Source: Candidatus Magasanikbacteria bacterium RIFOXYB2_FULL_38_10
GTDB lineage: Bacteria > Patescibacteriota > Patescibacteriia > Magasanikbacterales > UBA10003
NCBI GenBank assembly: GCA_001783145.1
Contig: MFQT01000010.1
Location: 1-47,449, forward strand
Length of the DNA: 47,449 bases
Reading direction: 5' to 3'
The translations under genes and the position numbers were made by a program. Below, one piece after another: positions 1 to 47,449 of the stretch. How positions within the stretch are numbered: the stretch's first letter is position 1; the number at the start of each line of letters is the position of its first letter. The notes below the pieces were generated by a model. It did not search any database. It had not been told where the DNA came from and saw only the letters and a list, made by a program, of their open reading frames with translations.

Positions 1-758
1 TTAGGCCCAACTTTGGAGACTCCATAATCTAAACCTAATCCAAAAAAACCTAAAATCACCACAAACCAAATTATTTTAAGAGTTAGACCAACGACCAATA
101 AACCAAACAATAAACCAAAAACACCTCCCCACACACCTCCGGGCCACCAGCGCTTGCTACGCGCGAAGATTGAAAAAAATATACGTAAAACAAAAAACAA
201 AAAAAACAAAATTAAATAACCATATTGATCAAATTTTTGTTGAAAATTTTTGTTGCCGGGTCTTAGTTTGTCGGAAACATCTTCATTTTTTATAACTGAT
301 TCTATTGTTTTAATTGTTTCCACCACGCCTTTGTCGTAATCACCCAGTTTAAAATAATGTGCGGTTATCTGATCAATAATATTGTGAGCTGTGGCATCGG
401 GCAAAGCGCCCTCTAAGCCATAACCAACCTCCAAACGCATTTTTCTGTCGTCCCTTGCAACTAAAAATAAAACGCCATTATCAGCACCCTTTTTGCCAAT
501 TTGCCAATCTTCAAACAATTTTACGGCAAAATTTTCTATAGTATCTCCTTCTAAACTGGGAATGGTTATCACCGCTATTTCGTGTTTTGTTTGATTCTCA
601 AAAGCACTAAGCTCTTGTTCTAAATTTGCCTTATTTTCTTGGCTTAACATTCCGGCAAAATCGCTAACAAACCCGGTTGGTTTACCGGGATTATAATAGG
701 CGAAGACGATTTGTGGAAAAAACAAAAATGTAAAAATTACTAAAATTAATCGCCTCAT
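1..758 (-). CDS. TPM-domain (TLP18.3/Psb32/MOLO-1 family) membrane protein, 3'-partial (C-terminus runs off the window start)
   Basis: Not in the ORF track because there is no stop in the window. Manual minus-strand translation from ATG at 758..756 gives MRRLILVIFTFLFFPQIVFAYYNPGKPTGFVSDFAGMLSQENKANLEQELSAFENQTKHEIAVITIPSLEGDT...VLFLVARDDRKMRLEVGYGLEG..., then a TM helix and a Gly-rich tail. It lies directly downstream of lemA, as in the widespread LemA-TPM pair. Confidence 0.75.
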   Translation of the reverse strand, partial: MRRLILVIFTFLFFPQIVFAYYNPGKPTGFVSDFAGMLSQENKANLEQELSAFENQTKHEIAVITIPSLEGDTIENFAVKLFEDWQIGKKGADNGVLFLVARDDRKMRLEVGYGLEGALPDATAHNIIDQITAHYFKLGDYDKGVVETIKTIESVIKNEDVSDKLRPGNKNFQQKFDQYGYLILFFLFFVLRIFFSIFARSKRWWPGGVWGGVFGLLFGLLVVGLTLKIIWFVVILGFFGLGLDYGVSKVGP

Positions 759-800
759 ATTTTGAAACAAAATTGGGAGAGGTTTCCTTTTCTTAGATTC

Positions 801-1376
801 CTATTTAACTTCTAAATTAACCTTAGGTGCTGTAGCGGCTTCTTGTACTGCCGCAAACATGGTGCGTGGAGAAAAACCAAACCAACCGGCAACAATATTG
901 CGAGGGAATATTTTAACGGAAACATTGTAGATCTGCACGGCGTCATTATATCTTCCTCTTTCCACACTAACGCGATTTTCCGTACCTTCTAATTGCGCCA
1001 TGAGCGTTTGCACAGCTTCTACAGATTTTAATTGCGGATAGTTTTCCATAATTACCAGCAATCGAGCCAAAGCACCCTCTACTTGATTAACCGCTCCCAC
1101 TTTTTCTTCTGTGGTGGCAGCTCCGGCATATTTAGTTCTGGCTTCGGCCAAGTCTCCAAAAACTTGCTGTTCTTGTTTCATTGCCCCTTTAACAGATTCC
1201 ACCAAATTAGGAATCAAATCAAAACGTCTTTGATACTGATTTTCTACTTGCGCCCAAGATTTGTTTACATTTTCGCGACCGCCAACCAAACCATTATAAA
1301 TACCAACTAAGGAAATGATGATAATGATTATCACTGCCACCACCGCCCCTAAAACAATCTTTGTTGTTTTGGACAT
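801..1376 (-). CDS. lemA: LemA family membrane protein
   Basis: 191 aa with an N-terminal TM helix; LemA-like sequence throughout (NVNKSWAQVENQYQRRFDLIPNLVE...YNDAVQIYNVSVKIFP). Confidence 0.85.
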   Translation of the reverse strand: MSKTTKIVLGAVVAVIIIIIISLVGIYNGLVGGRENVNKSWAQVENQYQRRFDLIPNLVESVKGAMKQEQQVFGDLAEARTKYAGAATTEEKVGAVNQVEGALARLLVIMENYPQLKSVEAVQTLMAQLEGTENRVSVERGRYNDAVQIYNVSVKIFPRNIVAGWFGFSPRTMFAAVQEAATAPKVNLEVK

Positions 1377-1392
1377 AAAATATAATTAAGAA

Positions 1393-2772
1393 TTAATTAA
1401 GTAATTTATTTCTAAAATATTCTCTTAATTCACTCACCGCAATTCTCTCTTGCTCCATGGTATCACGGTCGCGCACTGTGACTTTATTATCTTCCGGGGT
1501 TTCAAAATCCACTGTCAAACAATAGGGCGTGCCAATTTCATCTTGGCGTCTATAACGCTTGCCAATAGAACCGGTTTCATCATATTGAGTCATAAATTCA
1601 CCCCACAGATCAGCTTGAATTTTGCGCGACAGTTCAATTAAAGGCTCTTTTTTAGATAAAGGCAGAATAGCTACTTTAATTGGCGCGAGTGTTTTATGCA
1701 GACGCAGTACTACTTCTGTTTCGTGTTTGCCCTCGCTTTCTCCGCTTCTGGTTTCCACCTCTTCAAAAGCATCCAATAAAAACAATAGTGCGGCCCTGTC
1801 ACACCCCATAGACACTTCGGCAATCCACGGGATAAATTCTTCCCCTGTTTCCTGATCCTTATAGTTCATATCCATCTTGCTGTATTCGCCGTGACGAGAT
1901 AAATCCCAACTCCCTCGGTTATGCACACCGGCAAACTCTTTCCAGCCCATGGGAGTGTTATATTCAATATCCCAAGCATCCTTGGCATAATGAGCCCTTT
2001 CATTTTCTTCATGCTGGCGCCAACGTAAATTTTCTTGATTGTTAACTAATCTTTTATACCAATCCATACTCCACATTCTCCATTCCTGATAAATTTTATC
2101 CACTTCTTTGGGATTAACAAAATACTGCATTTCCATTTGTTCAAATTCACGCATGCGAAAAATAAAATTCTTCACAGTGATTTCATTGCGAAAGGCTTTG
2201 CCTATTTGAGCAATACCAAAAGGCAATTTTTTTCTCATGGAGTCTTTAACACTTAGATAATCAAGATAAATCCCTTGACAAGTTTCGCCGCGCAAATAAG
2301 CTTCACTTTTTTCATCTTCCACAGCGCCTAGCTCTGTTTTCATTAATAAATTAAAATTCTTGGGTGCGGTTAATTCTCCGCCACAATCAGGACAATTAAT
2401 GTTCTTTATGTCTAAAGGCTCTTCTTTAACATAACCCGGCTCCGCCTGTCTTTCTTCTAACAAATGATCCGCCCTAAAACGATGATGGCATGTTTTACAT
2501 TCTACCAACGGATCGTGAAAACTGGCTATGTGACCGCTGGCCTCCCAAACAATTCTAGGAGTCAAAATAGAAGAATCCAAACCAATTACATCGTTGCGCT
2601 TTTGCACTAATGCTTTCCACCATGATTTTTTAATATTATTTTTAAATTCCACGCCCAGCGGGCCGTAATCATAACTGGCTGAAAAACCGCCATAAATTTC
2701 CGAGGAAGGAAAAATAAATCCGCGTCGTTTGCAAAGGGAAATCAATTTGTCCATTTTAGATTGTTCCGCCAT
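1393..2772 (-). CDS. glyQS: glycyl-tRNA synthetase (class II, alpha2 GlyQS type)
   Basis: 459 aa; N-terminus MDKLISLCKRRGFIFPSSEIYGGFSASYDYGPLG is characteristic of GlyRS; class II motifs present. Confidence 0.9.
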   Translation of the reverse strand: MAEQSKMDKLISLCKRRGFIFPSSEIYGGFSASYDYGPLGVEFKNNIKKSWWKALVQKRNDVIGLDSSILTPRIVWEASGHIASFHDPLVECKTCHHRFRADHLLEERQAEPGYVKEEPLDIKNINCPDCGGELTAPKNFNLLMKTELGAVEDEKSEAYLRGETCQGIYLDYLSVKDSMRKKLPFGIAQIGKAFRNEITVKNFIFRMREFEQMEMQYFVNPKEVDKIYQEWRMWSMDWYKRLVNNQENLRWRQHEENERAHYAKDAWDIEYNTPMGWKEFAGVHNRGSWDLSRHGEYSKMDMNYKDQETGEEFIPWIAEVSMGCDRAALLFLLDAFEEVETRSGESEGKHETEVVLRLHKTLAPIKVAILPLSKKEPLIELSRKIQADLWGEFMTQYDETGSIGKRYRRQDEIGTPYCLTVDFETPEDNKVTVRDRDTMEQERIAVSELREYFRNKLLN

Positions 2773-2783
2773 AAATTTTAAAA

Positions 2784-3335
2784 TTAAATCGTCATTACTT
2801 CTTTTTCTTTTTCGTCAGCTAATTGTTTTAAAAAATCATTTTGCTCTTTCATCGTTTTTTCCAATTTTTCCTGCAAAGCAAAACGCTGATCCTCACTTAA
2901 TAATTTGGATTTTTCTTGTTCAGATATTTCGTCTCTTATTTTATCGCGCAGTTGACGCAAGGAAATCCTAGAAGCCTCCAATTTTTGATTAACTACTTTT
3001 AAAAGTTCCTTTCTAAATTCTTCGGTCATAGGAGGCATTACCAAACGTACCATTTTACCGTCATTTACGGGATTTAAACCAATATTAGAAACCAAAATAG
3101 CTTTTTCAATTTCCTTAAGCATGGTTTTATCCCAAGGTTCAATAGTTATGGTTTTAGGGTCAGGAACCGCAATAGAGGCCACGCCCTTTAAATTCATTTT
3201 AGTACCATAAGATTCTACCAGAACAGAATCCAAAATGGCGGAATTAGCGCGACCGGTGCGCAAATGGCTTAATTCTTCTTTTAAGTGTTCCTGAATTTTT
3301 TTAAATTCCGGTAAAAAATTTTCTATTGTTAGCAT
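2784..3335 (-). CDS. frr: ribosome recycling factor
   Basis: 183 aa; full-length RRF-like sequence (LKEELSHLRTGRANSAILDSVLVESYG...). Confidence 0.9.
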   Translation of the reverse strand: MLTIENFLPEFKKIQEHLKEELSHLRTGRANSAILDSVLVESYGTKMNLKGVASIAVPDPKTITIEPWDKTMLKEIEKAILVSNIGLNPVNDGKMVRLVMPPMTEEFRKELLKVVNQKLEASRISLRQLRDKIRDEISEQEKSKLLSEDQRFALQEKLEKTMKEQNDFLKQLADEKEKEVMTI

Positions 3336-3344
3336 AATTGATAA

Positions 3345-4445
3345 TTATTTTTTAATTGCTTGCCCAAAACCCAGATACATTATTTTGGGATCGTTAGAAT
3401 CGATAAGTAAAAAAGTTGGCGGACGAGAACTGGGCAATTTAGAAGTCATCCACTTTACACCGCCGTCAACCGATTTGTAGAAGGTAGAGGCGGTAGCATA
3501 ATAGATCTCATTAGAATTTTGCGGATTAACCGCCACTACTTTAATATCCGCACCATTAGGAGGGGTTAGCAATGTCAAAGCCTGCCAACTCACACCAGCG
3601 TCCCCGGTTTTAATTAAACCATATTGCGAGGCCAAAAGTAAACCTTCTGCTTTAGGATCAAACAAAATTAAATCATGATAAACATACGCTCCGCCATACT
3701 GTTTTAATCCTTGATTTAAATCGGTCCAGGAAACCCCGCCGTCTCCGCTTCTATAAAGTCCTTTTTCTTGTGTGGCCAAATAAATGATCTTGCTATTTAA
3801 AGGATTAACAATCATTTTAACGATTGGATTTTCAAATCTGTTTAAAACCACCCAGTTTTTTCCAAAATCAGTGCTTTTAAGAAAATCCCCCACACTGTTG
3901 CCGGCATATAAGATGGCGCTGGAAAAATTATCAGTTGCAACGGTGGTTAATCTAACCTCCGGACGCCCTTCTTGATAAATAGGAACATAAGTGCGACTAC
4001 AATCTTCCGTTTTTAAAATTAAATTGCCCAAAGCCATGTAAACCCAGCATTTATTTTTATAATCAATAGCCACCCCGCTAACCGTTCCAGCCTTAATTTG
4101 TTCTGGTTTTTGCCAACCATTGCCACCATTATAACTAAAAAGTAAGCCGGTATTAACGCCGGTCGCGTAAAGAGCGGCGTGATCCTGCGGATCAAATGAA
4201 AGGCTTAATACCGCTTCTTTAGAAAAATTCAAAACTTGTCCGCCAATTGTTAAAAATTGTGATCTGGAAACCCAAGTTGCACCCTTATCACCGCTTTTAA
4301 AAATCCCACCATCGGTCACGGCTGGCGCAGAACCAATTTGTACGCAACCAACGCCAACTAAAACTAAGGTGGCTATTAAGAAAAAAGAAAAAAGAAAAAA
4401 TTTACGCATACTGATAAAATTTTCTGCCAGACTTAACCGGCGCAA
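3345..4445 (-). CDS. secreted or membrane-anchored BNR/Ycf48-like beta-propeller protein
   Basis: Six S/G-x-D-x-G-x-x-W BNR-type repeats (KSGDKGATW, SYNGGNGW, KSTDFGKNW, RSGDGGVSW, KTGDAGVSW, KSVDGGVKW). Hydrophobic signal/anchor near the N-terminus; the true start is probably the internal MRKFFLF. Confidence 0.7.
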   Translation of the reverse strand: MRRLSLAENFISMRKFFLFSFFLIATLVLVGVGCVQIGSAPAVTDGGIFKSGDKGATWVSRSQFLTIGGQVLNFSKEAVLSLSFDPQDHAALYATGVNTGLLFSYNGGNGWQKPEQIKAGTVSGVAIDYKNKCWVYMALGNLILKTEDCSRTYVPIYQEGRPEVRLTTVATDNFSSAILYAGNSVGDFLKSTDFGKNWVVLNRFENPIVKMIVNPLNSKIIYLATQEKGLYRSGDGGVSWTDLNQGLKQYGGAYVYHDLILFDPKAEGLLLASQYGLIKTGDAGVSWQALTLLTPPNGADIKVVAVNPQNSNEIYYATASTFYKSVDGGVKWMTSKLPSSRPPTFLLIDSNDPKIMYLGFGQAIKK

Positions 4446-4459
4446 AAATATGATTTAAA

Positions 4460-5446
4460 TTAATAATAAAAAAGGATTAAATTTTCTAAAATTAAACGCG
4501 GATGAATATTCTGTCTTAACATAACCTGGGCTTCTTCTATTTTTTTAATTATTTCTCTTATTTCACCAATTTTTCTTTTTCCTGACTGCGCTCTTAAATC
4601 CGGTAAAAAGGAAATATTTTTAATCAAGTCCTCTTTGTTATCTAACTTAAGTAAAAACAAGTCGCGCCAAAAACTTAGCCAAATATCCAAAATGTTTATC
4701 AAATTATCCCTAGCCTCTATATGGTCTTCTTTATCTTTAAAAAAACTTTCTAGTATTCGCCATCTTTCTTTTAAAGTCCCTTTTAGTGATTTTAAAAAAC
4801 GTTCAGCTTCCGTTTTATAAAAATCATAAGTGGCTATATCAATTAATAAATTTTCGGCTTTAGCCGGACGATTAAAAGATAAACCGGCAATTTCTAAAGC
4901 CTTTTTTTGATCCACCCCTTCTTTAAGGAGGGATTGATAAATGGTTTTTGTGGCCACGGGTAAAAAACGAATTATTTGGCAACGTGATTTAATAGTAGGC
5001 AAAAGTAAACTTTCATCACTAGTCAAAAGTATAAGTAAGGCCTCCTTAGCCCGGGGTTCTTCCAAAGTTTTTAAAAGAGCATTAGCGGCTCCTTTGCTTA
5101 AAAATTCCGCCTCATCTACTACTACAATTTGCCGCCCGCCAACCAAAGAAAAATGATTAAGATAATCTCTAATTTTCCGAACACCATCAATAGAGATGTC
5201 TTTATGTTTTTTGCCACTTTTTAAATCAATTTCCCTTTTAACTAAAAGCCATTCGGCTCCCCCGCCATCTTCTAAACTAATTTTTCCTTTCTTAAACCAG
5301 CCAAGCAATTCTTTGGTCATTTCCCTCGTTCCTGATCCAACAGCTCCTACAAACAAGTAAGCGTGAGATAAATTTCCTTTTTCCCAAGCTCGGTGCAAAA
5401 ACTCCCTTTGTGCTTCATTTCCTACCATATTTTTAATTCTAGCCAA
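4460..5446 (-). CDS. holB: DNA polymerase III delta-prime subunit (AAA+ clamp-loader)
   Basis: 328 aa; Walker A-like GAVGSGT, clamp-loader box IVVVDEAEFLSKGAANALLKTLEEP and SRC motif (KSRCQII). Confidence 0.85.
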   Translation of the reverse strand: MARIKNMVGNEAQREFLHRAWEKGNLSHAYLFVGAVGSGTREMTKELLGWFKKGKISLEDGGGAEWLLVKREIDLKSGKKHKDISIDGVRKIRDYLNHFSLVGGRQIVVVDEAEFLSKGAANALLKTLEEPRAKEALLILLTSDESLLLPTIKSRCQIIRFLPVATKTIYQSLLKEGVDQKKALEIAGLSFNRPAKAENLLIDIATYDFYKTEAERFLKSLKGTLKERWRILESFFKDKEDHIEARDNLINILDIWLSFWRDLFLLKLDNKEDLIKNISFLPDLRAQSGKRKIGEIREIIKKIEEAQVMLRQNIHPRLILENLILFYY

Positions 5447-5472
5447 ATATTTTAAATCACTGGTCCATTATA

Positions 5473-6591
5473 TCATTTTATCAGCCTTAAGACAACCTCA
5501 AAAACTCCTTTAGCTGTCGCCTTCCAGCTAAAATCTTTAGCCCTAATAAAACCTTTTAAAATAATCTCTCTTTTTAAATTTTCATCTTTAATTAATTCTT
5601 CCAAAGCCGTGGCAATTTCTATTGGTTGATAAGGATTAACTAATAAGGCGGCACCATGAGAAATTTCTGGCATAGAAGCTAGATTAGAAGTGATAACCGG
5701 GGTTCCTACGGCAAAAGATTCAACAATTGGTATACCAAAACCTTCATAAAAACTGGGAAAGACAAAAGCCTCGGCTCCGGCCATAAGATAAGGCACGTCT
5801 TTTTCCTCCACCCAACCAGGAAAAATAATATCTTCTTTCCACGGGGAATTTTCCGCCTCTTGTTTAACTCTGGCAAAACCAAAACCCGGTTTACCTAAAA
5901 GTAATAACTGAAAATTAGGGTTGTCTTTTTTAAAAATATTAAAAGACTGAATGATACCGTTGGTGTTCTTTTTTTCTTCCAACCGCCCAATGGTTAAAAA
6001 ATATTTTTTCCGCAAGCCATATTTTTTCTTTGTGTTCTCAATTAAATTTTTGTCCAGATTTTCTTTAAAAGAAATATTATCAAAGCCATTATAAATTGTT
6101 TCCACTTTCCCTTTTTTAAAAATATACTTAATTTCTTCCTTAACAAAATTAGATGGCGTAATAATGGTGGCCCTCTTAAGAGCAAATCGGCTGGCAAAGC
6201 GGGAATAAAACCTTTCAAAAAAAGAATAGCCTCGGGGGAAACGCAAGCCGCCCAAATCATGAATGGTGATTAAAGTTTTGATCGGGCAAAAAAGGGGTAA
6301 AACATGAGCCGGCACAAATAAAACAACATCACTATGCCGATTAAATCTAAGCATTTCCAAGGAAAGACGCACCTGCGTCCAAAGACGCCGCGGCGGCCAA
6401 CTTAAAACTTTTTCCTGCCAATTAGGCGGTAAATTGGCTAATTCACCTTTTAATTTTTCACGGCTGTAAAGAATTACTTGCCAGTCGCCAGGGATAATCT
6501 TCTTTAGTTCTTGGATGACAAAATAAGCATACCATTCTACGCCGGTTTTTTGTTCATTATTGGCACGGGAGGCATCTATTAAAAATAGCAT
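5473..6591 (-). CDS. glycosyltransferase family 4 (GT-B, retaining)
   Basis: 372 aa; C-terminal E-x7-E motif FPSFYEGFGIPIVESFAVGTPVITS. Confidence 0.85.
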   Translation of the reverse strand: MLFLIDASRANNEQKTGVEWYAYFVIQELKKIIPGDWQVILYSREKLKGELANLPPNWQEKVLSWPPRRLWTQVRLSLEMLRFNRHSDVVLFVPAHVLPLFCPIKTLITIHDLGGLRFPRGYSFFERFYSRFASRFALKRATIITPSNFVKEEIKYIFKKGKVETIYNGFDNISFKENLDKNLIENTKKKYGLRKKYFLTIGRLEEKKNTNGIIQSFNIFKKDNPNFQLLLLGKPGFGFARVKQEAENSPWKEDIIFPGWVEEKDVPYLMAGAEAFVFPSFYEGFGIPIVESFAVGTPVITSNLASMPEISHGAALLVNPYQPIEIATALEELIKDENLKREIILKGFIRAKDFSWKATAKGVFEVVLRLIK

Positions 6592-6724
6592 AATAATATC
6601 TTTGTTTAGTGGTACTGAAAATAAACAAACTTGTTATCAGAATAACCTTTTTAGATACCTTTTGGCAAGAGCTAAATAAAAAACCAACACTCACAATTGA
6701 GCGCCGGTTTTTTATTTTTTACTT

Positions 6725-7732
6725 TTATCTTGTAGCTAAAATGGAACGTTTATAGGCGTCTAAATTTTCCAGAGCAATACCCGCCCCTTTGACCACGCAA
6801 AGCACCGGATCGTCGGCTACAAAAGCCGCCACACCAATGGCTTTGGAAAAAAGTTGATCAATATTTCTTAATTGCGATGTTCCGCCGGATAGAACCATGC
6901 CTTTATTCATTATATCTGCGGAAAGCTCGGGGGGCGTATCAAACAAAACTTCTTTTAAGGCCGACACCATTCCCAGCAAATCATCTTGGATAGCTTCGGT
7001 AATATCGTCAGAAGACAAAACAATAGTGCGAGGCAGACCATTTATCATATCACGACCCTTTACTTCCATGGTCAATTTTTTATCTAAGTACGTTGCTGAA
7101 CCCACTTCTATTTTAGCTTCTTCAGCCGTACGTTCGCCAATTGCCAAATTATATTTACGGCGTGTAAATTCCTGAATTGATTTATCTAATTTATTGCCAC
7201 CGATTCTGACTGAGCGGCTACAAACAATGCCACCCAAAGAAAGTACGGCCATTTCCGCTGTGCCGCCACCAATATCAATGATCAAATGACCGGAAGCGCT
7301 ACCAATGGGAATATCGGCGCCAATAGCCGCAACGATTGGTTCTTTAATAATATAAGCAGCGCGAGCTCCGGCAGCAATAGTGGCATCAATTACGGCGCGT
7401 CTTTCAGTGGAAGTAATACCACCGGGCACCGCCACCATAACTTCCGGCCTAAAAAGATGCACCCCGCCTAAGGCCTTATTGATAAAATAACGCAGTAAGG
7501 CTTCGGTGGCTTTGTAATCAGCAATGACACCGTCTTTTAAAGGACGGCTGGCCACTATAGTATCAGGTGTCCTACCAAGCATATCATGCGCTTCTATGCC
7601 CACTGCCAAAATTTTATTATCATTTTTAGAAATAGCAACAACCGAGGGTTCGTTTATTACCACGCCTCTTCCCGGCACATAAACCAAAATACTGGTTGTG
7701 CCTAAATCAATGGCCAATTTCTTTAAAAACAT
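6725..7732 (-). CDS. mreB: rod-shape-determining actin homologue MreB
   Basis: 335 aa; LAIDLGTTSILVY...; actin/Hsp70 phosphate-1, phosphate-2 and adenosine motifs (IIDIGGGTAEMAV). Confidence 0.9.
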   Translation of the reverse strand: MFLKKLAIDLGTTSILVYVPGRGVVINEPSVVAISKNDNKILAVGIEAHDMLGRTPDTIVASRPLKDGVIADYKATEALLRYFINKALGGVHLFRPEVMVAVPGGITSTERRAVIDATIAAGARAAYIIKEPIVAAIGADIPIGSASGHLIIDIGGGTAEMAVLSLGGIVCSRSVRIGGNKLDKSIQEFTRRKYNLAIGERTAEEAKIEVGSATYLDKKLTMEVKGRDMINGLPRTIVLSSDDITEAIQDDLLGMVSALKEVLFDTPPELSADIMNKGMVLSGGTSQLRNIDQLFSKAIGVAAFVADDPVLCVVKGAGIALENLDAYKRSILATR

Positions 7733-7759
7733 AAATTAAGTGAGAGCGGCTAAAACTTC

Positions 7760-9196
7760 CTATTTAATCTCATTTATTTTAAACTCTCTGTCTACGGTTA
7801 AATCCGTATCTTGAGAAAAACTCTTCTCCTCCCCTTCTGTCTTATCAAAATTCAAATCTACTGTCAACGCCGATCCGATAGAACCCAATTGCTTTTGAAC
7901 AAATAATGTGTACGAACCATTTTTAATTTGTTCGGCAACTCTTGGAGGCAAAAAATATTCAATAGTTAAAGTTTTCTTGGTTTTTGGTTCCACACTTAAA
8001 AAACCGCCAAAAAAAACTTTATCCAAATCATTACTCACATCTGCTTCAACTTTTTTATTCTGCTCATTTATAAAACCATCGGCACTGATCAGACGCGAAC
8101 CTTCCGGAACATAAATTCTAGTATAAGTACGATAGCGCGTAGTTTTCCAATCAAACTCTCCCCCGTGGTCATATTCAATAGATACCCTGGCTTTATAATC
8201 ATTTCCTTCCAAACTAAGTTCATATTTAATTTTTCGCTTAACGGCCGGATCGGTTTTTAAACTGGCCAAATTGGCATCTACCACCAAAAGATAATCGGAA
8301 TCGGTTTTCTTGATAGCGCCGGACCAATTATTTCTTTCTAAATTTTTTTGCAACTCTTCGTTGTTGCTAAAAATCATAATTTGTTTTTGTTTAAATAAAT
8401 CCATTCCCAAACTCAACAAATCCTGCCACTTCCAAGGGGGCAAGGAGGTGACTTTTTTTAACAACTCAAAACTTAAATCTTTAATTATAGATTTACGTTC
8501 CTCTTTTTTTGCCCCTTCATCTTTGTAACCGTATTCCACGTGATACTCCAAAGCCTCGGTAAAATTTTCAGCAGAAAATTTCTTATCCCTGACACTTAAA
8601 GGCCCTGTAAGCGCCATTAATCTTTCTACTACCGTAGGAGTTAAACCTAAAACACCGTCAATTTTAGAACCGTTTATTCCTCCCTCAAAACGATAAAACC
8701 ACAAGGAGGTTTTGGCTGAAGTGGGAAAATCCGGCGACCAATTAGAATCTCTAAAAAACCAAAGCTCTTGCTTCAAAAACTTTTTCAAAGGCGCTGGCGA
8801 TTCTACTCTAAAATCTGTGGGAGCCGCCCAATCCAAATTTTCCGAACCGTCGGTTTTTAAAATATCAATCTTTCCGCTATCAACCTTAACTAAGGCATAA
8901 CTGCCAATAAAACCCCCGCCGGGTCTAATTTCCGTATTATTCAAAAACAGAACCAAATAAGTCTGAGGTCTGGTAAAACCCAAAAAAGAGGGCACAAAAG
9001 AAAGCGCATCTTTAAAACTTTCCGCTTGATTAAAAAAAGTTTCTTCTTGTTTGTTATTAATGAAACTATTTTTATAAAAGAACCAAAAACCAAGACCAAA
9101 AATCAACAATGAAAAAAAGACAACGGAAAAAAATTTCCAATATTTAAAACGTCTTTCTCTGTGGGCAAATGGTTGAATCAGGGGTGATTTTTCCAT
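7760..9196 (-). CDS. membrane-anchored DUF4012-like envelope protein
   Basis: 478 aa; N-terminal TM; RPGGGFIGSYALVKVD motif as in DUF4012 proteins that accompany glycosyltransferases in Patescibacteria. Confidence 0.6.
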   Translation of the reverse strand: MEKSPLIQPFAHRERRFKYWKFFSVVFFSLLIFGLGFWFFYKNSFINNKQEETFFNQAESFKDALSFVPSFLGFTRPQTYLVLFLNNTEIRPGGGFIGSYALVKVDSGKIDILKTDGSENLDWAAPTDFRVESPAPLKKFLKQELWFFRDSNWSPDFPTSAKTSLWFYRFEGGINGSKIDGVLGLTPTVVERLMALTGPLSVRDKKFSAENFTEALEYHVEYGYKDEGAKKEERKSIIKDLSFELLKKVTSLPPWKWQDLLSLGMDLFKQKQIMIFSNNEELQKNLERNNWSGAIKKTDSDYLLVVDANLASLKTDPAVKRKIKYELSLEGNDYKARVSIEYDHGGEFDWKTTRYRTYTRIYVPEGSRLISADGFINEQNKKVEADVSNDLDKVFFGGFLSVEPKTKKTLTIEYFLPPRVAEQIKNGSYTLFVQKQLGSIGSALTVDLNFDKTEGEEKSFSQDTDLTVDREFKINEIK

Positions 9197-9223
9197 AAAA
9201 ATATCAAACAGTTAATAACGGAC

Positions 9224-10696
9224 TTATTTCTTTTTGGCAACGTAGAAACCTAAATACTTGCCAAACATCAGTCTGGTTTGAGCATCAATGGCAGGGACAG
9301 AACCAAAAATAATTAAGGTGACGGGCAAAAGAATCCACTGCAGAATCATTATTAAATATCCCCAGTGTTTACGCCTTGTCGGCGGGGGTAAAAGAAAGAG
9401 ACTGAAAATTGAAGAAAAAACAATACCGGCCATTGATAGATTCATTAAATTTTCTAAAGTGAAAGGTGTGTTTTGATAAATGGCCATACTGCGCACGGCT
9501 TCTGGAGCAAAATAAAGAGGCAGGCGACCACAAATGAAAATTAAAATTGGCACACTGGCCCAAGAATACATCCCCTCTCCCAAATTAAATAGATACTTAA
9601 TTTTTTTACCCCAAGAAATATGCCTGTGTTTTTTAAAATGCCAAACCATAAAAGGAAAATGCTCCACACCCCAAGCCCAGCGGCGCTGTTGTTTATAAAG
9701 ATTTTTTACACTGTCCCAAAAATTTTCTCCTTTAGCCGTGTACATGGAAACCGGTAAATACATAGGCACCACGCGGTAATCCCCACCATAACGTAAAAAG
9801 CATTGTAAAAAAATACGCGAATCTTCTGTGACGATATTTTTTTGCCAAAAACCCACATCAACCAAGGCCTGCCAAGACATACTATGTGAAGAAAAAGTAA
9901 AAAGCCGATCCGGCCTCTCTAATTCTGTCATAATCCAAAAAGTGGTACCAAAAGCAGTCACTCTAAGCAAGGGATTACTTTCCCAAATATTATTATTGTA
10001 TAGGGCCACCGGCTGATAAGAAGCTCTCAGGGGATTTTCCACCGTGGAATATAAATAAGAAAGATGGGCAAAATAATTTTTGTGAACTCTAGTGTCTATA
10101 TCAAAACTGGAAACAACAATATCTTCGTAAGGAATTTGCCATCCATCAATCATTTGTTGCACCAGATGACCGGCATAATTTAAATTAGATCCCTTGCCGG
10201 GAATTTCTCCGGGCATATCAACCGGATGAACAGTGACAATAAACTTTTTGAAAAAACTGCCATAAATTTTTTCCAACTCAAAGGCATTTTTTTCAAATTG
10301 TGCCTTATCCCTGGCTTCTCCGCACAAAACAATAATTATTTTGTTCAAAGGATAGTTAACCTGGGTTAAATTTTTTAAAGTTGCATCTATAATTTCAAAA
10401 GATTCTTCATAAGTGGGCAAGAAAACCAAATGAACTAATTTTTGCCAACCAGGAACTTCGTCCTCCAATTTTTTTTGCCAATCAATTTTTAAAGTTCGGC
10501 GCATTCTAAAGCCGGAGAGAAAAAGGTAAAAAATAAAATAACTAACTCTTAAAAACCAATACAAATCAAAAACGATAATAAAATAAATCAACCACAGAGG
10601 TTTAACAAAAGATAAAATAACGGACAAAATTAAGGTTGTCCAAACAAGAAACCCCGGGATAATTTCTAAGATTCTATATTTAAAATAATCTGACAT
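9224..10696 (-). CDS. integral-membrane processive GT2 glycosyltransferase (cellulose/chitin/PNAG-synthase-like)
   Basis: 490 aa; multiple TM helices at both ends; cytoplasmic GT-A core with D-x-D (FDIDTRV) and Q-x-x-R-W (QQRRWAWG) motifs. Confidence 0.8.
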   Translation of the reverse strand: MSDYFKYRILEIIPGFLVWTTLILSVILSFVKPLWLIYFIIVFDLYWFLRVSYFIFYLFLSGFRMRRTLKIDWQKKLEDEVPGWQKLVHLVFLPTYEESFEIIDATLKNLTQVNYPLNKIIIVLCGEARDKAQFEKNAFELEKIYGSFFKKFIVTVHPVDMPGEIPGKGSNLNYAGHLVQQMIDGWQIPYEDIVVSSFDIDTRVHKNYFAHLSYLYSTVENPLRASYQPVALYNNNIWESNPLLRVTAFGTTFWIMTELERPDRLFTFSSHSMSWQALVDVGFWQKNIVTEDSRIFLQCFLRYGGDYRVVPMYLPVSMYTAKGENFWDSVKNLYKQQRRWAWGVEHFPFMVWHFKKHRHISWGKKIKYLFNLGEGMYSWASVPILIFICGRLPLYFAPEAVRSMAIYQNTPFTLENLMNLSMAGIVFSSIFSLFLLPPPTRRKHWGYLIMILQWILLPVTLIIFGSVPAIDAQTRLMFGKYLGFYVAKKK

Positions 10697-10699
10697 AAA

Positions 10700-11107
10700 T
10701 TAATTTTTTTGACGCGGCAAGGTAATATTAGGCTCTCCGCCGTAAAGCGGCTTAATAAAAGATGCGGGGTGATTAAATTTTTTTTCTATTTCTAAAATTA
10801 ATTTTTCATTAGTGGAATTTTTTTTTATATCCAAACCGATAACCTTAATTTTTTTTGCCAAGACTAAAATGTTTAAAACAGCCACGGCCTGGCGTACTCC
10901 GGAAAAGCTCCCTTCTCCCTCCAACAAAACCAATCCTTTAATTTTATTCCAAGAGAGATTGTTTTCTTTTAGGAAACTATCCAAAAAAAATAAAAGGTTT
11001 AAGCGCCTTCCTTTTTTATTTTTTTCTTTTATTACTTTTTTATCCCGCAAAAGTTTAAGGGTCAGCACGCCCAACTTGGTGACATCAATTAAAACAATGG
11101 AAGGCAT
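10700..11107 (-). CDS. tsaB: TsaB/YeaZ-like protein (truncated Kae1-paralogue, t6A biosynthesis)
   Basis: 135 aa; IVLIDVTK...GEGSFSGVRQAVAVLNILVLAKKIKVIG matches the TsaB N-terminal domain. Confidence 0.65.
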   Translation of the reverse strand: MPSIVLIDVTKLGVLTLKLLRDKKVIKEKNKKGRRLNLLFFLDSFLKENNLSWNKIKGLVLLEGEGSFSGVRQAVAVLNILVLAKKIKVIGLDIKKNSTNEKLILEIEKKFNHPASFIKPLYGGEPNITLPRQKN

Positions 11108-11109
11108 AA

Positions 11110-11715
11110 TTAAAAAAGACTTTTGGGAACTTTAATTTTATCAATCAAAATCAAGTGTTTATCGCTTAGAACGTCGGACAAAAATTTATCGGCCACATCA
11201 CGGCGAAAAATAAATTCTTTTGTTTTCATCAAAGTGTAGCGTAATTCTTCTTCTGTTTCTTTTTCAAAATTTTTAATTGTCTTTTCCGCCTCTTTGGGTA
11301 AAATTGTGCCCACCAGCAAAATATCCACCGAGGATCCCTTATTTTCCACAAAATGGCCGCTTAAAAGCAAAAATTCTATTCCGCTTAAATTTTTTAAAGA
11401 GGAAATAAAATTTTGTTCTTTAGAAAACCTATCCTTAATTAAAAGATTTTCCAATTCCTTATTTAAGTGACCCCCGGTGTTTAATTTGTAATATTTTCTT
11501 TTTTCTGCCCCCGGAGACTTATCCAGGGAATCCTTTTTGTCGCTATCCATCACCACTTGCAAGGCGGATAAATTACCTAATTCGCGCCTGATGGCATTAA
11601 TAGGCAGGCCTAACTTCCGAGAAAGTTCCCTAACAAAAAAATCCTTGTCCGGATTAGCCAAAAAAAACTTTAAAACTTTAAGTCTGGTTTTTGAACCAAA
11701 AAGATGTTCAAGCAT
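11110..11715 (-). CDS. winged-HTH transcriptional regulator with a C-terminal nucleotidyltransferase-like domain
   Basis: 201 aa; N-terminal wHTH (FFVRELSRKLGLPINAIRRELGNL). Confidence 0.5.
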   Translation of the reverse strand: MLEHLFGSKTRLKVLKFFLANPDKDFFVRELSRKLGLPINAIRRELGNLSALQVVMDSDKKDSLDKSPGAEKRKYYKLNTGGHLNKELENLLIKDRFSKEQNFISSLKNLSGIEFLLLSGHFVENKGSSVDILLVGTILPKEAEKTIKNFEKETEEELRYTLMKTKEFIFRRDVADKFLSDVLSDKHLILIDKIKVPKSLF

Positions 11716-11824
11716 GTTTGGTTAAATTAAAAGCACTTTTCTTGTGCCTTGACTTTAAATTTAGTATAATACAAAAAGATTTAAACAGCAAGACAGCTTA
11801 TTTATTTTTCTAGATTGTCCCCAT

Positions 11825-14047
11825 ATGCTGGACAAGCCGGAATTGAATACTTTTTTAATTCAACCACCCGCCAGAGACAGATCACAGATAATCATTTTTT
11901 TAGGTCCGGCAATTCACGGCGGAGCCAATAAGGAAAGAATTTTCATTCTAGGAGAAATCTTGTCCTCAAATTTGGATTTAAAAAATAAAATCCAAATTTT
12001 TATTAATCAACTGGCTAAAAAATACCAAGAATTGGAAAGGGAATCTCCTTTAATTGCTTTTGAAAACACCCTGGAATGGGGCAATAATTTTTTGCGAGAA
12101 AATTTTGACAGTCAACAATTATCCACTATCAGTATTCTTTTTGGATCATTGCGCAATGAACAAATGCAATTTGCCGTAGGAGGAAGAATCGGCGCCCACA
12201 TTTTTTATAAAGAAAACGACGAATATAAAAACATTGATCTGATTAAAAATTATTCTGTGGAAAACGAGGGAAACGTTTTTTTTCCCAATCTTGTCTCCGG
12301 AACCATTCATCATAATAATTTTACTTTATTTGCCACCCCAACGACTTTTAATTATTTAACCACAGATCGTTTACAAAAAATAATTACTGGCAATAAATTA
12401 GAAGATATTTGTCCGCGTTTGGAAACTCTGCTTAATGAAATTGAAAATCACGCTGCTTTTGGAGGAATTTTATTGGCTTGGCCGGAAAACAATGAAACAA
12501 TAGAAAGACCGTCTGCTTTTAAACTAACCCCCAATGAATCTGTCCGCCAACTAATGACAAAACAAAAAGAAACAGCACAGATTATGTCTCCAGCTCTTTT
12601 CAATAGCATCAAAAAATATTTGCGTGAAAGAAAAAACAAAAATTCAGGGACAGCTAAAAAAGAAGACACAGAAACAATTAAAAAAATCACCAAAATTTAT
12701 ACCCGGTTAACTGGCTGGCAAGGAAAGTTAAGAAATTTAGTGCAAAAAATCTTAACAATTTTGGGCCAAACAATTTATAAATTTTACTTAGCTTTTAAAA
12801 AAACAATCATTTTTCTATTAAAAATAGAGTGGCGAACACCAAACAAAGCCAAGGAAACTTTGAATCTGGGAATAAAACAAACTGCGGCCCAAATTAAAAT
12901 TCCTTTTATTTATTTAGTTAAAAAGTATTTAGCCATCGAAATTAAAAAAAGAATTTTGTGGACTCTTTGCGTGATAGCTTTGATAGCTGTTATTATTAAC
13001 CTTTCTTTCAACTATCACCGCCAAAAAACAGTGCAGGAGACAGCCTCCTACATGCAAATAGTCACTTCTATAAAAGAAAAAATAGATGAAGCGGACTCTA
13101 ATCTTATCTATAAAAATGAAGATCGGGCGCAAGAATTATCCAAAGAGGCCAAAGAGCTACTGACACAGCTTCCTGCGGTAACAAATAACCAAAGAAAAAC
13201 TTATTCCGATCTTTCTAACGATCTTAAACAAATCATCTACAAAATGCAAAAAATTCAAACCGTTGTTCCACAAGATGAGCTGAATTTAAAAGCCCTTAAA
13301 ATGGAAAAAGGTCCCGAGGCTTTCTTTAAAACTTCCACTGGATTTATTTTTTTAGCGGTTAATTCCCCCACACTTTACATTTACAATTCCGCCACACAAA
13401 AAACCAAAAAAATAATCAATGATAAATTATCCGATTTAATTTATGCAGGCGTGCAAAAAGATAATTCCATTCTTTTAGTTTTGAAAAATAATGAAATCAT
13501 TCAATTTGACCCCGATAATGAAACTTTTTCCTCCAGCCAAATTGTTTTACCCAACCAAAGTAATCAAATATCTTTAGCCGCCACCTATAATGCCAAGCTC
13601 TACTCTTTAGACATTCAAAACAATCAAATTTTTAAGCATCTGCCTTCTACCACCGGTTTTGGCAAAGGGGAAGAATGGCTTAAAAAACAAACCAAAGTGG
13701 ATTTCACCGGCGCCACTTCGCTAATGATTGACGGTAATATTTATTTATCAAAAAATAACGGTCAAATATACAAATTAGAAAATGGGGTATTACAATCATT
13801 TGATTTAAATTTGCTGGATCCGGTTTTATCTACCGCCACAAAAATTTATACTAAAAACGGTTCAGATAATTTTTTTGTCTTGGATCAAGATAAAAAAAGA
13901 GTAATTATTTGGAATAAAATAACCAATAAATTATTTTCTCAATTAACGGCTGCCGAATGGGACGATCTTAAAGACTTTTCCGTTGATGAAAAACAAAAAA
14001 AAATTTACCTTTTAAACCACGATAAAATATACAGCGCTAAATATTAA
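11825..14047 (+). CDS. large hypothetical membrane protein (single central TM helix, cytoplasmic N-domain, extracytoplasmic C-domain)
   Basis: 740 aa, low GC, native codon usage; TM at LWTLCVIALIAVIINLSF; no confident family assignment. Confidence 0.6.
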   Translation: MLDKPELNTFLIQPPARDRSQIIIFLGPAIHGGANKERIFILGEILSSNLDLKNKIQIFINQLAKKYQELERESPLIAFENTLEWGNNFLRENFDSQQLSTISILFGSLRNEQMQFAVGGRIGAHIFYKENDEYKNIDLIKNYSVENEGNVFFPNLVSGTIHHNNFTLFATPTTFNYLTTDRLQKIITGNKLEDICPRLETLLNEIENHAAFGGILLAWPENNETIERPSAFKLTPNESVRQLMTKQKETAQIMSPALFNSIKKYLRERKNKNSGTAKKEDTETIKKITKIYTRLTGWQGKLRNLVQKILTILGQTIYKFYLAFKKTIIFLLKIEWRTPNKAKETLNLGIKQTAAQIKIPFIYLVKKYLAIEIKKRILWTLCVIALIAVIINLSFNYHRQKTVQETASYMQIVTSIKEKIDEADSNLIYKNEDRAQELSKEAKELLTQLPAVTNNQRKTYSDLSNDLKQIIYKMQKIQTVVPQDELNLKALKMEKGPEAFFKTSTGFIFLAVNSPTLYIYNSATQKTKKIINDKLSDLIYAGVQKDNSILLVLKNNEIIQFDPDNETFSSSQIVLPNQSNQISLAATYNAKLYSLDIQNNQIFKHLPSTTGFGKGEEWLKKQTKVDFTGATSLMIDGNIYLSKNNGQIYKLENGVLQSFDLNLLDPVLSTATKIYTKNGSDNFFVLDQDKKRVIIWNKITNKLFSQLTAAEWDDLKDFSVDEKQKKIYLLNHDKIYSAKY

Positions 14048-14052
14048 AAAAA

Positions 14053-14077
14053 TCTCCGTTGAAACGGAGATTTTTTT
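14053..14077. terminator. bidirectional rho-independent terminator between convergent genes
   Basis: tctccg-ttgaaa-cggaga hairpin followed by TTTTTTT and preceded by AAAAAAA. Confidence 0.8.
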
Positions 14078-14086
14078 AAAACCAAT

Positions 14087-14488
14087 TTATTTTAAGGCAA
14101 CTTTTCCGCCGGCTTCTTCAACTTTCTTTTTGATGGATTCGGCAGTGGCTTTATCAGCGCCTTCTTTTACCATTTTAGGAGCACCATCAACCAAAGCCTT
14201 AGCATCGGCAAGTCCCAACCCGGTAACTTCACGCACAACTTTAATCACATTGATTTTGTTGGCGCCGGCTTCTAATAATTCCACATTAAAAGAAGTCTTT
14301 TCTTCTTCGGCAGGAGCGGCAGTGACGGCACCAACGGCCATAGCCATAACTGGAGCGGCGGCGGAAACACCAAACTTTTCCTCCAAGACTTTAACCAATT
14401 CGGCTAAGTCTAAAACCGACAATTTCTCAATTTGTTCAACGAGAGTTTTAAATTTCTCGGGAACAACTACATTTTTTTCTTCACTCAT
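14087..14488 (-). CDS. rplL: 50S ribosomal protein L7/L12
   Basis: 133 aa; Ala-rich hinge and conserved C-terminal domain ([30 protein letters not shown]). Confidence 0.95.
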
Positions 14489-14500
14489 AGTTGTATTAAA

Positions 14501-15043
14501 TTAAGCTGTTACTTTTTTATCTTTATAAGCGTTAAAAACTTGTACAAGTCCGCGTAAATTTCCGGCCAAGACATTTACAAAACCGGAGATTGGGGCTTGG
14601 ATAGAACCAACCAATTTGGCCAAAAGTTCTTCGCGAGAAGGCAAGGTGGACAAAACTTTTACTTCGTTGGCGGAAATAAAAGAATTCTGCCAAAGGCCTC
14701 CTAAAAGCGCCATTTTGTCATTGGTCTTAGAAAACTTGGTAATTATTTTTACCGCATCTAATTTATCACCAAAGTCAAAATTTAAACCAATAATGTGGCC
14801 CGGTAAAGTTTTAGCGTCATAATTGATACCGGCTTCTTTAAAAGCCAAATTCATTAAGGTTTTTTTAATAACAGCGCATTCAGAATTATTTTTGGATAAT
14901 TCACGTCTTAAATTGGTAATGTCCTTAACTTTTAAACCTTTGAAGTCAGTCAAAATAACCATCTTGGATTCTTTTAAAGCCTCCACTAAGGTTTTAATTA
15001 CCGACTCTTTTTGATTTCTACTCTTAGGCATAATTGTAAACAA
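14501..15043 (-). CDS. rplJ: 50S ribosomal protein L10
   Basis: 180 aa; L10 family; immediately upstream of rplL. Confidence 0.9.
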   Translation of the reverse strand: MFTIMPKSRNQKESVIKTLVEALKESKMVILTDFKGLKVKDITNLRRELSKNNSECAVIKKTLMNLAFKEAGINYDAKTLPGHIIGLNFDFGDKLDAVKIITKFSKTNDKMALLGGLWQNSFISANEVKVLSTLPSREELLAKLVGSIQAPISGFVNVLAGNLRGLVQVFNAYKDKKVTA

Positions 15044-15199
15044 AAAATCTGTGTTCTGCCACAGACTTGAAAACGGGTTTGCTTCGACCTATTTTGCCTT
15101 ATTTAAGACAAAATTAGCTCACCTCGGCAGGAAATTAAAGCCTTAAGGGCTACCTGCTATCTATGGTTAAAGATATTATAGATGAGAATATAAAAAATG
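15044..15199 (-). promoter_or_regulatory. putative L10(L12)4 autoregulatory leader of the rplJL operon
   Basis: 156-nt structured untranslated leader between pyrH and rplJ; hairpins tctgtg-ttctgc-cacaga and gcagg...cctgc; position matches the ribosomal L10 leader of other bacteria. Confidence 0.4.
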
Positions 15200-15928
15200 T
15201 CAAGTAATAATTGTGCCCTTAAAAGGCTTATTCAAAATGGCTTTGACCACTTCTTTTAAATTTAAACCATTCATTACAACTACCTTGGCGCCTATTTTTT
15301 GCGCCTCGCGACTGGCGACCGGATCAAAAGGCCAATTGGCCCCCGGCTCCCAAACATCACCTACTATTTTTCTATAATCGCTCCAAGATATTTTTTCAAA
15401 TTTTACGGCATCAGAAAATTTACGCGGATCTTTGTTATAAACATATTCGGTGTTGGAAAGATTAATCACGGTTTTGGCCCCATAAAGTTCCGCTAATTTT
15501 ACCGCGTCATAATCTGTAGACCAACCCGGCTTCCAACCAGCGGCAATTAAAATTTTTTCCGTCCATTTTATTTTTTTTGTCGGATCTTTAATTACAGCCG
15601 GATGTGCTACATCACGAAAAATTGTTCTCATTAAATGGGCATTCAGTCTGGTAGAGTGAATACCTATCCAATCTATATCATCTGTTTCCAAATCTCCCAA
15701 GTCATAGGCTACTTTTTGATAATTTCTGGCAGTTTGCCCACCGCCGCAAACAATTATGAACCGACATTCTTTTTTAAGAAAATCTAAAATCAATTTTTTA
15801 AAACCTTGTAAAAATTCCAAATTAAAACCCTCTTTAGGAATAATTAAAGATCCGCCTAATGATAAAACAATAATTTTTCTGGGCATAATTAGCAAGAACA
15901 CCTGCCTTTTAAACCACTCTTGCAACAA
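15200..15928 (-). CDS. pyrH: UMP kinase (amino-acid kinase fold, archaeal-like subtype)
   Basis: Alignable to PyrH along its whole length (IVLSLGGSLI, IIVCGGGQTARN, AAGWKPGWSTDYDA). The functional start is probably the internal MPRKIIVL at 15886. Confidence 0.75.
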   Translation of the reverse strand: MLQEWFKRQVFLLIMPRKIIVLSLGGSLIIPKEGFNLEFLQGFKKLILDFLKKECRFIIVCGGGQTARNYQKVAYDLGDLETDDIDWIGIHSTRLNAHLMRTIFRDVAHPAVIKDPTKKIKWTEKILIAAGWKPGWSTDYDAVKLAELYGAKTVINLSNTEYVYNKDPRKFSDAVKFEKISWSDYRKIVGDVWEPGANWPFDPVASREAQKIGAKVVVMNGLNLKEVVKAILNKPFKGTIIT

Positions 15929-16035
15929 CCGGCCTTAACATCTCTTACTTCAATAGAACGATTGGCTTGACTGCGGCTGGGAGAACGAAAAGCCACCTTG
16001 CCCGCCGTGGATTTTTTGCGTGAATAATTTTTCAT
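15889..16035 (-). CDS. small basic Ser/Arg/Lys-rich ORF (48 aa, with CC-x4-C-x-C tail) ending 3 nt before the probable pyrH start
   Basis: Manual translation MKNYSRKKSTAGKVAFRSPSRSQANRSIEVRDVKAGCCKSGLKGRCSC; below the ORF-track size cutoff; could be a small ribosomal-type protein or spurious. Confidence 0.25.
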   Translation of the reverse strand: MKNYSRKKSTAGKVAFRSPSRSQANRSIEVRDVKAGCCKSGLKGRCSC

Positions 16036-16069
16036 ACTTTTAAAAAAGAATTTTTAATTATAAAATTTT

Positions 16070-16330
16070 TTAAAACAAAGTAGCCGTATCCTCTTCGTCT
16101 TCTTCATCTCTTTCTACTGCTTCATCTTTTTCAAATTTTATTTTAATTTGTTTTACTTTATTTTCTATATTGCCCAAATATTTTTTTAATTCCTGAACTA
16201 AAATTATACCCTCTTCAAATTTTTTAACACCTTCCTCCAAATCCACATTACCCTTTTCAAACCATTCCACAGTTTTTTGCAAATCGTTATAAGCTTTAGC
16301 AAAATTTATTTTATTTGTTTTAGCAGACAT
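16070..16330 (-). CDS. xseB: exodeoxyribonuclease VII small subunit
   Basis: 86 aa; XseB-like (FEEGIILVQELKKYL), acidic tail; directly downstream of xseA. Confidence 0.85.
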   Translation of the reverse strand: MSAKTNKINFAKAYNDLQKTVEWFEKGNVDLEEGVKKFEEGIILVQELKKYLGNIENKVKQIKIKFEKDEAVERDEEDEEDTATLF

Positions 16331-16336
16331 AAAATT

Positions 16337-17518
16337 TTAATTATTAAGTTTGGTCACTTTGGCTCCCAGGTTGCCTTTTCCTAATTCTATCATAAGATTA
16401 TCCCCCAAAGCTACCTCTTTAATACTTTTAACAATTCCTTTGGGGCCATGCACGATACCATAACCTCTTTGAAGCAATCTTTTAGGATCTAAATTATTTA
16501 AAAGCCGGTCAAAAGAATTAAGATTATCAAAATAATTTTTAATCTGATAAAAAAATCCGTCAAAATTATTTTGAAATTTAATTAAAAGCTCGCGGCATTT
16601 AATAAGAGGTTCTCTAATTCCCTGTTCAATAAAAGAAAAAAGTTGATCAACCTGATGATTTAAACTTTTGATTTTAAAATTTAAAGTACTTTCCATTTGC
16701 TCGAAAGTAAAATTTAATTCCGACAAAATTTCTCCGCGACTAGGGACAACCAATTCTGCCGCATTAGACGGCGTAGAGGCCCTAACATCGGCCACATACT
16801 CTGCCAAGCACTCATCGCGTTCATGACCAATACCGCAAACCACTGGCAGACGAGTGGCGTAAACAGCACGAGCCACTTCTTCGCTATTAAAGGCAATCAA
16901 ATCTTCCATAGATCCTCCTCCACGCGTCAAAACACAAACGTCATAATCAGAAGCGTGCACATTTAACCATATAAAAGCCTGCAAAATTTCTTCCACTGCT
17001 GTTTGTCCTTGCACACTTACAGGGAGAAAATCCACCTCCACTCCACCCCAACGATTGTTTAAAATCCGTACAAAATCTGTGTAAGCAGCAGCCTCGGGCG
17101 AAGTTATCAAAGCAAGACGTTGGGGAAATCTTGGCAAAGGCCTCTTGCGGGCCTCATCAAATAATCCTTCGGTTTGCATTTTTTTCTTCAGCGCCTCATA
17201 AGCCTTTTTTAAAGTCCCTTCACCCACCAGTTCTAAGGTATTAACAGTAAAAGACATTTTGCCGGATTTGGGGTAAACCTTGGGATAACCGGTGACACGA
17301 ACTTTCATGCCATCTTCCAAAGGAACCTTTAGCGTCCAAGTTGTGGCAAAACAAGATAACAATCCGTTTTCATCTTTTATATCAAACCAAATCCATTTTT
17401 GTTGAGAAACTTTAAAACCGGTTATCTCGCCTTCTACCACAATAGTACGATAAGGATCAAGAGAAATTAAAGTATCATTAAGAAATTGTAAGTATTCGGA
17501 AACGGAAAAAATTTTCAT
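16337..17518 (-). CDS. xseA: exodeoxyribonuclease VII large subunit
   Basis: 393 aa; N-terminal OB fold, central catalytic region LITSPEAAAYTDFVRILNNRWGGVEVDFLPVSVQG and VLTRGGGSMEDL. Confidence 0.9.
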   Translation of the reverse strand: MKIFSVSEYLQFLNDTLISLDPYRTIVVEGEITGFKVSQQKWIWFDIKDENGLLSCFATTWTLKVPLEDGMKVRVTGYPKVYPKSGKMSFTVNTLELVGEGTLKKAYEALKKKMQTEGLFDEARKRPLPRFPQRLALITSPEAAAYTDFVRILNNRWGGVEVDFLPVSVQGQTAVEEILQAFIWLNVHASDYDVCVLTRGGGSMEDLIAFNSEEVARAVYATRLPVVCGIGHERDECLAEYVADVRASTPSNAAELVVPSRGEILSELNFTFEQMESTLNFKIKSLNHQVDQLFSFIEQGIREPLIKCRELLIKFQNNFDGFFYQIKNYFDNLNSFDRLLNNLDPKRLLQRGYGIVHGPKGIVKSIKEVALGDNLMIELGKGNLGAKVTKLNN

Positions 17519-17523
17519 AAAAA

Positions 17524-18261
17524 CTATCTTATAACCACTTTTGTGCCTACTTCACTAAAATTATATAAATCTTCCATATTACTATAAGCCACATTAACAC
17601 AACCATGGCTCATAGGGTGACCAAAATTATTATGCCAATAAGCTCCATGAACAAAAACACCCAGCCCTCCTTTGTAAGTAAAAAGCAAATTCCATTTGGT
17701 GTTGGGAAGATAATATCCAGGACCACTGTAATTGATTATTGGTTTTTTCTTTAAAATTTCAAATTGCCCCTTAGGAGTAGGCAGACTGGGAATGCCCGAA
17801 GAGATTAAGAACTCGTCCATTTTTTTATCCCCAAAATAATAAACCAGAGTTTGCGTTTTTAAATCAACTTCTATTTTTTTGGCAATTTTTTCTGTGCTAG
17901 AGTTTAAAGGATCAAAGCCCCTATCCACCTCTAAACCATCTGAATAACCATCACCGTCAGTATCGGCTTTTCCTAAATCACTACCCACAATTAATTCTTG
18001 GGCGTCATTTAAGCCGTCATTATCTGAATCAACTTCTTTTAATTGTTTACCGGCTACTAGCGACGAAAAACCTTTAGAAACCTCTTGATTATCTAAATAA
18101 CCGTCGCCGTCAGTATCGGCCAGCTGAGGATCAGTATGATAAATGTACATTTCATCTACATCAGAAAGACCATCCTTATCCGAATCCAAAACTTCGGCTT
18201 TAGCTGGTAAGACGATAAGAAAAAAAAAGATAAAAGATGCAAAAAATAAGCGTTTCAACAT
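17524..18261 (-). CDS. secreted L,D-transpeptidase (YkuD domain) with four N-terminal thrombospondin-type-3-like Ca-binding repeats
   Basis: Signal peptide; repeats DSDKDGLSDVDE, DTDGDGYLDNQE, DSDNDGLNDAQE, DTDGDGYSDGLE; catalytic HGAYWHNNFGHPMSHGCVNV. Confidence 0.85.
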   Translation of the reverse strand: MLKRLFFASFIFFFLIVLPAKAEVLDSDKDGLSDVDEMYIYHTDPQLADTDGDGYLDNQEVSKGFSSLVAGKQLKEVDSDNDGLNDAQELIVGSDLGKADTDGDGYSDGLEVDRGFDPLNSSTEKIAKKIEVDLKTQTLVYYFGDKKMDEFLISSGIPSLPTPKGQFEILKKKPIINYSGPGYYLPNTKWNLLFTYKGGLGVFVHGAYWHNNFGHPMSHGCVNVAYSNMEDLYNFSEVGTKVVIR

Positions 18262-18286
18262 AACTTAATACATTTTAGCACACCTC

Positions 18287-18315
18287 TTGACAAAATGCCT
18301 AAAATGTGCTATAAT
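18287..18315 (+). promoter_or_regulatory. perfect sigma-70 consensus promoter TTGACA-N17-TATAAT
   Basis: ttgaca at 18287..18292, 17-nt spacer, tataat at 18310..18315; GGAGGAG Shine-Dalgarno 8 nt before ATG 18365. Confidence 0.7.
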
Positions 18316-18349
18316 TTTAGGTTAAAAGTGGACCTTAAAATCGCCTTAA

Positions 18350-18703
18350 ATGGAGGAGCAAAGGATGAAGACCTTGGAAGGACTACAAGGACGGAACCTG
18401 GAGGGTGCGGTTATCGTGGAGCACCAGACTTTCGGCCGGGAGCCAGTGCACGGCCACATTGAGAGCGCGGCCGTGGAGGGTTACCCGGACACGGTCTTCG
18501 CCATGCGCTGGCAGAGCTACCGCAAGGATGGGAGATCATTCGATCGAACCACCTCCTTCCCCGTGCACAAATGGGCGTTCTCCGAGGGCGAAGGCGGGGT
18601 GATCAACCTGCACCGCCTCTTCGACAACGGCGCCGGAGAGGTGTTCGATGCTCCCTGGCCAAACGCCGGCCTGTACACCATCATCCCCAAGGAGCAACAC
18701 TAG
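18350..18703 (+). CDS. GC-rich hypothetical protein of unknown family (about 112 aa from ATG 18365)
   Basis: About 62% GC against a 35% background, with high-GC codon usage (CTG, GCC, GGC, CGC); sequence MKTLEGLQGRNLEGAVIVEHQTFGREPVHGHIESAAVEGYPDTVFAMRWQSYRKDGRSFDRTTSFPVHKW...; no recognisable motif. Confidence 0.6.
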   Translation: MEEQRMKTLEGLQGRNLEGAVIVEHQTFGREPVHGHIESAAVEGYPDTVFAMRWQSYRKDGRSFDRTTSFPVHKWAFSEGEGGVINLHRLFDNGAGEVFDAPWPNAGLYTIIPKEQH

Positions 18704-18708
18704 CACTT

Positions 18709-18758
18709 GCCCCCTGACAGAAGCCTATAACAAAGGCTTTCTGTCACGGGGCTTTTTT
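18709..18758 (+). terminator. strong rho-independent terminator (long interrupted stem plus U-tract)
   Basis: gccccctgacagaa / ttctgtcacggggc arms with an inner gcct...aggc hairpin, followed by TTTTTT. Confidence 0.8.
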
Positions 18759-18781
18759 ATTATCAAAAAGAGCCGTTCAAA

Positions 18782-19744
18782 TTATTTTTTCCCCACTTTT
18801 TCCCCATCGCTCAACAATTCTACACTTCCCATTTCATCCGTTCTTAAAATTTCCACTCCGTGTCTTTCTAACCGCCGCAGTGTGCGTAAATGTGGATGGC
18901 CGAAATCATTATTTTTGCCAACAGAAATTATGGCATATTTTGGATTCACAGCCTTTAAAAATTCTTCATTGGTAGAAGAATTACTGCCATGATGGCCAAT
19001 TTTTAAAACATCAGCCTGCACATCTGCATCTTGAGCAAACAACTCTTTTTCTACCGGAACTTCCGCGTCACCCATGAACAAAAAACTTGTTCGACCAAAA
19101 ATCAATTTAAAAACAATAGAAGTATTATTTAAATTACTAAGCGCCAAACTTTTTAATTCCGGCTTGTTCAAATCAGCCGGACCCAAAGCCGATAAATCTC
19201 TTATAGGATACAAAAAATCTAATTTAACCCCACCAACCTTTACATCTTCTTTTGTTTTAACAAGATTTAAAGTAATTTTTTGTTCTTTAATCATTTTTAG
19301 CCACTCCAAAAAAGTTCCTGTAGTTTGTAATACTCCTGTATAATAAATACGACCCACTTCATAACGTTTTAAGACCTCCACCAAACCATCTAAATGATCG
19401 GCATGCGGATGGGTTAAAATCATTACGTCAATCTTTTTTTGGCCAAGCGGCAAATAGGTACCTAAACGCGACAGTACTTTATCATCCGATCCACCATCAA
19501 CTAAAATGGTTTGGTTCTCTGGCGTCATAATCAACGCCGAATCCCCTTGCCCCACATCAAAATAAATAACTCGCAAAACAGATTTAGACAAAGACGGCGG
19601 GAGAGAAAAATTCTGCGCGACAGCAGAACAGCCTGATAAAAAAATAGTTGATAATAAAAAAATTAAAAGCACACCAGATTTGGTTAAACATAACCGCTGT
19701 GGCCAAAAAATTTTTCTAGATTTTGCTTTTTTTAGAATTAACAT
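18782..19744 (-). CDS. ComEC/Rec2-type metallo-beta-lactamase domain protein with lipoprotein-like signal
   Basis: 320 aa; LSGC lipobox-like signal; MBL motifs LTHPHADHLDG and KIGHHGSNSS; overlaps the upstream ComEC channel gene by 29 nt in another frame. Confidence 0.8.
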   Translation of the reverse strand: MLILKKAKSRKIFWPQRLCLTKSGVLLIFLLSTIFLSGCSAVAQNFSLPPSLSKSVLRVIYFDVGQGDSALIMTPENQTILVDGGSDDKVLSRLGTYLPLGQKKIDVMILTHPHADHLDGLVEVLKRYEVGRIYYTGVLQTTGTFLEWLKMIKEQKITLNLVKTKEDVKVGGVKLDFLYPIRDLSALGPADLNKPELKSLALSNLNNTSIVFKLIFGRTSFLFMGDAEVPVEKELFAQDADVQADVLKIGHHGSNSSTNEEFLKAVNPKYAIISVGKNNDFGHPHLRTLRRLERHGVEILRTDEMGSVELLSDGEKVGKK

Positions 19745-21227
19745 AAATTAAATAAACTAAAAATAAATAAAATAACGCCGCGAGCCACCAAGGCAGGGAT
19801 AAATTTAAGGCAGAAAATTTCCAACCGGCCAAATATTCCGCCACCTTTAAAATATAACTTAAGACGGCCCAGGCCGCATAGGCAATAATTTTTCCCAAAG
19901 GCAGATAAATTATGCCTAAAAATAAGCACAAAAAACCTAAAAGCATAGCTAAAGGAACGACCGGCAAAATTAACAAATTAGCCAAAGGTGCTACCAGGGA
20001 AAATTGTCCAAAAGTATAAATAATTAAAGGCGAAGTAAAAATGATAGCGGAAAAAGTAGCTATAATAATTTCTTTTAGCCCCCAAAGAGCTGAAATTTTA
20101 ACCAAAATTTTTTCCAGAATTGGTGAAAAATAAATTAGGCCCAGGGTGGATAAAAAAGACAATTGAAAACCAACATCAAATAAAAGCAGACGCGGATTAA
20201 ATAATAGCATAATGGCGGCCGCTAAAATTAAAACTCGGCCGGCTGAAGATTGGCGCCCTATTTGTCTACCCCATAAAACCAAAACACCCATAAGGCCGGC
20301 ACGAATTACCGACGCCGAGGCACCGCTTAACAAAATGAAAAACAATATTACTCCCAAGATTAGTATAAAGGCGCGGCGACGGCTAAGACCAAAAAATTTT
20401 AACAACACCAAAAGACCAACCACGATAATAGTAATGTTATAACCGGAAATAGCAATAATGTGAGTGACTCCGGTTTTACTAAAAGCATTTCTCAATTCCG
20501 GTGGAAAAGTAGTTCTGTCGCCGTATAAGAGCCCTCGCAAAAAAGAAGATTGCGGCTCCGGCAAAAGATAATTTATTTTTTGGTTAAAGTAATTTCTCAA
20601 ATCCAAAAAAATTTTATAAAAAGAAAAATGCCGAGGTTGAAGATTGCTAATAATTTGGGCATTAAAACAAGCCGTCCAAACTCCTTCTTTTTGCAAGAAA
20701 GCCGCATAAGAAAATTGATCGTCTTTTAGTAATTCCTTAGGATCTGTTAAATTACAACGCACTTCCACCTCTTCACCAAAATCATGTAAAGGATATTTTT
20801 CTAAATATAAAATGGTTTTTCCTTGAATTTTTTTATAATTATCATCAACAAAAAATTTTAAAGCTTGAGAGTTTAGATAAACTCTTTGATAATTGCCGGA
20901 AATTTCCCCAGCACTAATAAGTATTCCTTTAACAATTACTAAGTGGCCGGTAAAAAAACGCAAATTTTGCGGACTTTTAGCAGGTTCCGATAAAACAAAA
21001 CGCCAAACCCCTAAAAACAAAAAAATGGAGAGCACAATTAATACTCGCCATTTTTTAGAGATTGTGATTCCTAAAGATACCAAAAGCAAAATTAAACAAC
21101 AACTAAGAAAAAATAAATTTTTTCTAGTTAAACCCAAAACAGAAGCACCGGCTATCCCTATAATAAAACTAACCAAACCGAACAAAAAAAATTTGGATTG
21201 AGATTCGGCTATTTTTTCTAAGAACAT
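19716..21227 (-). CDS. comEC: ComEC/Rec2 competence DNA-uptake channel (DUF4131 plus competence domain)
   Basis: 503 aa polytopic membrane protein; VTHIIAISGYNITIIVVGL competence-domain signature. Confidence 0.8.
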   Translation of the reverse strand: MFLEKIAESQSKFFLFGLVSFIIGIAGASVLGLTRKNLFFLSCCLILLLVSLGITISKKWRVLIVLSIFLFLGVWRFVLSEPAKSPQNLRFFTGHLVIVKGILISAGEISGNYQRVYLNSQALKFFVDDNYKKIQGKTILYLEKYPLHDFGEEVEVRCNLTDPKELLKDDQFSYAAFLQKEGVWTACFNAQIISNLQPRHFSFYKIFLDLRNYFNQKINYLLPEPQSSFLRGLLYGDRTTFPPELRNAFSKTGVTHIIAISGYNITIIVVGLLVLLKFFGLSRRRAFILILGVILFFILLSGASASVIRAGLMGVLVLWGRQIGRQSSAGRVLILAAAIMLLFNPRLLLFDVGFQLSFLSTLGLIYFSPILEKILVKISALWGLKEIIIATFSAIIFTSPLIIYTFGQFSLVAPLANLLILPVVPLAMLLGFLCLFLGIIYLPLGKIIAYAAWAVLSYILKVAEYLAGWKFSALNLSLPWWLAALFYLFLVYLIYVNSKKSKI

Positions 21228-21248
21228 CTCCCCCTTAAATTAAATTGA

Positions 21249-24092
21249 TTAAACAACAATACTTAACAGCTTACCCTTAACAAAGATAATTTTTTTAGGT
21301 TCTTTGCCTTCCAGCCATTTTTTAATTTTTTCGCTAGATAAAACAATTCTTTTGGCCTCTTCTTCTGTAATATCCACCGCCACCTCTAAAGTATCACGCA
21401 ATTTACCATTAACTTGCACAGCCAAAATAAAAGTTTCATCTTTGGCCAATTCGGCGTTAAACTCTGGCCAAGCAGATTGAAAGATTGTTTTCTTATTACC
21501 TAGTTCCTGCCAAATATCCTCTGCCAAATGCGGAGCAAAAGGAGCCAGGAGTTTAATAAATTTTCCAAAATCGTCTTGGCTAATGATGGAAGAATCATTT
21601 AAATTATTAACAAAAATCATTAATTGCGAAACGGCTGTATTAAATTTCAATTCTCCAATATCATCGGTCACTTTCTTAATTGTTTTTTCAATTTCTCTTC
21701 TCAATTCTTTATTTGTCTCTTTGGCCCATTTAATTTTTTGTGAAAAGTTCCAAATTCTCTCTAAAAACCTTCTCATGCCTACCACGCCTTTGGTGCTCCA
21801 AGCACAAGGCTGACCAAATGGCCCCATAAACATTTCATAGAGCCTCATAGCGTCAGCGCCATATTCACCCACAACATCATTAGGATTGATAACATTATTC
21901 CAACGCTTGCTCATTTTGCGGCCATCCTCGGCCAAAATCAAGCCGACGTGTTGTAATTTAGTAAATGGTTCATCATAGTTTACCGCGCCGATATCAAATA
22001 AAAATTTATGCCAAAAACGCGCGTAGATTAAATGCCTGGTGGCATGTTCTGCCCCACCAACATACAAATTTATGGGCGACCAATATTTTTCTAAATTCTT
22101 ATCAACCAATGCTTTTTTATTATTGGGATCCTCATAGCGCAGATAATACCAACAAGATCCGGCCCATTGCGGCATAGTGTTAGTCTCGCGCTTGGCTGGT
22201 CCGCCACACTTGGGACAAGTTGTATTCACCCACTTTGTGATATTAGCTAGTGGAGATTCCCCTGTTCCTGTCGGCTCATATTTTTTAACTTTGGGCAATT
22301 CTAATGGCAAATCTTTTTCTGGCACGCTCACCCAGCCATCTTTCTCACATTTCACCAGCGGAATTGGTTCTCCCCAATAACGTTGCCTGGAAAAAACCCA
22401 ATCACGGATTTTGTATTGCACCTTTTTTTCTCCCAAACCTTTTTCTTTTAGCCAGTTAATTATTTTTTCTTTAGCCTCTAAAGTTGAAAGCCCATCCAAA
22501 AAATCAGAATTGATTGCGATGCCTTCACCAGCAAAACATTTTTCTTTAGGATCAATTGCGCGACGAATAAACTCCACTTGACCTTGTATATTATATTTTT
22601 CAAATAAAGATAAGGCATCTTTTAAATTTTGCCACTCACCGGTGTAATCCTCAAGATCTTCCATCTGCGGTGGTTGTTGTTTTTCTGATTTTAAATTGAC
22701 AATATATCCTTTTTGATATTTTAAACGTTGTATTTTTAAATCCTCAATATAAAAATTAGCCTGAATTGTTCCTAAAAAATCCCCCCTCTCAAAATCCAAA
22801 AATCCTGTCTCTTCAATTATTTCTCTTCTAAGTGTTTGTTCGTCACTTTCTCCTTTATTATATCTACCAGCCGGCAATTCATACTCGCCATTCGGGCGTT
22901 TCAACACATAAATCTGTCCTTTTTTATTTAACAAAACACCTGCCACGCCATCGGCGCGGATAAAATTGGTTTCAACTTCACCAAATTGTTTAGCTACCAC
23001 CTCTTTAATCCCCAATCCATACTTCTTAGCAAACTCATAGTCCCTTTCATCATGCGCGGGCACGGCCATAATGGCGCCGGTGCCATAACCCATCAAAACG
23101 TAATCCGCCACCCAAACCGGCAGTTCCTCTCCATTCACTGGATTTATGGCCACCACGTCTTCCAACTTCACGCCAGTTTTTTCTTTAGCCAAATCAGTCC
23201 TCTCCAATTCTGATTTATTTTTTGCTAGAGCAACGTAATCTTTTACTTCCACCAAATTACAAATTTCCCCTTCTAAACTATGTAGCAAAGGATGCTCTGG
23301 CGTAAGGACAACATAAGTAGCTCCAAACAAAGTGTCGGGACGAGTGGTAAACACTTCCAAACTTTCCTCCTGCCCACCTGCTTTTAATTTAAATGTCACC
23401 AAAGCCCCTTCGCTTTTCCCAATCCAATTTCTTTGCATCTCTTTTATGGATTCTTCCCATTCAGGCAAATTATCCAAGCCCTGCAATAATTTTTCTGCGT
23501 AATCGGTAATTCTAATCACCCACTGACGCAAGGGCTTGCGTTCTACAACAGAACCACAACGTTCACAAAGTCCTCCTTCCAAATCTTCATTAGCCAAACC
23601 GGTTTTACATCCCGGGCACCAGTTAATAGGCTCGTTTGATTCATAAACCAAACCTTTTTTAAACATTTCCAAAAACGCCCACTGCGTCCATTTGTAATAA
23701 GCCGGGTCGGTAGTATTAACTTCTCTGTCCCAATCATAGGTAAAACCCAAAAGTTCCAACTGCTTTTTAAAAATTTTGATGTTTTTTTCCGTAGCCACCG
23801 ATGGATGAACTTTATTCTTGATAGCGTAATTTTCCGCTGGCAGACCAAAAGCGTCCCAACCCATTGGATGCAAAACATTAAACCCCTGCATCATTTTCAT
23901 TCTGGCAATGACATCTGTGGCAATATAGCCCTTAGGATGGCCCACATGCAAACCTGCACCGGAAGGATAGGGAAACATATCCAAAACATAATATTTTGGT
24001 TTGTCGCCACCTTCTTTGGTTTTATAAATCCCCTTTTTAATCCACTCTTTCTGCCACTTCTTTTCTATTTCTTTGTGATTATATTTTTTCAT
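21249..24092 (-). CDS. leuS: leucyl-tRNA synthetase carrying an in-frame Nudix hydrolase domain insertion
   Basis: 947 aa; HVGHP, ZN-1 knuckle CPGC...CERC, editing domain TTRPDTLFGATY, RDWVFSRQRYWG, KMSKR. About 130 extra residues (aa ~375-500) after the editing domain contain a perfect Nudix box GRYNKGESDEQTLRREIIEETGF. Confidence 0.9.
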   Translation of the reverse strand: MKKYNHKEIEKKWQKEWIKKGIYKTKEGGDKPKYYVLDMFPYPSGAGLHVGHPKGYIATDVIARMKMMQGFNVLHPMGWDAFGLPAENYAIKNKVHPSVATEKNIKIFKKQLELLGFTYDWDREVNTTDPAYYKWTQWAFLEMFKKGLVYESNEPINWCPGCKTGLANEDLEGGLCERCGSVVERKPLRQWVIRITDYAEKLLQGLDNLPEWEESIKEMQRNWIGKSEGALVTFKLKAGGQEESLEVFTTRPDTLFGATYVVLTPEHPLLHSLEGEICNLVEVKDYVALAKNKSELERTDLAKEKTGVKLEDVVAINPVNGEELPVWVADYVLMGYGTGAIMAVPAHDERDYEFAKKYGLGIKEVVAKQFGEVETNFIRADGVAGVLLNKKGQIYVLKRPNGEYELPAGRYNKGESDEQTLRREIIEETGFLDFERGDFLGTIQANFYIEDLKIQRLKYQKGYIVNLKSEKQQPPQMEDLEDYTGEWQNLKDALSLFEKYNIQGQVEFIRRAIDPKEKCFAGEGIAINSDFLDGLSTLEAKEKIINWLKEKGLGEKKVQYKIRDWVFSRQRYWGEPIPLVKCEKDGWVSVPEKDLPLELPKVKKYEPTGTGESPLANITKWVNTTCPKCGGPAKRETNTMPQWAGSCWYYLRYEDPNNKKALVDKNLEKYWSPINLYVGGAEHATRHLIYARFWHKFLFDIGAVNYDEPFTKLQHVGLILAEDGRKMSKRWNNVINPNDVVGEYGADAMRLYEMFMGPFGQPCAWSTKGVVGMRRFLERIWNFSQKIKWAKETNKELRREIEKTIKKVTDDIGELKFNTAVSQLMIFVNNLNDSSIISQDDFGKFIKLLAPFAPHLAEDIWQELGNKKTIFQSAWPEFNAELAKDETFILAVQVNGKLRDTLEVAVDITEEEAKRIVLSSEKIKKWLEGKEPKKIIFVKGKLLSIVV

Positions 24093-24116
24093 AAACTAAT
24101 CTTAACAAAATTGTAC

Positions 24117-25217
24117 CTATTTAGACAACTCCTCTTTAAAAATTTGTTTGGCTGTCCACCACATAGAATCATCACTCTTTTTTTCCTTTAACCAATACCA
24201 GTATTCCACACCCCAAAAATAGGCCTGACCAAAACCCGTGCGCCTGGCAAAACTAGCCGTCTGTTCCAATTTTAAAGCATTCATAGAGCGACGCTGTTCC
24301 ACCAAAGAAACCTTGCTAATATCCTCTCTTAACCAGGGTTCGGCTTGCAACTCTGCAATTATGACACTAGCGGGATAAAGACCATTCACACGCGCTTTTA
24401 AATTATAAAACGCCGGCGGAACCAGATATTTATATTCAAAATAATTATTAAACAAACTGTTCCACACCACCCTATACATAGTGGTACCAAAAAAATCTCC
24501 GCCCAAATGCGCCGCCCTCCACCAAAAAGATAATTCCCCACTATCGGTAATTAAGATTGGTCTAAAATCATTGGCTTTGACAAACGCAATTTCACTTTTA
24601 ACAAAAACGGGATCAGGCGGTGGACAAGTACCAAACCAATTTACCAGCGGTTCATTATCTACTTGCCACATTATAATAGAGCTTTCTTTTTTGTACCTAT
24701 TGATGATTTCTTTTTCCAATCTCAAAATTTTTTCTTGCAGCTGATTTTCTGGATATTTGTTTGCCCATTCTGGCACATGACATTCGGGCCAATGAGGCAA
24801 ACGCCGACCAATAACTAAAATGATTCTAGCTTGTCTTTTTTTAGCTTCCTTAATTTGCCAATCCAAACTGCCAAAATCATACCGCCCCTCTTCTTTTTCA
24901 ATTTCTGGCCAATAAGCTAACAAACGCAAACGGCGCGCACCCAAATCATCTAAAATTTGAGTGTAAGTTTTCTGCCAATCCAAACCTAAATACTCGGCCT
25001 GGGGCTTGCTAAAAGTGACTCCAAACTCCATTGATTGATTTTTACCAAAATTCCAAAACCACAAAATTGCCCCCAAAACTATAATAATTATTAAAATCAA
25101 AAATAAAAATTTCTTCATACTAATAAAAACAAACCCCAGCCAATTAAAATAATCGCCAAAATCTTTTGCACTAAAACCCAACCTTTTATTTTTTCTTCCA
25201 AAAGATTGGGGCGCCAT
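24117..25217 (-). CDS. membrane-anchored glycoside hydrolase (clan GH-A-like, NEP catalytic motif)
   Basis: MWQVDNEP acid/base motif, TIM-barrel-like periodicity, N-terminal TM anchor. The true start is probably MKKFLFL at 25118, giving a 4-nt overlap with the upstream gene. Confidence 0.6.
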   Translation of the reverse strand: MAPQSFGRKNKRLGFSAKDFGDYFNWLGFVFISMKKFLFLILIIIIVLGAILWFWNFGKNQSMEFGVTFSKPQAEYLGLDWQKTYTQILDDLGARRLRLLAYWPEIEKEEGRYDFGSLDWQIKEAKKRQARIILVIGRRLPHWPECHVPEWANKYPENQLQEKILRLEKEIINRYKKESSIIMWQVDNEPLVNWFGTCPPPDPVFVKSEIAFVKANDFRPILITDSGELSFWWRAAHLGGDFFGTTMYRVVWNSLFNNYFEYKYLVPPAFYNLKARVNGLYPASVIIAELQAEPWLREDISKVSLVEQRRSMNALKLEQTASFARRTGFGQAYFWGVEYWYWLKEKKSDDSMWWTAKQIFKEELSK

Positions 25218-26053
25218 TTAAATAAAATTAAAACTAAAACAAGCAAAAAAGCATATTGCAAACCCTGCAAGGCATTAACCAAAGTGACACTGGCGAGTGA
25301 AATAGCATAATTGATAAGCAAAAAACTGGCCGCTCCGGCAACCTGGCCAAACAAAAATAAAAAACCTGATTGACGCGCTATTTTTTTATCTTGATGAAAA
25401 ATATCATGTCGGTTTTGAGCGCTAAGTAATAAAAATAAAGCCCCGACAAAAGTGGTTAAGCGCAGCCAAACAAAAGCATTGACAAAAGATAAATTATTAA
25501 AGAGATACTTGGTTAAAGCATAAGACAAGCCAAAAAAGAAAGCGGAAAAAAGAGCCAACCAATAAACGCGGCGAGAATTAGATTTTCCGGTTTTGCCCAA
25601 AGAAATTAAAACTGTGCCTAAAATAATCACAACAAAAGCCATAATTTGTTTAGGGTTCAACCTTTCATTCAATATAAAAAAAGAAAAAATAAAAACAAAA
25701 ATCGGAGAAAAGCCGCCAATAAAAGGCGTGATGCGTGAGGATTCAGAAATTTTTAAAGATTTAAAAAGATAAAGTAACGCCAAAGCAAAAGAGATGCCGG
25801 CAATTAAAGAAACAAATAAATTCCACCAACTTATTAAAGCCAAACCCCAAGGCGCCAGCACCAGACCAAAGAGTCCCAATAAAGAAATATAAAAAACATA
25901 TACCGCGGGGTTGGAAATTTTTTTGGAAATCAAAATTTTATCTACCACAGCGGAGAGAGCATTTAAAAAATAGCCTATTAGGGAAATTAAAAGCCACATA
26001 AATATAGATACTGAAATTATAACAAATTTGAGGAATAAAAAAAGAGGACACAA
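25115..26053 (-). CDS. DMT/EamA-family 10-TM transporter
   Basis: Two tandem 5-TM EamA-like repeats. The ORF-track start at 26053 is a TTG; a more likely ATG is at 25999. Confidence 0.6.
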   Translation of the reverse strand: MCPLFLFLKFVIISVSIFMWLLISLIGYFLNALSAVVDKILISKKISNPAVYVFYISLLGLFGLVLAPWGLALISWWNLFVSLIAGISFALALLYLFKSLKISESSRITPFIGGFSPIFVFIFSFFILNERLNPKQIMAFVVIILGTVLISLGKTGKSNSRRVYWLALFSAFFFGLSYALTKYLFNNLSFVNAFVWLRLTTFVGALFLLLSAQNRHDIFHQDKKIARQSGFLFLFGQVAGAASFLLINYAISLASVTLVNALQGLQYAFLLVLVLILFKWRPNLLEEKIKGWVLVQKILAIILIGWGLFLLV

Positions 26054-26071
26054 GCGTTAACTCGTGTCCTC
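26037..26071 (-). terminator. rho-independent terminator ending the GC-rich minus-strand operon
   Basis: gaggacac...gtgtcctc 8-bp stem followed on the minus strand by TTTTTTT. Confidence 0.6.
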
Positions 26072-26242
26072 GGAGGTTCGTGCTTTGTCTTTGGAGTTAT
26101 CCTTAGACTGGCAATCCTCTTGACCGTACGGTTTTACGGCCACTTTATTTGGCTGACCTCCGCCTATGGAGCTTTCATTTACCCTTTTGGGGATGGTTAA
26201 AGCAGAAACCGTTAGATTGTAGATGTCGTAGCCCTGCTACGA

Positions 26243-26857
26243 CTAGGCCGCGGCGGCCTTCTTCTTCGGGGCGGCCTTGGCCTTCTTCCCGGCCTTGGGC
26301 TTGGCCGGCGCCTTCTTGCCCTCGTCCGCGGGCTGGGTCGGGGCGGCGGGCTCCGGCTTGGGCGGCGGGGTGTAGCCCGTGGCCTCGTGGAACCAGCTCG
26401 GCGCCGCGTCGTTGACCAGCACGCCCTTCTCACCGGCCTGGATGCCGAGCGCCTTGACCGCGCGCACCAGCACCATCTTGACCTCGGCGGCCGTGGTCAG
26501 CACCTTGGAGTAACGCGGCTGGTCGTCCTGCCCCGGCTGCTTCCAGTCGTACTTGGCCGGGAAGCTGGACTTGAGGTCCACGCCCTTGGCCGGCTCCACC
26601 CGCACGCGCACCTGGTGCCCCAGGTCTCGCACTCCGATCCTGCCCTTGGGGGTCACCGCCAGCACCAGGTACTGCCCAGTGCTCTCGGTCCCGCCCATGA
26701 AGAACGGGTTGACCTTCTTGCCGTCCTTCTTGACCACCTTCAGTGGCCAGTCCGGGAAGCCGAGCGCCTTGAACGCCTTGCTCATGTCCATGGGGTTCTC
26801 CTTCGGCGCCTTCTTCTGGGGCGCCGCGCCGGTGGTGGGGGTCTCTCCGCACGCCAT
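26243..26857 (-). CDS. basic protein: unknown N-terminal domain plus histone-H1-like Lys/Ala/Pro-rich C-terminal tail
   Basis: 204 aa, about 68% GC; tail PPPKPEPAAPTQPADEGKKAPAKPKAGKKAKAAPKKKAAAA; GAGGAGG Shine-Dalgarno upstream; last gene of the 3-gene operon. Confidence 0.7.
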   Translation of the reverse strand: MACGETPTTGAAPQKKAPKENPMDMSKAFKALGFPDWPLKVVKKDGKKVNPFFMGGTESTGQYLVLAVTPKGRIGVRDLGHQVRVRVEPAKGVDLKSSFPAKYDWKQPGQDDQPRYSKVLTTAAEVKMVLVRAVKALGIQAGEKGVLVNDAAPSWFHEATGYTPPPKPEPAAPTQPADEGKKAPAKPKAGKKAKAAPKKKAAAA

Positions 26858-26874
26858 TGTTGCCTCCTCGGAGC

Positions 26875-27717
26875 CTACTTTAGCTCCTTATCAGTTGGGA
26901 AACTTTCCTTTACACCCGTACCCGAACCGAATGCTCCAAACGTCCCCTGGCTTCCACCAGGCAAACGTGCTTGATCCAAATAACCATAGCGCGATGATCC
27001 CGGAGGATTAAAGCTGTCGTCTGCCAAATCCTCCAAGTAGTAAACGCCACTCTTTCCCCCGGTTCCGTAGTTGGTGATGCCAAGGGAGTAATCCCTCAAA
27101 GAAGGATCGTTCGAGTAGCTCTCGGGAAGATCTTCTCCCCGCAGAGCGAAAATCGCTTCCGCTTGCTCCAGCGTTTCCACCGACTTGTGGCAATGACGCT
27201 TACGAGCGGCAGAGATTGGATCCGGAGTCTGCTCCCTGTTCTCCAACAAAGCGATGAGAGACGCTAGGAACGTCCCTGTTCGCCCGTGAGAGCCGATGCA
27301 GTACACCATCACCTTTTTACCAGCCTGCAACAACGGAATGACTTTGTCAAGCAAGAACTCTTCAAAGCCATCCGGTGGTGGACTAAAGTCAGGCCAAGGG
27401 CAACCCAAGACCTGAACTGTCTGCCCCAGTTCCAAACGGATCGCCCGAGTATCATCCAGGGGTATCAAGACATCAAACCCGTCAAAATCCCCTTCTTTCA
27501 GATACCGTGTCCCGCCCGGATAGATCTGGTAAGGGCCAACCTGCACCGCCTTCTTACCGCGGTGTGCAGGGTGGCTATCTTTTTTAATCTTCAATTTTTT
27601 GGCAGAACCACCGCTTGCTGGGACAAAGCCCTTCTCGGTCCAATCCCAGGCTTGGTCAGAACCCTTACGGCCATGTCCAGTTGGCAGGCCGCCCTTTCCT
27701 CCTTGCTCTATCATCAT
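26875..27717 (-). CDS. dual-specificity / protein-tyrosine phosphatase (CX5R P-loop) with G/S/Y-rich low-complexity C-terminal tail
   Basis: 280 aa; catalytic VYCIGSHGRTGTF with upstream WPDFSPP...; tail YSLGITNYGTGGKSGVYYLEDL...GGSQGTFGAFGSGTG. Confidence 0.8.
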   Translation of the reverse strand: MMIEQGGKGGLPTGHGRKGSDQAWDWTEKGFVPASGGSAKKLKIKKDSHPAHRGKKAVQVGPYQIYPGGTRYLKEGDFDGFDVLIPLDDTRAIRLELGQTVQVLGCPWPDFSPPPDGFEEFLLDKVIPLLQAGKKVMVYCIGSHGRTGTFLASLIALLENREQTPDPISAARKRHCHKSVETLEQAEAIFALRGEDLPESYSNDPSLRDYSLGITNYGTGGKSGVYYLEDLADDSFNPPGSSRYGYLDQARLPGGSQGTFGAFGSGTGVKESFPTDKELK

Positions 27718-27738
27718 CCCCTCCTTTCGGCAGCCTGC

Positions 27739-30087
27739 CTAAGCTGCTTTTTGTAAAATCTTAGTCTTCCAAAGGCCAAGATTTTTACCCCTTTCAAACA
27801 ACTCCTGAACTTCTTTACTAAATTCCCACCGAGCCAAACCTTCGTAGAGAGAAGCAATGCTCGTAGCGTTCTTCTTAATCTCCAACTGCTCTTGAACCTC
27901 GTATCTGTCTCCGGACAACATCTCGTGCTTGTCAAAGACATTGCCCGTGTTGTGCTGAAGATCAAAAACGTGATCGGCAAAAGCAGAGTGATTCAGCTTG
28001 CCACTGAGGAACAAAAGGCCGGCCGTAGCAATAACAGCCCACTTGGGACCGCCAAAGCTATAGCCGCGCCATTTTCCCTTTTCAAAGGCTTCGGCGTTAA
28101 GGCGGAAGAATTCAATTGCCTCGGCCAAGTCCATCTTCTTTAAGGCCTCTTTCAGAATCTTCTGGGTATTCTCTCTGTTACTGGGACTAGTGCCCCAGTA
28201 GTCGTTCGGAAGATGATACTTAGCCCTAAGGATAAAGTAGGCCGGTGAGGCAGCTGTCACTTTGCTTTCATCGGCGAATTCATCATCCTTTTTTTGCGGA
28301 GAATAATGCCGCGATTCGGCACCAACGGCCATGGCCAGGTAGGCCACAAAACGCTCGGCCGTTTCAATATGGATCCGCCGACGCAAGCTGGCAACGGCAG
28401 ATTCCAACGCTGTTCCCTTGGACGCTTGGGTCATGGCGTCCACCAGGTAAAAGTCATTGAGAGTGGTATTGACGGAGACACGGCTCTCAATGTACGCGGG
28501 ATCAAGGCGGGGCTTTGGCCAATACAAGTTGCTCTTTTCCATCCAGCGCAAGAAGATGTTGGTTTCCTTCTTGGGCACTGGATTAGCCATTTCCACCACG
28601 CCATTCATAACCATTCCGGTTGCTCCGTCTACCGAAATGATCTGTCCTTGCTTCACCAAAAGATCTTGGACGCCGACCACCGCCGGCTTGCCAAAGCTTC
28701 TGGCTACGACAGCCGCGTGCGATGTTGCTCCGCCAACCTTAGTTACCACGGCGGCAGAAATGAGCAGTCCGGGAAGATCCGCTGGTGATGTCTCGTCGCG
28801 CACCAGGATCACCTTGACTCCGTTGTTTGCCAACTCAATGGCTTCAGCAGAACTCAAGGCAACTGTGCCCACGACCGCACCAGGCGAAGCCGGCAGACCC
28901 TTGGCTAAAAGTTTGGCTTGCGCCGCCCTCGCCAAGGCCTCTGGCTTGAACACCTGACGGCTCACCGCCTCTATCTGCTCTGCAGTAACCCGCCGCAAAG
29001 CTTCATCCTTGGTCAACAGCCTCTCCCAAACCATGTGAGTGGCAATAATGACCGCAGCTTCGGGGGTGCGCTTAGCTGCCCGATACTGCAGGATGTAAAG
29101 ACGGCCGTTTTCCACGGTGAACTCCACGTCCACCGCGTCTTTCAAATGGGCCTCCAGCTTCCGCACAATCTGCTGGAGTTCGATGAAGAGGTGGGAGTTC
29201 CACTCCTTCATCTTAGCAATTGGCAACGGGGTGCGGATCCCGGCCACCACGTCCTCACCCTGGGCATTAACCAAGAACTCGCCGTAAAGCTCAGGGTTGC
29301 CAGTGGAGACATCGCGGCTAAAAACGACCCCTGTGCCAGAGTCGTTGCCACGGTTGCCAAAAACCATGGCCTGCACATTGACCGCCGTTCCCCACCATTC
29401 GGGAATCTCGTGCGCCTGGCGGTAAGCCTTGGCGCGCTCGCTATCCCAAGAGAGAAACACGGCCGTGATCGCCATCTGTAGCTGCTGCCAAACATCGTCC
29501 GGCACCGAACGCTTAGTCGCACTGGAGATAAGCTCGCGATAATTCTCGCAAAGCTCTTCCAGCGACTTAATGGTCAGCTTGCTGTCCTCAGTTATGCCTT
29601 GCTTGCGCTTGGCCTTGGTGAGGATTTTCTCAAAGCGCTGACGATCAATACCCAGGACCACGTCACCGAAAAGGCTTAGAAACCTCCGGTAAGTATCCAA
29701 GGCGAAACGCTTTGAGCCGGTATCCTTGGCCAGACCCTTAACGGTCTTAGGATTCAGACCAAGATTGAGCACCGTGTCCATCATACCGGGCATGGACTTG
29801 GCCGCGCCCGAACGCACGGACACGAGAAGCGGAGAGGAGTTGCCCCCAAACCGCTTCCCGGTCCGTGCTTCCAGCGCCTTTACACCTCTTTGAAGCTGCC
29901 CGGCGAACCGGGCAGGAAAACCACCGTGCTCGCCAAAAGCGCGGGCAACAGTCGTCGTCACCGTGAACCCGGGCGGAACCGGCACGCCAAGGCGCACCAT
30001 TTCCGCAAGACCCGCTCCCTTACCGCCCAAAACCTGGGCAGTACGGGCTACCTCTCCAAAGAGGTAGACCACTTGTCCGTTCCTCAT
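27739..30087 (-). CDS. PPDK-derived phospho-histidine phosphotransferase: PPDK_N ATP-grasp plus PEP-utilizer swivel His domain plus a novel ~260-aa C-terminal domain replacing the pyruvate/PEP TIM barrel
   Basis: 782 aa; residues 1-520 align closely to pyruvate phosphate dikinase (LGGKGAGLAEM, LLVSVRSGAAKSMPGMMDTVLNLGLN, WGTAVNVQAMVFGN, NAQGEDVVAGIRTP, GGATSHAAVVARSFG). The C-terminal third lacks every PEP-utilizers_C motif and is about 48% GC against about 61% for the PPDK part. Confidence 0.85.
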   Translation of the reverse strand: MRNGQVVYLFGEVARTAQVLGGKGAGLAEMVRLGVPVPPGFTVTTTVARAFGEHGGFPARFAGQLQRGVKALEARTGKRFGGNSSPLLVSVRSGAAKSMPGMMDTVLNLGLNPKTVKGLAKDTGSKRFALDTYRRFLSLFGDVVLGIDRQRFEKILTKAKRKQGITEDSKLTIKSLEELCENYRELISSATKRSVPDDVWQQLQMAITAVFLSWDSERAKAYRQAHEIPEWWGTAVNVQAMVFGNRGNDSGTGVVFSRDVSTGNPELYGEFLVNAQGEDVVAGIRTPLPIAKMKEWNSHLFIELQQIVRKLEAHLKDAVDVEFTVENGRLYILQYRAAKRTPEAAVIIATHMVWERLLTKDEALRRVTAEQIEAVSRQVFKPEALARAAQAKLLAKGLPASPGAVVGTVALSSAEAIELANNGVKVILVRDETSPADLPGLLISAAVVTKVGGATSHAAVVARSFGKPAVVGVQDLLVKQGQIISVDGATGMVMNGVVEMANPVPKKETNIFLRWMEKSNLYWPKPRLDPAYIESRVSVNTTLNDFYLVDAMTQASKGTALESAVASLRRRIHIETAERFVAYLAMAVGAESRHYSPQKKDDEFADESKVTAASPAYFILRAKYHLPNDYWGTSPSNRENTQKILKEALKKMDLAEAIEFFRLNAEAFEKGKWRGYSFGGPKWAVIATAGLLFLSGKLNHSAFADHVFDLQHNTGNVFDKHEMLSGDRYEVQEQLEIKKNATSIASLYEGLARWEFSKEVQELFERGKNLGLWKTKILQKAA

Positions 30088-31150
30088 GTTCTCCTCCTTG
30101 CGAGAGTGGGATTTTTGGGTTTTGTCACAGCAGGGTCACCAGAATAATTCCGGAGGTTTTCCTTATACCGGCCACACCCATTCGCCCGGATTGGATTTTT
30201 GTCCAGAATTTTTCTTTTCAATGGCTATTCCAGTTTTATCTCCACTAGTTAATTAGTTAAGGATTTACACTCACCGAAGTGAGTCCTTGCTAAAATTCCA
30301 GTGGCTTAGACTGGTATCACCATCTAGGCAAGCTTATACCCGCTATCTAGGTTCACCCAAGGCTAAAACCTTTAGCTGATCCCGGTTGCTGATCTGCGGA
30401 TTTTTCAACCCTTCAATTCAACCTTTCACAGCCTCAGGCCATAACTGCATTTGCTACAGCCGCGGTCGCCAACCGCTCTTTACAATTGCCTAGCCACCGG
30501 GGCTAGGTTACCTTTACCAGCAAGAAAACAGACAGCAAATATCTGTAAACTTGCGACCATCACCGCCCAGGCCGGCTTGATGATTTCCAACTCCTAGAGA
30601 CCCTCGAGCCTCTTTAGAATTGGAGGTGTAGTAGAAGGACCCAATCTGTTCCTTTCCTGCCACACAGGTAGATCTTGCAGAAGGCATGCCCGGTCCTTTC
30701 CGCAAGAGTCTGTTTCTCCCCCTTCCCAGTCAGTCCCTTTCAGGAAGACTCCAGGGGAGAAAGAAGAACTACCAACAGGGTCAGACCAACCTGCTGGCAA
30801 ACGTTTTAACCTAGGGGTGGCCACCCCCATGGTCGCGTGGTGCACCACAGGACGCGTTACCGCCCCACAACCAACCCCGCGTCATTGCCAACGCCGGGAA
30901 GGTTGATTTTTAAACTTAACAAAAATTTAGTTTTATTAGTGTCTTTATATCAAATTTTGATATAAAGACTTCAGGCACTGCATACTACCCCCTTGCTAAT
31001 TCCGGCAATTGAATTAGCAGGGTTGCTGATTTATTTTTGCGAGGTGGGTTCAGCTCCCACCGTCTGTTGCTTAAGGCAGTGCATTTCTTCCTCCTTTTTG
31101 TTGATGTGTTGAATTGTCAACGAGCACGCAACCACGGTTTTTCACTAACC
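30088..31150. other. about 1.1-kb non-coding, intermediate-GC, palindrome-rich tract upstream of the GC-rich operon (candidate structured RNA, operator array or decayed DNA)
   Basis: No ORF of 100 aa or more on either strand; perfect palindromes ggggtggccacccc (30814..30827), gtggtgcaccac (30837..30848) and gtctttatatcaaa-t-tttgatataaagac (30941..30969); many short hairpins. Confidence 0.4.
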
Positions 31151-31358
31151 ATAGCGGCGAATATAATTTGGATATCTAAACAAACGAAGGTAGATATCAA
31201 AACATTATTTGCCACTAATTTAAGCTTAAAATTATATTTTTTAGGAAACGTATTATTGTATCACAAATTTTAACTTTTGTCAAGTCCCCTGTGGTCGTCC
31301 CAGATAAAACATAAAACCAGCCCAAACAAGGGCTGATTTTTATGTCATCAATTAAATA

Positions 31359-32627
31359 TTAAACAGTTCCCCTGCCTTTTAATGATTCCGCCAACCTCTT
31401 TAAAGCCACAGCAAAAGCAGTGGTACGCAAAGGTAGTTTCTTTTCTAAATGCATTTGCCAAATACCCTCCAAAGCGCTGTGCAATTTATCTTTCATCCTA
31501 GAAATTACTTCGTCTTCTGTCCAAGAATAGCCATACAAATTTTGCACCCATTCCATATAGCTACCCACCACGCCGCCGGAATTAGCCAAAACATCGGGAA
31601 TTACCAAAACACCTTTTTTATTCAATTTTTCATCAGCCTCAAAAGTGATCGGGCCGTTAGCCAGCTCCAAAATAATTGGAGCTTTGATTCTGCCGGCATT
31701 TTCTTTAGTAATTTGATTTTCCAAAGCGGCCGGAACCAAAACATCGCAAGGCATTTCCAATAATTTAGCATTGCTCATTCCTTGAAAATTAGAACAATCA
31801 CAAACCGAACCACTGCAATAACAACCCGCTAATAAGCCTTTGTTCTTTTTTGTTTCCATGATTTTATCTAAATTCATACCCAGGCCGCGCTTATCATAAA
31901 TTCCACCCTGAGAATCGGCCACGCCAACAATTTTTAAACCGGCTTTTTCCGCTTCTTTGGCAAACCAATAACCAACATTACCTAGTCCTTGAATAATCAC
32001 CTTAGTTTTTTTAGGATCTTTTTTTAATTTTTTTAAAATTTCAGCTAAAACATAAAAACCACCGGTACCGGTTGCCCTTTCCCTGCCTTCGGATCCGCCC
32101 AAAGCCAAAGGCTTGCCGGTCACTACCGCCGGTTTGAATTCACCGGAGAGATTGCCAAATTCATCAACAATCCAACCCATAATCTTGGCATTGGTGTTAA
32201 CGTCCGGCGCAGGAATATCTGTTTTAGGACCAATATCAGCGCGCAAGGCTCTGGTGTAACTTCTGGTCAAATGTTCCAATTCATGTTCGGACAAAGTTTT
32301 AGGATCTAATTTAATGCCGCCCTTACCGCCACCGTATGGCAAATCCGCCACCGCGCATTTTATGGTCATCCAAAAAGCCAAGGCTTTAACCTCATCCAAG
32401 TTGGCTTGTGGATGAAAACGAATTCCACCTTTAAAAGGACCGCGAGCATTGTTGTATTGCACGCGATAGGCCTCAAAGACTTCCACAGTTCCATCATCTT
32501 TTTTAAGAGGCAAAGATAATTCTATGATGCGCTGAGGTTTTTTTAAAATTTCCCAAACTCCCGGGTCAAGATTTATAGCCTCAGCCGCGGTTTTTAACTG
32601 TTCCAAAGCAGATTTAAAAACTGACAT
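31359..32627 (-). CDS. gdhA: NAD(P)-dependent glutamate dehydrogenase
   Basis: 422 aa; Glu/Leu/Phe/Val dehydrogenase signature GPFKGGIRFHP, catalytic-Lys region, GxGNVG Rossmann motif. Confidence 0.9.
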   Translation of the reverse strand: MSVFKSALEQLKTAAEAINLDPGVWEILKKPQRIIELSLPLKKDDGTVEVFEAYRVQYNNARGPFKGGIRFHPQANLDEVKALAFWMTIKCAVADLPYGGGKGGIKLDPKTLSEHELEHLTRSYTRALRADIGPKTDIPAPDVNTNAKIMGWIVDEFGNLSGEFKPAVVTGKPLALGGSEGRERATGTGGFYVLAEILKKLKKDPKKTKVIIQGLGNVGYWFAKEAEKAGLKIVGVADSQGGIYDKRGLGMNLDKIMETKKNKGLLAGCYCSGSVCDCSNFQGMSNAKLLEMPCDVLVPAALENQITKENAGRIKAPIILELANGPITFEADEKLNKKGVLVIPDVLANSGGVVGSYMEWVQNLYGYSWTEDEVISRMKDKLHSALEGIWQMHLEKKLPLRTTAFAVALKRLAESLKGRGTV

Positions 32628-32665
32628 ATTTTACACGTCTTTAAAATTATTTGATTTTTTACAAA

Positions 32666-32980
32666 TTATTTTTTCAACAACTCTAAAAGAGCTGCTTTGG
32701 CTTGGGCGCCCATTACTCTTTCCACTTCCTTGCCTCCTTTAAACAAAACAAAACAAGGAATACTCATGATGCCGTATTCTTCGGCCAATTCGGAATTTTC
32801 ATCAACATTAACTTTGGCAATTTTCATTGCGGCACTGCCCTCTATTTCTTTGGAGATTTCTTCTACGACAGGCAACATCATTTTGCAAGGTCCGCACCAG
32901 GGAGCAAAAAAATCTACCAACACTGTGGCGGTAAAATCTAAAACTTCTTTTTTAAAATTATCTTTATTTAGTTCTAGCAT
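32666..32980 (-). CDS. trxA: thioredoxin
   Basis: 104 aa; WCGPC active site. Confidence 0.95.
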   Translation of the reverse strand: MLELNKDNFKKEVLDFTATVLVDFFAPWCGPCKMMLPVVEEISKEIEGSAAMKIAKVNVDENSELAEEYGIMSIPCFVLFKGGKEVERVMGAQAKAALLELLKK

Positions 32981-33004
32981 AAAAAAATAATTAAATTTTA
33001 ATTT

Positions 33005-35044
33005 TTAGAATCCTAATTTTTTAATTTTAATTTCTTCGCGATACAATTCTAATTTATCCCCTGCTTCTATTTTTTCTTTGGTTTCAATTTGCAAGCCGCA
33101 TTCTTGTCCGGTCATAATATCTTTAACTTTTTGTTTGCCGGCCTGCAATTCCGTCACCTCTCCATTACCAATAATTTCTCCCTGACGAAAAATGCGTACT
33201 TTCACATTATTTTCCGCTTGGCCATCAATCACGCGTCCGCCTACAATTTGGTATTTTTTTTCGGTTCTAAAAATCGCCAAAATTTCCATTTTACCAATTT
33301 CGTGCACTATTACTTCCGGCGGCAATAATTTTTCCAATTCTTTTTTAACATCACCTAACAAATCGTAAATAATTTTATAATGTTTAATAGTAACCTTTTT
33401 TTGTTTAGCTAATAATTCAGCCGCCGGAATAATGGGAACATGAAACCCTAAAATATGAGCGCTGGAAGCCTCGGCACGTAAAACCTCTGCCTCGGTAATA
33501 GAACCCAATCCCTTGGCCACCACCTCTACTTCTACTTCTGGATGAACCATTCTTTGCAAGGCTCCCAAAATAGCTTCCAAAGATCCCAAAACATCCACCC
33601 GCAAAATAATGGCGTACTTCTTTTTTTCTAGGCCTTCTTCACCGCCAATACCGGCGCTGGTTGTAGCAGTGATGATATTTTTTTCTTGCACCAAATAAGT
33701 GGGTTTAATTTTTTTCTCCAAACCTTTAATATCTTTGGGAACCTCTAGAACGTCCCCCACAGCCGGAGCAATTTTAAAACCCAAAATTTGTACCGGAGTA
33801 GAAGGCGGAGCAGTTTTGACCATTTCACCTTTCCAATCCTTTAGGGCCTTAATACGTCCATACCAAGCAAAATTGATTGCCAATTCATCGCCTACTTTTA
33901 AAGTACCGCTTTGCACCAAAAGTGTAGCCACTGGGCCAGCCTTGGGATCTATATGGGATTCCACAATTGTTCCAACGGCGAGCCGTTTAGGATTAGCGGT
34001 AATTTTGGATTTATCTAAATCCGCCACCAATAAAACCATTTCCAATAATTTATCTATATGCAAATTAGCCTTAGCTGAAACAGGAACCATTACAACCTTA
34101 CCACCCCATTCTTCTGGTTGCACGCCCAATTCTGATAGTTGAGTTTTAACTCTGTCCAAATCTGCCTCGGGCTTATCAATTTTGTTTAAAGCCACGATGA
34201 AAGGCAACTTAGCCGCTTCAATAATTTTAATGGCTTCTTTGGTTTGCGGTTGCACACCATCATCGGCGGCCACTACCAAAATGGCTACGTCAGCCACTTT
34301 AGCGCCGCGGCTGCGCATAACAGTAAAAGCTTCGTGTCCCGGGGTATCAATAAAAGTCATTTGTCTTAAAACTTTTTCTCCAGCCTCGGTAGTAAAAGGC
34401 ACTTTTACTTGATAAGCGCCAATGTGCTGAGTAATTCCGCCAGCCTCACCGGCTACTACATTGGTACTTCTGATAGCATCCAAAAGTTTGGTTTTGCCAT
34501 GATCAACATGACCCATCACCACCACTACTGGCGGACGTGGTTCCAGATCCTCTTCTTTTTCACTTTCTAAAATATTCTTTAAACGATCTAACGATTCTCC
34601 ATTTTCTATCGTCTCTTCTTTTTTTTCTTCTGGCGTCACTTCAAAACCAAAATCCTGCGCGATAATATTGGCAGTATCATAATCAATGCGTTCATTCATG
34701 GAAGCCAAAATACCATTTTTAATTAGTTCGCGAATAACATTGGTGACGGGCAAATTCAACTTAACGGCAAAATCACGCACGGTGATAGCTTGAGGTAATT
34801 GGATTGTTTTCTTTTCCGCCTCCGCCCCTTCGGTAGCCACTTCCGCGGTTTTAGCTTGGTCTTTAATAAACTGATTTTCTTGAATTTTTCTCCTAATCTT
34901 GGGCCAGGCGGCAACAATTTGACTGGCTACACGATTATCAACTTTAATGGCGCGACGGCCAATGTCAAAACCGAATTGCGGCAAAGTATCATACAATTCT
35001 TGAGGGGAAGTTTTAAGTTGTCTGGCTAGTTCCGAAACATTCAT
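33005..35044 (-). CDS. infB: translation initiation factor IF-2
   Basis: 679 aa; G-domain [20 protein letters not shown]; IF-2 C-terminal domains. Confidence 0.95.
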
Positions 35045-35202
35045 AACTTATAATTAGTATCTTAAATATACTCTTATTTTAACAAAGGGTCAAATTGCAG
35101 ACAGATAACCGACCATAGAGACCGCCTGCAGGCTTTTGACTTTTTTAAAGAAAAAAGCTAATATTTAATTCAAGACTACTAAAATTAATATTATTTAAAT
35201 AT

Positions 35203-36781
35203 ATGGCAGAAACAGCCAAAGCACCCTTACCACCCGCCGAAGTTTCAGAAAAAAGATTTCCCGAGTTGAAAGAATTAAAAAATCCGGAAACATTGAGACC
35301 AGTGGAGCTGATAGAAAAAGAAGTGGATTCACTTTACGTCCCCACTTGGATGCGCACCGGCAAAAAATTAGAACAGCAACTTTACTGGCCGATTGGAGCT
35401 TTAAATATAGAAAAATCCATATCTCCGGAAAATCTCCCCAAAAACTTGGTTGAACTTTTTAAAAACCCCAACGTGGCCAGGGCTTTTTTGCTTAGCCAAA
35501 ATTTATTAAAAACTCCTAATTTTCAAGGCGGCCTTGTTTACATTTGGCCCACTCGGCTTTGTCCCTTAGGTTGTTCTCATTGTATGTTCGGCGCTCCTAA
35601 ATCAACAGAAAGATTGCGTGGTGCCTTAGGGAATAGATTAACTTCCGAACAAGCCGACAAAGCTATACAATTTACCAACGACATGAAAGCGGACGTGGTA
35701 GCCTTAAGCGGTGGCGGTGAACCCTTGGAAGAACGCGACACCACTTTTAAAGTAATCAGGGAAACCCACGCCACCAACATTCATCTAATCACCAACAGTT
35801 TCTGGGCCGGAGAACAAAAAGGAGCTGCGGAATTTTTTGATGAACTGGAAAAAAATTTTCAAGATCGTGAAGCGTCCAAATTACCCAAAGCTAAATTTGT
35901 TTTAAAACTCAGTTTGGATGAGGCTCACCTGCATCATTTGCCCATGGCTAATATGCATCACATCCTTACTGAATTTTTAGCCAGAAATTTTGCTTTTGAT
36001 TTTGAATTAAGCCAGAAATTTTGCTTTTGATTTTGAATTAAGAATGAAATCCATCTTTAAAGAAGACAAGGCGGTGGCCCAATTTGTTAAAGAGTTGCAG
36101 GAAATGCATCACGGCGCCAAAATAGAAGAAATTAATCCTTACAAAGTGCGTATTTTGTTGGCTCCTGGCAAAGAAATTTTCATCACTTTTAAAAATAGCG
36201 TACCTAGCGGAAGAGGCAAGGTGGCGCAAACAGATGGAATTACAGCTAATTACAACCAAGGCTATGTTGATTTTATTACTTCACAGTTGCCACATAAAAA
36301 AATCAACCCTACCAACCAAGCTTTGGGCGGCGATAATGTGGAATATCCTAATGGCGCAAATTACACTATTGAATATGACGGCTCCACAAAATTATTAGAA
36401 GGCTCTCCTTTAGATAATGTGCCTAACATTGATGATTTTAATTTTGTTGATGCCCAGGCTATGATTTTTAAAGACCCTATTTCTTATTTATCCAGATTGG
36501 AAGGACCGGAAGCTATTTATGCCATTGCCGCAGAAATAGATGCCCAAAAATTGGCGGATTTAAGATACCAAAATGCTTTGTATTATAACTTGGAAAGATT
36601 ATTAGATACACCGAATAAAAGAGTTTATGCCACCATCAGAGCCTTTCAAGTCTTAAAATCAACTCATCCGGAAATTTTTAAGGAAGAAATTGATGATCCC
36701 CAAAAGAAATTTTGGTTAGAAGCAGAAGTACCTACTTTAAAAGAATTACTGGGCTTGGACAAAACAGAAAGCGGGAGCTAA
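35203..36781 (+). pseudogene. radical-SAM protein gene split into two ORFs (35203..36030 and 36044..36781) by a 31-bp perfect tandem duplication that shifts the frame
   Basis: CX3CX2C cluster CPLGCSHC plus SGGGEPL in ORF1. Removing one repeat copy joins ...FAFDFEL to RMKSIFKEDK... in frame (~520 aa). Confidence 0.7.
35980..36041 (+). repeat. perfect 31-bp direct tandem duplication (gccagaaattttgcttttgattttgaattaa x2)
   Basis: Copy 1 at 35980..36010, copy 2 at 36011..36041, identical. Confidence 0.95.
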
Positions 36782-36866
36782 AAGTTTGATAAATTAAAAT
36801 AAGCTTATTTCAGCAAAAATAGGCTTATTTTTATTTTGGCTTAATTGAGTGTACGGAGGGCTGGGG

Positions 36867-36895
36867 TTGACAAAAAGGCTAAAAAGTGATATAAT
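36867..36895 (+). promoter_or_regulatory. perfect sigma-70 consensus promoter TTGACA-N17-TATAAT upstream of sufS
   Basis: ttgaca at 36867..36872, 17-nt spacer, tataat at 36890..36895; AAGGAGGG Shine-Dalgarno 7 nt before ATG 36987. Confidence 0.7.
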
Positions 36896-36986
36896 AAGCA
36901 GTTGCCAGAATGAGTTTTCTGGTGATTGCATTTAATTTGGCGATCTTTAACAGGGCCATAATGGCCACCACAAGGAGGGCGACGAG

Positions 36987-38237
36987 ATGACGAAGCTCCT
37001 CAACATCAAGGGCGATTTCCCAATCCTGAGAGAACCCAGGGGAGACGAAGGTGTTTTCCTGACCTACCTGGACAGCGGGGCATCGTCGCAGAAGCCCGAG
37101 GCGGTGATCAAGGCGGAGGAGCAGTTCTACTGCGCCTCCAACGCCAACATCCACCGCGGTGCCTACCGGCTGGCCCGCAAGGCCACGGAGATGTACGAGG
37201 CCGCGAGGGTCACGGTGGCCGCGTTCATCGGGGCCGGCGATCCCCGGTCCCTCGTCTTCACCAGCGGCACCACCATGGGCACGAACATCGTGGCCCACGC
37301 CTGGGCCGAGGGCAACCTCCAGGACGGCGACATCGTGCTCTTCACGGAGATGGAGCACCACGCCAACATCGTCCCTTGGCACCTGCTGGGCAAGCGCCGC
37401 GACATCAAGACCGCGGCCGTCAAGGTGGACGACCGCGGGGTGCTGGACATGGAGGATCTGAAGGCCAAGCTCACGGCCGGCGAGGGACAGGTGAAGCTGG
37501 TGGCCGTGACCCACGTCTCCAACGTGACCGGGGTGAAGAACCCCGTCAAGGAGATCACGTCTCTCGCGCATCAGTTCGGCGTGGCCGTGCTGGTGGACGG
37601 GGCGCAGTCCGCCCCCCATCTGCCCGTGGACGTGGAGGACATCGGGTGCGACTTCTTCGTCTTCTCCGGCCACAAGATGCTGGGGCCGACCGGCATCGGC
37701 GGCCTCTACGTGCGTCCCAGCCGCTGGAGCGAGATCTCCCCCTTCTTTGGGGGCGGTGACATGATCACGGACGTCACCCTGGAGAACTCGGCCTTCAAAC
37801 CCATGCCCAGCCTGCTGGAAGCCGGTACGCCCAACATCGCCGGAGCGGTGACGCTCGCGGCGGCCTGCGACTACCTCAAGAGCATCGGCATGGAGCGGGT
37901 TGAGGAGCACGTCAGGACCGTGGGCACCTACGCCTGGAACAAGCTCAAGGCCATTCCGGGCGTAAAGGTCTACGGACCCGGCCCGGGAGAGCACAGAACC
38001 GGTTCACTCGTCTCCTTCACCGTGGACGGCGTCAAGAACGACGAGATCATGGCGGAGCTGGACGAGTACGGGGTGGCGGTGCGCGTAGGCCGGTTCTGCG
38101 CCTGGCCCATCTTCAAGCGCCTGGGCTTGGGCAACAACGGGGCGGTGCGAGCCTCGTTCCACATCTACAACAACTACCAAGACGTTGATCTGCTGGCCTC
38201 GGTCATCCGGGGACTCGCCGAGCAGGCGCACCAGTAA
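36987..38237 (+). CDS. sufS: SufS/CsdA-type cysteine desulfurase (class V aminotransferase, PLP-dependent)
   Basis: 416 aa, about 65% GC; PLP-lysine motif SGHKMLGPTGIG; catalytic Cys loop RVGRFCAWP; whole-length similarity to group II cysteine desulfurases. Confidence 0.9.
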   Translation: MTKLLNIKGDFPILREPRGDEGVFLTYLDSGASSQKPEAVIKAEEQFYCASNANIHRGAYRLARKATEMYEAARVTVAAFIGAGDPRSLVFTSGTTMGTNIVAHAWAEGNLQDGDIVLFTEMEHHANIVPWHLLGKRRDIKTAAVKVDDRGVLDMEDLKAKLTAGEGQVKLVAVTHVSNVTGVKNPVKEITSLAHQFGVAVLVDGAQSAPHLPVDVEDIGCDFFVFSGHKMLGPTGIGGLYVRPSRWSEISPFFGGGDMITDVTLENSAFKPMPSLLEAGTPNIAGAVTLAAACDYLKSIGMERVEEHVRTVGTYAWNKLKAIPGVKVYGPGPGEHRTGSLVSFTVDGVKNDEIMAELDEYGVAVRVGRFCAWPIFKRLGLGNNGAVRASFHIYNNYQDVDLLASVIRGLAEQAHQ

Positions 38238-38319
38238 CCTTAGAGTCTCGGCAACCCTTGAACAAAAGAACCAATCTCAAAGGGTGGATTGATTCTTAAC
38301 CTAAGCTAACCCTAAACGT

Positions 38320-38373
38320 AAGGCGTGTGTTAACCGGCCCCTAACAGGACTGGAAAGCACACGCCTTTTTTTA
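38320..38373 (+). terminator. rho-independent terminator after sufS
   Basis: aaggcgtgtg ... cacacgcctt stem followed by TTTTTTT (large loop). Confidence 0.6.
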
Positions 38374-38450
38374 ATTCTTAGCAAGCCTACAGGCGCAAAT
38401 TTATTTGCATCTGGGGCGAGCGACGCAAGGCACAAGCGCCATATCAGTTC

Positions 38451-39884
38451 TTATTTCACCTCTTGCAAATCATGTGGGCCACTTTCCTGCAATCCAGCGT
38501 TGGTGATTTGAACAAATTCTGTGTTCATCTGTAATTCCCCTACCGTGCGAGAATTAGTATAGCTCATGCCGGATTTTAATCCTCCAACAAGTTGTCCTAA
38601 TAACTCATCAACCGGTCCTTTATAAGGAATAATAGATTCCACGCCTTCTGGCACTACTTCATTTAAATCCTTTTTTTCTTGATTAACAGTCTTACGGCGC
38701 TGGGCTACGGCAAAAGAAGCCGAACCACGATACACTTTGTATTTTTTGCCTCCCCTATTCATTAAAATTCCCGGAGACTCATCGGTTCCGGCAAACAAAC
38801 TGCCAATCATTACGCTGTCGGCGCCAGCACCCAAAGCCTTCACAATATCCGCGGATTTTTGAATACCGCCATCGGCAATCACCGGCACGCCAAATTTTTT
38901 AGCCACTTCCGCCGCTTCCAGAATGGCAGTTAATTGCGGCACTCCAGCACCGGCCACAAGGCGGGTAATGCAAGCCGCGCCCGGACCTACACCCACTTTT
39001 ACCGCGTCCACTCCCCATTCGCATAAATCTCTAGCCGCCTCGGCTGTGGCAATGTTGCCAGCTATCAATTCCACCTCTGGCACCACTTCCCGCACTTTTT
39101 TAATGGCATTAAACATCATTTCTGAATGTCCATGAGCAATATCAATTACCAAAACATCAGCTCCGGCCTCTACCAAAGCCTTGGCGCGTTCCAAATAATC
39201 ACCGCGCACGCCAATAGCTCCACCCACAATTAATTGGCCCTTTTCATCAGTGTTAGCCAAAGGATAATTGGTTAAGTGCCCAATATCCGCGCCGGTAATG
39301 AGTCCTACAATACAATCATTTTCATCTACCAAAGGCAATTTTTCAATTCTATTAACCCTAAGTAGTTCCCTAGCCTCATCAAAAGTGGTGTTTTTGTTGC
39401 CTACAATTAATTTGTCCCGGCCAGTCATAATTTCATAAACCAACTGGCTGTCATCATGCGCTAAATTCAAATCGCGGCGAGATAAAACGCCTTTTAATTT
39501 TTTATCGCCATTGGCTACCAATAAACCGCTGATGCCTTTTTCCGCGCTAAATTCTTTGGCTTCTTTAATGGTTCTAAACGGATCAATAATGTAGGGATCT
39601 TCAATGATAAAATTTTGCGCGCGTTTTACTCTTTTAATTTCCTGCGCATTTTCTTCCACTGTCATAAAACGATGGATAATGCCGATGCCTCCAAGACGCG
39701 CCACGGCAATAGCCATTTTCGACTCGGTGACGGTGTCCATATTGGCTGTCACCACCGGAATATTCAAACTGATTTTTTTAGTGAGTTTAGTTTTGGTAAT
39801 GGCTTCGCTCCTGGAGAGCATAGAAGTTTTTTTGGGACGGATTAAAACATCATCATAAGTAAGGGCAAGAGGTATGTGGCGCAT
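38451..39884 (-). CDS. guaB: IMP dehydrogenase with tandem CBS domains
   Basis: 477 aa; TIM barrel, catalytic-Cys loop [14 protein letters not shown] pair, [20 protein letters not shown]. Confidence 0.9.
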
Positions 39885-39894
39885 AATTTTAAAA

Positions 39895-40638
39895 TTAAAT
39901 TTCTACAATTAAATCATCATGGGCGGCAGTGGTAGCAGGAAAGATTTTTCTGGCCCGCTCTTCGGCCAAGGCGCGAGACTCCAAAGTAGTAAAGGAATCG
40001 GGCCCAAAATGCACTAAGTATAACTGCTTTACCTTGGCTTCCTGCGCCAACTGCGCCGCCAATTCCGGATTCAAATGGGGCCAAGCCGGATTGGGCGTGT
40101 TAAGAGTGGAACATTCGGAAATTAAAACATCAGCCTTTTGCGCTAACTTTTTAAAACTGTCGCAAACTCCGGTATCAGTACAAAAAGTAATTGCCTTTCC
40201 TTCCAGCAAAAATCGATAACCAAAACAAGGATCGGCATGCACCAAATAACTAGCCTCTTTTAAAAAGGGCAGATTTTGCGCGCCCGGTAGCAACTCTTCT
40301 ACGCTCACCGGATAAGGCAAAAATTCAAAAGGTGCAGCAAAAGGATGGTTACAAACAATGTTTAAAATTTCCTTGGTGCCGGGCTGGCCATAAATGGTAA
40401 GGCCATTTTTAAAATCAAAAGCCGGCAAAGTGTGCAAACCAAAAACATGATCCAAATGAAAGTGGCTTAAAAAAAGACGCACCGGTTTATTTGGGTTGGT
40501 AATATATTGTTGGGCTTTAAAAAACCCACTGCCAGCATCCAAGATAAAATATCCTTCGGCGGCATCAATTAAAATGCTTAAATTCTGACCGGTGCCAGTG
40601 GGGCACCAGCCATTGGTGCCTAAAAAAATAATTTTCAT
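39895..40638 (-). CDS. metallo-beta-lactamase-fold hydrolase (RNase Z/BN-like)
   Basis: 247 aa; HFHLDHVFG motif; low-GC native gene. Confidence 0.7.
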   Translation of the reverse strand: MKIIFLGTNGWCPTGTGQNLSILIDAAEGYFILDAGSGFFKAQQYITNPNKPVRLFLSHFHLDHVFGLHTLPAFDFKNGLTIYGQPGTKEILNIVCNHPFAAPFEFLPYPVSVEELLPGAQNLPFLKEASYLVHADPCFGYRFLLEGKAITFCTDTGVCDSFKKLAQKADVLISECSTLNTPNPAWPHLNPELAAQLAQEAKVKQLYLVHFGPDSFTTLESRALAEERARKIFPATTAAHDDLIVEI

Positions 40639-40749
40639 AAATGTAGTGAGCGGAAATTTTAAAAATATTTTAGCCAGGGACCTGTTAGGAATCTTTTTGG
40701 GCCCTTACAATCTTACAGGAAATTCAGATTTAAGAAAAGAGATAATTTT

Positions 40750-40778
40750 TTTAAAAAAAGCAGGCGTTGGGTGCCTGC
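40750..40778 (-). terminator. rho-independent terminator downstream of the Cys-cluster gene
   Basis: agcaggc...gcctgct stem, U-tract on the minus strand. Confidence 0.55.
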
Positions 40779-40816
40779 TGGTTGGTTGCTGATTTTAAAA
40801 GACTTGAATTTTAAAT

Positions 40817-41491
40817 CTATCTGGCCACATCTTTCGGCTGAGGAGCGGCCTGTCCGTCAAAATATCCTTGTGGATGTTCTGGCGGACATTCCAAAGCTAT
40901 CTCAGTTGGCGACTCTGCCAAAGGTTCAGTCGTTTCTTTCAAACCCAAAATCTCGCGCAATTTATCCAACAGAGAAAAACTGTTGGCTTCCTCAACCTTT
41001 ACGGCTTCTTCGCTAAGACCCAAAATCTGGGCGGCCTTGTTGGCAAAATAGAAAAGATCAGGAAGATGATCAAAAAGAACCAAGCTGGCAATATCGGAAT
41101 CGCCGTCCACCAAAGTATACTGACCGCAAAGACCAAGATACCTTAGGTGATAAAGTTGCTGAAATTCTTTCCACCCCTCATAGCTGGTAAAAGTATATTG
41201 GATTGGCCGGGTACTGGCACAGTGAGGTTCCAAATACTTTTTTTCCAAAGTCACTCGCAAAGAATCACCCTCGCCCCTAATGATTCTTCCTGTAATTTGG
41301 GAAATACCCAAAATATCCTGGCCGTGTCCAGTAAAAGTGGCATCACCTTGGAGTCGCAAGAACATCATTGTACCAAGGACTTGGGCTTTGCTGGGCATAC
41401 AGCCTGGACAGCAAGCGCAAGCCATAGGATGCAAAAGAGAATTGCGAAAGAAACCAATCGCCAAAACCGACTTACCCAAAGCTTCTGACAT
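40817..41491 (-). CDS. hypothetical protein with a C-x-CC-x2-C cysteine cluster (possible metal/redox site); intermediate GC (~47%)
   Basis: 224 aa; HPMACACCPGCMP; no confident family assignment. Confidence 0.5.
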   Translation of the reverse strand: MSEALGKSVLAIGFFRNSLLHPMACACCPGCMPSKAQVLGTMMFLRLQGDATFTGHGQDILGISQITGRIIRGEGDSLRVTLEKKYLEPHCASTRPIQYTFTSYEGWKEFQQLYHLRYLGLCGQYTLVDGDSDIASLVLFDHLPDLFYFANKAAQILGLSEEAVKVEEANSFSLLDKLREILGLKETTEPLAESPTEIALECPPEHPQGYFDGQAAPQPKDVAR

Positions 41492-41643
41492 GATGCGACT
41501 CCCTAGGGTTAAATTTAAATATCAACTGTTTTCAGTTTAGCCTATTTGGCCTGTTTGGTCAAGGAGGGAGACAAGACAAAAGTGAATGATTTTTTGGACG
41601 CAATTGTTGGAAGCGAAAGAAGATATAAAAATTAGATGCAATA

Positions 41644-41694
41644 AAAAAACCGGCAATCGCAGATTTGTCGTTGTGACATTTCTTTGATTGCCGG
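41644..41694 (-). terminator. putative terminator after the flotillin-like gene
   Basis: 9-bp stem ccggcaatc / gattgccgg with a long loop, U-tract on the minus strand. Confidence 0.35.
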
Positions 41695-41759
41695 CGTTAG
41701 CGCTTAGTTGTTGTGCTCAGCGCTCTACCCTTTACAGATAAACTGCTTGGGGGAAAGAG

Positions 41760-43802
41760 TTAATTTTTGCCGAACGCACCAGCCACAGCTTTGGAAAGGT
41801 TGCTGTGCCCCAGAATTGCCGCTGCGGACGAAAAATCCGAGCCACCCCCCTCCACAAGTACTTCGGGCTGTTTGACCATCTCCGGATGGTCCTTTAGCAC
41901 CGTCAAGAGCTCACGGAAAAGAGCCAACTCAAGAGTCTTATCCTGACCAAGAACGGCCACCTGAGCACGCTGGCCTTGTGCCTCGGCTTCCAGTCGCGCC
42001 TTGGCGCCCAAACCAAGCTGTTCATCAGCCTGCTTCTTGATCTGAGCAGCGATCAGCGTCTCCTGCTGATCAGCTTCCGCCTTCTCCTTCTCAGCCTGGA
42101 TACGCGCAGTCTGTGCGATCTTCTCCTGCTGGAAGGTTTCGTTCATCTGCTGAGCAAGCTGCATGCGCTTGCCGGGGATGAGCAGTTCGGGAGGAACGTA
42201 GGGATCACCAAAACGGACATCCCTTGCGATGAGACCGGTCTTGAGAGCTTCCGGCTTGACTCCTCCTTCAACCAGAGCCTCCATCTTCTGCCGCTCATAG
42301 ATCACTTGCAAAACCTTCACGTCGCGGTTGCCCAGGATATTCCTCGACACCGAACGGTAGAGCGGAGTGATTATGCGATCTTCCACCTGCTTCAAATCCC
42401 CGACATACGCCACCACAAAGGGAGCGTTCTCGGGCGTAACCTGAACCAGGATTCGGGAATCGAGCCAGACATCCCATCCTTCAACCTTGTGATTGATGGC
42501 TCCATCGGCCGCTCCCTCCGGAATGTCAACCTTCTCTTCCGACACGGTCTGCACGATGGATCCATCCTTGTCCACCGTGAGGTTGAACGTCCTGCGGATG
42601 TAGCCACCCTCGTACCGCCAAGTTTGTACCCTGGTGTCGATCTTGGTAACCGTGTACGCAAAGGGATTCAAGTAATACTTGCCGGGCAAAAGTACACTTT
42701 CCCAGACACCAATATCGCCCTGCGGAACCAAGGGATTGGACAGATTGGTGAGCGCCATGATGCGCGCTTCTTCCTCGGAAACAGCCTTCAGTCCGTCCAG
42801 TTCGGCCTTGATCTTGTCCTTGCTCACAGGTCCTTCAAGCGACAAGAAGGTCGGAATGGCAACCGGCGCCTTATCATCAAGTTCGGCCTTGGCCGGTTGC
42901 TCGGTGGGGGCAATGGCGGTCTTGGAGAGAACCAGCTTGGACTTCCCGGCTTCCTCTTCTTCCCGCTTGTTAATCTCTTCCAACATTTGATTCAGTCTGA
43001 TTCGCCTCTGACCGATCTCAAGTCTAGACGCTTCAATATATGAAGCGACAATAGACTTGGGAACAATGGGGTCGCCAATGTACTTCTGTCCCACGTTGGA
43101 CTTGACCACGCCAACGAAACCAGCATCAATCTCGGTCTCGTCCACGGGATCTCCAACATCAAACAGGTACCTGTTGACACGGTAAGTACCGGGCTTGAGG
43201 ACAGTCAACTGAAGACCCTTGTATCCTCGCGGAAGGCCGTTTTCAGTATCAATACCCATGAAGTACTGGGCATCCAGGTACTGTTCAAACTCCTTCTCCG
43301 GCCAGCCATCAGCCATATACTGACCATCGGGCAGGGCACGACCATCCTTGGCCGTCAGAACCCTCAACTTGCCAGCTGCCACTTCCACCGTGTTCAGCTC
43401 TTCAATGTCGTTCAACACCTTGAGGAAGAAGCTGAACTGGAATCCGGGAGGCAGGATCTCGGCGCGAGGCCCCTTTTGCCAACCAGTCGCAATGACGCGG
43501 CCGGTAGGCATGTCCGTACCATAGATCCTCTTCAAATGCCCCACCTTGTCCGTATCAATGTAGGTGAAGCTGGTCATGAAAACTAAGAAGCCGGCCAAAA
43601 CAAAAGCCGTAATGGAAATGGCTCGCGTAAGCAAGGAGGACGGCTCTGCGGGAGGGAGATCCTTCTCCACCTCTCCACGCCTGCGCCTGGTCTTGTTGGC
43701 CTCTTCTACAGATGCACGATACTCTTGGTGGATGTTTCTCAGCAATCTGGGAGCGAAAGCCCCCACCAGCACTGCGAGAACTGCCAGAATGAGCAAGGAC
43801 AT
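41760..43802 (-). CDS. SPFH/flotillin-like (YqiK-type) membrane protein
   Basis: 680 aa, about 57% GC; two N-terminal TM segments; C-terminal flotillin-type Ala/Glu/Gln-rich coiled coil (TARIQAEKEKAEADQQETLIAAQIKKQADEQLGLGAKARLEAEAQGQRAQ). Confidence 0.65.
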   Translation of the reverse strand: MSLLILAVLAVLVGAFAPRLLRNIHQEYRASVEEANKTRRRRGEVEKDLPPAEPSSLLTRAISITAFVLAGFLVFMTSFTYIDTDKVGHLKRIYGTDMPTGRVIATGWQKGPRAEILPPGFQFSFFLKVLNDIEELNTVEVAAGKLRVLTAKDGRALPDGQYMADGWPEKEFEQYLDAQYFMGIDTENGLPRGYKGLQLTVLKPGTYRVNRYLFDVGDPVDETEIDAGFVGVVKSNVGQKYIGDPIVPKSIVASYIEASRLEIGQRRIRLNQMLEEINKREEEEAGKSKLVLSKTAIAPTEQPAKAELDDKAPVAIPTFLSLEGPVSKDKIKAELDGLKAVSEEEARIMALTNLSNPLVPQGDIGVWESVLLPGKYYLNPFAYTVTKIDTRVQTWRYEGGYIRRTFNLTVDKDGSIVQTVSEEKVDIPEGAADGAINHKVEGWDVWLDSRILVQVTPENAPFVVAYVGDLKQVEDRIITPLYRSVSRNILGNRDVKVLQVIYERQKMEALVEGGVKPEALKTGLIARDVRFGDPYVPPELLIPGKRMQLAQQMNETFQQEKIAQTARIQAEKEKAEADQQETLIAAQIKKQADEQLGLGAKARLEAEAQGQRAQVAVLGQDKTLELALFRELLTVLKDHPEMVKQPEVLVEGGGSDFSSAAAILGHSNLSKAVAGAFGKN

Positions 43803-43877
43803 GTGTGCCTCCCCAAAAAAGTTAAGGAACCTCTGCCTCTTTTAACTCACCTTGAGCTAATTTAGGCAGTACAAGTC

Positions 43878-43910
43878 ATCTTGACATAATTTACCATTTT
43901 ATGTCAAGAT
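43878..43910. promoter_or_regulatory. 12-bp perfect inverted repeat atcttgacataa-N9-ttatgtcaagat upstream of the flotillin-like gene (candidate operator)
   Basis: Arms at 43878..43889 and 43899..43910; each arm contains TTGACA. Confidence 0.4.
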
Positions 43911-43925
43911 ATTATAAAGTAGTTA

Positions 43926-43954
43926 TTGACAAAAATCTTAAAGTTTGCTACAAT
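43926..43954 (+). promoter_or_regulatory. sigma-70-like promoter TTGACA-N17-TACAAT, probably for rny
   Basis: ttgaca at 43926..43931, 17-nt spacer, tacaat at 43949..43954; about 300-nt leader to rny. Confidence 0.5.
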
Positions 43955-44248
43955 AATCTTATACAACATAATTAATCATTTCGTCTTGATTTTAAAAGCA
44001 GACGGCAAAATTAGTCTAAAATTGGCTGAATAAACAAGCTTGTTTCTTAAAATCACTGGTAAAAGCCTAAAAACAAGCTCAAATCAGAATCGGTTGTTAT
44101 CACTTATGAAACTAAACTCTGGAAAATTAAACTCAAAAGTTTATCTTCCAAACCGCAAATCAGGCGGCAATTTTTTGCTAATCATTCCGCTTCTCTTTTA
44201 AAATCTCCTTAAACAAGGCCCTTTGGGGGACGGTTTAAAAAGAGATTT

Positions 44249-45775
44249 ATGCAAGATTATCTTTCCATCATTACCGTGGGAGGCAGTGTTCTCCTCGGTC
44301 TTATAATTGGCTATTTTGTTCGCAAACAAATTGCCAAAACTCAAGCCGATTCCATAGAAGCCAAGGCGGAAAAAATTATCGCCGAGACCAAAACCAAACA
44401 ACAGGAAATGCTTATCCGCGCCAAGGAAAAGGCCCTGCAAATGATTGACGATTCCAAGCGCGAAGATGAAAATCGCCGCAAAGAATTGCGCGTCATTCAA
44501 CAACGTTTGGAAAAACGCGAAACTTTGTTTGATCAAAAACTTTTGGAGTTGCAGGACAAACAACAAAAAATTCAAGAAAAAGTAGAAAAGATCAACCAGA
44601 TTCAAGCCGAAGTGCAAACAATTAGAGAAGAAGAAATTTCCAAATTACAAAAGATTGCGGAACTAAGCCGCGAAGAAGCCCGCGACGAATTATTTAAAAA
44701 AGTGGAGGCCCAAATTAAAGATGATTTAATGGGCCGCATTATGAAATTGGAGCAAGAATCTTCCGAGGCTTTTGAACAAAAAGCTCGGGAAATTGTAGTG
44801 GATGCCATTCAACGTTATGCCGCGCCCCAGTCTGCCGAAACAACTTCCACTGTAGTGGACTTGCCTAATGACGAAATGAAAGGACGCATTATTGGCAAAG
44901 AAGGACGCAACATTAAAACCTTAGAAAAAATGACAGGTTGTGAACTGATTATTGATGACACTCCCAATGCCATTACTGTTTCCGGATTCTCTCCTATCCG
45001 CCGCCAAGTGGCCGCCTTGGCTTTGCGCAAACTCATTGCCGACGGCCGCATTCAACCAGCCAGAATAGAAGAGTTTGTGGAATCAGCCAAAATTGATTTA
45101 TCCACCGATATTAAAAAAACTGGTGAAGCCGCAGTTTATCAGTTAGGCTTTACTGGACTTGACCCCAAGTTTGTACAAATCATTGGTCGTTTAAAATACA
45201 GAACCTCTTTTGGCCAAAACATTTTAAATCACTCTTTAGAAGTGGCTTACCTTTCCGCTATGATTGCCGAGGAACTTGGTGCTGACGCCATTGTGGCTAA
45301 AAAGGCTGGTTTCTTTCATGACATTGGCAAAGCCATAGATCATGAAACACAAGGCGGACACCCGGAAATTGGTTATCAAATTTTAAAGAAATTTAATTTT
45401 GATGAAGAAATTGCCTACGCCGCCCTGGGTCATCATGAGGACAAACCCAAAACTTTGATTGCTTGCATCGTTAAATCCGCCGACGCCATTTCCGGCGCTC
45501 GCATTGGTGCACGCAAAGATACCTATGAACAATATATTCATCGCCTAGAAGAATTGGAAAAAACCGCCAGTGCTTTTGAAGGCATAGAAAAAGTTTATGC
45601 CATTCAAGCCGGACGCGAAGTGCGCGTGTTTGTTAAACCAGAAGAAATGGATGACACTAAATCCTATAATTTGGCGCGCGACATTGCCAAAAAGATTGAA
45701 GAAGAACTGCAATATCCGGGCGAAATTAAAGTGACTGTGATTAGAGAAAAAAGAATAATTGAGTACGCGAAATAA
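44249..45775 (+). CDS. rny: ribonuclease Y (N-terminal TM, coiled coil, KH and HD domains)
   Basis: 508 aa; KH GRIIGKEGRNIKTLE; HD HSLEVAYLSAMIAEELG...FFHDIGKA. Confidence 0.95.
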   Translation: MQDYLSIITVGGSVLLGLIIGYFVRKQIAKTQADSIEAKAEKIIAETKTKQQEMLIRAKEKALQMIDDSKREDENRRKELRVIQQRLEKRETLFDQKLLELQDKQQKIQEKVEKINQIQAEVQTIREEEISKLQKIAELSREEARDELFKKVEAQIKDDLMGRIMKLEQESSEAFEQKAREIVVDAIQRYAAPQSAETTSTVVDLPNDEMKGRIIGKEGRNIKTLEKMTGCELIIDDTPNAITVSGFSPIRRQVAALALRKLIADGRIQPARIEEFVESAKIDLSTDIKKTGEAAVYQLGFTGLDPKFVQIIGRLKYRTSFGQNILNHSLEVAYLSAMIAEELGADAIVAKKAGFFHDIGKAIDHETQGGHPEIGYQILKKFNFDEEIAYAALGHHEDKPKTLIACIVKSADAISGARIGARKDTYEQYIHRLEELEKTASAFEGIEKVYAIQAGREVRVFVKPEEMDDTKSYNLARDIAKKIEEELQYPGEIKVTVIREKRIIEYAK

Positions 45776-45786
45776 AACCAATTCTC

Positions 45787-46602
45787 ATGTTCAAAGTTTT
45801 AATCTTTGGCGATATAGTGGGCAAAACAGGCCGTCAAGCTGTGGCAAAAATCTTGCCTAAGCTCAAAAAGCAGTTTCATCCCCATCTTATCATCGCCAAT
45901 GTAGAAAATTTAGCTCACGGCACAGGAGTCACGCCTAAAACTTTAGCTATTTTAGAAGAGGCCGGTGTGCAAGTGTTTACCGGTGGCGATCATATTTTTG
46001 CCAAACCAGATGCGGCGAAAATTTTTGAACGTGAGGACTCGCCACTGATCCATCCGGCCAATATGTCCGTGCCTTTGGGCCAGGGTGAAAAAATGCTAAC
46101 CGTTGCCAAAAAACGGGTACTTGTGGTAAACTTATTAGGAAGAGTCTTTCTTGGGGAAAAGTTAAATGAAAAAGGCATTGCCATTAGCAATCCTTTTAAA
46201 ACTTTTGATGAAACCCTTAAAAAATATCAAGATCAAAAACCGCAAATAGTAATTGTGGATTTTCATACCGAAGCCACTTCGGAACAAGTGGCTATGGGTT
46301 ATCACTTAGACGGCCGCGCCAGCGTTTTGTTTGGCACCCACACTCACATCCCTACCGCCGATGCCCAAATTTTAGATGAAGGTTTAGGCTACATTACAGA
46401 TGTGGGCATGAGCGGAGCCAAGAATACGGTTTTAGGAGTTGATAAAAACATCATCTTAAAAAGATTTTTAGAAGATGCCAAAGAAAGCTTTGACTGGCCG
46501 GAATTAAGTGAAGCGGTAGTTAATGCTTTATATGTGGAAATTAGTGAAAAAACCGGCCGCGCCAAAAAAATAAAACTAATTCAAAAAACCATCAAAATTT
46601 AA
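45787..46602 (+). CDS. ymdB: YmdB-family 2',3'-cyclic-nucleotide phosphodiesterase (calcineurin-like metallophosphoesterase)
   Basis: 271 aa; MFKVLIFGDIVGKTGR, GGDHIF, VVDFHTEATSE, GTHTHIPTAD; directly downstream of rny as in Firmicutes. Confidence 0.85.
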   Translation: MFKVLIFGDIVGKTGRQAVAKILPKLKKQFHPHLIIANVENLAHGTGVTPKTLAILEEAGVQVFTGGDHIFAKPDAAKIFEREDSPLIHPANMSVPLGQGEKMLTVAKKRVLVVNLLGRVFLGEKLNEKGIAISNPFKTFDETLKKYQDQKPQIVIVDFHTEATSEQVAMGYHLDGRASVLFGTHTHIPTADAQILDEGLGYITDVGMSGAKNTVLGVDKNIILKRFLEDAKESFDWPELSEAVVNALYVEISEKTGRAKKIKLIQKTIKI

Positions 46603-46641
46603 TTTTTAATTTAAACCCGTGATGGCGGGTAAAAAGAAACT

Positions 46642-46920
46642 ATGAATAAAGCAGAGCTCATCAATTTAATAACAGAAAAATGCACTGTTACTAAAAAACA
46701 GGCAGAATGTTTTGTGGATACTTTTGTAGACACAACCATTAACACTTTAAAAGCCGGTGGCGAAGTGACCATTGCCGGTTTTGGTACTTTTTCCGCTCGC
46801 AGAAGAGCCGGCCGCATTGGTGTCAATCCCCAAAAACCAACAGAAAAAATCCAAATTCCTTCCGTGATTGTGCCTAAATTCAAAGCCGGTAAAACCTTAA
46901 AAGATGCTTTGAAAAAATAA
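46642..46920 (+). CDS. hup: DNA-binding protein HU
   Basis: 92 aa; ELINLI...GFGTFSARRRAGRIGVNPQKPTEKIQIP. Confidence 0.95.
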   Translation: MNKAELINLITEKCTVTKKQAECFVDTFVDTTINTLKAGGEVTIAGFGTFSARRRAGRIGVNPQKPTEKIQIPSVIVPKFKAGKTLKDALKK

Positions 46921-46948
46921 GCGCTATCCCTTTTAATTTCCAATTTAA

Positions 46949-46990
46949 AACACCCCTGCGCAAACGGGGGTGTTTTTGTTTTTACTAATT
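46949..46990 (+). terminator. rho-independent terminator after hup
   Basis: cacccctgcgcaaacgggggtg hairpin followed by TTTTTGTTTTT. Confidence 0.75.
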
Positions 46991-46992
46991 GG

Positions 46993-47265
46993 CTAATTCA
47001 TTGGTGCAGAAGGCGGAGTATTTTTGGGTGACTCCATTTTCTTTTGTCCAAACTTTTCTCCACTAAAAAGAAAGATATAGACAATCTCCAAAATACCTAC
47101 GGTGTTAAATATGAGCAAAGCACCAAACCAAATTTTTTGGCCTTTGCGGGCGGCTAGCCAAAGAGCCCAAGCTTTCCAAAAAAGACTCCAGAGCATTAAA
47201 GGCACCAGAAGCCCTATCCCCCAACCCCAGCCTCCGTAGTTAAAATTGTACATCATATTGTACAT
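46993..47265 (-). CDS. small Trp-rich two-TM membrane protein, hypothetical
   Basis: 90 aa; GGWGWGIGLLVPLMLWSLFWKAWALWLAARKG. Confidence 0.5.
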   Translation of the reverse strand: MYNMMYNFNYGGWGWGIGLLVPLMLWSLFWKAWALWLAARKGQKIWFGALLIFNTVGILEIVYIFLFSGEKFGQKKMESPKNTPPSAPMN

Positions 47266-47328
47266 ATTAGTGAAGGTTAAGAATTAAAAATCATCTTTAA
47301 TTTTCTAAATATATTATAGCACAAATTT

Positions 47329-47360
47329 AAAAATAATCCATTTGCATGGATTATTTTTAT
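47329..47360. terminator. 12-bp perfect palindromic hairpin aaaataatccat-ttgc-atggattatttt (bidirectional terminator-like)
   Basis: A/T-flanked perfect hairpin downstream of the small membrane protein gene. Confidence 0.45.
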
Positions 47361-47449
47361 ATGTTTATATAATTCGGCTCGGACCTTTTTCCTTAACCCC
47401 GGACTTGCGAAACGGGCTGACAAAGAGGTTATTTTCCCGAACTAATTTA

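Follow-up and report, generated by a model that had tools for sequence, protein, structure and literature searches.

GC-rich gene blocks in a Candidatus Magasanikbacteria chromosome: probable accessory acquisitions of different ages in variable slots

Horizontally acquired genes that deviate in composition from their genome are reportedly accounted for by the amelioration model of Lawrence and Ochman. The window analyzed here, a stretch of 47,449 nt of Candidatus Magasanikbacteria DNA taken as a whole, contains four GC-rich blocks which, like acquired genomic islets, have atypical GC content and codon usage, are missing from sister genomes and lie in variable regions between conserved genes. 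Unlike typical islets they come without an integrase, a tRNA site or repeats at their flanks: neither integrase nor transposase is among the recorded families of the window's called genes, no tRNA was found in the window, and no flanking direct repeats were found at the blocks. Also unlike islets, their cargo stands behind resident promoters of the lineage's own type. The SPFH gene of block 4 follows the amelioration model, with a GC3 of ~0.97 in relatives, 0.64 in the window and the background level in a copy named Falkowbacteria, whereas block 2 departs from it, being unameliorated at saturated synonymous divergence. Like integron cassettes, the slots hold interchangeable single-gene cargo at a fixed position with resident expression signals, and sister genomes have different cargo in the same slot. 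Unlike in integrons, the called genes have no IntI on record, recombination repeats were not found beside the blocks, promoter and terminator are particular to each slot, and the slots are scattered and form no array.

A sliding-window GC profile showed four stretches of elevated GC, at 18.2-18.8 kb (block 1, up to 0.58), 26.0-31.0 kb (block 2, 0.46-0.69), 36.8-38.4 kb (block 3, 0.52-0.68) and 41.6-43.8 kb (block 4, 0.51-0.58), over a background of 0.29-0.45. GC3 was 0.43-0.97 for the seven genes of the blocks and 0.20-0.45 for the remaining genes of the window, in agreement with an earlier sequence-only reading that had described four high-GC blocks among low-GC genes; per-gene counts showed the shift in GC1 and GC2 as well. 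rRNA and tRNA were looked for as the identity of the blocks and were not found. Block 2, described earlier as using high-GC codons, is coding in its three GC-rich genes but not at 30088-31358, where 1271 nt of 45% GC contain ORFs of at most 84 aa. Block 4 is clearly deviant in its SPFH gene, whereas the neighboring 224-aa gene is merely mildly raised (GC3 0.43). The features are listed in Table 1.

Table 1. Coordinates of genes and predicted expression signals of the four blocks
Feature	Position	Strand	Properties
Promoter P1, predicted for block 1 gene	18287..18315	+	TTGACA-N17-TATAAT, extended -10; pattern match
Block 1 orphan protein gene	18350-18703	+	117-aa ORF; GC 0.61, GC3 0.80
Intrinsic terminator of block 1 gene	18711..18759	+	hairpin ccccctgacagaagcct / aggctttctgtcacgggg, then T-run
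Intrinsic terminator ending block 2 operon	26044..26071	-	12-bp stem, then T7
Block 2 gene 3, small basic protein	26243..26857	-	204 aa; GC 0.70, GC3 0.97
Block 2 gene 2, DSP/PTP-like phosphatase	26875..27717	-	280 aa; GC3 0.56; Cys-based CX5R, YCIGSHGRTG
Block 2 gene 1, PPDK-like phosphotransferase	27739..30087	-	782 aa; GC3 0.63
Long non-coding leader, block 2 operon	30088..31254	-	longest ORF 84 aa; GC 0.45
Promoter P2, predicted for block 2 operon	31255..31283	-	TTGACA-N17-TACAAT, extended -10; pattern match
Promoter P3, predicted for SufS	36867..36895	+	perfect TTGACA-N17-TATAAT, extended -10; pattern match
Block 3 stand-alone SufS-family cysteine desulfurase	36987..38237	+	416 aa; GC 0.65, GC3 0.91
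Intrinsic terminator of SufS	38318..38372	+	hairpin aaggcgtgtg...cacacgcctt, then T7
224-aa gene, variable region	40817..41491	-	GC 0.46, GC3 0.43
SPFH 3' UTR and terminator	41643..41700	-	conserved with L012
Block 4 membrane SPFH/Band-7 protein	41760..43802	-	680 aa; GC 0.55, GC3 0.64; PF01145 present
SPFH promoter and 5' hairpin leader, predicted	43825..43907	-	TTGACA 43907-43902; aligns with L012
Native rny (RNase Y) promoter	43926..43954	+	same consensus type; pattern match; conserved in L012, L010

We consider it probable (about 0.7) that the blocks are genuine accessory genes of higher-GC ancestry, acquired independently at different ages and held in variable slots behind native promoters. 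Foreign high-GC ancestry is indicated because GC1, GC2 and GC3 are all shifted, because SPFH relatives have a GC3 of 0.97-0.98, and because of the taxa of the top SufS matches. The four blocks are real parts of a groundwater Candidatus Magasanikbacteria chromosome. Six sample records (ENA, JGI and Logan) from environmental groundwater metagenomes supplied seven contigs that were 99.98-100% identical to the window over every junction, and host genes lie on both sides of every block on a single contig (up to 139 kb). An assembly or binning chimera had been suggested, in which pieces from high-GC organisms would have been attached to a CPR contig. The sharp compositional steps at gene boundaries would suit such a chimera, but it is effectively refuted because independent contigs from three sources agree through all junctions; with flanking host genes on a single contig and homologous module and slot structures in sister species, we regard it as extremely improbable.

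The pattern TTGACA-N14-TGNTAYAAT occurred four times in the window against 0.05 expected, at 18287(+), 31283(-), 36867(+) and 43926(+). Textbook promoters had been claimed for the blocks behind 18287 and 36867, and both sites match the pattern; that of block 2 had been overlooked, and because the pattern matches at 31283(-) this third consensus promoter is predicted to serve block 2. P1, which stands back to back with that of YkuD, is homologous to the sister sequence TTGACAAAATGACTAAAAAATGCTA, followed in L008 by a different small ORF. P2 sits a short way downstream of the terminator of GDH (31313-31340). Behind P3 lies a leader of 91 nt that bears a 5' hairpin (36898-36929) and an AAGGAGG Shine-Dalgarno site. 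Since the native rny promoter is of the same type and is conserved in L012 and L010, the textbook promoters are native to the lineage and, as predicted promoters, are shown to be of its own strong sigma-70 type. Deliberate construction, also raised by the sequence-only reading, would mean that textbook promoters, ribosome-binding sites and terminators were assembled into engineered expression cassettes. The -35 and extended -10 elements are perfect, the Shine-Dalgarno sites strong and the terminators clean, as in such cassettes, but the consensus promoters are homologous to sister-genome sequences, and the type before rny is kept in sister genomes including one recorded from Lac Pavin. This homology in wild genomes already refutes construction; with the groundwater origin of the records and cargo proteins that have no close relatives anywhere searched, we regard it as vanishingly improbable.

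Synteny in relatives, which had been proposed as a check, supports insertion. Sister Magasanikbacteria L008-L012 keep the flanking gene order without the blocks: RNase Y directly adjoins IF-2 in L009-L011, GDH directly adjoins EamA in L010 and L011, and MBL directly adjoins YkuD in L010, with no GC-rich genes between them. Three different cargos occupy the MBL/YkuD slot among the genomes compared. Because the sisters keep the surrounding order and either lack the blocks or have other cargo in the same promoter/terminator slot, the blocks are insertions. They stand in variable slots bounded by conserved housekeeping genes, with homologous promoter and terminator slots in sister genomes that are either empty or filled by other cargo. 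Each block is predicted to be a self-contained transcription unit, with a predicted native-type promoter, 5' hairpin leader, strong Shine-Dalgarno site and intrinsic terminator.

The block 1 gene probably starts at the ATG at 18365, after GGAGG, which gives a protein of 112 aa, the length of its database entry. The protein had no match in Pfam, NCBIfam, PHROG or PADLOC and six matches among 1.84e9 representatives; two small homologues are 36-38% identical. The block 3 protein, like SufS (group II) desulfurases, spans Aminotran_5 in full (PF00266, E = 8e-124) and passes the SufS family threshold (TIGR01979, 476.1 versus a cut-off of 475.1). Unlike them it is encoded by a gene that stands alone, with no sufBCDU neighbors in the window, and that has a GC3 of 0.91 in a low-GC genome. 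Its closest non-self homologue is 55% identical, its best plasmid DNA match has at most 70% identity, and its named top matches include records of Thermomicrobiaceae, Longimicrobiaceae, Limnochordales and Chloroflexi. A close donor for SufS or the block 1 orphan was not found in the databases searched; these two may still have been acquired recently.

The SPFH gene is an old transfer and is about half ameliorated. Among its closest relatives, at 58-64% identity, two belong to genomes of 70-72% GC; their GC3 is 0.97-0.98, and their neighbors (multi-haem cytochromes and a TonB-dependent receptor) look un-CPR-like. An earlier statement that amelioration is absent does not apply to this gene, whose GC3 has fallen to 0.64 from the ~0.97 of its relatives. 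In the same slot L012 has a different gene, for a 276-aa SPFH-like lipoprotein with a GC3 of 0.91; the 3' UTRs have a mean identity of 76% per column with the hairpin arms kept. The neighboring 224-aa protein had no family match in profile searches, and its gene is absent in sisters L009-L012.

Block 2 is also old. L087, a sister species (IF-2 91% and GDH 85% identical to the window), carries the module after GDH, the same locus as in the window. Identity between the two is 59% for the PPDK-like protein, 65% for the phosphatase and 50% for the small protein, and four-fold sites differ at 53-61% in the module genes and at 52-64% in housekeeping genes. GC3 nevertheless agrees gene for gene (0.63/0.62 and 0.97/0.99), and within the operon it ranges from 0.56 to 0.97 in a like pattern in both. 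The lineage pair L113 and L121 repeats the combination of saturated divergence and retained GC3. The claim of an unusually recent, unameliorated block is therefore correct in that GC3 is still high, but not in age, given the same locus in L087 and saturated four-fold sites. The GC-richness of block 2 is shown by these sequence comparisons to persist, provided that descent was vertical or residence in low-GC genomes was long. It appears to be actively maintained, because the module is older than a split with saturated synonymous sites and has kept its GC3; selection on transcript or DNA, biased conversion, or repeated allelic replacement could maintain it. At least one block has thus been GC-rich for far longer than recent transfer would account for.

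The ages of the acquisitions differ. Recent transfer to several sites, with all four blocks too new for amelioration to have begun, was the leading suggestion of the sequence-only reading, and it is borne out in that the blocks are compositionally foreign insertions into conserved synteny, but blocks 2 and 4 are old and contradict it. A GC3 of 0.91-0.97 in a genome of GC3 ~0.35, the several sister genomes without the blocks, and the limitation of SufS and the orphan gene to this species-level population all speak for recency. Against it, no near-identical donor was found in 5.8e9 or 1.84e9 proteins, best identities being 55% (SufS), 59% (PPDK-like) and 64% (SPFH); the SPFH GC3 is already well below that of its relatives; block 2 is at the same locus in a species with saturated synonymous sites; and a single operon spans GC3 0.56-0.97 with an equal pattern in both species. 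We judge it quite unlikely for the four blocks together.

The claim that the region has no mobility signature is correct inside the window, where integrase, transposase, tRNA and flanking repeats were not found, but a conjugation-type T4SS cluster (coupling protein, Replic_Relax and VirB4-like) begins ~0.5 kb past its right end, and a ComEC gene is present within it. Under the preferred reading of independent acquisitions at different ages, foreign DNA would have been imported and then integrated by illegitimate or homology-facilitated recombination at intergenic hot spots, and imported genes would be retained where a resident promoter expresses them. Hot-spot slots could instead receive GC-rich alleles repeatedly from donors of high GC, such as host or neighbor DNA entering via ComEC or the T4SS, and so pre-empt amelioration. 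The proximity of both import systems, the three cargos of the MBL/YkuD slot, the high-GC relatives of SPFH, and the SPFH slot itself, with a 680-aa gene in the window, a 276-aa gene in L012 and homologous UTRs, are consistent with such replacement. However, copies of the block 2 module from low-GC backgrounds form their own deep clades (in a quick NJ tree with no support values) rather than being sister to high-GC-background copies, the copy in the window is closest to that of L087 and vice versa, and no block has a donor-grade match. Repeated replacement is accordingly unlikely.

The block 2 module consists of the genes for a PPDK-like phosphotransferase, a Cys-phosphatase and a small basic protein, with ~1.1 kb of conserved leader upstream. 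The PPDK-like protein has two domains in common with PPDK, PEP synthase and other His-swivel phosphotransferases such as rifampin phosphotransferase and glucan-water dikinase: ATP-grasp at the N-terminus (PF01326) and a phospho-His swivel domain (PF00391, with an invariant GGxTSHAAVVAR). It also exceeds the cut-off of NF004531, a 534-position profile named pyruvate, phosphate dikinase. Unlike PPDK, PEP synthase and their kin, it gave no PEP/pyruvate TIM barrel (PF02896) in a Pfam search; an all-helical domain of 280 aa stands in that place at the C-terminus. No Pfam or PDB relative of this domain was found, and we regard it as new. The gene is further set apart from that family by its linkage to the phosphatase and small basic protein genes, which accompanied it at all loci examined. 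Phage proteins of phrog_18609 ('PPDK/kinase'), from Vibrio, Stenotrophomonas, Rhodobacter and Rhizobium phages, are 36-45% identical to the N-terminal two-thirds (residues ~5-575 only) and do not have the C-terminal domain, for which the sole phage exception was a weak phrog_20946 match. Unlike the phage genes, the window copy has no flanking phage genes.

The phosphatase, the conserved partner of the PPDK-like gene across loci, matches phrog_17568 and scored slightly below the Pfam cut-off of 27 for both Tc-R-P (26.8 bits) and PTP-SAK (25.9 bits). The pairing of a dikinase with a dual-specificity-type phosphatase in block 2 resembles, by analogy, that of glucan-water dikinase and SEX4 or laforin; the pair might phosphorylate a substrate reversibly. 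The small basic protein has a conserved core, FMGGTE..Y.V.AV...GRIGVR...VRVEP, and Lys/Ala/Pro-rich tails; its gene is conserved in third position in the modules of L087, L088, L091 and many further loci. Raised GC3 is a trait of the block 2 gene family over many genomes: GC3 of the PPDK-like gene exceeded that of its flanks, taken from simple longest-ORF calls, in 24 of 26 phylogenetically non-independent loci, and the small basic gene exceeded the PPDK-like gene and topped the module in GC3 in 19 of 19.

The leader had no Rfam match. Its core, at about 30300-30900, is conserved and probably structured, as judged from sequence comparison: patches at 30866-30792, 30587-30424 and 30383-30333 have 75-81% identity to L087, compared with 66% for the adjoining coding sequence. 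An RNAalifold structure contained 33 pairs changed on both sides, compared with 16.4 when shuffled and 1-6 when slid; this count, made on two sequences, is partly circular. The leaders of the window and L088 have the motif GGUGAACCUAG..GGGUAUA in common.

A sliding GC profile and per-gene codon-position GC confirmed the four compositionally deviant regions that the sequence-only reading had described. GC3 was 0.20–0.45 in the non-block genes of the window; the values for the block genes are listed in the table. GC1 and GC2 were also elevated in the blocks, so that amino-acid usage is likewise of the high-GC type. Two of the regions need a narrower description. Block 2 is GC-rich but not all coding, as it includes a non-coding stretch of lower GC content. 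Block 4 is a deviant region, but its clear deviation is confined to the SPFH gene. Neither rRNA nor tRNA is the source of the high GC content, since ARAGORN returned nothing and a whole-window Rfam scan returned a ribosomal protein L10 leader only. Strand-biased mutation associated with transcription was also rejected as a cause, since neither GC skew nor AT skew is remarkable in the blocks. The L10 leader (RF00557, 51.4 bits versus a gathering threshold of 44) lies upstream of rplJ-rplL and is an ordinary native cis-regulatory element.

Features of the window and of related loci (window coordinates unless a fetched locus, L, is named)
Feature	Location	Strand	GC3
Ribosomal protein L10 leader	15033-15184	-	
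Block 1, 117-aa ORF	18350-18703	+	0.80
LeuRS	21249-24092	-	
Block 2, 204-aa ORF	26243-26857	-	0.97
140-aa alternative-frame ORF (JGI call)	26430-26852; L003 18081-18503	-	
Block 2, 280-aa ORF	26875-27717	-	0.56
Block 2, 782-aa ORF	27739-30087	-	0.63
Block 2, non-coding stretch (1271 nt, 45% GC)	30088-31358		
Block 2 promoter, P2	31283-31255	-	
Radical-SAM gene and 245-aa gene	35203-36781	+	
371-aa antisense ORF (JGI call)	36879-37994; L139 1093-2208	-	
Block 3, SufS	36987-38237	+	0.91
247-aa MBL-fold protein	39895-40638	-	
Block 4, 224-aa ORF	40817-41491	-	0.43
Block 4, SPFH	41760-43802	-	0.64
131-aa gene after rpmG	L137 16611-17006		0.56
T4SS cluster	L139 12135-20816		0.37-0.47
276-aa SPFH-like lipoprotein gene	L012 3500-4600		0.91
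PPDK-like module beside pilin genes	L091 13496-16275		

The suggestion that the blocks come from an assembly chimera is rejected. An exact-protein look-up found the identical arrangement on contigs from several ENA, JGI and Logan sample records, and the window matched all seven fetched contigs, from six sample records, at 99.98–100% across all junctions. The source bins, RIFOXYB2_FULL_38 and GW2011_GWC2, are named as Candidatus Magasanikbacteria. The JGI calls carry an antisense ORF in place of SufS and an alternative-frame ORF for the small GC-rich gene, while SufS is correctly called in the ENA set. GC-rich genes in a low-GC genome mislead gene callers, and the genes of the blocks are probably under-annotated in public records. 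On the same contig, ∼4 kb left of the window start, a 131-aa gene just after rpmG (L33) has a GC content of 0.51 and no Pfam match; the pattern of GC-rich cargo may extend past the window.

An IF-2-centred scan of GTDB species genomes yielded five loci from sister Magasanikbacteria (L008–L012), whose IF-2 is 74–87% identical to that of the window. Their genes are arranged as HU, YmdB, RNase Y / IF-2, Trx, GDH / EamA, GH-like, LeuRS, ComEC, MBL / YkuD, XseA, and none of the GC-rich genes of the window is present in these five loci. EamA directly adjoins GDH in L010 and L011, IF-2 adjoins RNase Y in L009–L011, and 91 bp separate MBL from YkuD in L010. The blocks interrupt this conserved gene order as insertions, and they combine the atypical composition and the absence from close relatives that characterize genomic islands. 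The positions at which they are inserted were variable in every genome compared. The MBL–YkuD gap holds an 850-bp insert with another gene in L011 and a small hydrophobic ORF in L008, a different gene occupies the RNase Y–IF-2 gap in L010, and in L012 (IF-2 86% identical) a gene for an SPFH-like lipoprotein lies beside RNase Y.

The promoters of the blocks belong to the lineage. The motif TTGACA-N14-TGNTAYAAT occurs four times in the window versus 0.05 expected, upstream of blocks 1, 2 and 3 and of the native RNase Y gene, rny. L012 and L010 conserve the rny promoter, and homologues in sister genomes exist for the promoter sequences of blocks 1 and 4. The block 1 promoter, P1, can be aligned to L008 (TTGACAAAATGACTAAAAAATGCTA), where a different small ORF lies downstream. 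For block 4, the promoter, 5′ hairpin leader and terminator of the SPFH gene are homologous to those of the 276-aa gene in L012, but the two proteins are barely alignable (E = 0.01); the expression slot is thus ancestral and the cargo different. The L012 gene, from a Lac Pavin record, has a consensus-type promoter (TTGACAAAAACCAGAAAATGTGCTATACT) and a GC content of 0.64, and lies between RNase Y and IMPDH. Deliberate construction, which the ‘textbook’ quality of the promoters had brought into consideration, is rejected, as these promoters are native and homologous to sister-genome sequences. Each block shows the predicted signals of an autonomous transcription unit, namely a lineage-consensus promoter, a strong Shine-Dalgarno site and an intrinsic terminator. 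Several separate acquisitions from lineages of high GC content can be read in the window, each joined to a strong promoter already resident there. If true, such promoter/terminator slots would be a previously undescribed route by which reduced symbionts domesticate foreign genes.

The statement that the blocks lack any mobility signature holds within the window but not beyond it, where a T4SS cluster starts ∼0.5 kb past the right end. For the called genes of the window, the recorded Pfam families include no integrase or transposase; no tRNA or tmRNA was found in the window, and no direct repeats bracket the blocks. An integron cassette likewise gained no support, there being no integrase on record for the called genes and, in a general repeat search, no shared repeat at the cassette ends. 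The T4SS cluster, on the same contig, has host-like GC and encodes a 912-aa FtsK/TrwB-like coupling protein, Replic_Relax, TrbC-like and PrgI-like proteins, and a VirB4/TraC-like ATPase. We rejected this cluster as part of the same island, given its host-like GC, the conserved rny-ymdB-hup genes that separate the blocks from the coupling protein, Replic_Relax and VirB4-like genes, and the lack of homologues in any other fetched locus, sisters included. Beyond HU, L010 carries what we take, by reading alone, to be methyltransferase, DUF262/HNH and HTH-ImmA type proteins. ComEC is encoded within the window. DNA may have been imported and then integrated without site-specific recombinases, and insertions would have been kept only where they landed behind an active promoter.

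The transfers had been proposed to be unusually recent. This is not supported for blocks 2 and 4, since the SPFH gene looks partly ameliorated and block 2 sits at the same locus in a diverged sister species (L087). Protein searches found no near-identical donor for SufS, the PPDK-like protein, SPFH or the orphan protein of block 1; the best non-self identities were 55% (among 5.8 × 10^9 proteins), 59%, 64% and 39%, respectively. SPFH (PF01145 Band_7, 44.6 bits versus a cut-off of 23.6) has its nearest relatives at 58–64% identity. Two of these, when examined, lay in genomes of 70–72% GC with GC3 of 0.97–0.98, in a neighbourhood that includes multi-haem cytochromes and a TonB-dependent receptor and is unlike CPR in appearance. 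A copy named Falkowbacteria is 55% identical and has background GC3. The SPFH gene of the window resembles a transfer from a high-GC lineage that is old and has been ameliorated in part.

For blocks 1 and 3, where a recent transfer is possible, no donor was found in the databases searched. SufS has a full-length class-V aminotransferase fold (PF00266, E = 8e-124) and passes the SufS family model (TIGR01979, 476.1 versus a cut-off of 475.1). Its named top matches include Thermomicrobiaceae, Longimicrobiaceae, Limnochordales and Chloroflexi records, and its matches in plasmid DNA are at most 70% identical. The orphan gene had no match in the plasmid DNA search, and a plasmid origin was rejected. 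The six matches of the orphan in 1.84 × 10^9 representatives were itself, a variant, two small proteins (39% identical) and two repeat proteins whose match is doubtful. A known defence system was considered and rejected; PADLOC matches SufS only, to generic SspA and DndA desulfurase models, without partner genes. Directly upstream of SufS are genes of host-like GC for a 275-aa radical-SAM protein, with weak YydG/SPASM-type matches, and for a 245-aa unknown protein. All three genes are missing from L009–L012. It is possible that they are functionally linked, with SufS feeding Fe-S clusters to the radical-SAM enzyme.

Block 2 carries a three-gene module. The 782-aa protein contains the ATP-grasp and phospho-His swivel domains of PPDK (PF01326 and PF00391), the only Pfam domains that match; the PEP/pyruvate-binding TIM barrel of bona fide PPDK, PF02896, is absent. 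It scores 629 against TIGR01828, versus a cut-off of 843, and covers model positions 2–526 only. The C-terminal domain of ∼280 aa is common to 19 full-length homologues, with invariant ELRH, GGxxW and DHxFDLxHNxGxxFxK motifs. Profile searches of PDB and Pfam with this domain were empty, and its fold matches were generic helical bundles, several of them ferritin-like, which gave no usable assignment. The PPDK-like gene is followed by genes for a putative phosphatase and a small basic protein. The CX5R motif of the 280-aa putative phosphatase (C-IGSHG-R) is visible in the translation, and its Pfam DSP-PTPase matches, at 26.8 and 25.9 bits, fall just below the cut-off of 27. The trio recurs in L087, in two further module loci (L088 and L091) and in many of 43 metagenome loci. 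A phage origin was rejected, as PHROG and phage tblastn matches are distant and limited to the N-terminal two-thirds of the PPDK-like protein. In L091, from a 60%-GC genome, the module lies beside four genes with T4SS_pilin (PF18895) matches. These pilins, and the T4SS near the window, hint at an association of the module with conjugation or pilus loci. We infer that the module may phosphorylate a substrate reversibly, passing phosphate from ATP via His, with the Cys-phosphatase undoing the step; the small basic protein or the leader RNA could be its partner. Such a cycle would resemble dikinase/DSP pairs.

The leader lies between P2, just past the GDH terminator, and the PPDK-like start, where ∼1.1 kb holds no substantial ORF; L087 has a 1251-nt gap at the equivalent place. 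Three leader patches are 75–81% identical between the window and L087, versus 66% for the adjacent coding sequence. Nucleotide similarity was detectable in these two lineages only, apart from the short motif GGUGAACCUAG..GGGUAUA, which is also present in L088. RNAalifold on the two sequences predicted 146 pairs, 33 of them changed on both sides, compared with 16.4 in shuffles and 1–6 in slid controls. This hints at a structured leader or ncRNA, on a comparison of two sequences that is partly circular. Rfam gave no gathering-level match to the leader, and E-value mode gave chance-level matches only (E ≥ 0.27). Pfam, NCBIfam, PHROG, PADLOC, Rfam and PDB contain no described family that matches the module, its leader or the C-terminal domain. 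Taken together, these make up a phosphotransfer module of three genes, widespread and uncharacterised, whose leader RNA is conserved. If true, the combination of a ∼600–1100-nt leader and a new helical catalytic domain would amount to a new RNA-associated phospho-transfer system.

The GC-richness of this module has persisted. L087 is a sister Magasanikbacterium (identity of IF-2 91%, GDH 85%, Trx 71%) in which the module also sits after GDH. The PPDK-like proteins of the two are 59% identical, the phosphatases 65% and the small proteins 50%. At four-fold degenerate sites the two differ by 52–64% in housekeeping genes and by 53–61% in module genes, which is saturation. Nevertheless GC3 is near-identical gene by gene (0.63/0.62, 0.56/0.62 and 0.97/0.99), which contradicts the simple expectation of amelioration. 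A second, unrelated pair of lineages, L113 and L121, in which the module lies between RecR and CysS, gave the same pattern, with a flank four-fold divergence of 0.66–0.79, flank GC3 of 0.36–0.51 and module GC3 of 0.60–0.88. GC3 of the PPDK-like gene exceeded that of the flanks, taken from crude ORF calls, in 24 of 26 non-redundant loci that are not phylogenetically independent (mean +0.12). The small gene exceeded the PPDK-like gene in 19/19 loci and the flanks in 18/19 (mean +0.30), and the slope of the regression on background was only 0.41.

Repeated replacement of block 2 from unsampled donors is a possible explanation. A quick NJ tree places the copies from low-GC backgrounds in deep clades of their own, not as sisters to those from high-GC backgrounds. 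Most simply, the raised GC is read as a property that the block 2 module maintains, and not as the mark of a recent arrival. That the GC-richness of at least block 2, and perhaps of all cargo genes, is actively maintained and gene-specific and not left over from transfer is a more tentative proposal, which we consider rather unlikely (a probability of roughly 0.3). Its basis is that the conserved module, from leader RNA to small protein, has kept GC3 of up to 0.97–0.99 through synonymous saturation in CPR genomes of 35–45% GC. If true, the proposal would imply strong selection on transcript or DNA composition, or localised GC-biased conversion. For the long-debated problem of whether mutation, selection or biased gene conversion determines GC content, the module offers a natural test.

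Little is understood, to our knowledge, of the ways in which CPR bacteria, whose genomes are tiny and which rely on other cells, acquire and retain foreign functions. No title bearing on such blocks came up in literature searches for CPR high-GC islands and for Magasanikbacteria. Horizontal acquisition is a known kind of event, here in an unusual form, with no mobile-element hallmarks, interchangeable cargo in resident slots and one module that resists amelioration.

In the window, the 247-aa MBL-fold protein, of host-like GC, has RNase Z-like matches, also matches the phosphodiesterase model NF041851 (cyclic-nucleotide-degrading) and, faintly, Anti-Pycsar Apyc1, and has no match in L009–L012. 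LeuRS contains an inserted NUDIX hydrolase domain, PF00293, between two tRNA-synt_1 halves, with the NUDIX box GRYNKGESDEQTLRREIIEETGF visible in the translation. Residues ∼384–513 have no counterpart in L010 and L011, while the L008 match is continuous across them.

What the first reader, a model, noticed from the sequence alone, without database searches (positions are those of the whole stretch)
22593..22970. Nudix hydrolase domain inserted in-frame into leucyl-tRNA synthetase
Between the end of the editing domain (…KYGLGIKEVV) and the conserved re-entry segment (…KKVQYKIRDWVFSRQRYWG) the protein carries about 130 extra residues. E. coli LeuRS has about 25 at this point. The insert contains a textbook Nudix box, G-x5-E-x7-REUXEEXGU (GRYNKGESDEQTLRREIIEETGF, nt ~22803..22871). 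A Nudix pyrophosphohydrolase fused inside an aaRS could hydrolyse Leu-AMP or dinucleoside polyphosphates (Ap4A is an aaRS side-product). It could also act in a nucleotide-based editing or signalling role. I am not aware of this architecture being described.
Basis: seen in the sequence. Interest (0 to 1): 0.65.

Follow-up and report, generated by a model that had tools for sequence, protein, structure and literature searches.

The report
Nudix hydrolase nested inside leucyl-tRNA synthetase
A leucyl-tRNA synthetase from an uncultured, small-genome bacterium (Candidatus Magasanikbacteria) carries a complete, apparently active Nudix nucleotide-hydrolase domain in a loop of its proofreading domain, and related enzymes swap this insert for other domains, an arrangement I could not find described in the searchable literature.

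Summary

The insert lies inside the CP1 editing domain, not after it. It sits in the variable I4b loop beside the editing pocket. All LeuRS synthetic and editing motifs are intact.

It is not a one-off. Of the 120 closest LeuRS, all named ones from Candidate Phyla Radiation (CPR)/Patescibacteria, 31 carry a Nudix at this site. Others carry a nucleotidyltransferase-like domain or unknown domains there. Two further loops host alpha/beta-hydrolase, PD-(D/E)XK or Nudix domains.

Across the Nudix inserts only the metal-binding box residues are invariant, and dN/dS in one lineage is 0.07-0.10. Insert and host identities are uncorrelated (hosts 93% identical, inserts 38%), so the insert behaves as a recombination-swapped cassette.

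Substrate is unassigned. The nearest characterised structures and the X-loop Tyr lean towards (di)nucleoside polyphosphates such as Ap4A. Leu-AMP hydrolysis is unlikely. No paper describing this was found.

Verdict: a real, probably active enzyme module; a new variant of a known kind.

The parts
21249..24092 (-). leuS, bacterial-type leucyl-tRNA synthetase, 947 aa, host of the insert
   Evidence: ORF. TIGR00396 scores 1032.9 bits. Foldseek and phmmer match T. thermophilus, E. coli and N. gonorrhoeae LeuRS. 100% identical to P0001, Cand. Magasanikbacteria GW2011_GWC2_40_17.
22554..22988 (-). Nested Nudix domain with its linkers (aa 369-513), inserted in the I4b loop of the CP1 editing domain
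22800..22868 (-). Nudix box GRYNKGESDEQTLRREIIEETGF (aa 409-431); metal-binding R423, E424, E427, E428
   Evidence: Coordinates. G409, E424, E427 and E428 are the only invariant columns among 31 homologous inserts, and R423 is kept in at least 90%. It is the only such box in the window.
22749..22754 (-). X-loop aromatic pair F447-Y448, 16 and 17 residues after the Nudix box (candidate substrate-specificity position)
   Evidence: an aromatic residue at +16 in 30 of 31 inserts and Tyr at +17 in 17 of 31. PMC5389931 places the X-loop about 17 aa downstream and links a Tyr there with ApnA hydrolases.
22413..22553 (-). C-terminal remainder of CP1 after the insert (aa 514-560: strand, helix alpha3, exit strand up to RDW)
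   Evidence: Second stretch of the PF13603 match. Aligns to Tth 371 onward. Helix 537-551 in the AF2 model.
23331..23348 (-). Editing-site threonine-rich motif TTRPDT (aa 249-254), intact
   Evidence: T249, T250, R251, D253 and T254 are invariant in the 41-sequence alignment.
23040..23057 (-). Editing-site AHDERD motif with the catalytic Asp residues D348 and D351 (aa 346-351), 18 residues before the insert
   Evidence: H347, D348, R350 and D351 are invariant. SpLeuRS equivalents are D344/D347.
23937..23948 (-). HIGH signature (HVGH, aa 49-52) of the synthetic site
21903..21917 (-). KMSKS signature (KMSKR, aa 726-730). It follows only five residues (EDGRK, aa 722-726, whose final K is the first K of KMSKR) where T. 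thermophilus has its 58-residue leucine-specific domain
   Evidence: In the alignment, query 721/727 corresponds to Tth 579/638.

Best explanation
The segment encodes a complete, catalytically competent Nudix pyrophosphohydrolase domain nested in the I4b loop of the CP1 editing domain. I4b is a naturally variable loop between helices alpha2 and alpha3, at the rim of the editing pocket. The host LeuRS is otherwise fully functional.

Shown by the analyses:
- The domain is Nudix by sequence and by predicted fold.
- Its metal-binding residues are the only invariant positions across homologous inserts.
- A sister insert lineage is under strong purifying selection.
- The LeuRS synthetic and editing motifs are intact.
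- The insert is one allele of a cassette-like site. Closely related LeuRS carry a different Nudix type, an unrelated domain or nothing there, with sharp boundaries.

Inferred:
- The Nudix works as an autonomous hydrolase that is co-expressed with and tethered to LeuRS. It is not a new step of leucine proofreading.
- Its most likely substrates are (di)nucleoside polyphosphates such as Ap4A to Ap6A, which aaRS make as side products. I put this at about 0.3. Other nucleotide-derived substrates remain possible.
- New alleles spread by homologous recombination through the highly conserved flanking LeuRS sequence.
For: Identity and fold:
- Pfam NUDIX E 5.5e-13, above its cutoff.
- AF2 insert model pLDDT 91.1. 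In the full-length model, Nudix residues score 79-93 in most 10-residue blocks, with one block (aa 471-480) at 71.
- The best sequence match among solved structures is the Aquifex Ap4A hydrolase 3i7u, E 2e-8 over its whole length.

Activity retained:
- In 31 inserts that are only 18-45% identical to this one, the invariant columns are G409, E424, E427 and E428, and R423 is kept in at least 90%.
- In the P0036 lineage, dN/dS of the insert is 0.07-0.10 against 0.03-0.04 for the host.
- Tyr448 sits at +17 in the X-loop (PMC5389931).

Host intact:
- HIGH, KMSKR, TTRPDT, GTG and AHDERD are all present and invariant.

Location:
- The break is at Tth 364/371.
- The I4b loop lies between alpha2 and alpha3, is not conserved among bacteria and contacts ligands in the editing pocket (PMC3747510).

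Cassette behaviour:
- 52 of the 120 closest LeuRS have nested inserts at three sites.
- Host and insert identities are uncorrelated: Spearman 0.03, p 0.58, 465 pairs.
- P0036 and P0077 are 96-100% identical in most 30-column windows outside the insert (lowest 79-90%) but 30-48% identical inside it. P0111 and P0093 in the same clade carry a short unrelated insert and none.
- Insert dS is about half the host dS.
- Insert GC3 is 0.255 against 0.389 +/- 0.035 for the host.

Autonomy:
- Free-standing homologues exist as independent genes.
- The nearest Nudix relatives are also nested in RNase PH or fused to GrpE, pyrophosphatase and histidine phosphatase.
Against: - No curated Nudix subfamily model reaches its cutoff: MutT 32 bits against 97.9, and the RppH models 19-21 bits against 116-259. 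The substrate is therefore a guess.
- The top structural neighbour, 2azw, is itself uncharacterised.
- A few homologous inserts have degenerate boxes (P0077 AEIKEE, P0112 TEVLEE, and L004/L005 RKIQEK), so catalysis is dispensable in some lineages.
- The window's own insert type (cluster 6) has no relative close enough for a dN/dS test. Selection was measured on a sister type.
- I had no model coordinates, so the orientation of the Nudix active site relative to the editing pocket and the tRNA is unknown.
- LeuRS is not among the strongest Ap4A producers (my own knowledge).
- All data come from metagenome-assembled genomes, with no expression or biochemical evidence.
Confidence: 0.6

Rival explanations
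1. Non-catalytic module. The Nudix fold serves as a structural cap or tRNA-binding appendage on the I4b loop. It would gate the editing pocket or help bind the tRNA acceptor end, as the I4ae insertion does in archaeal and eukaryal LeuRS, and hydrolase activity would be irrelevant.
For: - The insert sits exactly in I4b, next to the editing pocket. In eukarya and archaea the insertion at the same topological position covers the pocket opening (PMC3747510).
- Unrelated domains occupy the same site in relatives: NTase-like, two unknown folds and short 60-70-aa inserts.
- Some Nudix inserts have degenerate boxes.
Against: - The only invariant insert residues are the Nudix metal ligands, which a purely structural role would not require.
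- Close relatives without any insert keep the same editing motifs, so the module is not needed for LeuRS function.
- The same Nudix family is nested in unrelated proteins.
Confidence: 0.12
2. Resistance or conflict module. The swappable inserts (Nudix, serine hydrolase, ANT-like nucleotidyltransferase) are small-molecule-inactivating enzymes displayed on LeuRS. They would destroy or modify inhibitors aimed at this enzyme, such as aminoacyl-adenylate mimics or adducts in the editing site. Rapid allele turnover would reflect an arms race.
For: - Cassette-like turnover among near-identical hosts.
- The inserted families are ones typically used for small-molecule inactivation: PF06821/PF00561 hydrolases with a GHSxG motif, and PF10706 aminoglycoside-2''-adenylyltransferase-like domains.
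- NCBIfam contains an IleRS with an N-acetyltransferase domain (NF040702, listed), a precedent for an aaRS carrying a modifying enzyme.
- LeuRS is a known target of natural and synthetic inhibitors. PDB hits include the TM84 (agrocin 84) complex 3zgz, the self-resistance LeuRS AgnB2 5ah5, and benzoxaborole complexes bound in the editing site.
Against: - There is no direct evidence.
- PADLOC gives only a generic Nudix-box match.
- The related Nudix domains are also inserted in RNase PH, GrpE and pyrophosphatase, which are not known inhibitor targets.
- Within an insert type, evolution is conservative (omega 0.07-0.10) rather than diversifying.
Confidence: 0.12
3. Selfish or neutral passenger. 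In-frame domain cassettes invade permissive loops of an essential, highly conserved gene and spread by recombination, much as inteins do but without splicing. They would give little or no benefit to LeuRS or the cell.
For: - Patchy distribution at three fixed loops.
- Insert dS is about half the host dS.
- The insert has a lower GC3 than the host.
- P0119 carries a PD-(D/E)XK nuclease domain at site A, E 4e-31.
- The organism has a ComEC competence channel gene next to leuS.
Against: - Strong purifying selection on the domain and invariance of its catalytic residues.
- No nuclease or Hint/intein domain accompanies the Nudix inserts.
- There are no flanking target-site repeats.
- The inserts are retained across LeuRS that are only 45-60% identical and across several CPR classes.
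Confidence: 0.1
4. LeuRS-specific proofreading. The Nudix hydrolyses Leu-AMP or non-cognate aminoacyl-adenylates, or otherwise adds a nucleotide-based editing step.
For: The insert lies at the rim of the CP1 pocket, which also binds pre-transfer substrate analogues (PDB 1obh, among the hits).
Against: - Aminoacyl-AMP has no pyrophosphate bond of the kind Nudix enzymes cleave (my own knowledge of Nudix chemistry).
- The insert is absent or replaced in near-identical LeuRS that keep identical editing motifs.
- The same Nudix family occurs in RNase PH, GrpE and pyrophosphatase, and as free-standing genes.
Confidence: 0.05
5. Artefact or removable element: an assembly chimera, a frameshifted gene pair, an intein or a self-splicing intron that is removed before the mature enzyme forms.
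For: None beyond the unusual length of the protein.
Against: - The frame is single and uninterrupted.
- The identical protein is found on 8 contigs under three NCBI accessions naming at least two MAGs.
- Dozens of homologous insert-bearing LeuRS come from independent studies.
- There is no Hint/intein Pfam match and no intron or other RNA family in the gene.
- AF2 models the insert as a domain continuous with CP1.
Confidence: 0.01

Closest known systems
CP1 peripheral insertions of LeuRS (bacterial I4b loop; archaeal/eukaryal I4ae helix)
   Same: Same topological position, between helices alpha2 and alpha3 of the CP1 catalytic core, just after the catalytic Asp and bordering the editing pocket. 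I4b is known to be variable among bacteria (PMC3747510).
   Different: The known I4b and I4ae are a loop and a helix of a few tens of residues with no enzymatic identity. Here the loop hosts a complete 145-aa enzyme domain, and it hosts other whole domains in relatives.
Small free-standing Nudix (di)nucleoside-polyphosphate hydrolases: Aquifex aeolicus Ap4A hydrolase (3i7u), T. thermophilus Ndx1 (1vc8), M. tuberculosis Rv2985 (9cxx), and the DIPP/DDP1 enzymes
   Same: Same fold and size, a canonical Nudix box, and a Tyr about 17 residues after the box. These are the best sequence and structure matches among characterised proteins.
   Different: Only 15-26% identity. No curated subfamily model reaches its cutoff. 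The domain is nested inside another enzyme rather than free-standing, and activity is untested.
E. faecalis MutT/Nudix family protein 2azw
   Different: It comes from a structural-genomics project and has no assigned substrate. It is free-standing and only 21-23% identical.
aaRS carrying extra enzymatic domains, e.g. IleRS with an N-acetyltransferase domain (NCBIfam NF040702) and the INS editing domain inserted in bacterial ProRS
   Same: A second catalytic domain is built into an aminoacyl-tRNA synthetase polypeptide. ProRS INS is likewise an insertion within the enzyme (my own knowledge). NF040702 is listed.
   Different: The domain family differs (Nudix) and so does the host site (inside the editing domain itself). 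Here the insert is facultative and exchangeable among close relatives.
Inteins in conserved essential genes
   Same: Sporadic presence among close relatives, fixed insertion points in a highly conserved essential gene, and insert alleles that diverge independently of the host.
   Different: There is no Hint/splicing domain and no homing endonuclease in the Nudix inserts. The insert stays in the mature protein and keeps its own catalytic site.

Membership tests
Nudix hydrolase superfamily (PF00293) | Profile match above the curated gathering score | tested here: met
   49.5 bits against a cutoff of 21.1, E 5.5e-13, aa 380-496, profile positions 3-119 of 134.
Nudix hydrolase superfamily (PF00293) | Nudix box G-x5-E-x7-R-E-U-x-E-E-x-G-U with the metal-binding Glu residues | tested here: met
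   GRYNKGESDEQTLRREIIEETGF at aa 409-431. G409, E424, E427 and E428 are invariant across 31 homologous inserts.
Nudix hydrolase superfamily (PF00293) | Alpha/beta/alpha Nudix fold | tested here: met
Nudix hydrolase superfamily (PF00293) | Divalent-cation-dependent pyrophosphohydrolase activity | not testable with these tools
   Needs an enzyme assay. The indirect support is conservation of the catalytic residues and omega of 0.07-0.10 in a sister lineage.
ApnA (dinucleoside polyphosphate) hydrolase subgroup of Nudix | Tyr in the X-loop about 16-18 residues after the box (Dunn et al. 1999, as reviewed in PMC5389931) | tested here: met
   Y448 is at +17. Tyr is at +17 in 17 of 31 inserts and an aromatic residue at +16 in 30 of 31. 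This marker correlates with the activity but does not prove it.
ApnA (dinucleoside polyphosphate) hydrolase subgroup of Nudix | Equivalog-level match to a curated RppH/NudH/Ap4A-type model | tested here: not met
   The RppH models NF001934-NF001938 score 19-21 bits against cutoffs of 116-259.
MutT 8-oxo-dGTP diphosphatase (TIGR00586) | Score at or above the curated cutoff | tested here: not met
   27.8-32 bits against a cutoff of 97.9.
Bacterial leucyl-tRNA synthetase (TIGR00396) | Equivalog score, HIGH and KMSKS signatures, and a CP1 editing site (T-rich motif and catalytic Asp) | tested here: met
   1032.9 bits against 548.4. HVGH at 49, KMSKR at 726, TTRPDT at 249, AHDERD at 346, all invariant among relatives. 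The leucine-specific domain is absent, as in some other bacterial LeuRS (PMC3643597).
LeuRS CP1 insertion I4b | Located between helices alpha2 and alpha3 of the CP1 core, downstream of the catalytic Asp | tested here: met
   The insert (aa 369-513) lies between helix 349-358 and helix 537-551 of the model. SpLeuRS I4b residue T373 corresponds to about window residue 377. The alignment breaks at Tth 364/371.
Intein | Hint/splicing domain with conserved N- and C-terminal splice junction residues | tested here: not met
   The protein has no Hint or intein Pfam match. The insert boundaries, K368/Q369 and I513/D514, do not carry the usual intein splice-junction residues (N-terminal Cys/Ser, C-terminal His-Asn followed by Cys/Ser/Thr), and the whole insert is accounted for by the Nudix fold.

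The most novel reading that the evidence does not exclude
Three surface loops of CPR LeuRS would be recombination-driven cassette sites. They are I4b beside the editing pocket, a loop just before the T-rich motif, and a loop inside the CxxC zinc module. On an essential enzyme they would display interchangeable small-molecule-processing enzymes (Nudix, serine hydrolase, ANT-like nucleotidyltransferase, PD-(D/E)XK and unknown folds). These would act as a conflict or resistance system, or as a nucleotide/tRNA-end surveillance system. That would be a previously unrecognised way of evolving accessory functions by swapping nested domains within an aaRS.
Probability: 0.15. Interest if true: 0.85.

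Novelty: new variant of a known kind. Interest (0 to 1): 0.62.

Why it matters
- Accessory domains of aaRS are a recognised route to new functions. A second hydrolase nested inside the proofreading domain itself, at the rim of the editing pocket, has not to my knowledge been described.
- If the Nudix degrades Ap4A or other ApnA, it would physically couple a producer of these alarmone-like dinucleotides to their removal, in organisms with very small genomes.
- The wider pattern may matter more than the single case. 52 of the 120 nearest LeuRS carry nested domains at three loops. Alleles are exchanged among hosts that are 93-100% identical.
- That pattern gives a natural experiment on how whole domains are gained, swapped and lost inside an essential enzyme.
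- It also marks permissive sites for engineering LeuRS.
- It cautions that CPR housekeeping proteins can hide extra enzymes that genome annotation reports only as 'leucine--tRNA ligase'.

Tried and rejected
- A word-index homology search with the insert alone found nothing. This was a sensitivity limit of that tool. The exhaustive representative search found 501 relatives, and a profile search found free-standing and LeuRS-embedded relatives.
- A genome scan with the insert alignment failed because no stretch was conserved enough.
- The afdb50 fold library was unavailable.
- Flanking repeats and target-site duplications: only chance Lys-codon repeats were found.
- Intron or other RNA element in the gene: none at Rfam gathering thresholds.
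- tRNA genes: none in the window.
- Intein: no Hint domain.
- Defence-system membership: PADLOC gave only a generic Nudix-box match, PDC-S07.
- Assignment to a characterised Nudix subfamily by NCBIfam failed, with every model below its cutoff.
- The neighbour-joining host tree is star-like and was used only qualitatively.
- Six literature searches for Nudix with LeuRS, aaRS, CPR or Patescibacteria returned nothing relevant.
Full report
**1. Observation**

The finding lies in one uninterrupted minus-strand ORF, 21249..24092, of 947 aa. It is a bacterial-type LeuRS:
- TIGR00396 scores 1032.9 bits against a cutoff of 548.
- The best solved relatives are T. thermophilus, N. gonorrhoeae and E. coli LeuRS.

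Pfam places a NUDIX domain (PF00293) at aa 380-496, with E 5.5e-13 and 49.5 bits against a gathering score of 21.1. It lies between two pieces of the LeuRS editing-domain profile PF13603.

The Nudix box GRYNKGESDEQTLRREIIEETGF is a perfect match to the consensus. It lies at aa 409-431, nt 22800-22868. It is the only such box in any frame of the window.

The alignment to T. thermophilus LeuRS stops at Tth residue 364 and resumes at 371, so window aa 369-513 (nt 22554-22988) are extra. Between the conserved anchors AHDxRDxxFA and RDWxxSRQRxWG this protein has 207 residues. Insert-free LeuRS from many phyla have 62-74.

The protein is 100% identical to the LeuRS of Candidatus Magasanikbacteria GW2011_GWC2_40_17. 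It is recorded on 8 contigs under three NCBI accessions, which name at least two MAGs, so it is not an assembly accident.

**2. Anatomy**

AlphaFold2 with 41 homologues gives mean pLDDT 80.7. In most 10-residue blocks the Nudix region scores 79-93, with one block (aa 471-480) at 71. The insert alone, with 31 homologous inserts, gives pLDDT 91.1 and pTM 0.86, with the strand/helix order of a Nudix fold.

Fold and sequence comparisons of the insert:
- By sequence, the best solved relative is also 3i7u, E 2e-8 over its whole length.

The insert follows helix 349-358, which itself follows the catalytic Asp pair in AHDERD (D348 and D351). It precedes helix 537-551. This is the position of the bacterial CP1 insertion I4b. 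PMC3747510 describes I4b as a long loop between alpha2 and alpha3 that is not conserved among bacterial LeuRS and lines the editing pocket. The insertion at the equivalent place in eukarya and archaea (I4ae) covers the pocket opening.

The host motifs are all present, and the alignment summary lists their key residues as invariant among 41 relatives:
- HVGH at aa 49.
- KMSKR at aa 726.
- TTRPDT at aa 249.
- GTGAIM at aa 337.
- AHDERD at aa 346.

**3. It is a family, not a singleton**

Of the 120 closest LeuRS (57-75% identical; all named ones are Magasanikbacteria, Patescibacteria or Parcubacteria), 52 carry nested inserts of at least 30 aa, at three fixed sites.

Site B is the one in this window. 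It holds:
- a Nudix in 31 proteins;
- a nucleotidyltransferase-like domain (PF14907/PF10706) in 2;
- two unknown folds of about 125-138 aa in 7;
- short inserts in 2.

Site C lies between the CxxC of 'HCExC' and 'GW(V/I)P'. It holds a serine hydrolase of the alpha/beta fold (PF06821/PF00561, with the GHSxG motif present) in 16 proteins. Seven of these also have the site-B Nudix.

Site A lies just before TTRPDT. It holds an alpha/beta hydrolase in 3 proteins, a PD-(D/E)XK nuclease domain in one (E 4e-31) and a Nudix in one (E 1e-14). P0097 has all three sites occupied and is 1260 aa long.

The exhaustive representative search with the insert found 501 relatives. Most of the best hits are LeuRS or LeuRS fragments whose hosts are only 45-50% identical, and some carry three Nudix domains or an added HAD domain; tandem-Nudix and Nudix-fusion proteins are interspersed among them.

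In species-representative genomes the site-B Nudix also occurs in Saccharibacteria and Minisyncoccia. Low-GC MAGs labelled 'Bacilli' have a version with a degenerate box. Doudnabacteria, Bipolaricaulota and Chloroflexales carry inserts of about 115 aa without a Nudix box at the same site, and those of Bipolaricaulota and Chloroflexales resemble each other.

**4. Is the Nudix functional?**

The 31 site-B Nudix inserts are only 18-45% identical to the window's insert, with a mean column identity of 36%. The only invariant columns are G409, E424, E427 and E428, and R423 is kept in at least 90%. These are exactly the Nudix-box residues that bind the metals.

For the P0036 lineage I fetched the DNA of three relatives that are over 95% identical in protein sequence and computed Nei-Gojobori dN/dS. 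The insert gives 0.07-0.10 and the host 0.03-0.04. The domain is therefore under strong purifying selection.

A minority of inserts have lost box residues (P0077, P0112, L004/L005), so activity is not universal.

**5. Cassette behaviour**

Pairwise identity of hosts and of inserts is uncorrelated: Spearman 0.03, p 0.58, 465 pairs. Examples, given as host identity against insert identity:
- P0036 and P0077: 93% against 38%.
- P0034 and P0049: 93% against 26%.
- The window protein and P0003: 80% against 18%.
- P0036 and P0113: 83% against 89%, the reverse pattern.

Sliding identity between P0036 and P0077 is 96-100% in most 30-column windows outside the insert, with a few at 79-90%. It falls to 30-48% inside the insert and returns to 83-100% after it. 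In the same clade P0111 has a short unrelated insert and P0093 has none.

Three further observations fit exchange of alleles:
- Synonymous divergence of the insert is about half that of the host in all three comparisons.
- In the window, the insert has GC3 0.255 against 0.389 +/- 0.035 for same-sized host segments.
- No flanking repeats were found, and no intein or intron signature.

The simplest reading is allelic exchange by homologous recombination through the very conserved flanks. A ComEC competence gene is the next gene downstream of leuS, which is suggestive only.

**6. Autonomy of the domain**

Free-standing genes of 162-185 aa that are homologous to one insert type exist on long contigs. 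They include the N-terminal extension of that insert type.

Close relatives of the insert Nudix are also found in other proteins:
- nested between the two domains of RNase PH;
- fused to GrpE;
- fused to inorganic pyrophosphatase;
- fused to a histidine phosphatase.

This argues that the Nudix is a self-contained enzyme that tolerates being nested, not a device specific to leucine proofreading.

**7. Mechanism**

Shown:
- A folded Nudix with an intact catalytic box sits in the I4b loop of an intact LeuRS.
- Selection maintains the catalytic residues.
- The insert is exchangeable and dispensable for LeuRS function in near relatives.

Inferred:
- The domain acts as a tethered, co-expressed pyrophosphohydrolase.

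Substrate: no curated subfamily model reaches its cutoff. Three independent but weak indicators point to (di)nucleoside polyphosphates. I give this about 0.3.
- The best sequence match among solved structures is an Ap4A hydrolase.
- A Tyr lies 17 residues after the box, in the X-loop that determines specificity. Tyr at this position is associated with ApnA hydrolases (PMC5389931).

Since aaRS make Ap4A from the aminoacyl-adenylate and ATP (textbook knowledge), removal of this by-product in cis is an attractive but untested role. Leu-AMP hydrolysis is chemically unlikely for a Nudix enzyme.

Rivals, in order of the weight I give them:
- A non-catalytic cap or gate on the editing pocket.
- A resistance or conflict module, suggested by the kinds of domains that alternate at these sites and by the rapid allele turnover.
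- A selfish in-frame passenger.
- An artefact.

**8. Comparison with what is known, and novelty**

Membership in the Nudix superfamily is met on profile, motif and predicted fold. Membership in MutT or RppH equivalogs was tested and not met. LeuRS membership is met.

The closest known things are:
- the I4b/I4ae peripheral insertions of CP1 (same place, but only short peptides);
- small ApnA-type Nudix hydrolases (same fold, but free-standing);
- aaRS with built-in extra enzymes, such as IleRS with GNAT and ProRS INS;
- inteins, for the population behaviour only.

Public databases already tag these proteins with both Pfam domains. However, six full-text searches found no description of this architecture, and a 178,000-character review of the Nudix clan never mentions a tRNA synthetase or ligase.

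I therefore rate it a new variant of a known kind. The recombining multi-domain cassette pattern is the most interesting and least expected part.

Noticed in passing
window 26001-30000, 37001-38000, 42001-43000: Islands of high GC (0.51-0.66) in a window whose background is otherwise about 0.33-0.42. They contain a PPDK/PEP-utilising-enzyme-like gene (27739-30087), a DSP-phosphatase-like gene (26875-27717), a class-V aminotransferase/cysteine-desulfurase-like gene (36987-38237, E 8e-124) and a Band-7/SPFH gene (41760-43802). They could be recent horizontal acquisitions, or genes under a different compositional constraint.
   Followed up: partly
window 21903-21932 (aa 721-730): This LeuRS lacks the leucine-specific domain. 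T. thermophilus residues 580-637 are replaced by five residues (EDGRK, whose last K opens KMSKR). This resembles the GKDG tetrapeptide of Mycoplasma mobile LeuRS (PMC3643597 abstract).
   Followed up: partly
relatives P0039, P0040, P0045, P0047, P0052, P0099, P0005, P0019, P0022, P0034 and others (site C, equivalent to window aa ~582-586, CEKDGW): An alpha/beta serine hydrolase of 183-204 aa (PF06821/PF00561, GHSxG present) is inserted between the CxxC of the zinc module and GW(V/I)P in 16 of the 120 closest LeuRS. In 7 of these it occurs together with the site-B Nudix.
   Followed up: partly
relatives P0119, P0021/P0025/P0030 and P0097 (site A, just before TTRPDT; equivalent to window aa ~236-246): A third insertion site in CP1 hosts a PD-(D/E)XK nuclease domain (PF13366, E 4e-31), an alpha/beta hydrolase or a second Nudix. 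P0097 has three nested domains and is 1260 aa long.
   Followed up: partly
P0199, P0126, P0187, P0150, P0145, P0198 (hits): Close relatives of the insert Nudix are nested between the two domains of RNase PH, or fused to GrpE, inorganic pyrophosphatase or a histidine phosphatase. Some LeuRS carry three Nudix domains, one of them with a HAD hydrolase as well. Nested Nudix domains may be a general feature of these genomes.
   Followed up: partly
L008 (Doudnabacteria), L010 (Bipolaricaulota), L014 (Chloroflexales), match region ~2501-3300 of each locus: LeuRS from lineages that include two non-CPR phyla, two of them high-GC, carry inserts of about 115 aa without a Nudix box at the same I4b site. 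Those of L010 and L014 visibly resemble each other, and L008's is of similar size. Site B is therefore permissive well beyond Patescibacteria. I did not scan these against Pfam. The unknown inserts in P0032 and P0061 had no Pfam match.
   Followed up: no
L083, L084, L085 (leuS of P0036, P0337, P0338): Synonymous divergence of the Nudix insert (dS 0.30-0.39) is about half that of the surrounding leuS (0.60-0.69) in all three pairwise comparisons. This suggests the insert allele is younger than its host genes, or that it has different codon constraints.
   Followed up: partly
window 15033-15184 (-): A ribosomal protein L10 leader (RF00557, 51.4 bits) lies upstream of the apparent rplJ-rplL pair at 14087-15043. 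It is the only Rfam match in the window, and there are no tRNA or rRNA genes.
   Followed up: no
window 18782-21227 (-): The genes next to leuS on its downstream side are a ComEC competence-channel gene (PF03772, E 1.7e-58) and a metallo-beta-lactamase-fold gene. DNA-uptake capacity fits the recombination-driven turnover of the insert, but this was not tested.
   Followed up: no

What the first reader, a model, noticed from the sequence alone, without database searches (positions are those of the whole stretch)
26243..30087. Foreign 3-gene operon pairing a PPDK-derived phosphotransferase with a dual-specificity phosphatase and a histone-H1-like basic protein
All three genes are on the minus strand with 17-21-nt intergenic gaps, strong Shine-Dalgarno sites and a terminator at 26037..26071, so they read as one operon. 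Gene 1 (27739..30087) retains the ATP-grasp and phospho-His swivel domains of pyruvate phosphate dikinase, but an unknown ~260-aa domain replaces the pyruvate/PEP-binding TIM barrel. That implies a PPDK-style mechanism (ATP to His~P to substrate) aimed at a different acceptor. Gene 2 is a CX5R dual-specificity phosphatase, a plausible eraser for the same phosphate. Established-knowledge analogy: the eukaryotic glucan-water dikinase (PPDK-like His swivel) works with the SEX4/laforin dual-specificity glucan phosphatases. Rifampin phosphotransferase is another PPDK-derived kinase with a swapped substrate domain. I do not recognise a described prokaryotic kinase-phosphatase-basic-protein module of this composition. 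It is the best candidate for an undescribed system in this window.
Basis: partly seen in the sequence, partly recalled or inferred. Interest (0 to 1): 0.85.

Follow-up and report, generated by a model that had tools for sequence, protein, structure and literature searches.

The report
Novel dikinase–phosphatase cassette shared with phages
A GC-rich three-gene operon in a candidate-phyla-radiation bacterium encodes an enzyme that keeps the ATP-to-histidine phosphate relay of pyruvate phosphate dikinase but ends in a domain of unknown fold, and it sits beside a cysteine phosphatase and a second uncharacterised protein; the same set recurs in many bacteria and phages, where it is currently mislabelled as a metabolic "PPDK".

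Summary
Three minus-strand ORFs (782, 280 and 204 aa) have strong Shine-Dalgarno sites, gaps of 21 and 17 nt, and a terminator. They form a 50-70% GC island in a 37% GC Candidatus Magasanikbacteria contig.

- **Gene 2:** a CX5R/WPD Cys-phosphatase.
- **Gene 3:** a novel alpha+beta core. Its H1-like tail is lineage-specific.

The genes co-occur in 37 of 45 species-level loci, mostly Obscuribacterales/Melainabacteria and CPR. Natural g1+g2, g2+g3 and g3+g2 fusions exist. Split versions sit in phage replication or early-gene modules.

The most likely mechanism is ATP to His457~P to an acceptor bound in X, with gene 2 resetting it and gene 3 as target or reader. The acceptor is unknown; I lean towards nucleic acid. 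I found no description in the literature. I rate it a new variant of the dikinase kind, of fairly high interest.

The parts
27739..30087 (-). Gene 1: PPDK-derived dikinase with a swapped acceptor domain (782 aa)
   Evidence: ORF. PPDK_N and PEP-utilizers, no PEP-utilizers_C. TIGR01828 629 bits, below the 843 cutoff, covering model positions 2-526 of 865. Nineteen full-length homologues with the same architecture.
29068..30075 (-). Gene 1 residues ~5-340: ATP-grasp nucleotide-binding domain
   Evidence: Aligned to C. symbiosum PPDK (1kbl and others), E ~1e-127; Pfam PPDK_N. Coordinates.
28558..28950 (-). Gene 1 residues ~380-510: phospho-histidine swivel domain; catalytic His457 at 28717..28719
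   Evidence: PEP-utilizers 81.6 bits. GGATSHAAVVAR aligns with GGMTSHAAVVAR of solved PPDK. His conserved in 99 of 99 fused family members.
27742..28542 (-). Gene 1 residues 516-782: domain X, a novel all-alpha putative acceptor/catalytic domain (motifs AESRH 28306..28320, GGPKWA 28036..28053, DHVFDLQHN 27949..27975)
26875..27717 (-). Gene 2: Cys-based dual-specificity/PTP-type phosphatase (280 aa); CX5R at 27280..27300, WPD-like loop at 27388..27396; core residues ~76-200
   Evidence: Pfam Tc-R-P 26.8 and PTP-SAK 25.9 bits, just under the GA of 27. PDB hits to ShufPTP, SsoPTP, DUSP23 and RPTP-epsilon at E 2e-6 to 1e-4. CX5R present in 41 of 41 homologues. phrog_17568.
26243..26857 (-). Gene 3: novel alpha+beta core (residues ~41-170, 26348..26737; Gly/Thr loop GGTESTG at 26675..26695) plus a Lys/Ala/Pro-rich tail (26246..26347)
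26044..26071 (-). Intrinsic-terminator-like hairpin downstream of gene 3
   Evidence: 12-bp stem, 6 GC pairs, T-run.
30088..30920 (-). GC-rich, non-coding, probably structured RNA or long leader directly upstream of gene 1 (membership in the system uncertain)
   Evidence: No ORF and no Rfam hit. nhmmer E 7e-52 to the same position in L007. 76% nucleotide identity. MFE -319 kcal/mol, z -5.4 on the operon strand versus -260 on the other strand. 48 double-sided compensatory pairs versus 2-8 in slid registers.
31255..31283 (-). Sigma-70-like promoter (TTGACA-17-TACAAT, TG extension) that could drive the leader and operon
   Evidence: 11 of 12 consensus match; lies just downstream of the glutamate dehydrogenase terminator at 31340..31313.

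Best explanation
This is a self-contained, horizontally mobile, phage-linked phosphorylation module. Gene 1 is a dikinase built on the PPDK chassis. Its ATP-grasp domain uses ATP (with Pi or water taking the gamma-phosphate) to phosphorylate His457 on the swivel domain. The swivel domain then carries the phosphate to the C-terminal domain X instead of to a pyruvate-binding TIM barrel. Domain X is a novel all-helical domain whose invariant Glu, Arg, His, Asp, His, Asn and Lys residues form the acceptor site. Gene 2, a CX5R/WPD cysteine phosphatase, removes the same phosphate and so resets or proof-reads the mark. Gene 3, a small novel domain with a Gly/Thr loop and four invariant arginines, binds the (phospho)target or is itself the target. 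Its variable tail (here Lys/Ala/Pro-rich, of nucleic-acid-binding type) localises the complex.

Shown here: the domain architecture, conservation of the catalytic residues, gene linkage, fusions, and presence in phages.

Inferred: the direction of phosphate flow, the eraser role of gene 2, and the role of gene 3.

The acceptor is not pyruvate. I think a macromolecule is most likely, with these rough odds: nucleic acid (a DNA/RNA end or a modified base) ~0.35, gene 3 or another protein ~0.3, small molecule or glycan ~0.2. The biological role is probably in phage-host conflict or phage nucleic-acid metabolism rather than in central metabolism.
For: - **Donor half intact and active-looking:** alignment to solved PPDK over residues 7-501 at E 1e-127; catalytic His in 99 of 99 relatives.
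- **Acceptor half replaced:** no PF02896. X is all-alpha at pLDDT 90, with no structural or sequence relative, and has an enzyme-like invariant residue set that free-standing phage X proteins keep.
- **X pairs only with PPDK-type donors:** it is found fused to one or next to one, never with another kinase type.
- **Linkage:** g2 and/or g3 flank g1 in 37 of 45 species-level loci, and both in 22.
- **Fusions:** g1+g2 (P0232); g3+g2 and g2+g3 (L013 and L043).
- **Gene 2 is catalytically competent:** CX5R in 41 of 41 homologues; PDB PTP/DSP matches.
- **Phage versions:** the complete triad sits in an 89.7-kb phage contig among early-type genes with RtcB 3 kb away. Split modules (PPDK-like, PTP, X, second PTP, a phrog_25950 protein with a tentative g3-like domain) lie between dcd or DNA ligase and DNA Pol I in Vibrio and Stenotrophomonas phages.
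- **Conflict-like evolution:** island proteins are 50-65% identical between two genomes whose flanking proteins are mostly 85-91% identical (thioredoxin 71%); GC is anomalous in several hosts; some genomes hold several copies.
- **Polyanion hints:** the PPDK-like part has median pI 7.5 versus 5.5 for canonical PPDK; the window's g3 has a basic tail; the Vibrio phage module has a CsrA-domain ORF.
Against: - There is no biochemical evidence, and the acceptor is unidentified.
- X has no recognisable substrate-binding signature.
- g3 tails are basic in some lineages and acidic or absent in others, and the repeat motif in Obscuribacterales has no Pfam support as SAP/HeH. Nucleic-acid binding is therefore not a family-wide property.
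- Eight of 45 loci have neither partner nearby, and 15 have only one, so neither g2 nor g3 is obligatory.
- The g3-like domain in the phage modules is only tentatively detected (HMM E 2e-5, hhalign probability 25%).
- PADLOC finds no known defence family.
- The phosphatase might act on a different substrate from the kinase.
Confidence: 0.55

Rival explanations
1. Protein phospho-switch. Gene 3 protein (or a cis motif in longer gene 1 variants) is itself the phospho-acceptor: gene 1 phosphorylates it on a conserved Thr, Tyr or Ser, and gene 2 reverses this. This would be analogous to kinase / phosphatase / small-substrate partner-switching modules or to Enzyme I passing phosphate to HPr.
For: A conserved trio of kinase, phosphatase and small protein. 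g3 has invariant or near-invariant T57, T60, Y63 and S117 in a surface-type Gly-rich loop. g2 has a classical WPD-type loop like protein-tyrosine phosphatases. Ten extended gene 1 homologues share only an LDxSGSM(S/G) motif in otherwise unrelated tails, which could be a cis acceptor or pseudo-substrate. Paralogous g3 copies occur in many loci.
Against: g3 is undetected in 14 of 45 loci and is only tentatively present in the phage modules. Fusions of g2 with g3 in both orders fit a targeting or reader domain better than a substrate. The four invariant arginines with a Gly loop look more like an anion-binding site than an acceptor site.
Confidence: 0.25
2. DNA hypermodification or nucleotide-pool enzyme set. 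The dikinase activates a hydroxyl on a modified base or nucleotide (as the 5-hmdU DNA kinase does in thymidine hypermodification), X acts as the transferase, and the phosphatase trims intermediates.
For: In three phage groups the split module sits inside the replication / nucleotide-metabolism block: dcd immediately upstream and DNA Pol I downstream, with DNA ligase nearby in DLP3. X looks like an enzyme rather than a binding module.
Against: No member of the X alignment hits any Pfam family, including the base-modification families that Pfam holds. No hydroxymethylase or glycosyltransferase is consistently linked. Cellular copies sit among housekeeping genes with no DNA-modification partners. 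The 'thymidylate synthase' label on the phage phosphatase is an annotation error.
Confidence: 0.12
3. Glucan or other carbohydrate dikinase plus glycan phosphatase, as in plant GWD with SEX4/laforin.
For: The same logic applies: a His-swivel dikinase paired with a DSP-family phosphatase.
Against: No carbohydrate-binding module is found in any of the three proteins. X is all-helical with no CBM-like fold. The domain order differs from GWD (established knowledge). The phage context is replication or early genes. No glycan-metabolism genes are linked.
Confidence: 0.05
4. Small-molecule (antibiotic or xenobiotic) phosphotransferase like rifampin phosphotransferase or phenylphosphate synthase.
For: Those enzymes are PPDK-derived with swapped substrate domains (established knowledge). 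NCBIfam rph models hit the His domain.
Against: The rph hit is 66 bits against a cutoff of 999 and covers only the swivel domain. The domain order is the PPDK type, not the rph type. An adjacent or fused phosphatase would undo an inactivating phosphorylation. Presence in lytic phage replication modules is hard to reconcile with this role.
Confidence: 0.06
5. Ordinary PPDK/PEP synthase acting as an auxiliary metabolic gene, as published for the phage homologues.
For: The N-terminal 500 residues are ~50% identical to genuine PPDKs. NCBIfam NF004531 (a 534-aa 'PPDK' model) scores above its cutoff. Phage papers annotate the homologues this way.
Against: The PEP/pyruvate TIM barrel is absent. X is unrelated and all-alpha. 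The score is below the full-length TIGR01828 cutoff. Obligate linkage to a phosphatase and to g3 has no place in glycolysis.
Confidence: 0.02

Closest known systems
Pyruvate phosphate dikinase (PPDK, EC 2.7.9.1; e.g. Clostridium symbiosum, PDB 1KBL/1DIK)
   Same: The ATP-grasp nucleotide-binding domain, linker and phospho-His swivel domain are the same, ~50% identical over residues 7-501. The catalytic motif GG(A/M)TSHAAVVAR is the same.
   Different: The C-terminal PEP/pyruvate TIM barrel (PF02896) is replaced by the unrelated all-helical domain X. This family is always linked to a phosphatase and gene 3, and its PPDK-like part is more basic.
Rifampin phosphotransferase (RPH) and phenylphosphate synthase: PPDK-derived dikinases with swapped substrate domains
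   Same: Same principle: ATP-grasp plus His-swivel delivering phosphate to a non-pyruvate acceptor (established knowledge). The His domain is detectably homologous.
   Different: Different domain order and unrelated substrate domain. The NF041857 score is far below its cutoff (66 versus 999). Those enzymes have no phosphatase or g3 partners.
Glucan-water dikinase with SEX4/laforin glucan phosphatases (plants and animals)
   Same: A His-swivel dikinase acts as writer and a DSP-family cysteine phosphatase acts as eraser of the same phosphate mark on a polymer (established knowledge). This is the best functional analogy for a writer/eraser pair.
   Different: No carbohydrate-binding modules, an unrelated acceptor domain, a prokaryotic/phage distribution, a third conserved protein, and a replication-module context in phages.
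PTS Enzyme I passing phosphate to HPr
   Same: A homologous swivel His domain passes phosphate to a small partner protein (established knowledge; weak TIGR01417 hit).
   Different: Enzyme I is charged by PEP through a TIM barrel and has no ATP-grasp domain. g3 is unrelated to HPr.
Small archaeal/bacterial PTPs and atypical DSPs (SsoPTP 2i6i, ShufPTP 9e9l, DUSP23 4erc); Pfam PTP-SAK and Tc-R-P
   Same: The gene 2 core shares the CX5R P-loop and the acid-loop Asp with these, at E about 1e-5.
   Different: Gene 2 carries a basic ~75-aa N-terminal extension and an acidic ~80-aa C-terminal extension. It scores just below the Pfam gathering thresholds, and in some genomes it is fused to g1 or g3.
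Phage 'PPDK' auxiliary metabolic genes (Vibrio phages J26/Ares1/VHS1, Stenotrophomonas DLP3/DLP5, Rhizobium and Rhodobacter phages)
   Same: These are homologues of the gene 1 N-part (37-43% identity), next to homologues of X (phrog_20946) and of gene 2 (phrog_17568).
   Different: In these phages the module is split: the PPDK-like protein ends in a different ~170-aa tail and X is a separate ~337-aa protein. There are two phosphatases. The published interpretation as glycolytic PPDK (PMC12038007) does not consider these partners.

Membership tests
Pyruvate phosphate dikinase (TIGR01828 / EC 2.7.9.1) | N-terminal ATP-grasp nucleotide-binding domain | tested here: met
   PF01326 at 161 bits; aligned to 1kbl residues 4-512.
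Pyruvate phosphate dikinase (TIGR01828 / EC 2.7.9.1) | Swivel domain with catalytic His in the GGxTSHAA motif | tested here: met
   PF00391 at 81.6 bits; His457 aligned to the PPDK catalytic His; His present in 99 of 99 relatives.
Pyruvate phosphate dikinase (TIGR01828 / EC 2.7.9.1) | C-terminal PEP/pyruvate-binding TIM barrel (PF02896) | tested here: not met
   No PF02896 hit, whereas the canonical PPDK hits in the same search all carry it. The C-terminal model is all-alpha.
Pyruvate phosphate dikinase (TIGR01828 / EC 2.7.9.1) | Full-length score at or above the curated equivalog cutoff | tested here: not met
   628.9 bits versus a cutoff of 843.45, covering model positions 2-526 of 865. The short model NF004531 is exceeded (513 versus 456), but it covers only the donor half, so automatic pipelines are likely to misname this protein.
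Rifamycin phosphotransferase (NF041857) | Curated score, and ATP-grasp / RIF-binding / C-terminal His domain order | tested here: not met
   66 bits versus a cutoff of 999; only the His domain matches.
Cys-based PTP/DSP superfamily | CX5R(S/T) phosphate-binding loop | tested here: met
   VMVYCIGSHGRTGT in gene 2; CX5R in 41 of 41 homologues.
Cys-based PTP/DSP superfamily | General-acid Asp loop upstream of the P-loop | tested here: met
   CPWPDF aligns with the WPD loop of RPTP-epsilon and the PDF of ShufPTP. This is shown by sequence only.
Cys-based PTP/DSP superfamily | Pfam gathering score for a specific DSP family | tested here: inconclusive
   Tc-R-P 26.8 and PTP-SAK 25.9 bits versus a GA of 27. 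The phage homologues pass.
Linker histone H1/H5 | Globular winged-helix domain (PF00538) | tested here: not met
   No Pfam hit. The g3 core is a beta-rich alpha+beta fold with no winged-helix match. Only the 34-aa Lys/Ala/Pro tail resembles H1, and most homologues lack it.
Glucan-water dikinase / SEX4-laforin system | Carbohydrate-binding modules (CBM45, CBM20, CBM48) in the kinase and/or phosphatase | tested here: not met
   No CBM family in any of the three proteins at E<=0.1.
Known anti-phage defence systems (PADLOC-DB 2.0) | Match to any component model | tested here: not met
   No hit for any of the three proteins at E<=0.1.
CsrA/RsmA RNA-binding family (as a possible relative of gene 3) | Profile similarity to CsrA | tested here: not met
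   hhalign probability 0.2%.
Thymidine-hypermodification transferases (aGPT-Pplase) as a possible relative of X | Match to the Pfam aGPT-Pplase families | tested here: not met
   None of the 43 X-domain sequences hit any such Pfam family at E<=1. That those families are present in this Pfam copy rests on my recollection.

The most novel reading that the evidence does not exclude
The module is a writer-eraser-reader system for phosphorylation of nucleic acid (DNA or RNA ends, or a base or sugar hydroxyl). It would be powered by a PPDK-type His relay instead of a P-loop kinase, used by phages during replication or host takeover, and captured repeatedly by Melainabacteria and CPR bacteria. Domain X and the gene 3 core would then be two new nucleic-acid-acting folds.
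Probability: 0.3. Interest if true: 0.9.

Novelty: new variant of a known kind. Interest (0 to 1): 0.72.

Why it matters
If the mechanism holds, this defines a new branch of the PEP-utilising/dikinase superfamily, with at least 614 clusters at 50% identity. Its acceptor domain and its partner protein are both folds with no known relative. It is shared between lytic phages of Proteobacteria and two poorly understood bacterial groups, CPR/Patescibacteria and non-photosynthetic Melainabacteria.

It would also correct a published and database-propagated annotation. Phage "PPDK" is treated as a glycolytic auxiliary metabolic gene, the phage phosphatase is labelled "thymidylate synthase", and NCBIfam NF004531 will name these proteins PPDK.

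Because the donor chemistry is well understood (ATP beta-phosphate to His), the acceptor can be found directly with labelled ATP. The unknown function is therefore unusually easy to test. A His-relay kinase acting on nucleic acid or on a dedicated protein partner in phage-host conflict would be a new biochemical theme.

Tried and rejected
- **Word-indexed search with X alone:** it found nothing. The exhaustive HMMER search was needed.
- **Gene 3 as a CsrA relative:** prompted by the motif resemblance VRVRVEP / VRIGIEAP and by a CsrA-domain ORF in the phage module. Rejected by hhalign, probability 0.2%.
- **Obscuribacterales g3 tail repeats as SAP/HeH motifs:** no Pfam support, so this stays an unverified impression.
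- **LDxSGSM as a VWA domain:** too little sequence follows the motif and there is no Pfam hit. Left unexplained.
- **Alternative N-terminal partners of X:** none found; the shorter proteins are fragments of the fused form or phage-type free-standing X.
- **Insertion signatures:** no tRNA, no integrase among the neighbours, and no flanking direct repeats. The only flanking pair is an AT-rich 16-nt imperfect inverted repeat that may be chance.
- **Upstream RNA-like element:** no Rfam family. nhmmer found it only in L007. The one metagenome pattern scan returned 78 chance matches and no homologue.
- **First gene 3 structure job:** It was redone with protein-search hits.
- **Other GC-rich patches in the window:** they are unrelated genes.

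Full report
**1. The observation**

Each ATG is preceded by a strong Shine-Dalgarno sequence: AAGGAGGAG, AAGGAGG and GAGGAGG. The gaps are 21 and 17 nt. A hairpin with a 12-bp stem and a T-run lies at 26071..26044.

The block from about 26100 to 30900 is 50-74% GC in a contig that is otherwise ~37% GC. GC3 is 0.63, 0.56 and 0.97 for the three genes, against 0.36-0.37 for the host genes next to them.

The contig is from a Candidatus Magasanikbacteria (CPR/Patescibacteria) MAG. P0284, an NCBI protein from "Candidatus Magasanikbacteria bacterium RIFOXYB2_FULL_38", is 100% identical to gene 3. The island is not a chimera. An independent assembly (L007) has the same order: thioredoxin, glutamate dehydrogenase, long gap, g1-g2-g3.

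**2. Gene 1**

Pfam finds PPDK_N and the PEP-utilizers mobile domain but no PEP-utilizers_C. TIGR01828 (PPDK) matches only model positions 2-526 of 865 and falls below its cutoff, at 629 versus 843 bits. Against solved structures, residues 7-501 align with C. symbiosum PPDK residues 4-512 at E ~1e-127, and GGATSHAAVVAR lies over the catalytic GGMTSHAAVVAR. The His (His457, window 28717..28719) is present in 99 of 99 family members. The ATP-to-His donor half is therefore intact.

The remaining ~265 residues ("X") are different in every respect:

- No Pfam hit in any of 43 homologues, even at E<=1, and no PDB sequence hit by profile.
- The AlphaFold model is confident (pLDDT 90, pTM 0.90) and purely helical.
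- BFVD returns only four unnamed ~330-aa phage proteins.
- The alignment shows an enzyme-like set of invariant polar residues: E76, R78, H79, G164, G165, W168, D190, D194, H197, N198, K205 in alignment numbering. These correspond to E591, R593, H594, G679, G680, W683, D705, D709, H712, N713 and K720 in the protein.

An exhaustive HMMER search finds 614 representative clusters with this domain at E<=1e-3, and 145 at E<=1e-10. Nearly all are fused behind a PPDK-like N-part. The shorter ones are fragments or phage-type free-standing proteins, and no other kind of N-terminal module was seen.

**3. Gene 2**

The core (residues ~76-200) has the P-loop VMVYCIGSHGRTGT (CX5R) and a CPWPDF acid loop. 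It matches small PTP/DSP structures (ShufPTP, SsoPTP, DUSP23, RPTP-epsilon) at E 2e-6 to 1e-4. It scores just under the Pfam gathering threshold for the DSP families PTP-SAK and Tc-R-P. All 41 homologues keep a CX5R motif. It is a genuine cysteine phosphatase of unknown specificity.

**4. Gene 3**

The "histone-H1-like" character belongs only to the 34-residue tail of this particular protein. Homologues end in one or two copies of a K(L/V)PGxNxASRWSxxTLxAK motif, in acidic tails, or in nothing. The repeat motif has no Pfam identity. A suspected relationship to CsrA was rejected. The GAGGAGG site supports the 204-aa start over the 151-aa form in the NCBI record.

**5. Linkage**

A scan of one genome per species found 46 loci:

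- 27 labelled Obscuribacter/Obscuribacterales, Melainabacteria or unclassified "Cyanobacteria bacterium" MAGs
- 2 in one Planktothrix-labelled MAG
- 4 Saccharibacteria
- 5 other Patescibacteria
- 8 others

In the 45 loci with an intact X ORF, both partners lie beside gene 1 in 22, gene 3 only in 9, gene 2 only in 6, and neither in 8, one of which is at a contig end. Unbiased clustering of all neighbouring ORFs finds no other consistently linked family.

Natural fusions tie the three together. P0232 is g1+g2. L013 encodes g3+g2 and L043 encodes g2+g3. Another homologue is fused to an AAA ATPase. Some genomes carry several copies or tandem pairs.

**6. Phages**

PHROGs first pointed to phages.

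- In Vibrio phages of the Ares1/VHS1/J26 group the order is: PPDK-like (691 aa), a 160-aa ORF (CsrA domain in VH2_2019), PTP, free-standing X (337 aa, phrog_20946), in some a second g2-like PTP, a ~290-aa phrog_25950 protein, then DNA polymerase I. dCTP deaminase lies just upstream in VH2_2019.
- Stenotrophomonas phages DLP3/DLP5 have the same set before DNA Pol I. The protein annotated "thymidylate synthase" there is a DSP phosphatase.
- Rhizobium and Rhodobacter phages also carry the PPDK-like and PTP genes.
- Free-standing phage X keeps Y68, E76, R78, H79, G164, G165, W168, D190, H197, N198, G200 and K205.
- The C-terminal half of phrog_25950 is a tentative g3-like domain (HMM E 2e-5; hhalign E 8e-4, probability 25%, with the invariant G, T, Y, G, R, R positions aligned).
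- Two IMG/VR contigs carry the fused triad. One 89.7-kb contig has it among dozens of small unidirectional ORFs, with RtcB 3 kb downstream.
- The literature that mentions the phage gene treats it as a glycolytic auxiliary metabolic gene and does not consider the neighbours (PMC12038007, PMC7326821). Six searches found no other description.

**7. Evolutionary behaviour**

Between the window and its syntenic relative L007, most flanking proteins are 85-91% identical (glutamate dehydrogenase 85%, IF-2 91%; thioredoxin is lower at 71%). Against this, g1, g2 and g3 are 59%, 65% and 50% identical. The cassette is GC-enriched relative to its flanks in several unrelated hosts.

There is no tRNA, no integrase and no clear target-site duplication. 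Fast divergence, patchy distribution, compositional anomaly, multiple copies per genome and presence in phages are the usual marks of genes involved in genetic conflict or carried by mobile elements. No known defence family matches, however.

**8. Mechanism**

Steps I regard as shown by sequence and structure:

- an intact ATP-grasp plus His-swivel donor
- replacement of the pyruvate site by a conserved pocket-forming domain that occurs only with this donor
- a catalytically competent cysteine phosphatase
- physical and genetic coupling of all three

Steps that are inferred:

- phosphate flows ATP to His457 to an acceptor in X
- gene 2 removes that phosphate
- gene 3 binds the (phospho)target or is the target

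For the acceptor, the hints toward nucleic acid are:

- the replication-module position in three phage groups
- a CsrA-domain ORF and an RtcB neighbour
- the basic shift of the PPDK-like part, median pI 7.5 versus 5.5, with 43% versus 7% above pI 8
- the basic tail of this g3
- from established knowledge, the fact that some DSP-family enzymes act on RNA 5' ends

Against this, g3 tails are not uniformly basic and no classical nucleic-acid-binding domain is present. A protein switch with g3 as substrate remains a serious rival, helped by the unexplained LDxSGSM motif in extended gene 1 variants. Glucan, antibiotic and ordinary-PPDK readings are poorly supported, or refuted.

**9. Comparison and novelty**

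The protein works like a PPDK-family dikinase and is a member of the PEP-utilising/dikinase superfamily. It is not a PPDK, because the defining TIM barrel and the curated full-length score both fail. It is not a rifampin phosphotransferase, and gene 3 is not a linker histone. The pairing of a His-swivel dikinase with a DSP phosphatase is functionally closest to GWD with SEX4/laforin, but none of the carbohydrate-specific features is present.

Two of the four domains have no detectable sequence or structural relatives, and I found no published account of the module. I therefore class it as a new variant of a known kind. If the acceptor proves to be nucleic acid, it could turn out to be categorically new biology.

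**10. Side observations**

- Directly upstream of gene 1 is an ~830-nt GC-rich non-coding stretch, conserved with L007 at 76% nucleotide identity (nhmmer E 7e-52). It folds far better on the operon strand and has many compensatory changes, but no Rfam family and no further homologue.
- The neighbouring LeuRS carries a NUDIX domain inserted next to its editing domain.
- Further side observations are listed separately.

Noticed in passing
window 30088-30920 (minus strand): An ~830-nt GC-rich non-coding element sits directly upstream of gene 1. It is conserved with the same position in L007 (nhmmer E 7e-52, 76% nucleotide identity, i.e. diverging like the host genes rather than like the cassette). 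MFE is -319 kcal/mol (z -5.4) on the operon strand versus -260 on the other strand. There are 48 double-sided compensatory pairs versus 2-8 in slid registers. It has no Rfam match and no further homologue. It is a candidate novel large structured RNA or long leader.
   Followed up: partly
window 30941-30969: A perfect 14-bp palindrome with a 1-nt spacer (GTCTTTATATCAAA T TTTGATATAAAGAC) lies exactly at the boundary between the AT-rich spacer and the GC-rich upstream element. One arm also pairs imperfectly (16 nt, 88%) with 25929-25944 on the far side of the island. It could be an operator, a boundary, or chance.
   Followed up: no
window 21249-24092 (minus strand); NUDIX part about 22605-22955: The leucyl-tRNA synthetase (947 aa) contains a NUDIX hydrolase domain (residues 380-496, 49.5 bits versus GA 21.1, with a perfect Nudix box GRYNKGESDEQTLRREIIEETGF) inserted right after a truncated editing domain.
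   Followed up: partly
homologues P0122, P0125, P0130, P0147, P0168, P0173, P0208, P0263; L015:4429-7407; L023:4396-7221: Gene 1 homologues with 150-260 extra C-terminal residues share nothing in those tails except a short motif, L-D-x-S-G-S-M-(S/G), about 100-130 residues after domain X. It resembles a MIDAS start or a phospho-acceptor site. It is unexplained.
   Followed up: partly
window 36987-38237 (+), 41760-43802 (-): There are other strongly GC-enriched genes in this 37% GC contig: a class-V aminotransferase/cysteine-desulfurase-like gene (~66% GC) and an SPFH/Band-7 protein (~55% GC). This suggests repeated acquisition of GC-rich genes by this genome.
   Followed up: partly
L139 (Stenotrophomonas phage DLP5) 6165-6953; PHROG phrog_17568: The protein annotated 'thymidylate synthase (thyX)' and the PHROG family carrying that name are DSP/PTP-type phosphatases with no thymidylate-synthase domain. 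This looks like a propagated annotation error.
   Followed up: yes
window 27739-30087; NCBIfam NF004531: The 534-aa NCBIfam equivalog model 'pyruvate, phosphate dikinase' (PRK05878) is exceeded by gene 1 (513 versus 456 bits) although the pyruvate-binding domain is missing. Automatic pipelines will therefore name this family PPDK.
   Followed up: partly
window 26243-26857: The NCBI record for gene 3 (P0284) is 151 aa, starting at an internal Met. The upstream ATG at 26857 has a GAGGAGG Shine-Dalgarno 5-6 nt away, which favours the 204-aa product.
   Followed up: partly
L060 13796-14926: An RtcB RNA ligase gene lies ~3 kb downstream of the triad in the 89.7-kb phage contig. This is a single instance, so it is only a hint of a link to RNA-end metabolism.
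   Followed up: no
P0203 (2263 aa), P0254 (1926 aa); L058; phage record LR756511.1: Giant proteins from huge-phage-like contigs contain two or three copies of domain X without any PPDK-like part; one also has a Mind-bomb-type SH3 repeat.
   Followed up: no
window 15033-15184 (minus strand): Ribosomal protein L10 leader (Rfam RF00557, 51.4 bits); an ordinary feature.
   Followed up: no

What the first reader, a model, noticed from the sequence alone, without database searches (positions are those of the whole stretch)
27739..28560. Domain swap with a compositional seam inside the PPDK-like gene
The 5' two-thirds of the gene (PPDK-homologous) is about 61% GC, while the 3' third encoding the novel C-terminal domain is about 48% GC. 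The protein homology to PPDK ends abruptly after the His swivel domain (…VGVQDLLVKQGQIISVDGATG). This pattern fits a relatively recent fusion that replaced the substrate-binding module.
Basis: seen in the sequence. Interest (0 to 1): 0.6.

Follow-up and report, generated by a model that had tools for sequence, protein, structure and literature searches.

The report
Ancient dikinase fusion operon, RNA leader
The gene is not a recent patchwork: it belongs to a widespread, uncharacterised family in which a PPDK-type kinase is permanently fused to a new helical domain, and it travels with a phosphatase, a small unknown protein and a previously undescribed structured RNA leader.

Summary
The GC step is real but smaller than stated: 58.0% against 49.3%, not 61/48. 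Most of it lies in codon positions 1 and 2. The best change-point is near codon 590, not at the domain junction (codon 491). All 38 homologous genes examined show the same direction of step, with no systematic GC3 difference.

The fusion is old. Of the best 150 cluster representatives, 96 carry the kinase, the His-swivel domain and the C-domain. The two halves co-evolve, and the nearest relative is the same protein for both halves. The replacement of PPDK's pyruvate/PEP module by a new all-alpha domain does hold.

The gene is the first of a conserved operon: kinase-X, a DSP/PTP-type phosphatase, and a small protein (p204). Fusions link all the parts, and phages carry an unfused version. The whole 5.2-kb operon is the real compositional anomaly: 54% GC in a roughly 38% GC Candidatus Magasanikbacteria genome.

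Upstream lies a structured RNA leader with strong covariation. It recurs in 33 of 44 cassette loci, always on the cassette strand, and is absent from Rfam.

The biochemical function is unknown. The best inference is a phosphoryl relay from His457 to an acceptor bound by the new domain.

The parts
31255..31283 (-). Sigma-70-type promoter of the operon (TTGACA, 17 nt, TACAAT, with TG extended -10). It lies just downstream of the terminator of the preceding GDH gene (31313..31340).
   Evidence: 11 of 12 matches. The -35 hexamer is conserved at the equivalent place in L048.
30088..31254 (-). Leader of about 1.16 kb with no credible ORF, 45.8% GC. Collinear blocks of 75-81% nucleotide identity are shared with the equally long spacer of the related locus L048.
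   Evidence: The 813-nt 3' part folds with z = -4.8 against shuffles. No Rfam match.
30248..30576 (-). Best-conserved core of the leader. 73 predicted pairs, 8 of them with compensatory double changes between the window and L048.
   Evidence: register-shifted controls give 0-2 such pairs.
30444..30507 (-). Three-hairpin RNA motif: CCUAGCC-CCGGU-GGCUAGG, then GCGGU-UGGCG-ACCGC, then a variable third hairpin. It recurs in 33 of 44 cassette loci, always on the cassette strand.
   Evidence: On 17 sequences, 96.9% of cells are paired and 16 of 18 pairs have compensatory changes; 0 of 500 shuffles reach this.
30269..30285 (-). Invariant UUCG-tetraloop hairpin (GACUCAC-UUCG-GUGAGU) in the leader, identical in L048.
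27739..30087 (-). Kinase-X gene (782 aa): PPDK-type ATP-grasp, phosphohistidine swivel domain and the novel C-domain.
29053..30075 (-). ATP/AMP-binding ATP-grasp part (aa ~5-345).
   Evidence: PF01326 at 5e-47; PPDK structures align over aa 7-501 at E ~1e-127.
28615..28815 (-). PEP-utilizers mobile (swivel) domain, aa 425-491. The catalytic His457 lies in the motif GGATSHAAVVAR (codon 28717..28719).
   Evidence: PF00391 at 3e-23. H457 is invariant in 50 family members. Position.
27742..28599 (-). C-domain 'X' (aa 497-782), all-alpha, no known fold relative. Residues invariant or nearly invariant across the family include Y547, Y583, E591, H594 (E-x-R-H), G679, G680, W683, D705, H712, N713 and K720.
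   Evidence: Homologous to a separate phage protein, phrog_20946.
26875..27717 (-). DSP/PTP-type cysteine phosphatase (280 aa) with the C-X5-R loop CIGSHGR at aa 140-146 (27280..27300).
   Evidence: PF22785/PF22784 at 8e-6 and 1e-5. Conserved directly after kinase-X in 24 of 40 loci. Fused to kinase-X in P0112.
26243..26857 (-). p204: small protein with a conserved alpha/beta core (aa 52-158; invariant G56, T57, E58, T60, R77, R84, R86, K106, R115, S117) and a Lys/Ala/Pro-rich tail (aa 165-204). GC3 = 0.97.
26044..26071 (-). Strong intrinsic-terminator-like hairpin (12 pairs followed by a T run) closing the operon.

Best explanation
Shown.
- The gene is a member of an old, widespread and uncharacterised family. 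In it, the ATP-grasp and phosphohistidine swivel domains of a PPDK-type dikinase are fused to a novel all-alpha domain (X), which takes the place of the pyruvate/PEP TIM barrel.
- It is the first gene of a conserved operon: structured RNA leader, kinase-X, DSP/PTP-type phosphatase, p204.
- The GC step inside the gene reflects the Gly/Ala/Arg-rich composition of the kinase part, plus a mild 3' decline. It does not mark a fusion junction.
- The true compositional anomaly is the whole 5.2-kb operon: 53.9% GC in a roughly 38% GC Candidatus Magasanikbacteria genome.

Inferred mechanism.
- ATP loads His457 on the swivel domain, as in PPDK and in the truncated PPDK derivative VadK.
- The domain then swings to X, whose invariant polar residues (E591, H594, D705, H712, N713, K720) bind an acceptor that receives the phosphoryl group.
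- The adjacent cysteine phosphatase reverses that mark.
- p204 has an Arg/Lys-rich invariant surface and nucleic-acid-binding-like tails, and in one relative it sits between an EAD8 adaptor and a TIR effector. It is either the target or the reader of the mark.
- The leader RNA controls expression in cis.
- The rapid divergence, patchy distribution, multiple copies per genome and phage-borne unfused versions suggest a role in a biological conflict or a regulatory switch rather than in central metabolism.
For: Architecture and age.

Co-evolution of the halves, and the same nearest neighbour for both.

GC step is a family property confined to GC1/GC2. Change-point is not at the junction.

Operon conservation: PTP in 24 and p204 in 28 of 40 loci, in the same order and on the same strand.

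Fusion links: kinase+X+PTP in P0112; PTP+p204 in L042. X is a separate gene next to the kinase and PTP genes in phages RcZahn and J26.

Catalytic His and ATP-grasp residues are invariant. VadK shows that a PPDK derivative lacking the TIM barrel still autophosphorylates on the equivalent His (PMC13400623).

Island is real: the identical protein in the same context on 13 contigs. Composition. Promoter and terminators.

Same chromosomal site in L048, with cassette proteins 49-59% identical against 71-91% for the flanking housekeeping proteins.

Leader RNA.

Conflict link: EAD8-p204-TIR protein P0208.
Against: There is no biochemical evidence for any step after His loading. The acceptor is unknown.

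Neither X nor p204 has a recognisable fold relative, so 'acceptor-binding' and 'reader' are inferences from position and conservation.

PADLOC finds no known defence family. The TIR fusion is a single protein on short contigs, with no kinase or leader seen nearby.

The window's leader is a divergent, expanded version: its motif lies about 360 nt from the start codon, and the near-invariant 3' block CUCCUGCCGCGAC of other loci is not recognisable.

The window's intragenic GC step (8.7 points) exceeds the family mean (z ~3.3). Something extra is needed, perhaps faster drift of the less constrained C-domain towards the AT-rich host, and this was not tested.

It is unexplained why the cassette stays GC-rich, and p204 at GC3 ~0.97-0.99, in two AT-rich genomes that share the insertion site.
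Confidence: 0.6

Rival explanations
1. One reading: a recent recombination joined a PPDK gene to foreign DNA encoding a new C-terminal domain, and the GC step marks the junction.
For: GC is 58.0% against 49.3%. The GC3 difference is 66 against 58, p = 0.03. The step is larger than in most homologues (z ~3.3).
Against: The same architecture occurs in at least 96 divergent cluster representatives and in 40 loci from several phyla. The halves co-evolve and share the nearest neighbour P0001. The change-point is at codon ~590, not 491. All 38 homologues have the same direction of step, with no mean GC3 difference.
Confidence: 0.03
2. It is a protein kinase/phosphatase switch. Kinase-X phosphorylates p204 (for example at the invariant GTEGTGxY Thr/Tyr or at S117), X acts as the docking domain as the helical EIN subdomain docks HPr in PTS Enzyme I, and the DSP phosphatase resets the switch. 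The phosphorylation state would tune binding of the p204 tail to nucleic acid.
For: The DSP/PTP family is mostly made of protein phosphatases. PTP-p204 and kinase-X-PTP fusions exist. Thr/Ser/Tyr residues are invariant in p204. p204 carries Lys/Ala-rich tails, or tails with a repeated K-[LV]-P-G-x-N-x-A-S-R-W-S motif. VadK is proposed to act on protein partners (PMC13400623).
Against: X has an invariant polar cluster (E, H, D, H, N, K) that looks more like a catalytic or small-ligand site than a docking face. About a quarter of the loci lack a detectable p204. No p204 homologue was detected in the two phage modules examined (tblastn).
Confidence: 0.25
3. It is a signal-generating conflict system. 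Kinase-X makes a phosphorylated small molecule or nucleotide, the phosphatase erases it, and p204 is the receptor domain that drives an effector: nucleic-acid-binding tails here, a TIR domain in P0208.
For: In P0208 the order EAD8, p204 core, TIR mirrors a sensor-effector arrangement. p204 has invariant Arg/Lys residues. Cassette proteins diverge fast, 49-59% against 71-91% for the flanks. There are several copies per genome and a patchy distribution across phyla. Phages carry homologues. The PTP matches families named from polymorphic-toxin and 'Swiss Army Knife' conflict proteins.
Against: No PADLOC hit. Only one TIR fusion was found, and not seen next to a kinase. No effector with obvious toxicity is present in the window's operon.
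Confidence: 0.2
4. It is a polymer or small-molecule dikinase paired with its phosphatase. One model is plant glucan, water dikinase working with the DSP glucan phosphatases SEX4/LSF2 (the author's background knowledge). Another is a xenobiotic dikinase of the rifampin-phosphotransferase/HpeHI type.
For: The dikinase chemistry is shared and substrate modules are swappable in this superfamily: RPH and PEP synthase hits to the swivel domain, and HpeHI splits the modules into two proteins (PMC12167813). The dikinase + DSP pairing parallels GWD + SEX4.
Against: X shows no similarity to the rifampin-binding domain or to carbohydrate-binding modules. The RPH domain order differs, with the swivel domain last (alignments map our swivel domain to the C-terminal end of the RPH models). 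A resistance kinase would gain nothing from an adjacent phosphatase. The p204 tails and the RNA leader have no counterpart in those systems.
Confidence: 0.1
5. It is an ordinary metabolic PPDK/PEP synthase, an 'auxiliary metabolic gene' as the phage literature annotates it.
For: Annotated as pyruvate phosphate dikinase in phage records and in PMC12038007. TIGR01828 aligns over aa 5-519.
Against: The pyruvate/PEP-binding domain is absent. TIGR01828 scores 629 bits, against a cut-off of 843, and covers only profile positions 2-526 of 865.
Confidence: 0.02

Closest known systems
Pyruvate, phosphate dikinase (PPDK; e.g. PDB 1KBL, 1DIK)
   Same: The ATP-grasp nucleotide domain and the phosphohistidine swivel domain, with the TSH catalytic motif. 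About 45% of the sequence aligns at E ~1e-127.
   Different: It lacks the C-terminal pyruvate/PEP TIM-barrel domain and carries an unrelated all-alpha domain of about 290 aa instead.
VadK (M. tuberculosis Rv1127c), a truncated PPDK-derived autophosphorylating kinase (PMC13400623)
   Same: It is a PPDK derivative without the TIM barrel that keeps Mg-ATP-dependent autophosphorylation on the swivel-domain His. The window protein scores 513 bits against NF004531, a 534-position NCBIfam model named pyruvate, phosphate dikinase, whose cut-off is 456. That this model represents Rv1127c-type truncated PPDKs is the author's recollection.
   Different: VadK ends after the swivel domain and acts with methylcitrate-cycle enzymes. 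The window protein has the extra X domain and different partners: a PTP phosphatase, p204 and an RNA leader.
Phage 'PPDK' modules (phrog_18609 kinase + PTP phosphatases + phrog_20946) in Rhodobacter phage RcZahn, Vibrio phage J26, Stenotrophomonas DLP3/DLP5 and Rhizobium TM16
   Same: A homologous kinase (37-45% identity), homologous PTP phosphatases, and a homologue of the X domain with the same invariant residues, all in one gene cluster.
   Different: In phages X is a separate protein of about 340 aa, and the kinase has its own, different C-terminal region. No p204 homologue or leader motif was detected in the two phage loci examined.
Rifampin phosphotransferase and two-component dikinases such as HpeHI (PMC12167813)
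   Same: The same swivel-His relay between an ATP site and a separate acceptor site, with modules that can be fused or split.
   Different: The domain order differs (acceptor domain before the swivel domain), and the acceptor domain is unrelated.
Glucan, water dikinase with DSP glucan phosphatases (SEX4, LSF2, laforin); from background knowledge, not tested here
   Same: A His-swivel dikinase paired functionally with a dual-specificity-type cysteine phosphatase that removes the mark.
   Different: No carbohydrate-binding module is detectable. The context is bacterial, CPR and phage, with p204 and an RNA leader.
Riboswitches and other structured 5' leaders (Rfam)
   Same: A conserved multi-helix element of 186-277 nt whose 3' block ends about 20-60 nt before the start codon in most loci where it precedes the kinase. 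It also recurs in front of other genes of the neighbourhood.
   Different: It matches none of the 4227 Rfam 15 families, even at permissive thresholds. The ligand or protein partner is unknown.

Membership tests
Pyruvate, phosphate dikinase (TIGR01828 equivalog) | ATP-grasp nucleotide-binding domain | tested here: met
   PF01326 at 5e-47; PDB PPDK alignments over aa 7-501.
Pyruvate, phosphate dikinase (TIGR01828 equivalog) | Swivel domain with the catalytic His in a TSH motif | tested here: met
   PF00391 at 3e-23; GGATSH457AAVVAR; H457 invariant.
Pyruvate, phosphate dikinase (TIGR01828 equivalog) | C-terminal PEP/pyruvate-binding TIM-barrel domain, and a full-length score above the cut-off | tested here: not met
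   TIGR01828 scores 628.9 bits, below the cut-off of 843.45. Only profile positions 2-526 of 865 are matched, and there is no PEP-utilizers_C hit.
Truncated PPDK / VadK type (NF004531) | Score above the curated cut-off of the model | tested here: met
   513.2 bits against a cut-off of 456, aa 5-504 on profile positions 11-465 of 534.
Truncated PPDK / VadK type (NF004531) | The protein ends after the swivel domain (about 490-530 aa, no further domain) | tested here: not met
   782 aa, with a conserved extra domain of about 290 aa.
Truncated PPDK / VadK type (NF004531) | Mg-ATP-dependent autophosphorylation on the swivel His | not testable with these tools
   Shown for VadK His422 (PMC13400623). 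Only residue conservation can be shown here.
Rifampin phosphotransferase / PEP-synthase-like small-molecule dikinases | Domain order ATP-grasp, substrate-binding domain, C-terminal swivel domain; homologous substrate domain | tested here: not met
   Only the swivel domain aligns, to the C-terminal end of those models (for example NF041857 positions 764-861 of 864). Scores are far below the cut-offs.
DSP/PTP cysteine phosphatases (neighbour gene 26875..27717) | C-X5-R catalytic loop | tested here: met
   CIGSHGR at aa 140-146.
DSP/PTP cysteine phosphatases (neighbour gene 26875..27717) | Pfam family score at or above the gathering threshold | tested here: inconclusive
   PF22785 scores 26.8 bits and PF22784 25.9 bits, against a cut-off of 27. 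Phage and bacterial homologues score higher.
Known anti-phage defence systems (PADLOC-DB 2.0) | A match of any operon protein to a defence-system model | tested here: not met
   No hit for kinase-X, the C-domain, PTP or p204 at E <= 0.01.
Any Rfam 15 RNA family (leader) | Covariance-model match | tested here: not met
   No match at gathering thresholds and none relevant at E <= 1.
Riboswitch / cis-regulatory leader (as a kind) | Conserved secondary structure with covariation, in the 5' UTR on the sense strand of the regulated genes | tested here: met
Riboswitch / cis-regulatory leader (as a kind) | A defined ligand or protein partner and a regulatory response | not testable with these tools
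   Needs in-line probing, reporter assays or binding assays.

The most novel reading that the evidence does not exclude
The operon is a new kind of phospho-relay system. A PPDK-derived dikinase uses a novel domain to write a phosphoryl mark on, or make a phosphorylated signal from, a still unknown substrate. A DSP phosphatase erases it. A novel small protein (p204, elsewhere wired to EAD8 and TIR) reads it. A new riboswitch-like structured RNA, shared by all genes of the regulon, controls or takes part in the system. The system would be used in conflicts between bacteria and their phages, and the phages carry an unfused counter-version.
Probability: 0.25. Interest if true: 0.85.

Novelty: new variant of a known kind. 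Interest (0 to 1): 0.62.

Why it matters
The compositional 'seam' in the original finding is mostly a by-product of amino-acid usage and would not matter on its own. Following it, however, exposes a conserved and apparently unstudied module.

The module consists of a His-swivel dikinase whose substrate module has been replaced by a domain of unknown fold, a dedicated cysteine phosphatase, a small protein of unknown fold, and a structured RNA leader with strong covariation that is absent from Rfam.

It is widespread in Melainabacteria (Obscuribacterales), sporadic in CPR bacteria and other phyla, and has an unfused counterpart in several families of cultured phages, where the kinase is routinely mis-annotated as a metabolic PPDK.

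Because cultured phage-host pairs (Vibrio, Stenotrophomonas, Rhodobacter, Rhizobium) carry the homologous genes, the function is directly testable. The recent VadK work shows that PPDK-derived kinases can take on regulatory roles, and this family would extend that theme with a defined partner set and an RNA element.

Tried and rejected
1. The word-indexed protein search with the C-domain found nothing. The exhaustive HMMER search was needed.

2. Pfam, NCBIfam and PADLOC gave nothing for the C-domain, p204 or the other genes behind the leader.

4. The phage kinases' own C-terminal regions are not homologous to the window's C-domain.

5. blastn and nhmmer with the window leader found nothing in distant loci. 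Only the covariance model did.

6. A metagenome scan for the invariant 21-mer of the leader found nothing, and the protein-guided metagenome scan gave only two distant loci. Hence the long form of the leader rests on two genomes only.

7. The extra gene g355 of L048 has no remnant in the window's spacer, so the spacer is not a decayed copy of it.

8. The TIR-fused p204 protein lies on short contigs with no kinase or leader nearby.

9. Assembly chimerism as the cause of the GC island was rejected: the identical protein sits in the same context on 13 contigs from different assemblies.

10. Literature searches found no functional study of the module or of the RNA.
Full report
THE OBSERVATION. The ORF 27739..30087 (- strand) encodes 782 aa. 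Pfam finds PPDK_N (5e-47) and the PEP-utilizers mobile domain at aa 425-491 (3e-23), and nothing in the last ~290 aa. Solved PPDK structures align over aa 7 to 501-519 at E ~1e-127. TIGR01828 aligns over aa 5-519 but covers only profile positions 2-526 of 865, at 629 bits against a cut-off of 843.

Exact GC is 58.0% for codons 1-491 and 49.3% for the rest. By codon position the values are GC1 63.7 vs 51.9 (Fisher p = 0.001), GC2 44.4 vs 38.1 (p = 0.10) and GC3 66.0 vs 58.1 (p = 0.03). A likelihood change-point scan places the break at codon ~594 (all positions) or 588 (GC3; permutation p = 0.028). At codon 491 the likelihood ratio is only 4.7, against a maximum of 11.1. The step is therefore real but smaller than stated, is carried mostly by amino-acid composition, and is not located at the domain junction.

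IS THE FUSION RECENT? No. A word-indexed search with the C-domain found nothing. An exhaustive HMMER search of 1.84 billion cluster representatives found 590 hits at E <= 1e-3, 58 of them at E <= 1e-30. Of the best 150, 96 have more than 200 aa of kinase in front of the C-domain, 14 are truncated ORFs with a kinase fragment, and 40 have the domain without a kinase.

Fifty full-length members align at 36-60% identity to the window protein, and all 50 carry PPDK_N and PEP-utilizers. A scan of one genome per species returned 40 loci, mostly Candidatus Obscuribacterales/Melainabacteria and often with several loci per MAG. It also returned Saccharibacteria, Yanofskybacteria, Moraniibacteriota, other Patescibacteria, Chloroflexota, a gammaproteobacterial MAG and Binatia. 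In these loci the kinase and C-domain segments are contiguous in one frame.

Pairwise identities in the two halves are correlated (r = 0.62, Mantel p <= 0.001). The window protein's nearest relative is the same protein, P0001, for both halves (64% and 51%). In 38 of 38 homologous genes the kinase part is GC-richer than the C-domain part (mean 3.8 +/- 1.5 points), through GC1 (+4.4) and GC2 (+6.4). GC3 differs by only 0.7 +/- 4.0 points, with 19 of 38 genes in each direction. The 'seam' is thus a property of the protein family.

The window's step (8.7 points) is larger than average (z ~3.3), and its closest relative in another AT-rich host shows 5.9 points. My untested inference is that the less constrained C-domain (mean pairwise identity 32%, against 47% for the kinase part) drifts faster towards the host's composition.

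WHERE THE C-DOMAIN COMES FROM. PHROGs matches the kinase part to phrog_18609 ('kinase') and the C-domain to a different family of unknown function, phrog_20946. Sixty-two phage records encode a homologue of the kinase part; none covers 80% of the query. In Rhodobacter phage RcZahn and Vibrio phage J26 the kinase gene is followed by PTP-type phosphatases and a hypothetical protein of about 340 aa, close to the terminase and DNA polymerase genes.

The window's C-domain is homologous to that separate protein (J26: E = 2e-15; RcZahn gp10: E = 8e-9). It is not homologous to the phage kinases' own C-terminal regions. The invariant residues are shared with the phage proteins: Y547, Y583, E591, H594, G679, G680, W683, D705, H712, N713, K720. 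The bacterial protein is therefore a Rosetta-stone fusion of two proteins that are separate neighbours in phages.

THE OPERON. Directly downstream on the same strand lie two genes. The first is a 280-aa protein with borderline matches to DSP-PTPase families (PF22785, PF22784) and a C-X5-R loop, CIGSHGR. The second is a 204-aa protein, p204, with no family match.

tblastn shows the order kinase-X, PTP, p204 across the 40 loci, with PTP detected in 24 and p204 in 28. Further fusions tie the parts together. P0112 (935 aa) is kinase + X + PTP in one chain. In L042, PTP and p204 form one 286-aa ORF.

One member, P0208, has the order EAD8 (aa 6-100), p204 core (142-244), TIR (261-341). That is a link to NTP-dependent conflict systems, but its contigs are short and show neither a kinase nor the leader. 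PADLOC finds nothing for any operon protein.

THE REAL COMPOSITIONAL ANOMALY. The whole stretch from the promoter to the terminator (26072..31283) is 53.9% GC. The rest of the window is 39.8%, or 38.2% without two other GC-rich stretches. GC3 is 0.63 for kinase-X, 0.56 for PTP and 0.97 for p204, against 0.31-0.41 for the neighbouring housekeeping genes.

The identical protein in the same context (IF-2, thioredoxin, GDH | operon | EamA..., LeuRS, ComEC) lies on 13 contigs from independent assemblies of groundwater metagenomes, so this is not a chimera. A source name identifies the organism as Candidatus Magasanikbacteria RIFOXYB2_FULL_38.

The closest homologue, P0001, sits at the same chromosomal position in a second genome (L048). 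There the flanking proteins are 71-91% identical to the window's, but the cassette proteins are only 49-59% identical. The cassette is again GC-rich, with p204 GC3 = 0.99. The extreme GC3 of p204 is family-wide, on average 0.16 above its own kinase gene in 28 loci.

Either the cassette is old at this site and its composition is actively maintained, or alleles are exchanged at a fixed site. I could not decide between these two.

A STRUCTURED RNA LEADER. Between the GDH terminator (31340..31313) and the kinase start lie a strong promoter (31283..31255; 11 of 12 matches plus TG) and about 1.16 kb without a credible ORF. L048 has an equally long spacer with collinear blocks of 75-81% nucleotide identity, which is better conserved than the coding sequence. 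The 813-nt 3' part folds with z = -4.8. In the two-sequence alignment, 8 of 73 predicted pairs carry double compensatory changes, against 0-2 in register-shifted controls.

A covariance model built from these two sequences found a three-hairpin motif of about 65 nt in distant cassette loci. All 15 non-seed hits at E <= 0.02 were on the cassette strand. On 17 sequences, 96.9% of cells pair (27-46% in shifted controls), 16 of 18 pairs show compensatory changes (1-8 in controls), and 0 of 500 shuffles reach the observed values. The caveat is that the hits were selected with a structure-aware model.

The refined model finds 37 instances in 33 of 44 cassette-bearing sources, all on the cassette strand, and none in the two phage loci. 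In 30 of 31 cases the motif is followed 186-277 nt later by a near-invariant block, CUAGGCGGUGG...CUCCUGCCGCGACAA. That block forms a hairpin supported by three independent compensatory changes and by loop insertions of 45-50 nt in two loci. The block ends about 20-60 nt before the kinase-X start codon in at least 10 loci. The same leader also precedes p204-like genes and other small genes without Pfam families.

No Rfam 15 family matches, at gathering or at permissive thresholds, and I found no literature on it. The window's copy (30444..30507) is a divergent, expanded version. It lies about 360 nt from the start codon and its 3' block is not recognisable.

HOW IT MOST LIKELY WORKS. Shown: the ATP-grasp domain and the catalytic His457 (GGATSHAAVVAR) are intact and invariant. 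The TIM barrel is replaced by X. A cysteine phosphatase and p204 are obligate neighbours and occasional fusion partners.

From established knowledge of PPDK, PEP synthase, rifampin phosphotransferase and HpeHI (PMC12167813), the swivel His carries the phosphoryl group from the ATP site to a spatially separate acceptor site. VadK shows that a PPDK derivative without the TIM barrel still autophosphorylates on that His and has taken on a regulatory role (PMC13400623).

Inferred: Fast divergence, patchy distribution, multiple copies per genome, the phage counterparts, the conflict-associated PTP families and the EAD8-TIR fusion together point towards a conflict or switch function, not central metabolism. 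None of this is tested. The phage literature's annotation as a metabolic PPDK (PMC12038007) is not tenable for proteins that lack the pyruvate/PEP domain.

VERDICT. What is really there is an ancient dikinase-X fusion heading a conserved, uncharacterised operon with a new structured RNA leader, present in this genome as a GC-rich island.

Noticed in passing
window 30088..31283 (-); core 30248..30576; motif 30444..30507: A promoter followed by a leader of about 1.16 kb with no ORF, holding a structured RNA element. Its three-hairpin core recurs, with strong covariation, upstream of kinase-X, p204-like and other small genes in 33 of 44 cassette loci. It is always on the sense strand and is absent from Rfam 15.
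   Followed up: yes
window 26243..26857 (-); L048 8586..9020; 28 other loci: p204 genes have extreme GC3: 0.97 here, 0.99 in L048, up to 1.00 elsewhere. On average this is 0.16 above the adjacent kinase gene, even in genomes of 38-55% GC. The cause is unknown; candidates are codon selection, gene conversion among paralogues or an overlapping feature.
   Followed up: partly
window 36879..38300 and 41500..43800: Two further GC-rich stretches in this AT-rich genome. One is a class-V aminotransferase (cysteine desulfurase-like) gene, 36987..38237, with GC 65% and GC3 0.91. The other is a 680-aa Band_7/SPFH protein gene, 41760..43802, with GC 55% and GC3 0.64. They look like additional horizontally acquired or compositionally deviant genes.
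   Followed up: no
L048 3127..4194: The related genome has an extra 355-aa gene (GC 52%, no family) between GDH and the leader. It is absent from the window, and no remnant is detectable there.
   Followed up: partly
proteins P0004, P0005, P0009, P0019, P0044, P0060 (C-terminal extensions of long kinase-X variants): Longer family members (900-1030 aa) carry extensions of 150-250 aa with no Pfam match. Five of the six whose extensions were printed (all but P0009) share a short D-x-S-G-S-M-S motif, which occurs twice in P0005. A seventh long variant, P0089, has an AAA ATPase domain.
   Followed up: no
protein P0208 (loci L051-L054): A p204 core domain sits between an EAD8 adaptor domain and a TIR domain in one 402-aa protein. 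This suggests the p204 core can act as a module of conflict or immunity proteins.
   Followed up: partly
window 21249..24092 (-): The 947-aa leucyl-tRNA synthetase-like protein is listed with a NUDIX (PF00293) hit between its tRNA-synt_1 segments in the precomputed Pfam annotation of the identical contigs. This may be an inserted domain.
   Followed up: no
window 15033..15184 (-): Ribosomal protein L10 leader (RF00557, 51.4 bits). It is the only Rfam family detected in the window, and no tRNA genes were found.
   Followed up: no
L033, L036-L039, L043, L044, L050: A subclade of kinase-X loci has a different gene neighbourhood: conserved genes of about 290 and 270 aa upstream, and genes of about 169-171 aa downstream. 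Most of them lack a detectable PTP and all lack a detectable p204. They carry a longer (~272-277 nt) version of the RNA element downstream of the kinase gene.
   Followed up: partly

Follow-up and report, generated by a model that had tools for sequence, protein, structure and literature searches.

A covarying structured RNA in the non-coding tract upstream of a dikinase-phosphatase cassette in Candidatus Magasanikbacteria

What occupies the more than one kilobase of DNA without a gene that precedes a GC-rich three-gene cassette in the window, the 47,449-nt stretch of Candidatus Magasanikbacteria bacterium RIFOXYB2_FULL_38_10 analysed here? The original prediction described a palindrome-dense tract of 1063 nt, ending at 31150, that flanks a foreign operon and could be a large structured RNA, an array of regulator binding sites or an eroded gene or mobile-element end. 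The tract does adjoin the operon, but its strand, its extent to 31358 and its tie to the downstream cassette had been missed. We find that it encodes, on the minus strand, a structured RNA in front of the cassette; the first of the three alternatives is supported by homologous loci, by covariation and by a complete strand bias of the conserved motif toward the sense of the adjacent genes.

The tract and the cassette it precedes

The non-coding gap lies between the start codon of a 782-aa gene (30087) and the stop of a glutamate dehydrogenase gene (31359) and measures 1271 nt. As predicted, it holds no ORF of 100 aa or more, the longest having 84 aa, and its small ORFs have no support as genes. 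The intermediate GC content that had been attributed to it holds as an average but not locally, with 0.50 at 30088-30869, as in the island, and 0.37 at 30870-31358, as in the host.

The cassette lies on the minus strand in an island whose composition is foreign to the host. Its first gene (27739-30087, 782 aa) encodes a PPDK_N domain, a phosphohistidine swivel domain and a new all-helical C-terminal domain, the second (26875-27717) a cysteine phosphatase of the DSP/PTP fold with a CX5R motif (YCIGSHGRTG), and the third (26243-26857) a small protein, SM, without assigned fold. SM was modelled with AF2 using database homologues and shows no recognisable RNA-binding fold; its basic tail in the window was considered as an RNA-binding mark of the family and rejected, as the tail is not conserved. 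In one instance the small protein is fused to a TIR domain. Searches of the cassette and neighbour proteins with PADLOC and NCBIfam returned no defence system and no named family beyond the N-terminal half of PPDK, no regulator, transposase or integrase gene was found in the island or nearby, and a plasmid collection contained no cassette homologues. Among bacteria the cassette is found in at least four lineages. Vibrio phages carry a split version of it, those of the VHS1 type as VHS1097-1100; there the genes for the dikinase, the phosphatase and the C-domain adjoin DNA polymerase I and are not accompanied by any copy of the RNA.

All three perfect palindromes of the original prediction are present, namely GGGGTGGCCACCCC at 30814-30827, GTGGTGCACCAC at 30837-30848 and, with 14-nt arms, GTCTTTATATCAAA-T-TTTGATATAAAGAC at 30941-30969, and so are the shorter hairpins actcac-cgaa-gtgagt (30269-30284), cctagcc-accgg-ggctagg (30489-30507) and gtggg-ttcagct-cccac (31043-31061). 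Four perfect palindromes whose arms are 6 nt or longer lie in the tract, where 0.66 are expected from 2000 dinucleotide shuffles (P of three or more = 0.03), and an arm of at least 10 nt arises in 0.4% of shuffles. Folded in the minus-strand sense, 30088-30900 reaches -312.8 kcal/mol (z = -4.8), which is 60 kcal/mol more stable than the plus-strand sense (-252.9 kcal/mol, z = -3.2). This difference in stability, together with a UUCG tetraloop and G.U pairs that exist in the minus sense only, supports an RNA transcribed from the minus strand.

The RNA matches no family in Rfam 15. A scan of the window at gathering thresholds found only an L10 leader at 15033-15184 and nothing in the tract, a scan of 29900-31500 at E<=10 gave sub-threshold chance matches only, and five plus three homologous loci yielded nothing at the gathering threshold and nothing at E<=1. 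ARAGORN found no tRNA or tmRNA in the tract, and neither a repeat search nor self-BLAST detected further copies of it in the 47-kb window or in flanking loci. Tandem arrays of the kind seen with type III toxin-antitoxin RNAs or CRISPR-like elements are absent from the tract, which has only short two-copy direct repeats consistent with chance.

A two-domain motif and its lineage-specific expansion

In the two closest relatives, L006 (E = 4e-33) and L093, the gap in front of the orthologous gene can be aligned with the window tract as near-identical blocks separated by variable stretches, while the encoded proteins are only 53-59% identical. To follow the conserved structure further we built two covariance models, R1 for domain 1 and R2 for domain 2, and scanned about 45 related loci, which had been gathered through the cassette, so that linkage counts refer to cassette-bearing loci. 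All matches lie on the gene-sense strand (52/52 for R1, 54/54 for R2), a few kb or less from the cassette and on the cassette strand, with the two domains in constant order and 100-250 nt apart. The carriers are Melainabacteria/Obscuribacterales, Saccharibacteria, other Patescibacteria and a Gammaproteobacteria MAG. The short Obscuribacterales form, of about 200 nt, is represented by L016 4233-4439. In the literature that we searched, neither the RNA nor the cassette appears, except that phage "PPDK" is described as an auxiliary metabolic gene. This is a new RNA family, conserved and covarying, whose members accompany a kinase-phosphatase cassette in several bacterial phyla.

The core motif has two domains, three hairpins at 30519-30431 followed by a nested two-helix domain at 30361-30115. 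Domain 1, whose loops are conserved, consists of H1 (30507-30489, loop CCGGU), H2 (30476-30462, loop UUGGCGA) and H3 (30460-30444, loop GCAAA), and the window scores 88.1 bits against R1 (E = 2e-18). Pairing in the R1 helices holds for 91.3% of cells, whereas slid controls reach 28-42%; 17 of the 18 pairs show double changes, and the doubly changed cells number 196 against 53 in shuffles.

Domain 2, delineated in the window by manual alignment and a three-sequence consensus, has an inner helix, Pb, which together with the strands ACCUAGG and CGACAA is enclosed by an outer helix, Pa. Read along the minus strand of the window, it comprises the Pa 5' strand UUGGGU (30360-30355), AACCUAGA (30353-30346), the Pb 5' strand UAGCGGG (30345-30339), a lineage-specific insertion of about 200 nt in the Pb loop (30338-30135) that includes the UUCG hairpin at 30284-30269, the Pb 3' strand CCUGCUG (30134-30128), UGACAAAA (30127-30120) and the Pa 3' strand ACCCAA (30120-30115). 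Because of the insertion, R2 finds the window as two half-matches only (30366-30319 and 30158-30111). Among the R2 matches in other loci Pb is 98.6% paired, with changes that include G-C to A-U, and Pa 68%; Pa is compensated in L093 (UAGGG/CCCUA). In the columns of 36 matched units we found no run of four or more pairs that would join the domains in a pseudoknot.

The RNA is larger in the lineage of the window, at about 0.8-1.16 kb. The enlargement consists of the Pb-loop insertion and a structured 5' domain of about 390 nt (30520-30905) that contains both GC palindromes as hairpins and is common only to the window, L006 and L093. RNAalifold predicts 99 pairs for this domain from the three sequences, 43 of them changed on both sides with pairing kept, and a covariation term of -14.3 kcal/mol. 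Directly 5' of the core lies a long hairpin, GCAAG-UUU-ACAGAU..AUUUGC..GUCUGU-UUU-CUUGC (30520-30554), with compensatory changes in both helical segments in L006 and L093. A hairpin and U tract in front of domain 1 were considered as an attenuator and rejected, since the U tract is paired within this longer covarying hairpin; the L006 counterpart was flagged in a terminator scan, with the U tract again paired in the consensus. Further upstream, the stem of CAGCAGG...CCUGUUG (30773-30796) is fully compensated (CAGCAA/UUGCUG in L006, CUAAUGA/UCAUUAG in L093).

Both GC palindromes are RNA hairpins that have been conserved. The 14-nt one, GGGGU-GGCC-ACCCC (30814-30827), sits within a GACC/GGUU helix (30834-30808), is 16 nt long in L006 and reads AGGGUGGCCACCCU in L093, a symmetric G-C to A-U double change. 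The 12-nt one, GUGG-UGCA-CCAC (30837-30848), is identical in L006 and has the counterpart GUGGUGCACCAU in L093, whose G.U closing pair can form in the minus-sense RNA only. Hairpins continue into the AT-rich 5' part, where the 12-bp stem CCCUGCUAAUUC-AAUUGCCG-GAAUUAGCAAGG (30991-31022) becomes CCCAAAUAAUUC/GGAUUAUUUGGG in L093, with three compensatory pair changes and the loop kept in an alignment read by eye, and GGUGGG-AGCUGAA-CCCACC (31043-31061), the gtggg-ttcagct-cccac of the original prediction, is kept in L093 as GGUGGGGGGCUGAUCCCACC. The 29-nt palindrome at 30941-30969 is conserved in neither L093 nor L006. Lineage-specific and without assigned strand, it is a candidate for either an RNA hairpin or a DNA operator; no other palindrome of its size occurs in the 47-kb window.

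Position of the RNA and its likely function

A near-consensus sigma-70-type promoter (TTGACA-17-TGaTACAAT, 11/12 matches plus the extended -10 TG) was found by promoter scan on the minus strand at 31283-31255 and would place a putative transcript start near 31248. The same promoter recurs in L093 as ACTTGACAAAA...-17-TGnTAAGAT, again about 1.1 kb ahead of the homologous gene. The intrinsic terminator of the upstream glutamate dehydrogenase gene (31313-31340, minus strand, 11-bp stem and U tract) marks a boundary outside the RNA, and the terminator scan found no minus-strand terminator between promoter and ORF. From these features we infer a leader RNA of the cassette operon of about 1.16 kb (30088-31248), with hairpins conserved over its full length in L093 and L006. 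Its 3' end carries a Shine-Dalgarno sequence, AAGGAGGAG (30099-30091), before the AUG of the 782-aa gene (30087-30085), 27 nt past the last helix strand.

The motif lies in the 5' UTR, on the strand of the genes, in the window and in about 20 loci, and domain 2 ends 20-45 nt ahead of the dikinase start codon in 10 distinct loci besides the window. The gene behind the motif is that of the phosphatase in L070, an SM paralogue in L066 and L077 and the first one of a longer operon in L027 and L065. Other copies are placed differently. In the Saccharibacteria loci L079/L080 the RNA lies 3' of the cassette, with an intrinsic terminator and convergent genes beyond it, L026 has two tandem copies after the operon terminator without an ORF between them, and downstream of the second copies in L016 and L078 there is no ORF (within the 1.5 kb searched, or several hundred nt); hairpins seen by eye near the latter may be terminators. 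An exact-pattern scan for the 3' motif in viral contigs found none.

We consider a cis-acting sensor or regulator of the cassette the most likely function, with a probability of about one half. The structured RNA would be the 5' leader of a horizontally acquired operon, that of the PPDK-like dikinase, the CX5R phosphatase and SM, with transcription most likely beginning at the conserved promoter (31283-31255) and reaching the start codon at 30087 after about 1.16 kb. Domain 2 ends 27 nt before the AUG, and a bound signal, be it a metabolite or a cassette protein, would set cassette output; the free-standing copies in other genomes would be regulated small RNAs or decoys. Several observations argue against this function. 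The 3' copies in L079/L080, the tandem copies in L026 and, within the stretch searched, the second copies in L016/L078 have no downstream gene to regulate, the gene functions suggest no ligand, and expansion beyond 1 kb is commoner in RNP RNAs than in riboswitches. Furthermore, no conserved expression platform was found, there being neither a universal anti-SD segment nor a universal terminator/antiterminator pair; the SD region of the window leader is predicted to form only a weak 4-bp hairpin, and CUCCU is present in the Pb loop of many copies, but not universally.

The main rival, which we consider less likely, is that the RNA does not regulate the cassette proteins but serves them as a dedicated non-coding partner, as scaffold, guide or substrate, and is transcribed with or beside them. 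For the window this would mean that the 5' position in the operon is incidental and that the RNA may be processed from the transcript. Linkage and co-orientation are constant, whereas position varies (5' of, inside or 3' of the cassette), units in L079/L080 and L026 are free-standing with their own terminators and no downstream gene, and the large expansions carry conserved hairpins, whose self-complementary tetraloops UGCA and GGCC could mediate RNA-RNA contacts. The dikinase and the DSP-fold phosphatase also resemble a reversible phosphorylation pair. Polymers can be substrates of such pairs, glucans in the case of GWD with SEX4/laforin, and the DSP-fold enzymes PIR1/DUSP11 act on RNA 5' ends. 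However, the Vibrio phages carry the dikinase, phosphatase and C-domain genes without the RNA, indirect evidence that it is dispensable for catalysis, and in many loci only 20-45 nt lie between the RNA and the start codon, a tight spacing that points to an action at the ribosome-binding site. Nor does the small protein offer an RNA-binding fold or a conserved basic tail, and we found no pseudoknot or guide-like variable segment.

It is rather unlikely that the dikinase, via its new helical domain, phosphorylates the RNA or an RNA-presented target and that the DSP-fold phosphatase reverses this, possibly within a conflict system. Relatives of the enzymes lie beside DNA polymerase in Vibrio phages, and SM is fused to TIR in a single case.

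We regard as improbable that the palindromes are DNA operators for dimeric transcription factors controlling the operon, all other conservation being incidental. The 29-bp perfect palindrome is far beyond chance and overlaps weak promoter-like hexamers on both strands (promoter scan), and long perfect palindromes also occur 200-560 nt upstream of the motif in L070, L059, L016 and L026. Against this, the GC palindromes vary in a manner that keeps RNA pairing and not DNA symmetry, compensatory changes affect helices all along the tract, the motif matches are all strand-specific and the island has no regulator gene. The array of binding sites originally proposed does not fit either GC palindrome, given the wobble in GUGGUGCACCAU and the symmetric change in AGGGUGGCCACCCU, and an operator role is conceivable only for the 29-bp palindrome, which is not conserved even in the closest relatives.

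Decay of a gene or mobile-element end left by insertion of the compositionally foreign island, the last of the original alternatives, is very hard to credit: an ORF does occupy the corresponding position in relatives (L006, 355-374 aa; L007, 412 aa; L008, 319 aa), but these ORFs are mutually unrelated and leave no tblastn trace in the tract (E>0.3), helices and not a reading frame are conserved, and the window shows no terminal inverted repeats of REP/MITE or mobile-element type, no other copies of the tract and no transposase or integrase nearby.

Relation to known RNAs and enzyme pairs

Like riboswitches and structured leaders (cobalamin, ydaO/c-di-AMP, T-box, L10 leader), the RNA lies on the gene strand directly upstream, combines a covarying multi-helix core with invariant unpaired nucleotides, precedes several different genes of one module and ends near the ribosome-binding site. 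It differs from them in having no Rfam match and no identifiable expression platform and in that some copies are free-standing or 3'; at about 0.8-1.16 kb the window RNA is also several times the typical size of a riboswitch, and no ligand can be proposed. An element found both in leaders and free-standing with terminators, as here in L026 and L079/L080, recalls EutX/Rli55 with its B12 aptamer and CsrB-type decoys, by analogy only.

With OLE, GOLLD, ROOL, HEARO/omega-RNA and raiA it shares a covarying structure of several hundred nucleotides, occurrence in uncultivated organisms and compact genomes, a patchy distribution across phyla consistent with horizontal spread, and a tie to particular protein genes. 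OLE is associated with oapA/B/C and HEARO with IscB, and all five families are included in Rfam. The Rfam scans revealed no sequence or structure homology between them and the window RNA, whose core is only about 200 nt, whose large size is lineage-specific and whose partners are a dikinase/phosphatase cassette. Linkage and co-orientation with specific protein genes are also seen in Y RNA-Rsr and omega-RNA-IscB, with the reservation that our loci were ascertained via the cassette.

The closest parallel for the enzymes is glucan, water dikinase with SEX4/laforin, which likewise couples a PPDK-family ATP-grasp/phosphohistidine enzyme bearing a substrate-specific extra domain to a DSP-fold cysteine phosphatase. 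In the cassette, however, the extra domain is a new helical fold without a carbohydrate-binding module, a third small protein and a dedicated structured RNA are added, and the phage versions stand beside DNA polymerase I.

We believe that this RNA is of interest as a new and well-supported structured class, whose core measures about 200 nt and which exceeds 0.8 kb in a CPR bacterium with little room for spare DNA, and for its tie to a conserved and wholly uncharacterised enzyme cassette. Were it a riboswitch, the ligand would indicate what the dikinase/phosphatase pair acts on, and if it is a partner RNA, it would represent a new kind of RNP; should it or a target that it presents be phosphorylated, the glucan dikinase/laforin cycle would have a counterpart centred on RNA. 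Either reading, regulator or partner, can be tested directly with one defined RNA and three defined proteins. On a practical matter, the dikinase is mislabelled "pyruvate, phosphate dikinase" in public annotation.

Conservation of the tract as RNA

The palindrome-rich gap upstream of the dikinase gene very probably codes, on its minus strand, for a conserved structured RNA, a reading to which we assign a probability of about 95%. It extends from the start codon of the minus-strand 782-aa gene (30087) to the stop codon of the minus-strand glutamate dehydrogenase gene (31359) and measures 1271 nt, not the 1063 nt originally assigned to it. There is no ORF of at least 100 aa on either strand of this 30087-31359 gap, as had been predicted for its shorter version. 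The GC content, described as intermediate, proved to be non-uniform, being island-like at 30088-30869 (0.50) and host-like at 30870-31358 (0.37). The palindrome content of the tract is above chance: it contains four perfect palindromes whose arms reach 6 nt or more, where 2000 dinucleotide shuffles predict 0.66, and an arm of at least 10 nt was seen in 0.4% of dinucleotide shuffles.

The identical tract is found in five other assemblies, and divergent relatives were therefore needed for comparison. In two homologous loci from other genomes, L006 (dikinase 59% identical, same thioredoxin-GDH flank) and L093 (dikinase 53% identical, same EamA/GH42 flank), the sequence preceding the dikinase gene can be aligned to the window tract, with near-identical blocks between variable stretches. 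A profile built on the first two sequences detected fainter matches, collinear and immediately 5' of the dikinase gene, in Saccharibacteria and other loci; in these matches the loops of three hairpins are constant and the stems differ, and RNAalifold supported the three hairpins across seven sequences.

A covariance model of these hairpins, H1-H3 (R1, 90 positions), scores 88 bits in the window (E = 2e-18, 30519-30431, minus strand) and gave 52 matches in 88 sources, all 52 on the strand of the dikinase gene. In the R1 alignment, which like that of R2 was fitted to its model, so that pair counts are biased upwards, standard pairs occupy 91.3% of the cells, compared to 28-42% after a shift of the partners by 1-3 columns; the seed observations and the slid controls agree in direction. 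Both-side changes occur in 17 of 18 pairs, and doubly changed cells number 196, compared to 53 in shuffles. The second model, R2, describes a downstream domain made of an outer helix Pa, the strand ACCUAGG, an inner helix Pb (GCGGUGG/CUGCCGC) and the strand CGACAA. All 54 of its matches are on the gene strand, each 100-250 nt downstream of an R1 match, and in its alignment the paired fraction is 98.6% for Pb, which shows G-C to A-U exchanges, and 68% for Pa, a value limited by alignment register shifts. The covariation statistics come from model-fitted alignments and three-sequence consensus folds, and the homologous loci were gathered through the cassette, so that the distribution of the RNA is known for cassette loci. 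With filters off, weaker versions of the RNA appear at the same 5' position in three loci (L072, L083 and L085). R1 also matches L093 and L094. The shortest form spans approximately 190-210 nt (e.g. L019 1156-1347, L016 4233-4439). Of the three explanations offered in the original prediction, the large structured non-coding RNA is thus the one that is upheld, by the alignment of homologous loci, the covariation and the placement of all matches on the gene strand. The tract is conserved as RNA, neither as protein nor as DNA sites.

Anatomy of the RNA in the window

Domain 1 (30519-30431, minus strand) consists of H1 (30507-30489), H2 (30476-30462) and H3 (30460-30444). Domain 2 (30361-30115, minus strand) was delimited by manual alignment and three-sequence consensus. 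R2 recovers it in the window as two half-matches only, because of an insertion of approximately 200 nt in the Pb loop (30338-30135, minus strand). This insertion, also present in L006 and L093, contains a UUCG-capped hairpin (30284-30269, minus strand). Pb is kept in the three-sequence consensus, and the Pa pairing UUGGGU/ACCCAA is replaced by UAGGG/CCCUA in L093. The insertion also yields a weak degenerate match to the domain-2 model (30187-30249, minus strand; GGAGAUAAAACUGG...GACAAAAAUCCAA; E = 0.03 in a 400-nt search), perhaps the decayed product of an internal duplication.

A further structured domain lies upstream (30905-30520, minus strand) and is common to L006 and L093; RNAalifold predicts 99 pairs there, 43 of which stay paired through both-side changes. 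A hairpin and U tract directly 5' of domain 1 are terminator-like in L006, a reading we rejected since the consensus places the hairpin in a longer covarying one (30554-30520). The AT-rich 5' part (30905-31248) has hairpins conserved with L093, one of them (31022-30991, minus strand) with three compensatory pairs, and is preceded by a near-consensus promoter (31283-31255, minus strand; TTGACA-17-TGaTACAAT), whose sequence and distance are conserved with L093. We infer that the tract is transcribed. When folded, 30088-30900 is 60 kcal/mol more stable in the minus than in the plus sense (z = -4.8 vs -3.2). At 31031-31096 (minus strand) the leader contains a strong SD (AAGGAGGAAG) and AUG opening a 17-codon ORF, and an SD-like sequence with AUG and a 6-codon ORF is found at the aligned position in L093; possible readings are a short upstream ORF and a mere element of the structure.

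The palindromes and three short hairpins were located where the original prediction had placed them, which also proposed an array of regulator-binding sites. Both GC-rich palindromes, of 14 nt (30814-30827) and 12 nt (30837-30848), lie inside the 30905-30520 domain and behave as the hairpins GUGG-UGCA-CCAC and GGGGU-GGCC-ACCCC. In L093 the former has a G.U closing pair, possible only in minus-sense RNA, and the outer pair of the latter changes from G-C to A-U. As a DNA operator, only the 29-nt palindrome (30941-30969, arms of 14 nt) stays plausible; it occurs once within the 47-kb window and is not conserved in L006 or L093. The G.U pair and this lack of conservation make operators improbable. 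Long perfect palindromes (16-24 nt, mostly AT-rich) are found 200-560 nt upstream of the RNA motif in other cassette loci (L070 ~6887, L059 ~3960, L016 ~8156 and L026 ~4367), with sequences unrelated to the 29-nt palindrome. That the tract is debris of a gene or mobile element, the remaining proposal, is extremely improbable given that we found no translated trace of the 319-412 aa ORFs of relatives and no tandem repeats, and no dispersed copies of the tract in the window or in flanking loci. Searches for tRNA or tmRNA in the tract were negative, and Rfam 15 gave no match at gathering or permissive thresholds for the RNA in the window and eight homologous loci.

The cassette and its genomic setting

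The source is a groundwater genome of Candidatus Magasanikbacteria (CPR/Patescibacteria), in which 26.2-30.9 kb forms a GC-rich island of three minus-strand genes. The 782-aa protein has the ATP-grasp and phosphohistidine swivel domains of pyruvate phosphate dikinase and, in place of the PEP/pyruvate TIM barrel, a C-terminal domain of ~280 aa with invariant motifs. It is followed by a 280-aa cysteine phosphatase (DSP/PTP fold, CX5R motif) and a 204-aa protein with no family assigned. By tblastn, over 50 metagenome and GTDB-genome loci keep the three-gene order. PADLOC and NCBIfam do not recognise the cassette beyond the N-terminal PPDK half of the dikinase, and no functional lead was obtained for its proteins. 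Our literature searches found neither the RNA nor the cassette described, only remarks on a 'pyruvate phosphate dikinase' encoded by some Vibrio phages.

In VHS1-type Vibrio phages, genes for a PPDK-like protein, a DSP-type phosphatase and a stand-alone homologue of the C-terminal domain lie in a row, adjoining DNA polymerase I. This split cassette occurs in Vibrio phage 1 (L097, JF713456.1 62890-67032), 13 other Vibrio siphophages and a 595-kb uncultured phage (LR756511.1), and comprises a PPDK_N and swivel-domain protein (691 aa), a 160-aa protein, the phosphatase (165 aa) and a 336-aa protein homologous to the C-terminal domain of the dikinase (hhalign probability 98.9%). One homologue of the small protein (P0148; L095 574-1395) carries a fused TIR domain; its gene neighbours encode an HNH_2 endonuclease and a HIT-family protein, and it lies apart from the dikinase and lacks the RNA. 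This fusion, a single case, and the phage copies together hint at a part in host-virus conflict. Three relatives have ORFs of 319-412 aa immediately upstream of the RNA (L006 3070-4194, L007 948-2186, L008 4276-5235), unrelated to each other and family-less; by eye that of L006 seems internally repeated, and the window has no such ORF.

How the RNA may act

The RNA may be a cis-acting sensor or regulator, with free-standing copies as regulated small RNAs or decoys, a reading to which we give an even chance. The end of domain 2 precedes the AUG by 27 nt in the window and by 20-45 nt in ten other distinct loci. Furthermore, the RNA lies upstream of the phosphatase gene in L070 and of a small-protein paralogue in L066 and L077, and in L027 and L065 it precedes the first gene of a longer cassette-containing operon. 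We found no conserved expression platform and no pseudoknot joining domains 1 and 2. In several Obscuribacterales loci, a small hydrophobic ORF (MSNITFTIIGLIMIA...) follows the RNA by ~40 nt (L024 ~1675, L058 ~3665, L061 ~3385, L028 ~2965).

Alternatively, the RNA could be a dedicated partner of the enzymes, which we consider rather doubtful. It lies 3' of the cassette in the Saccharibacteria loci L079 and L080, followed by an intrinsic terminator and convergent genes; L026 has two tandem copies after the operon terminator, ORF-free between them; and for the second copies in L016 and L078 no ORF lies close downstream. The large expansions, which are lineage-specific, and the tetraloops UGCA and GGCC, which are conserved and self-complementary, are also more typical of RNP or self-associating RNAs. 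However, the phage cassettes carry no copy of the RNA motif and the enzymes therefore do not need it, which we count in favour of the cis-acting regulator.

Elsewhere in the window, the sole Rfam match is a ribosomal protein L10 leader (RF00557, 51.4 bits; 15033-15184, minus strand). The leucyl-tRNA synthetase (21249-24092, minus strand) has a NUDIX domain inserted after its editing domain (Pfam residues 380-496). A class-V aminotransferase gene (36987-38237, plus strand) with a GC content of 0.66 in a 0.37-GC genome has the look of a second foreign gene; its strand differs between public annotations, which give a 416-aa ORF on the plus or a 371-aa ORF on the minus strand.
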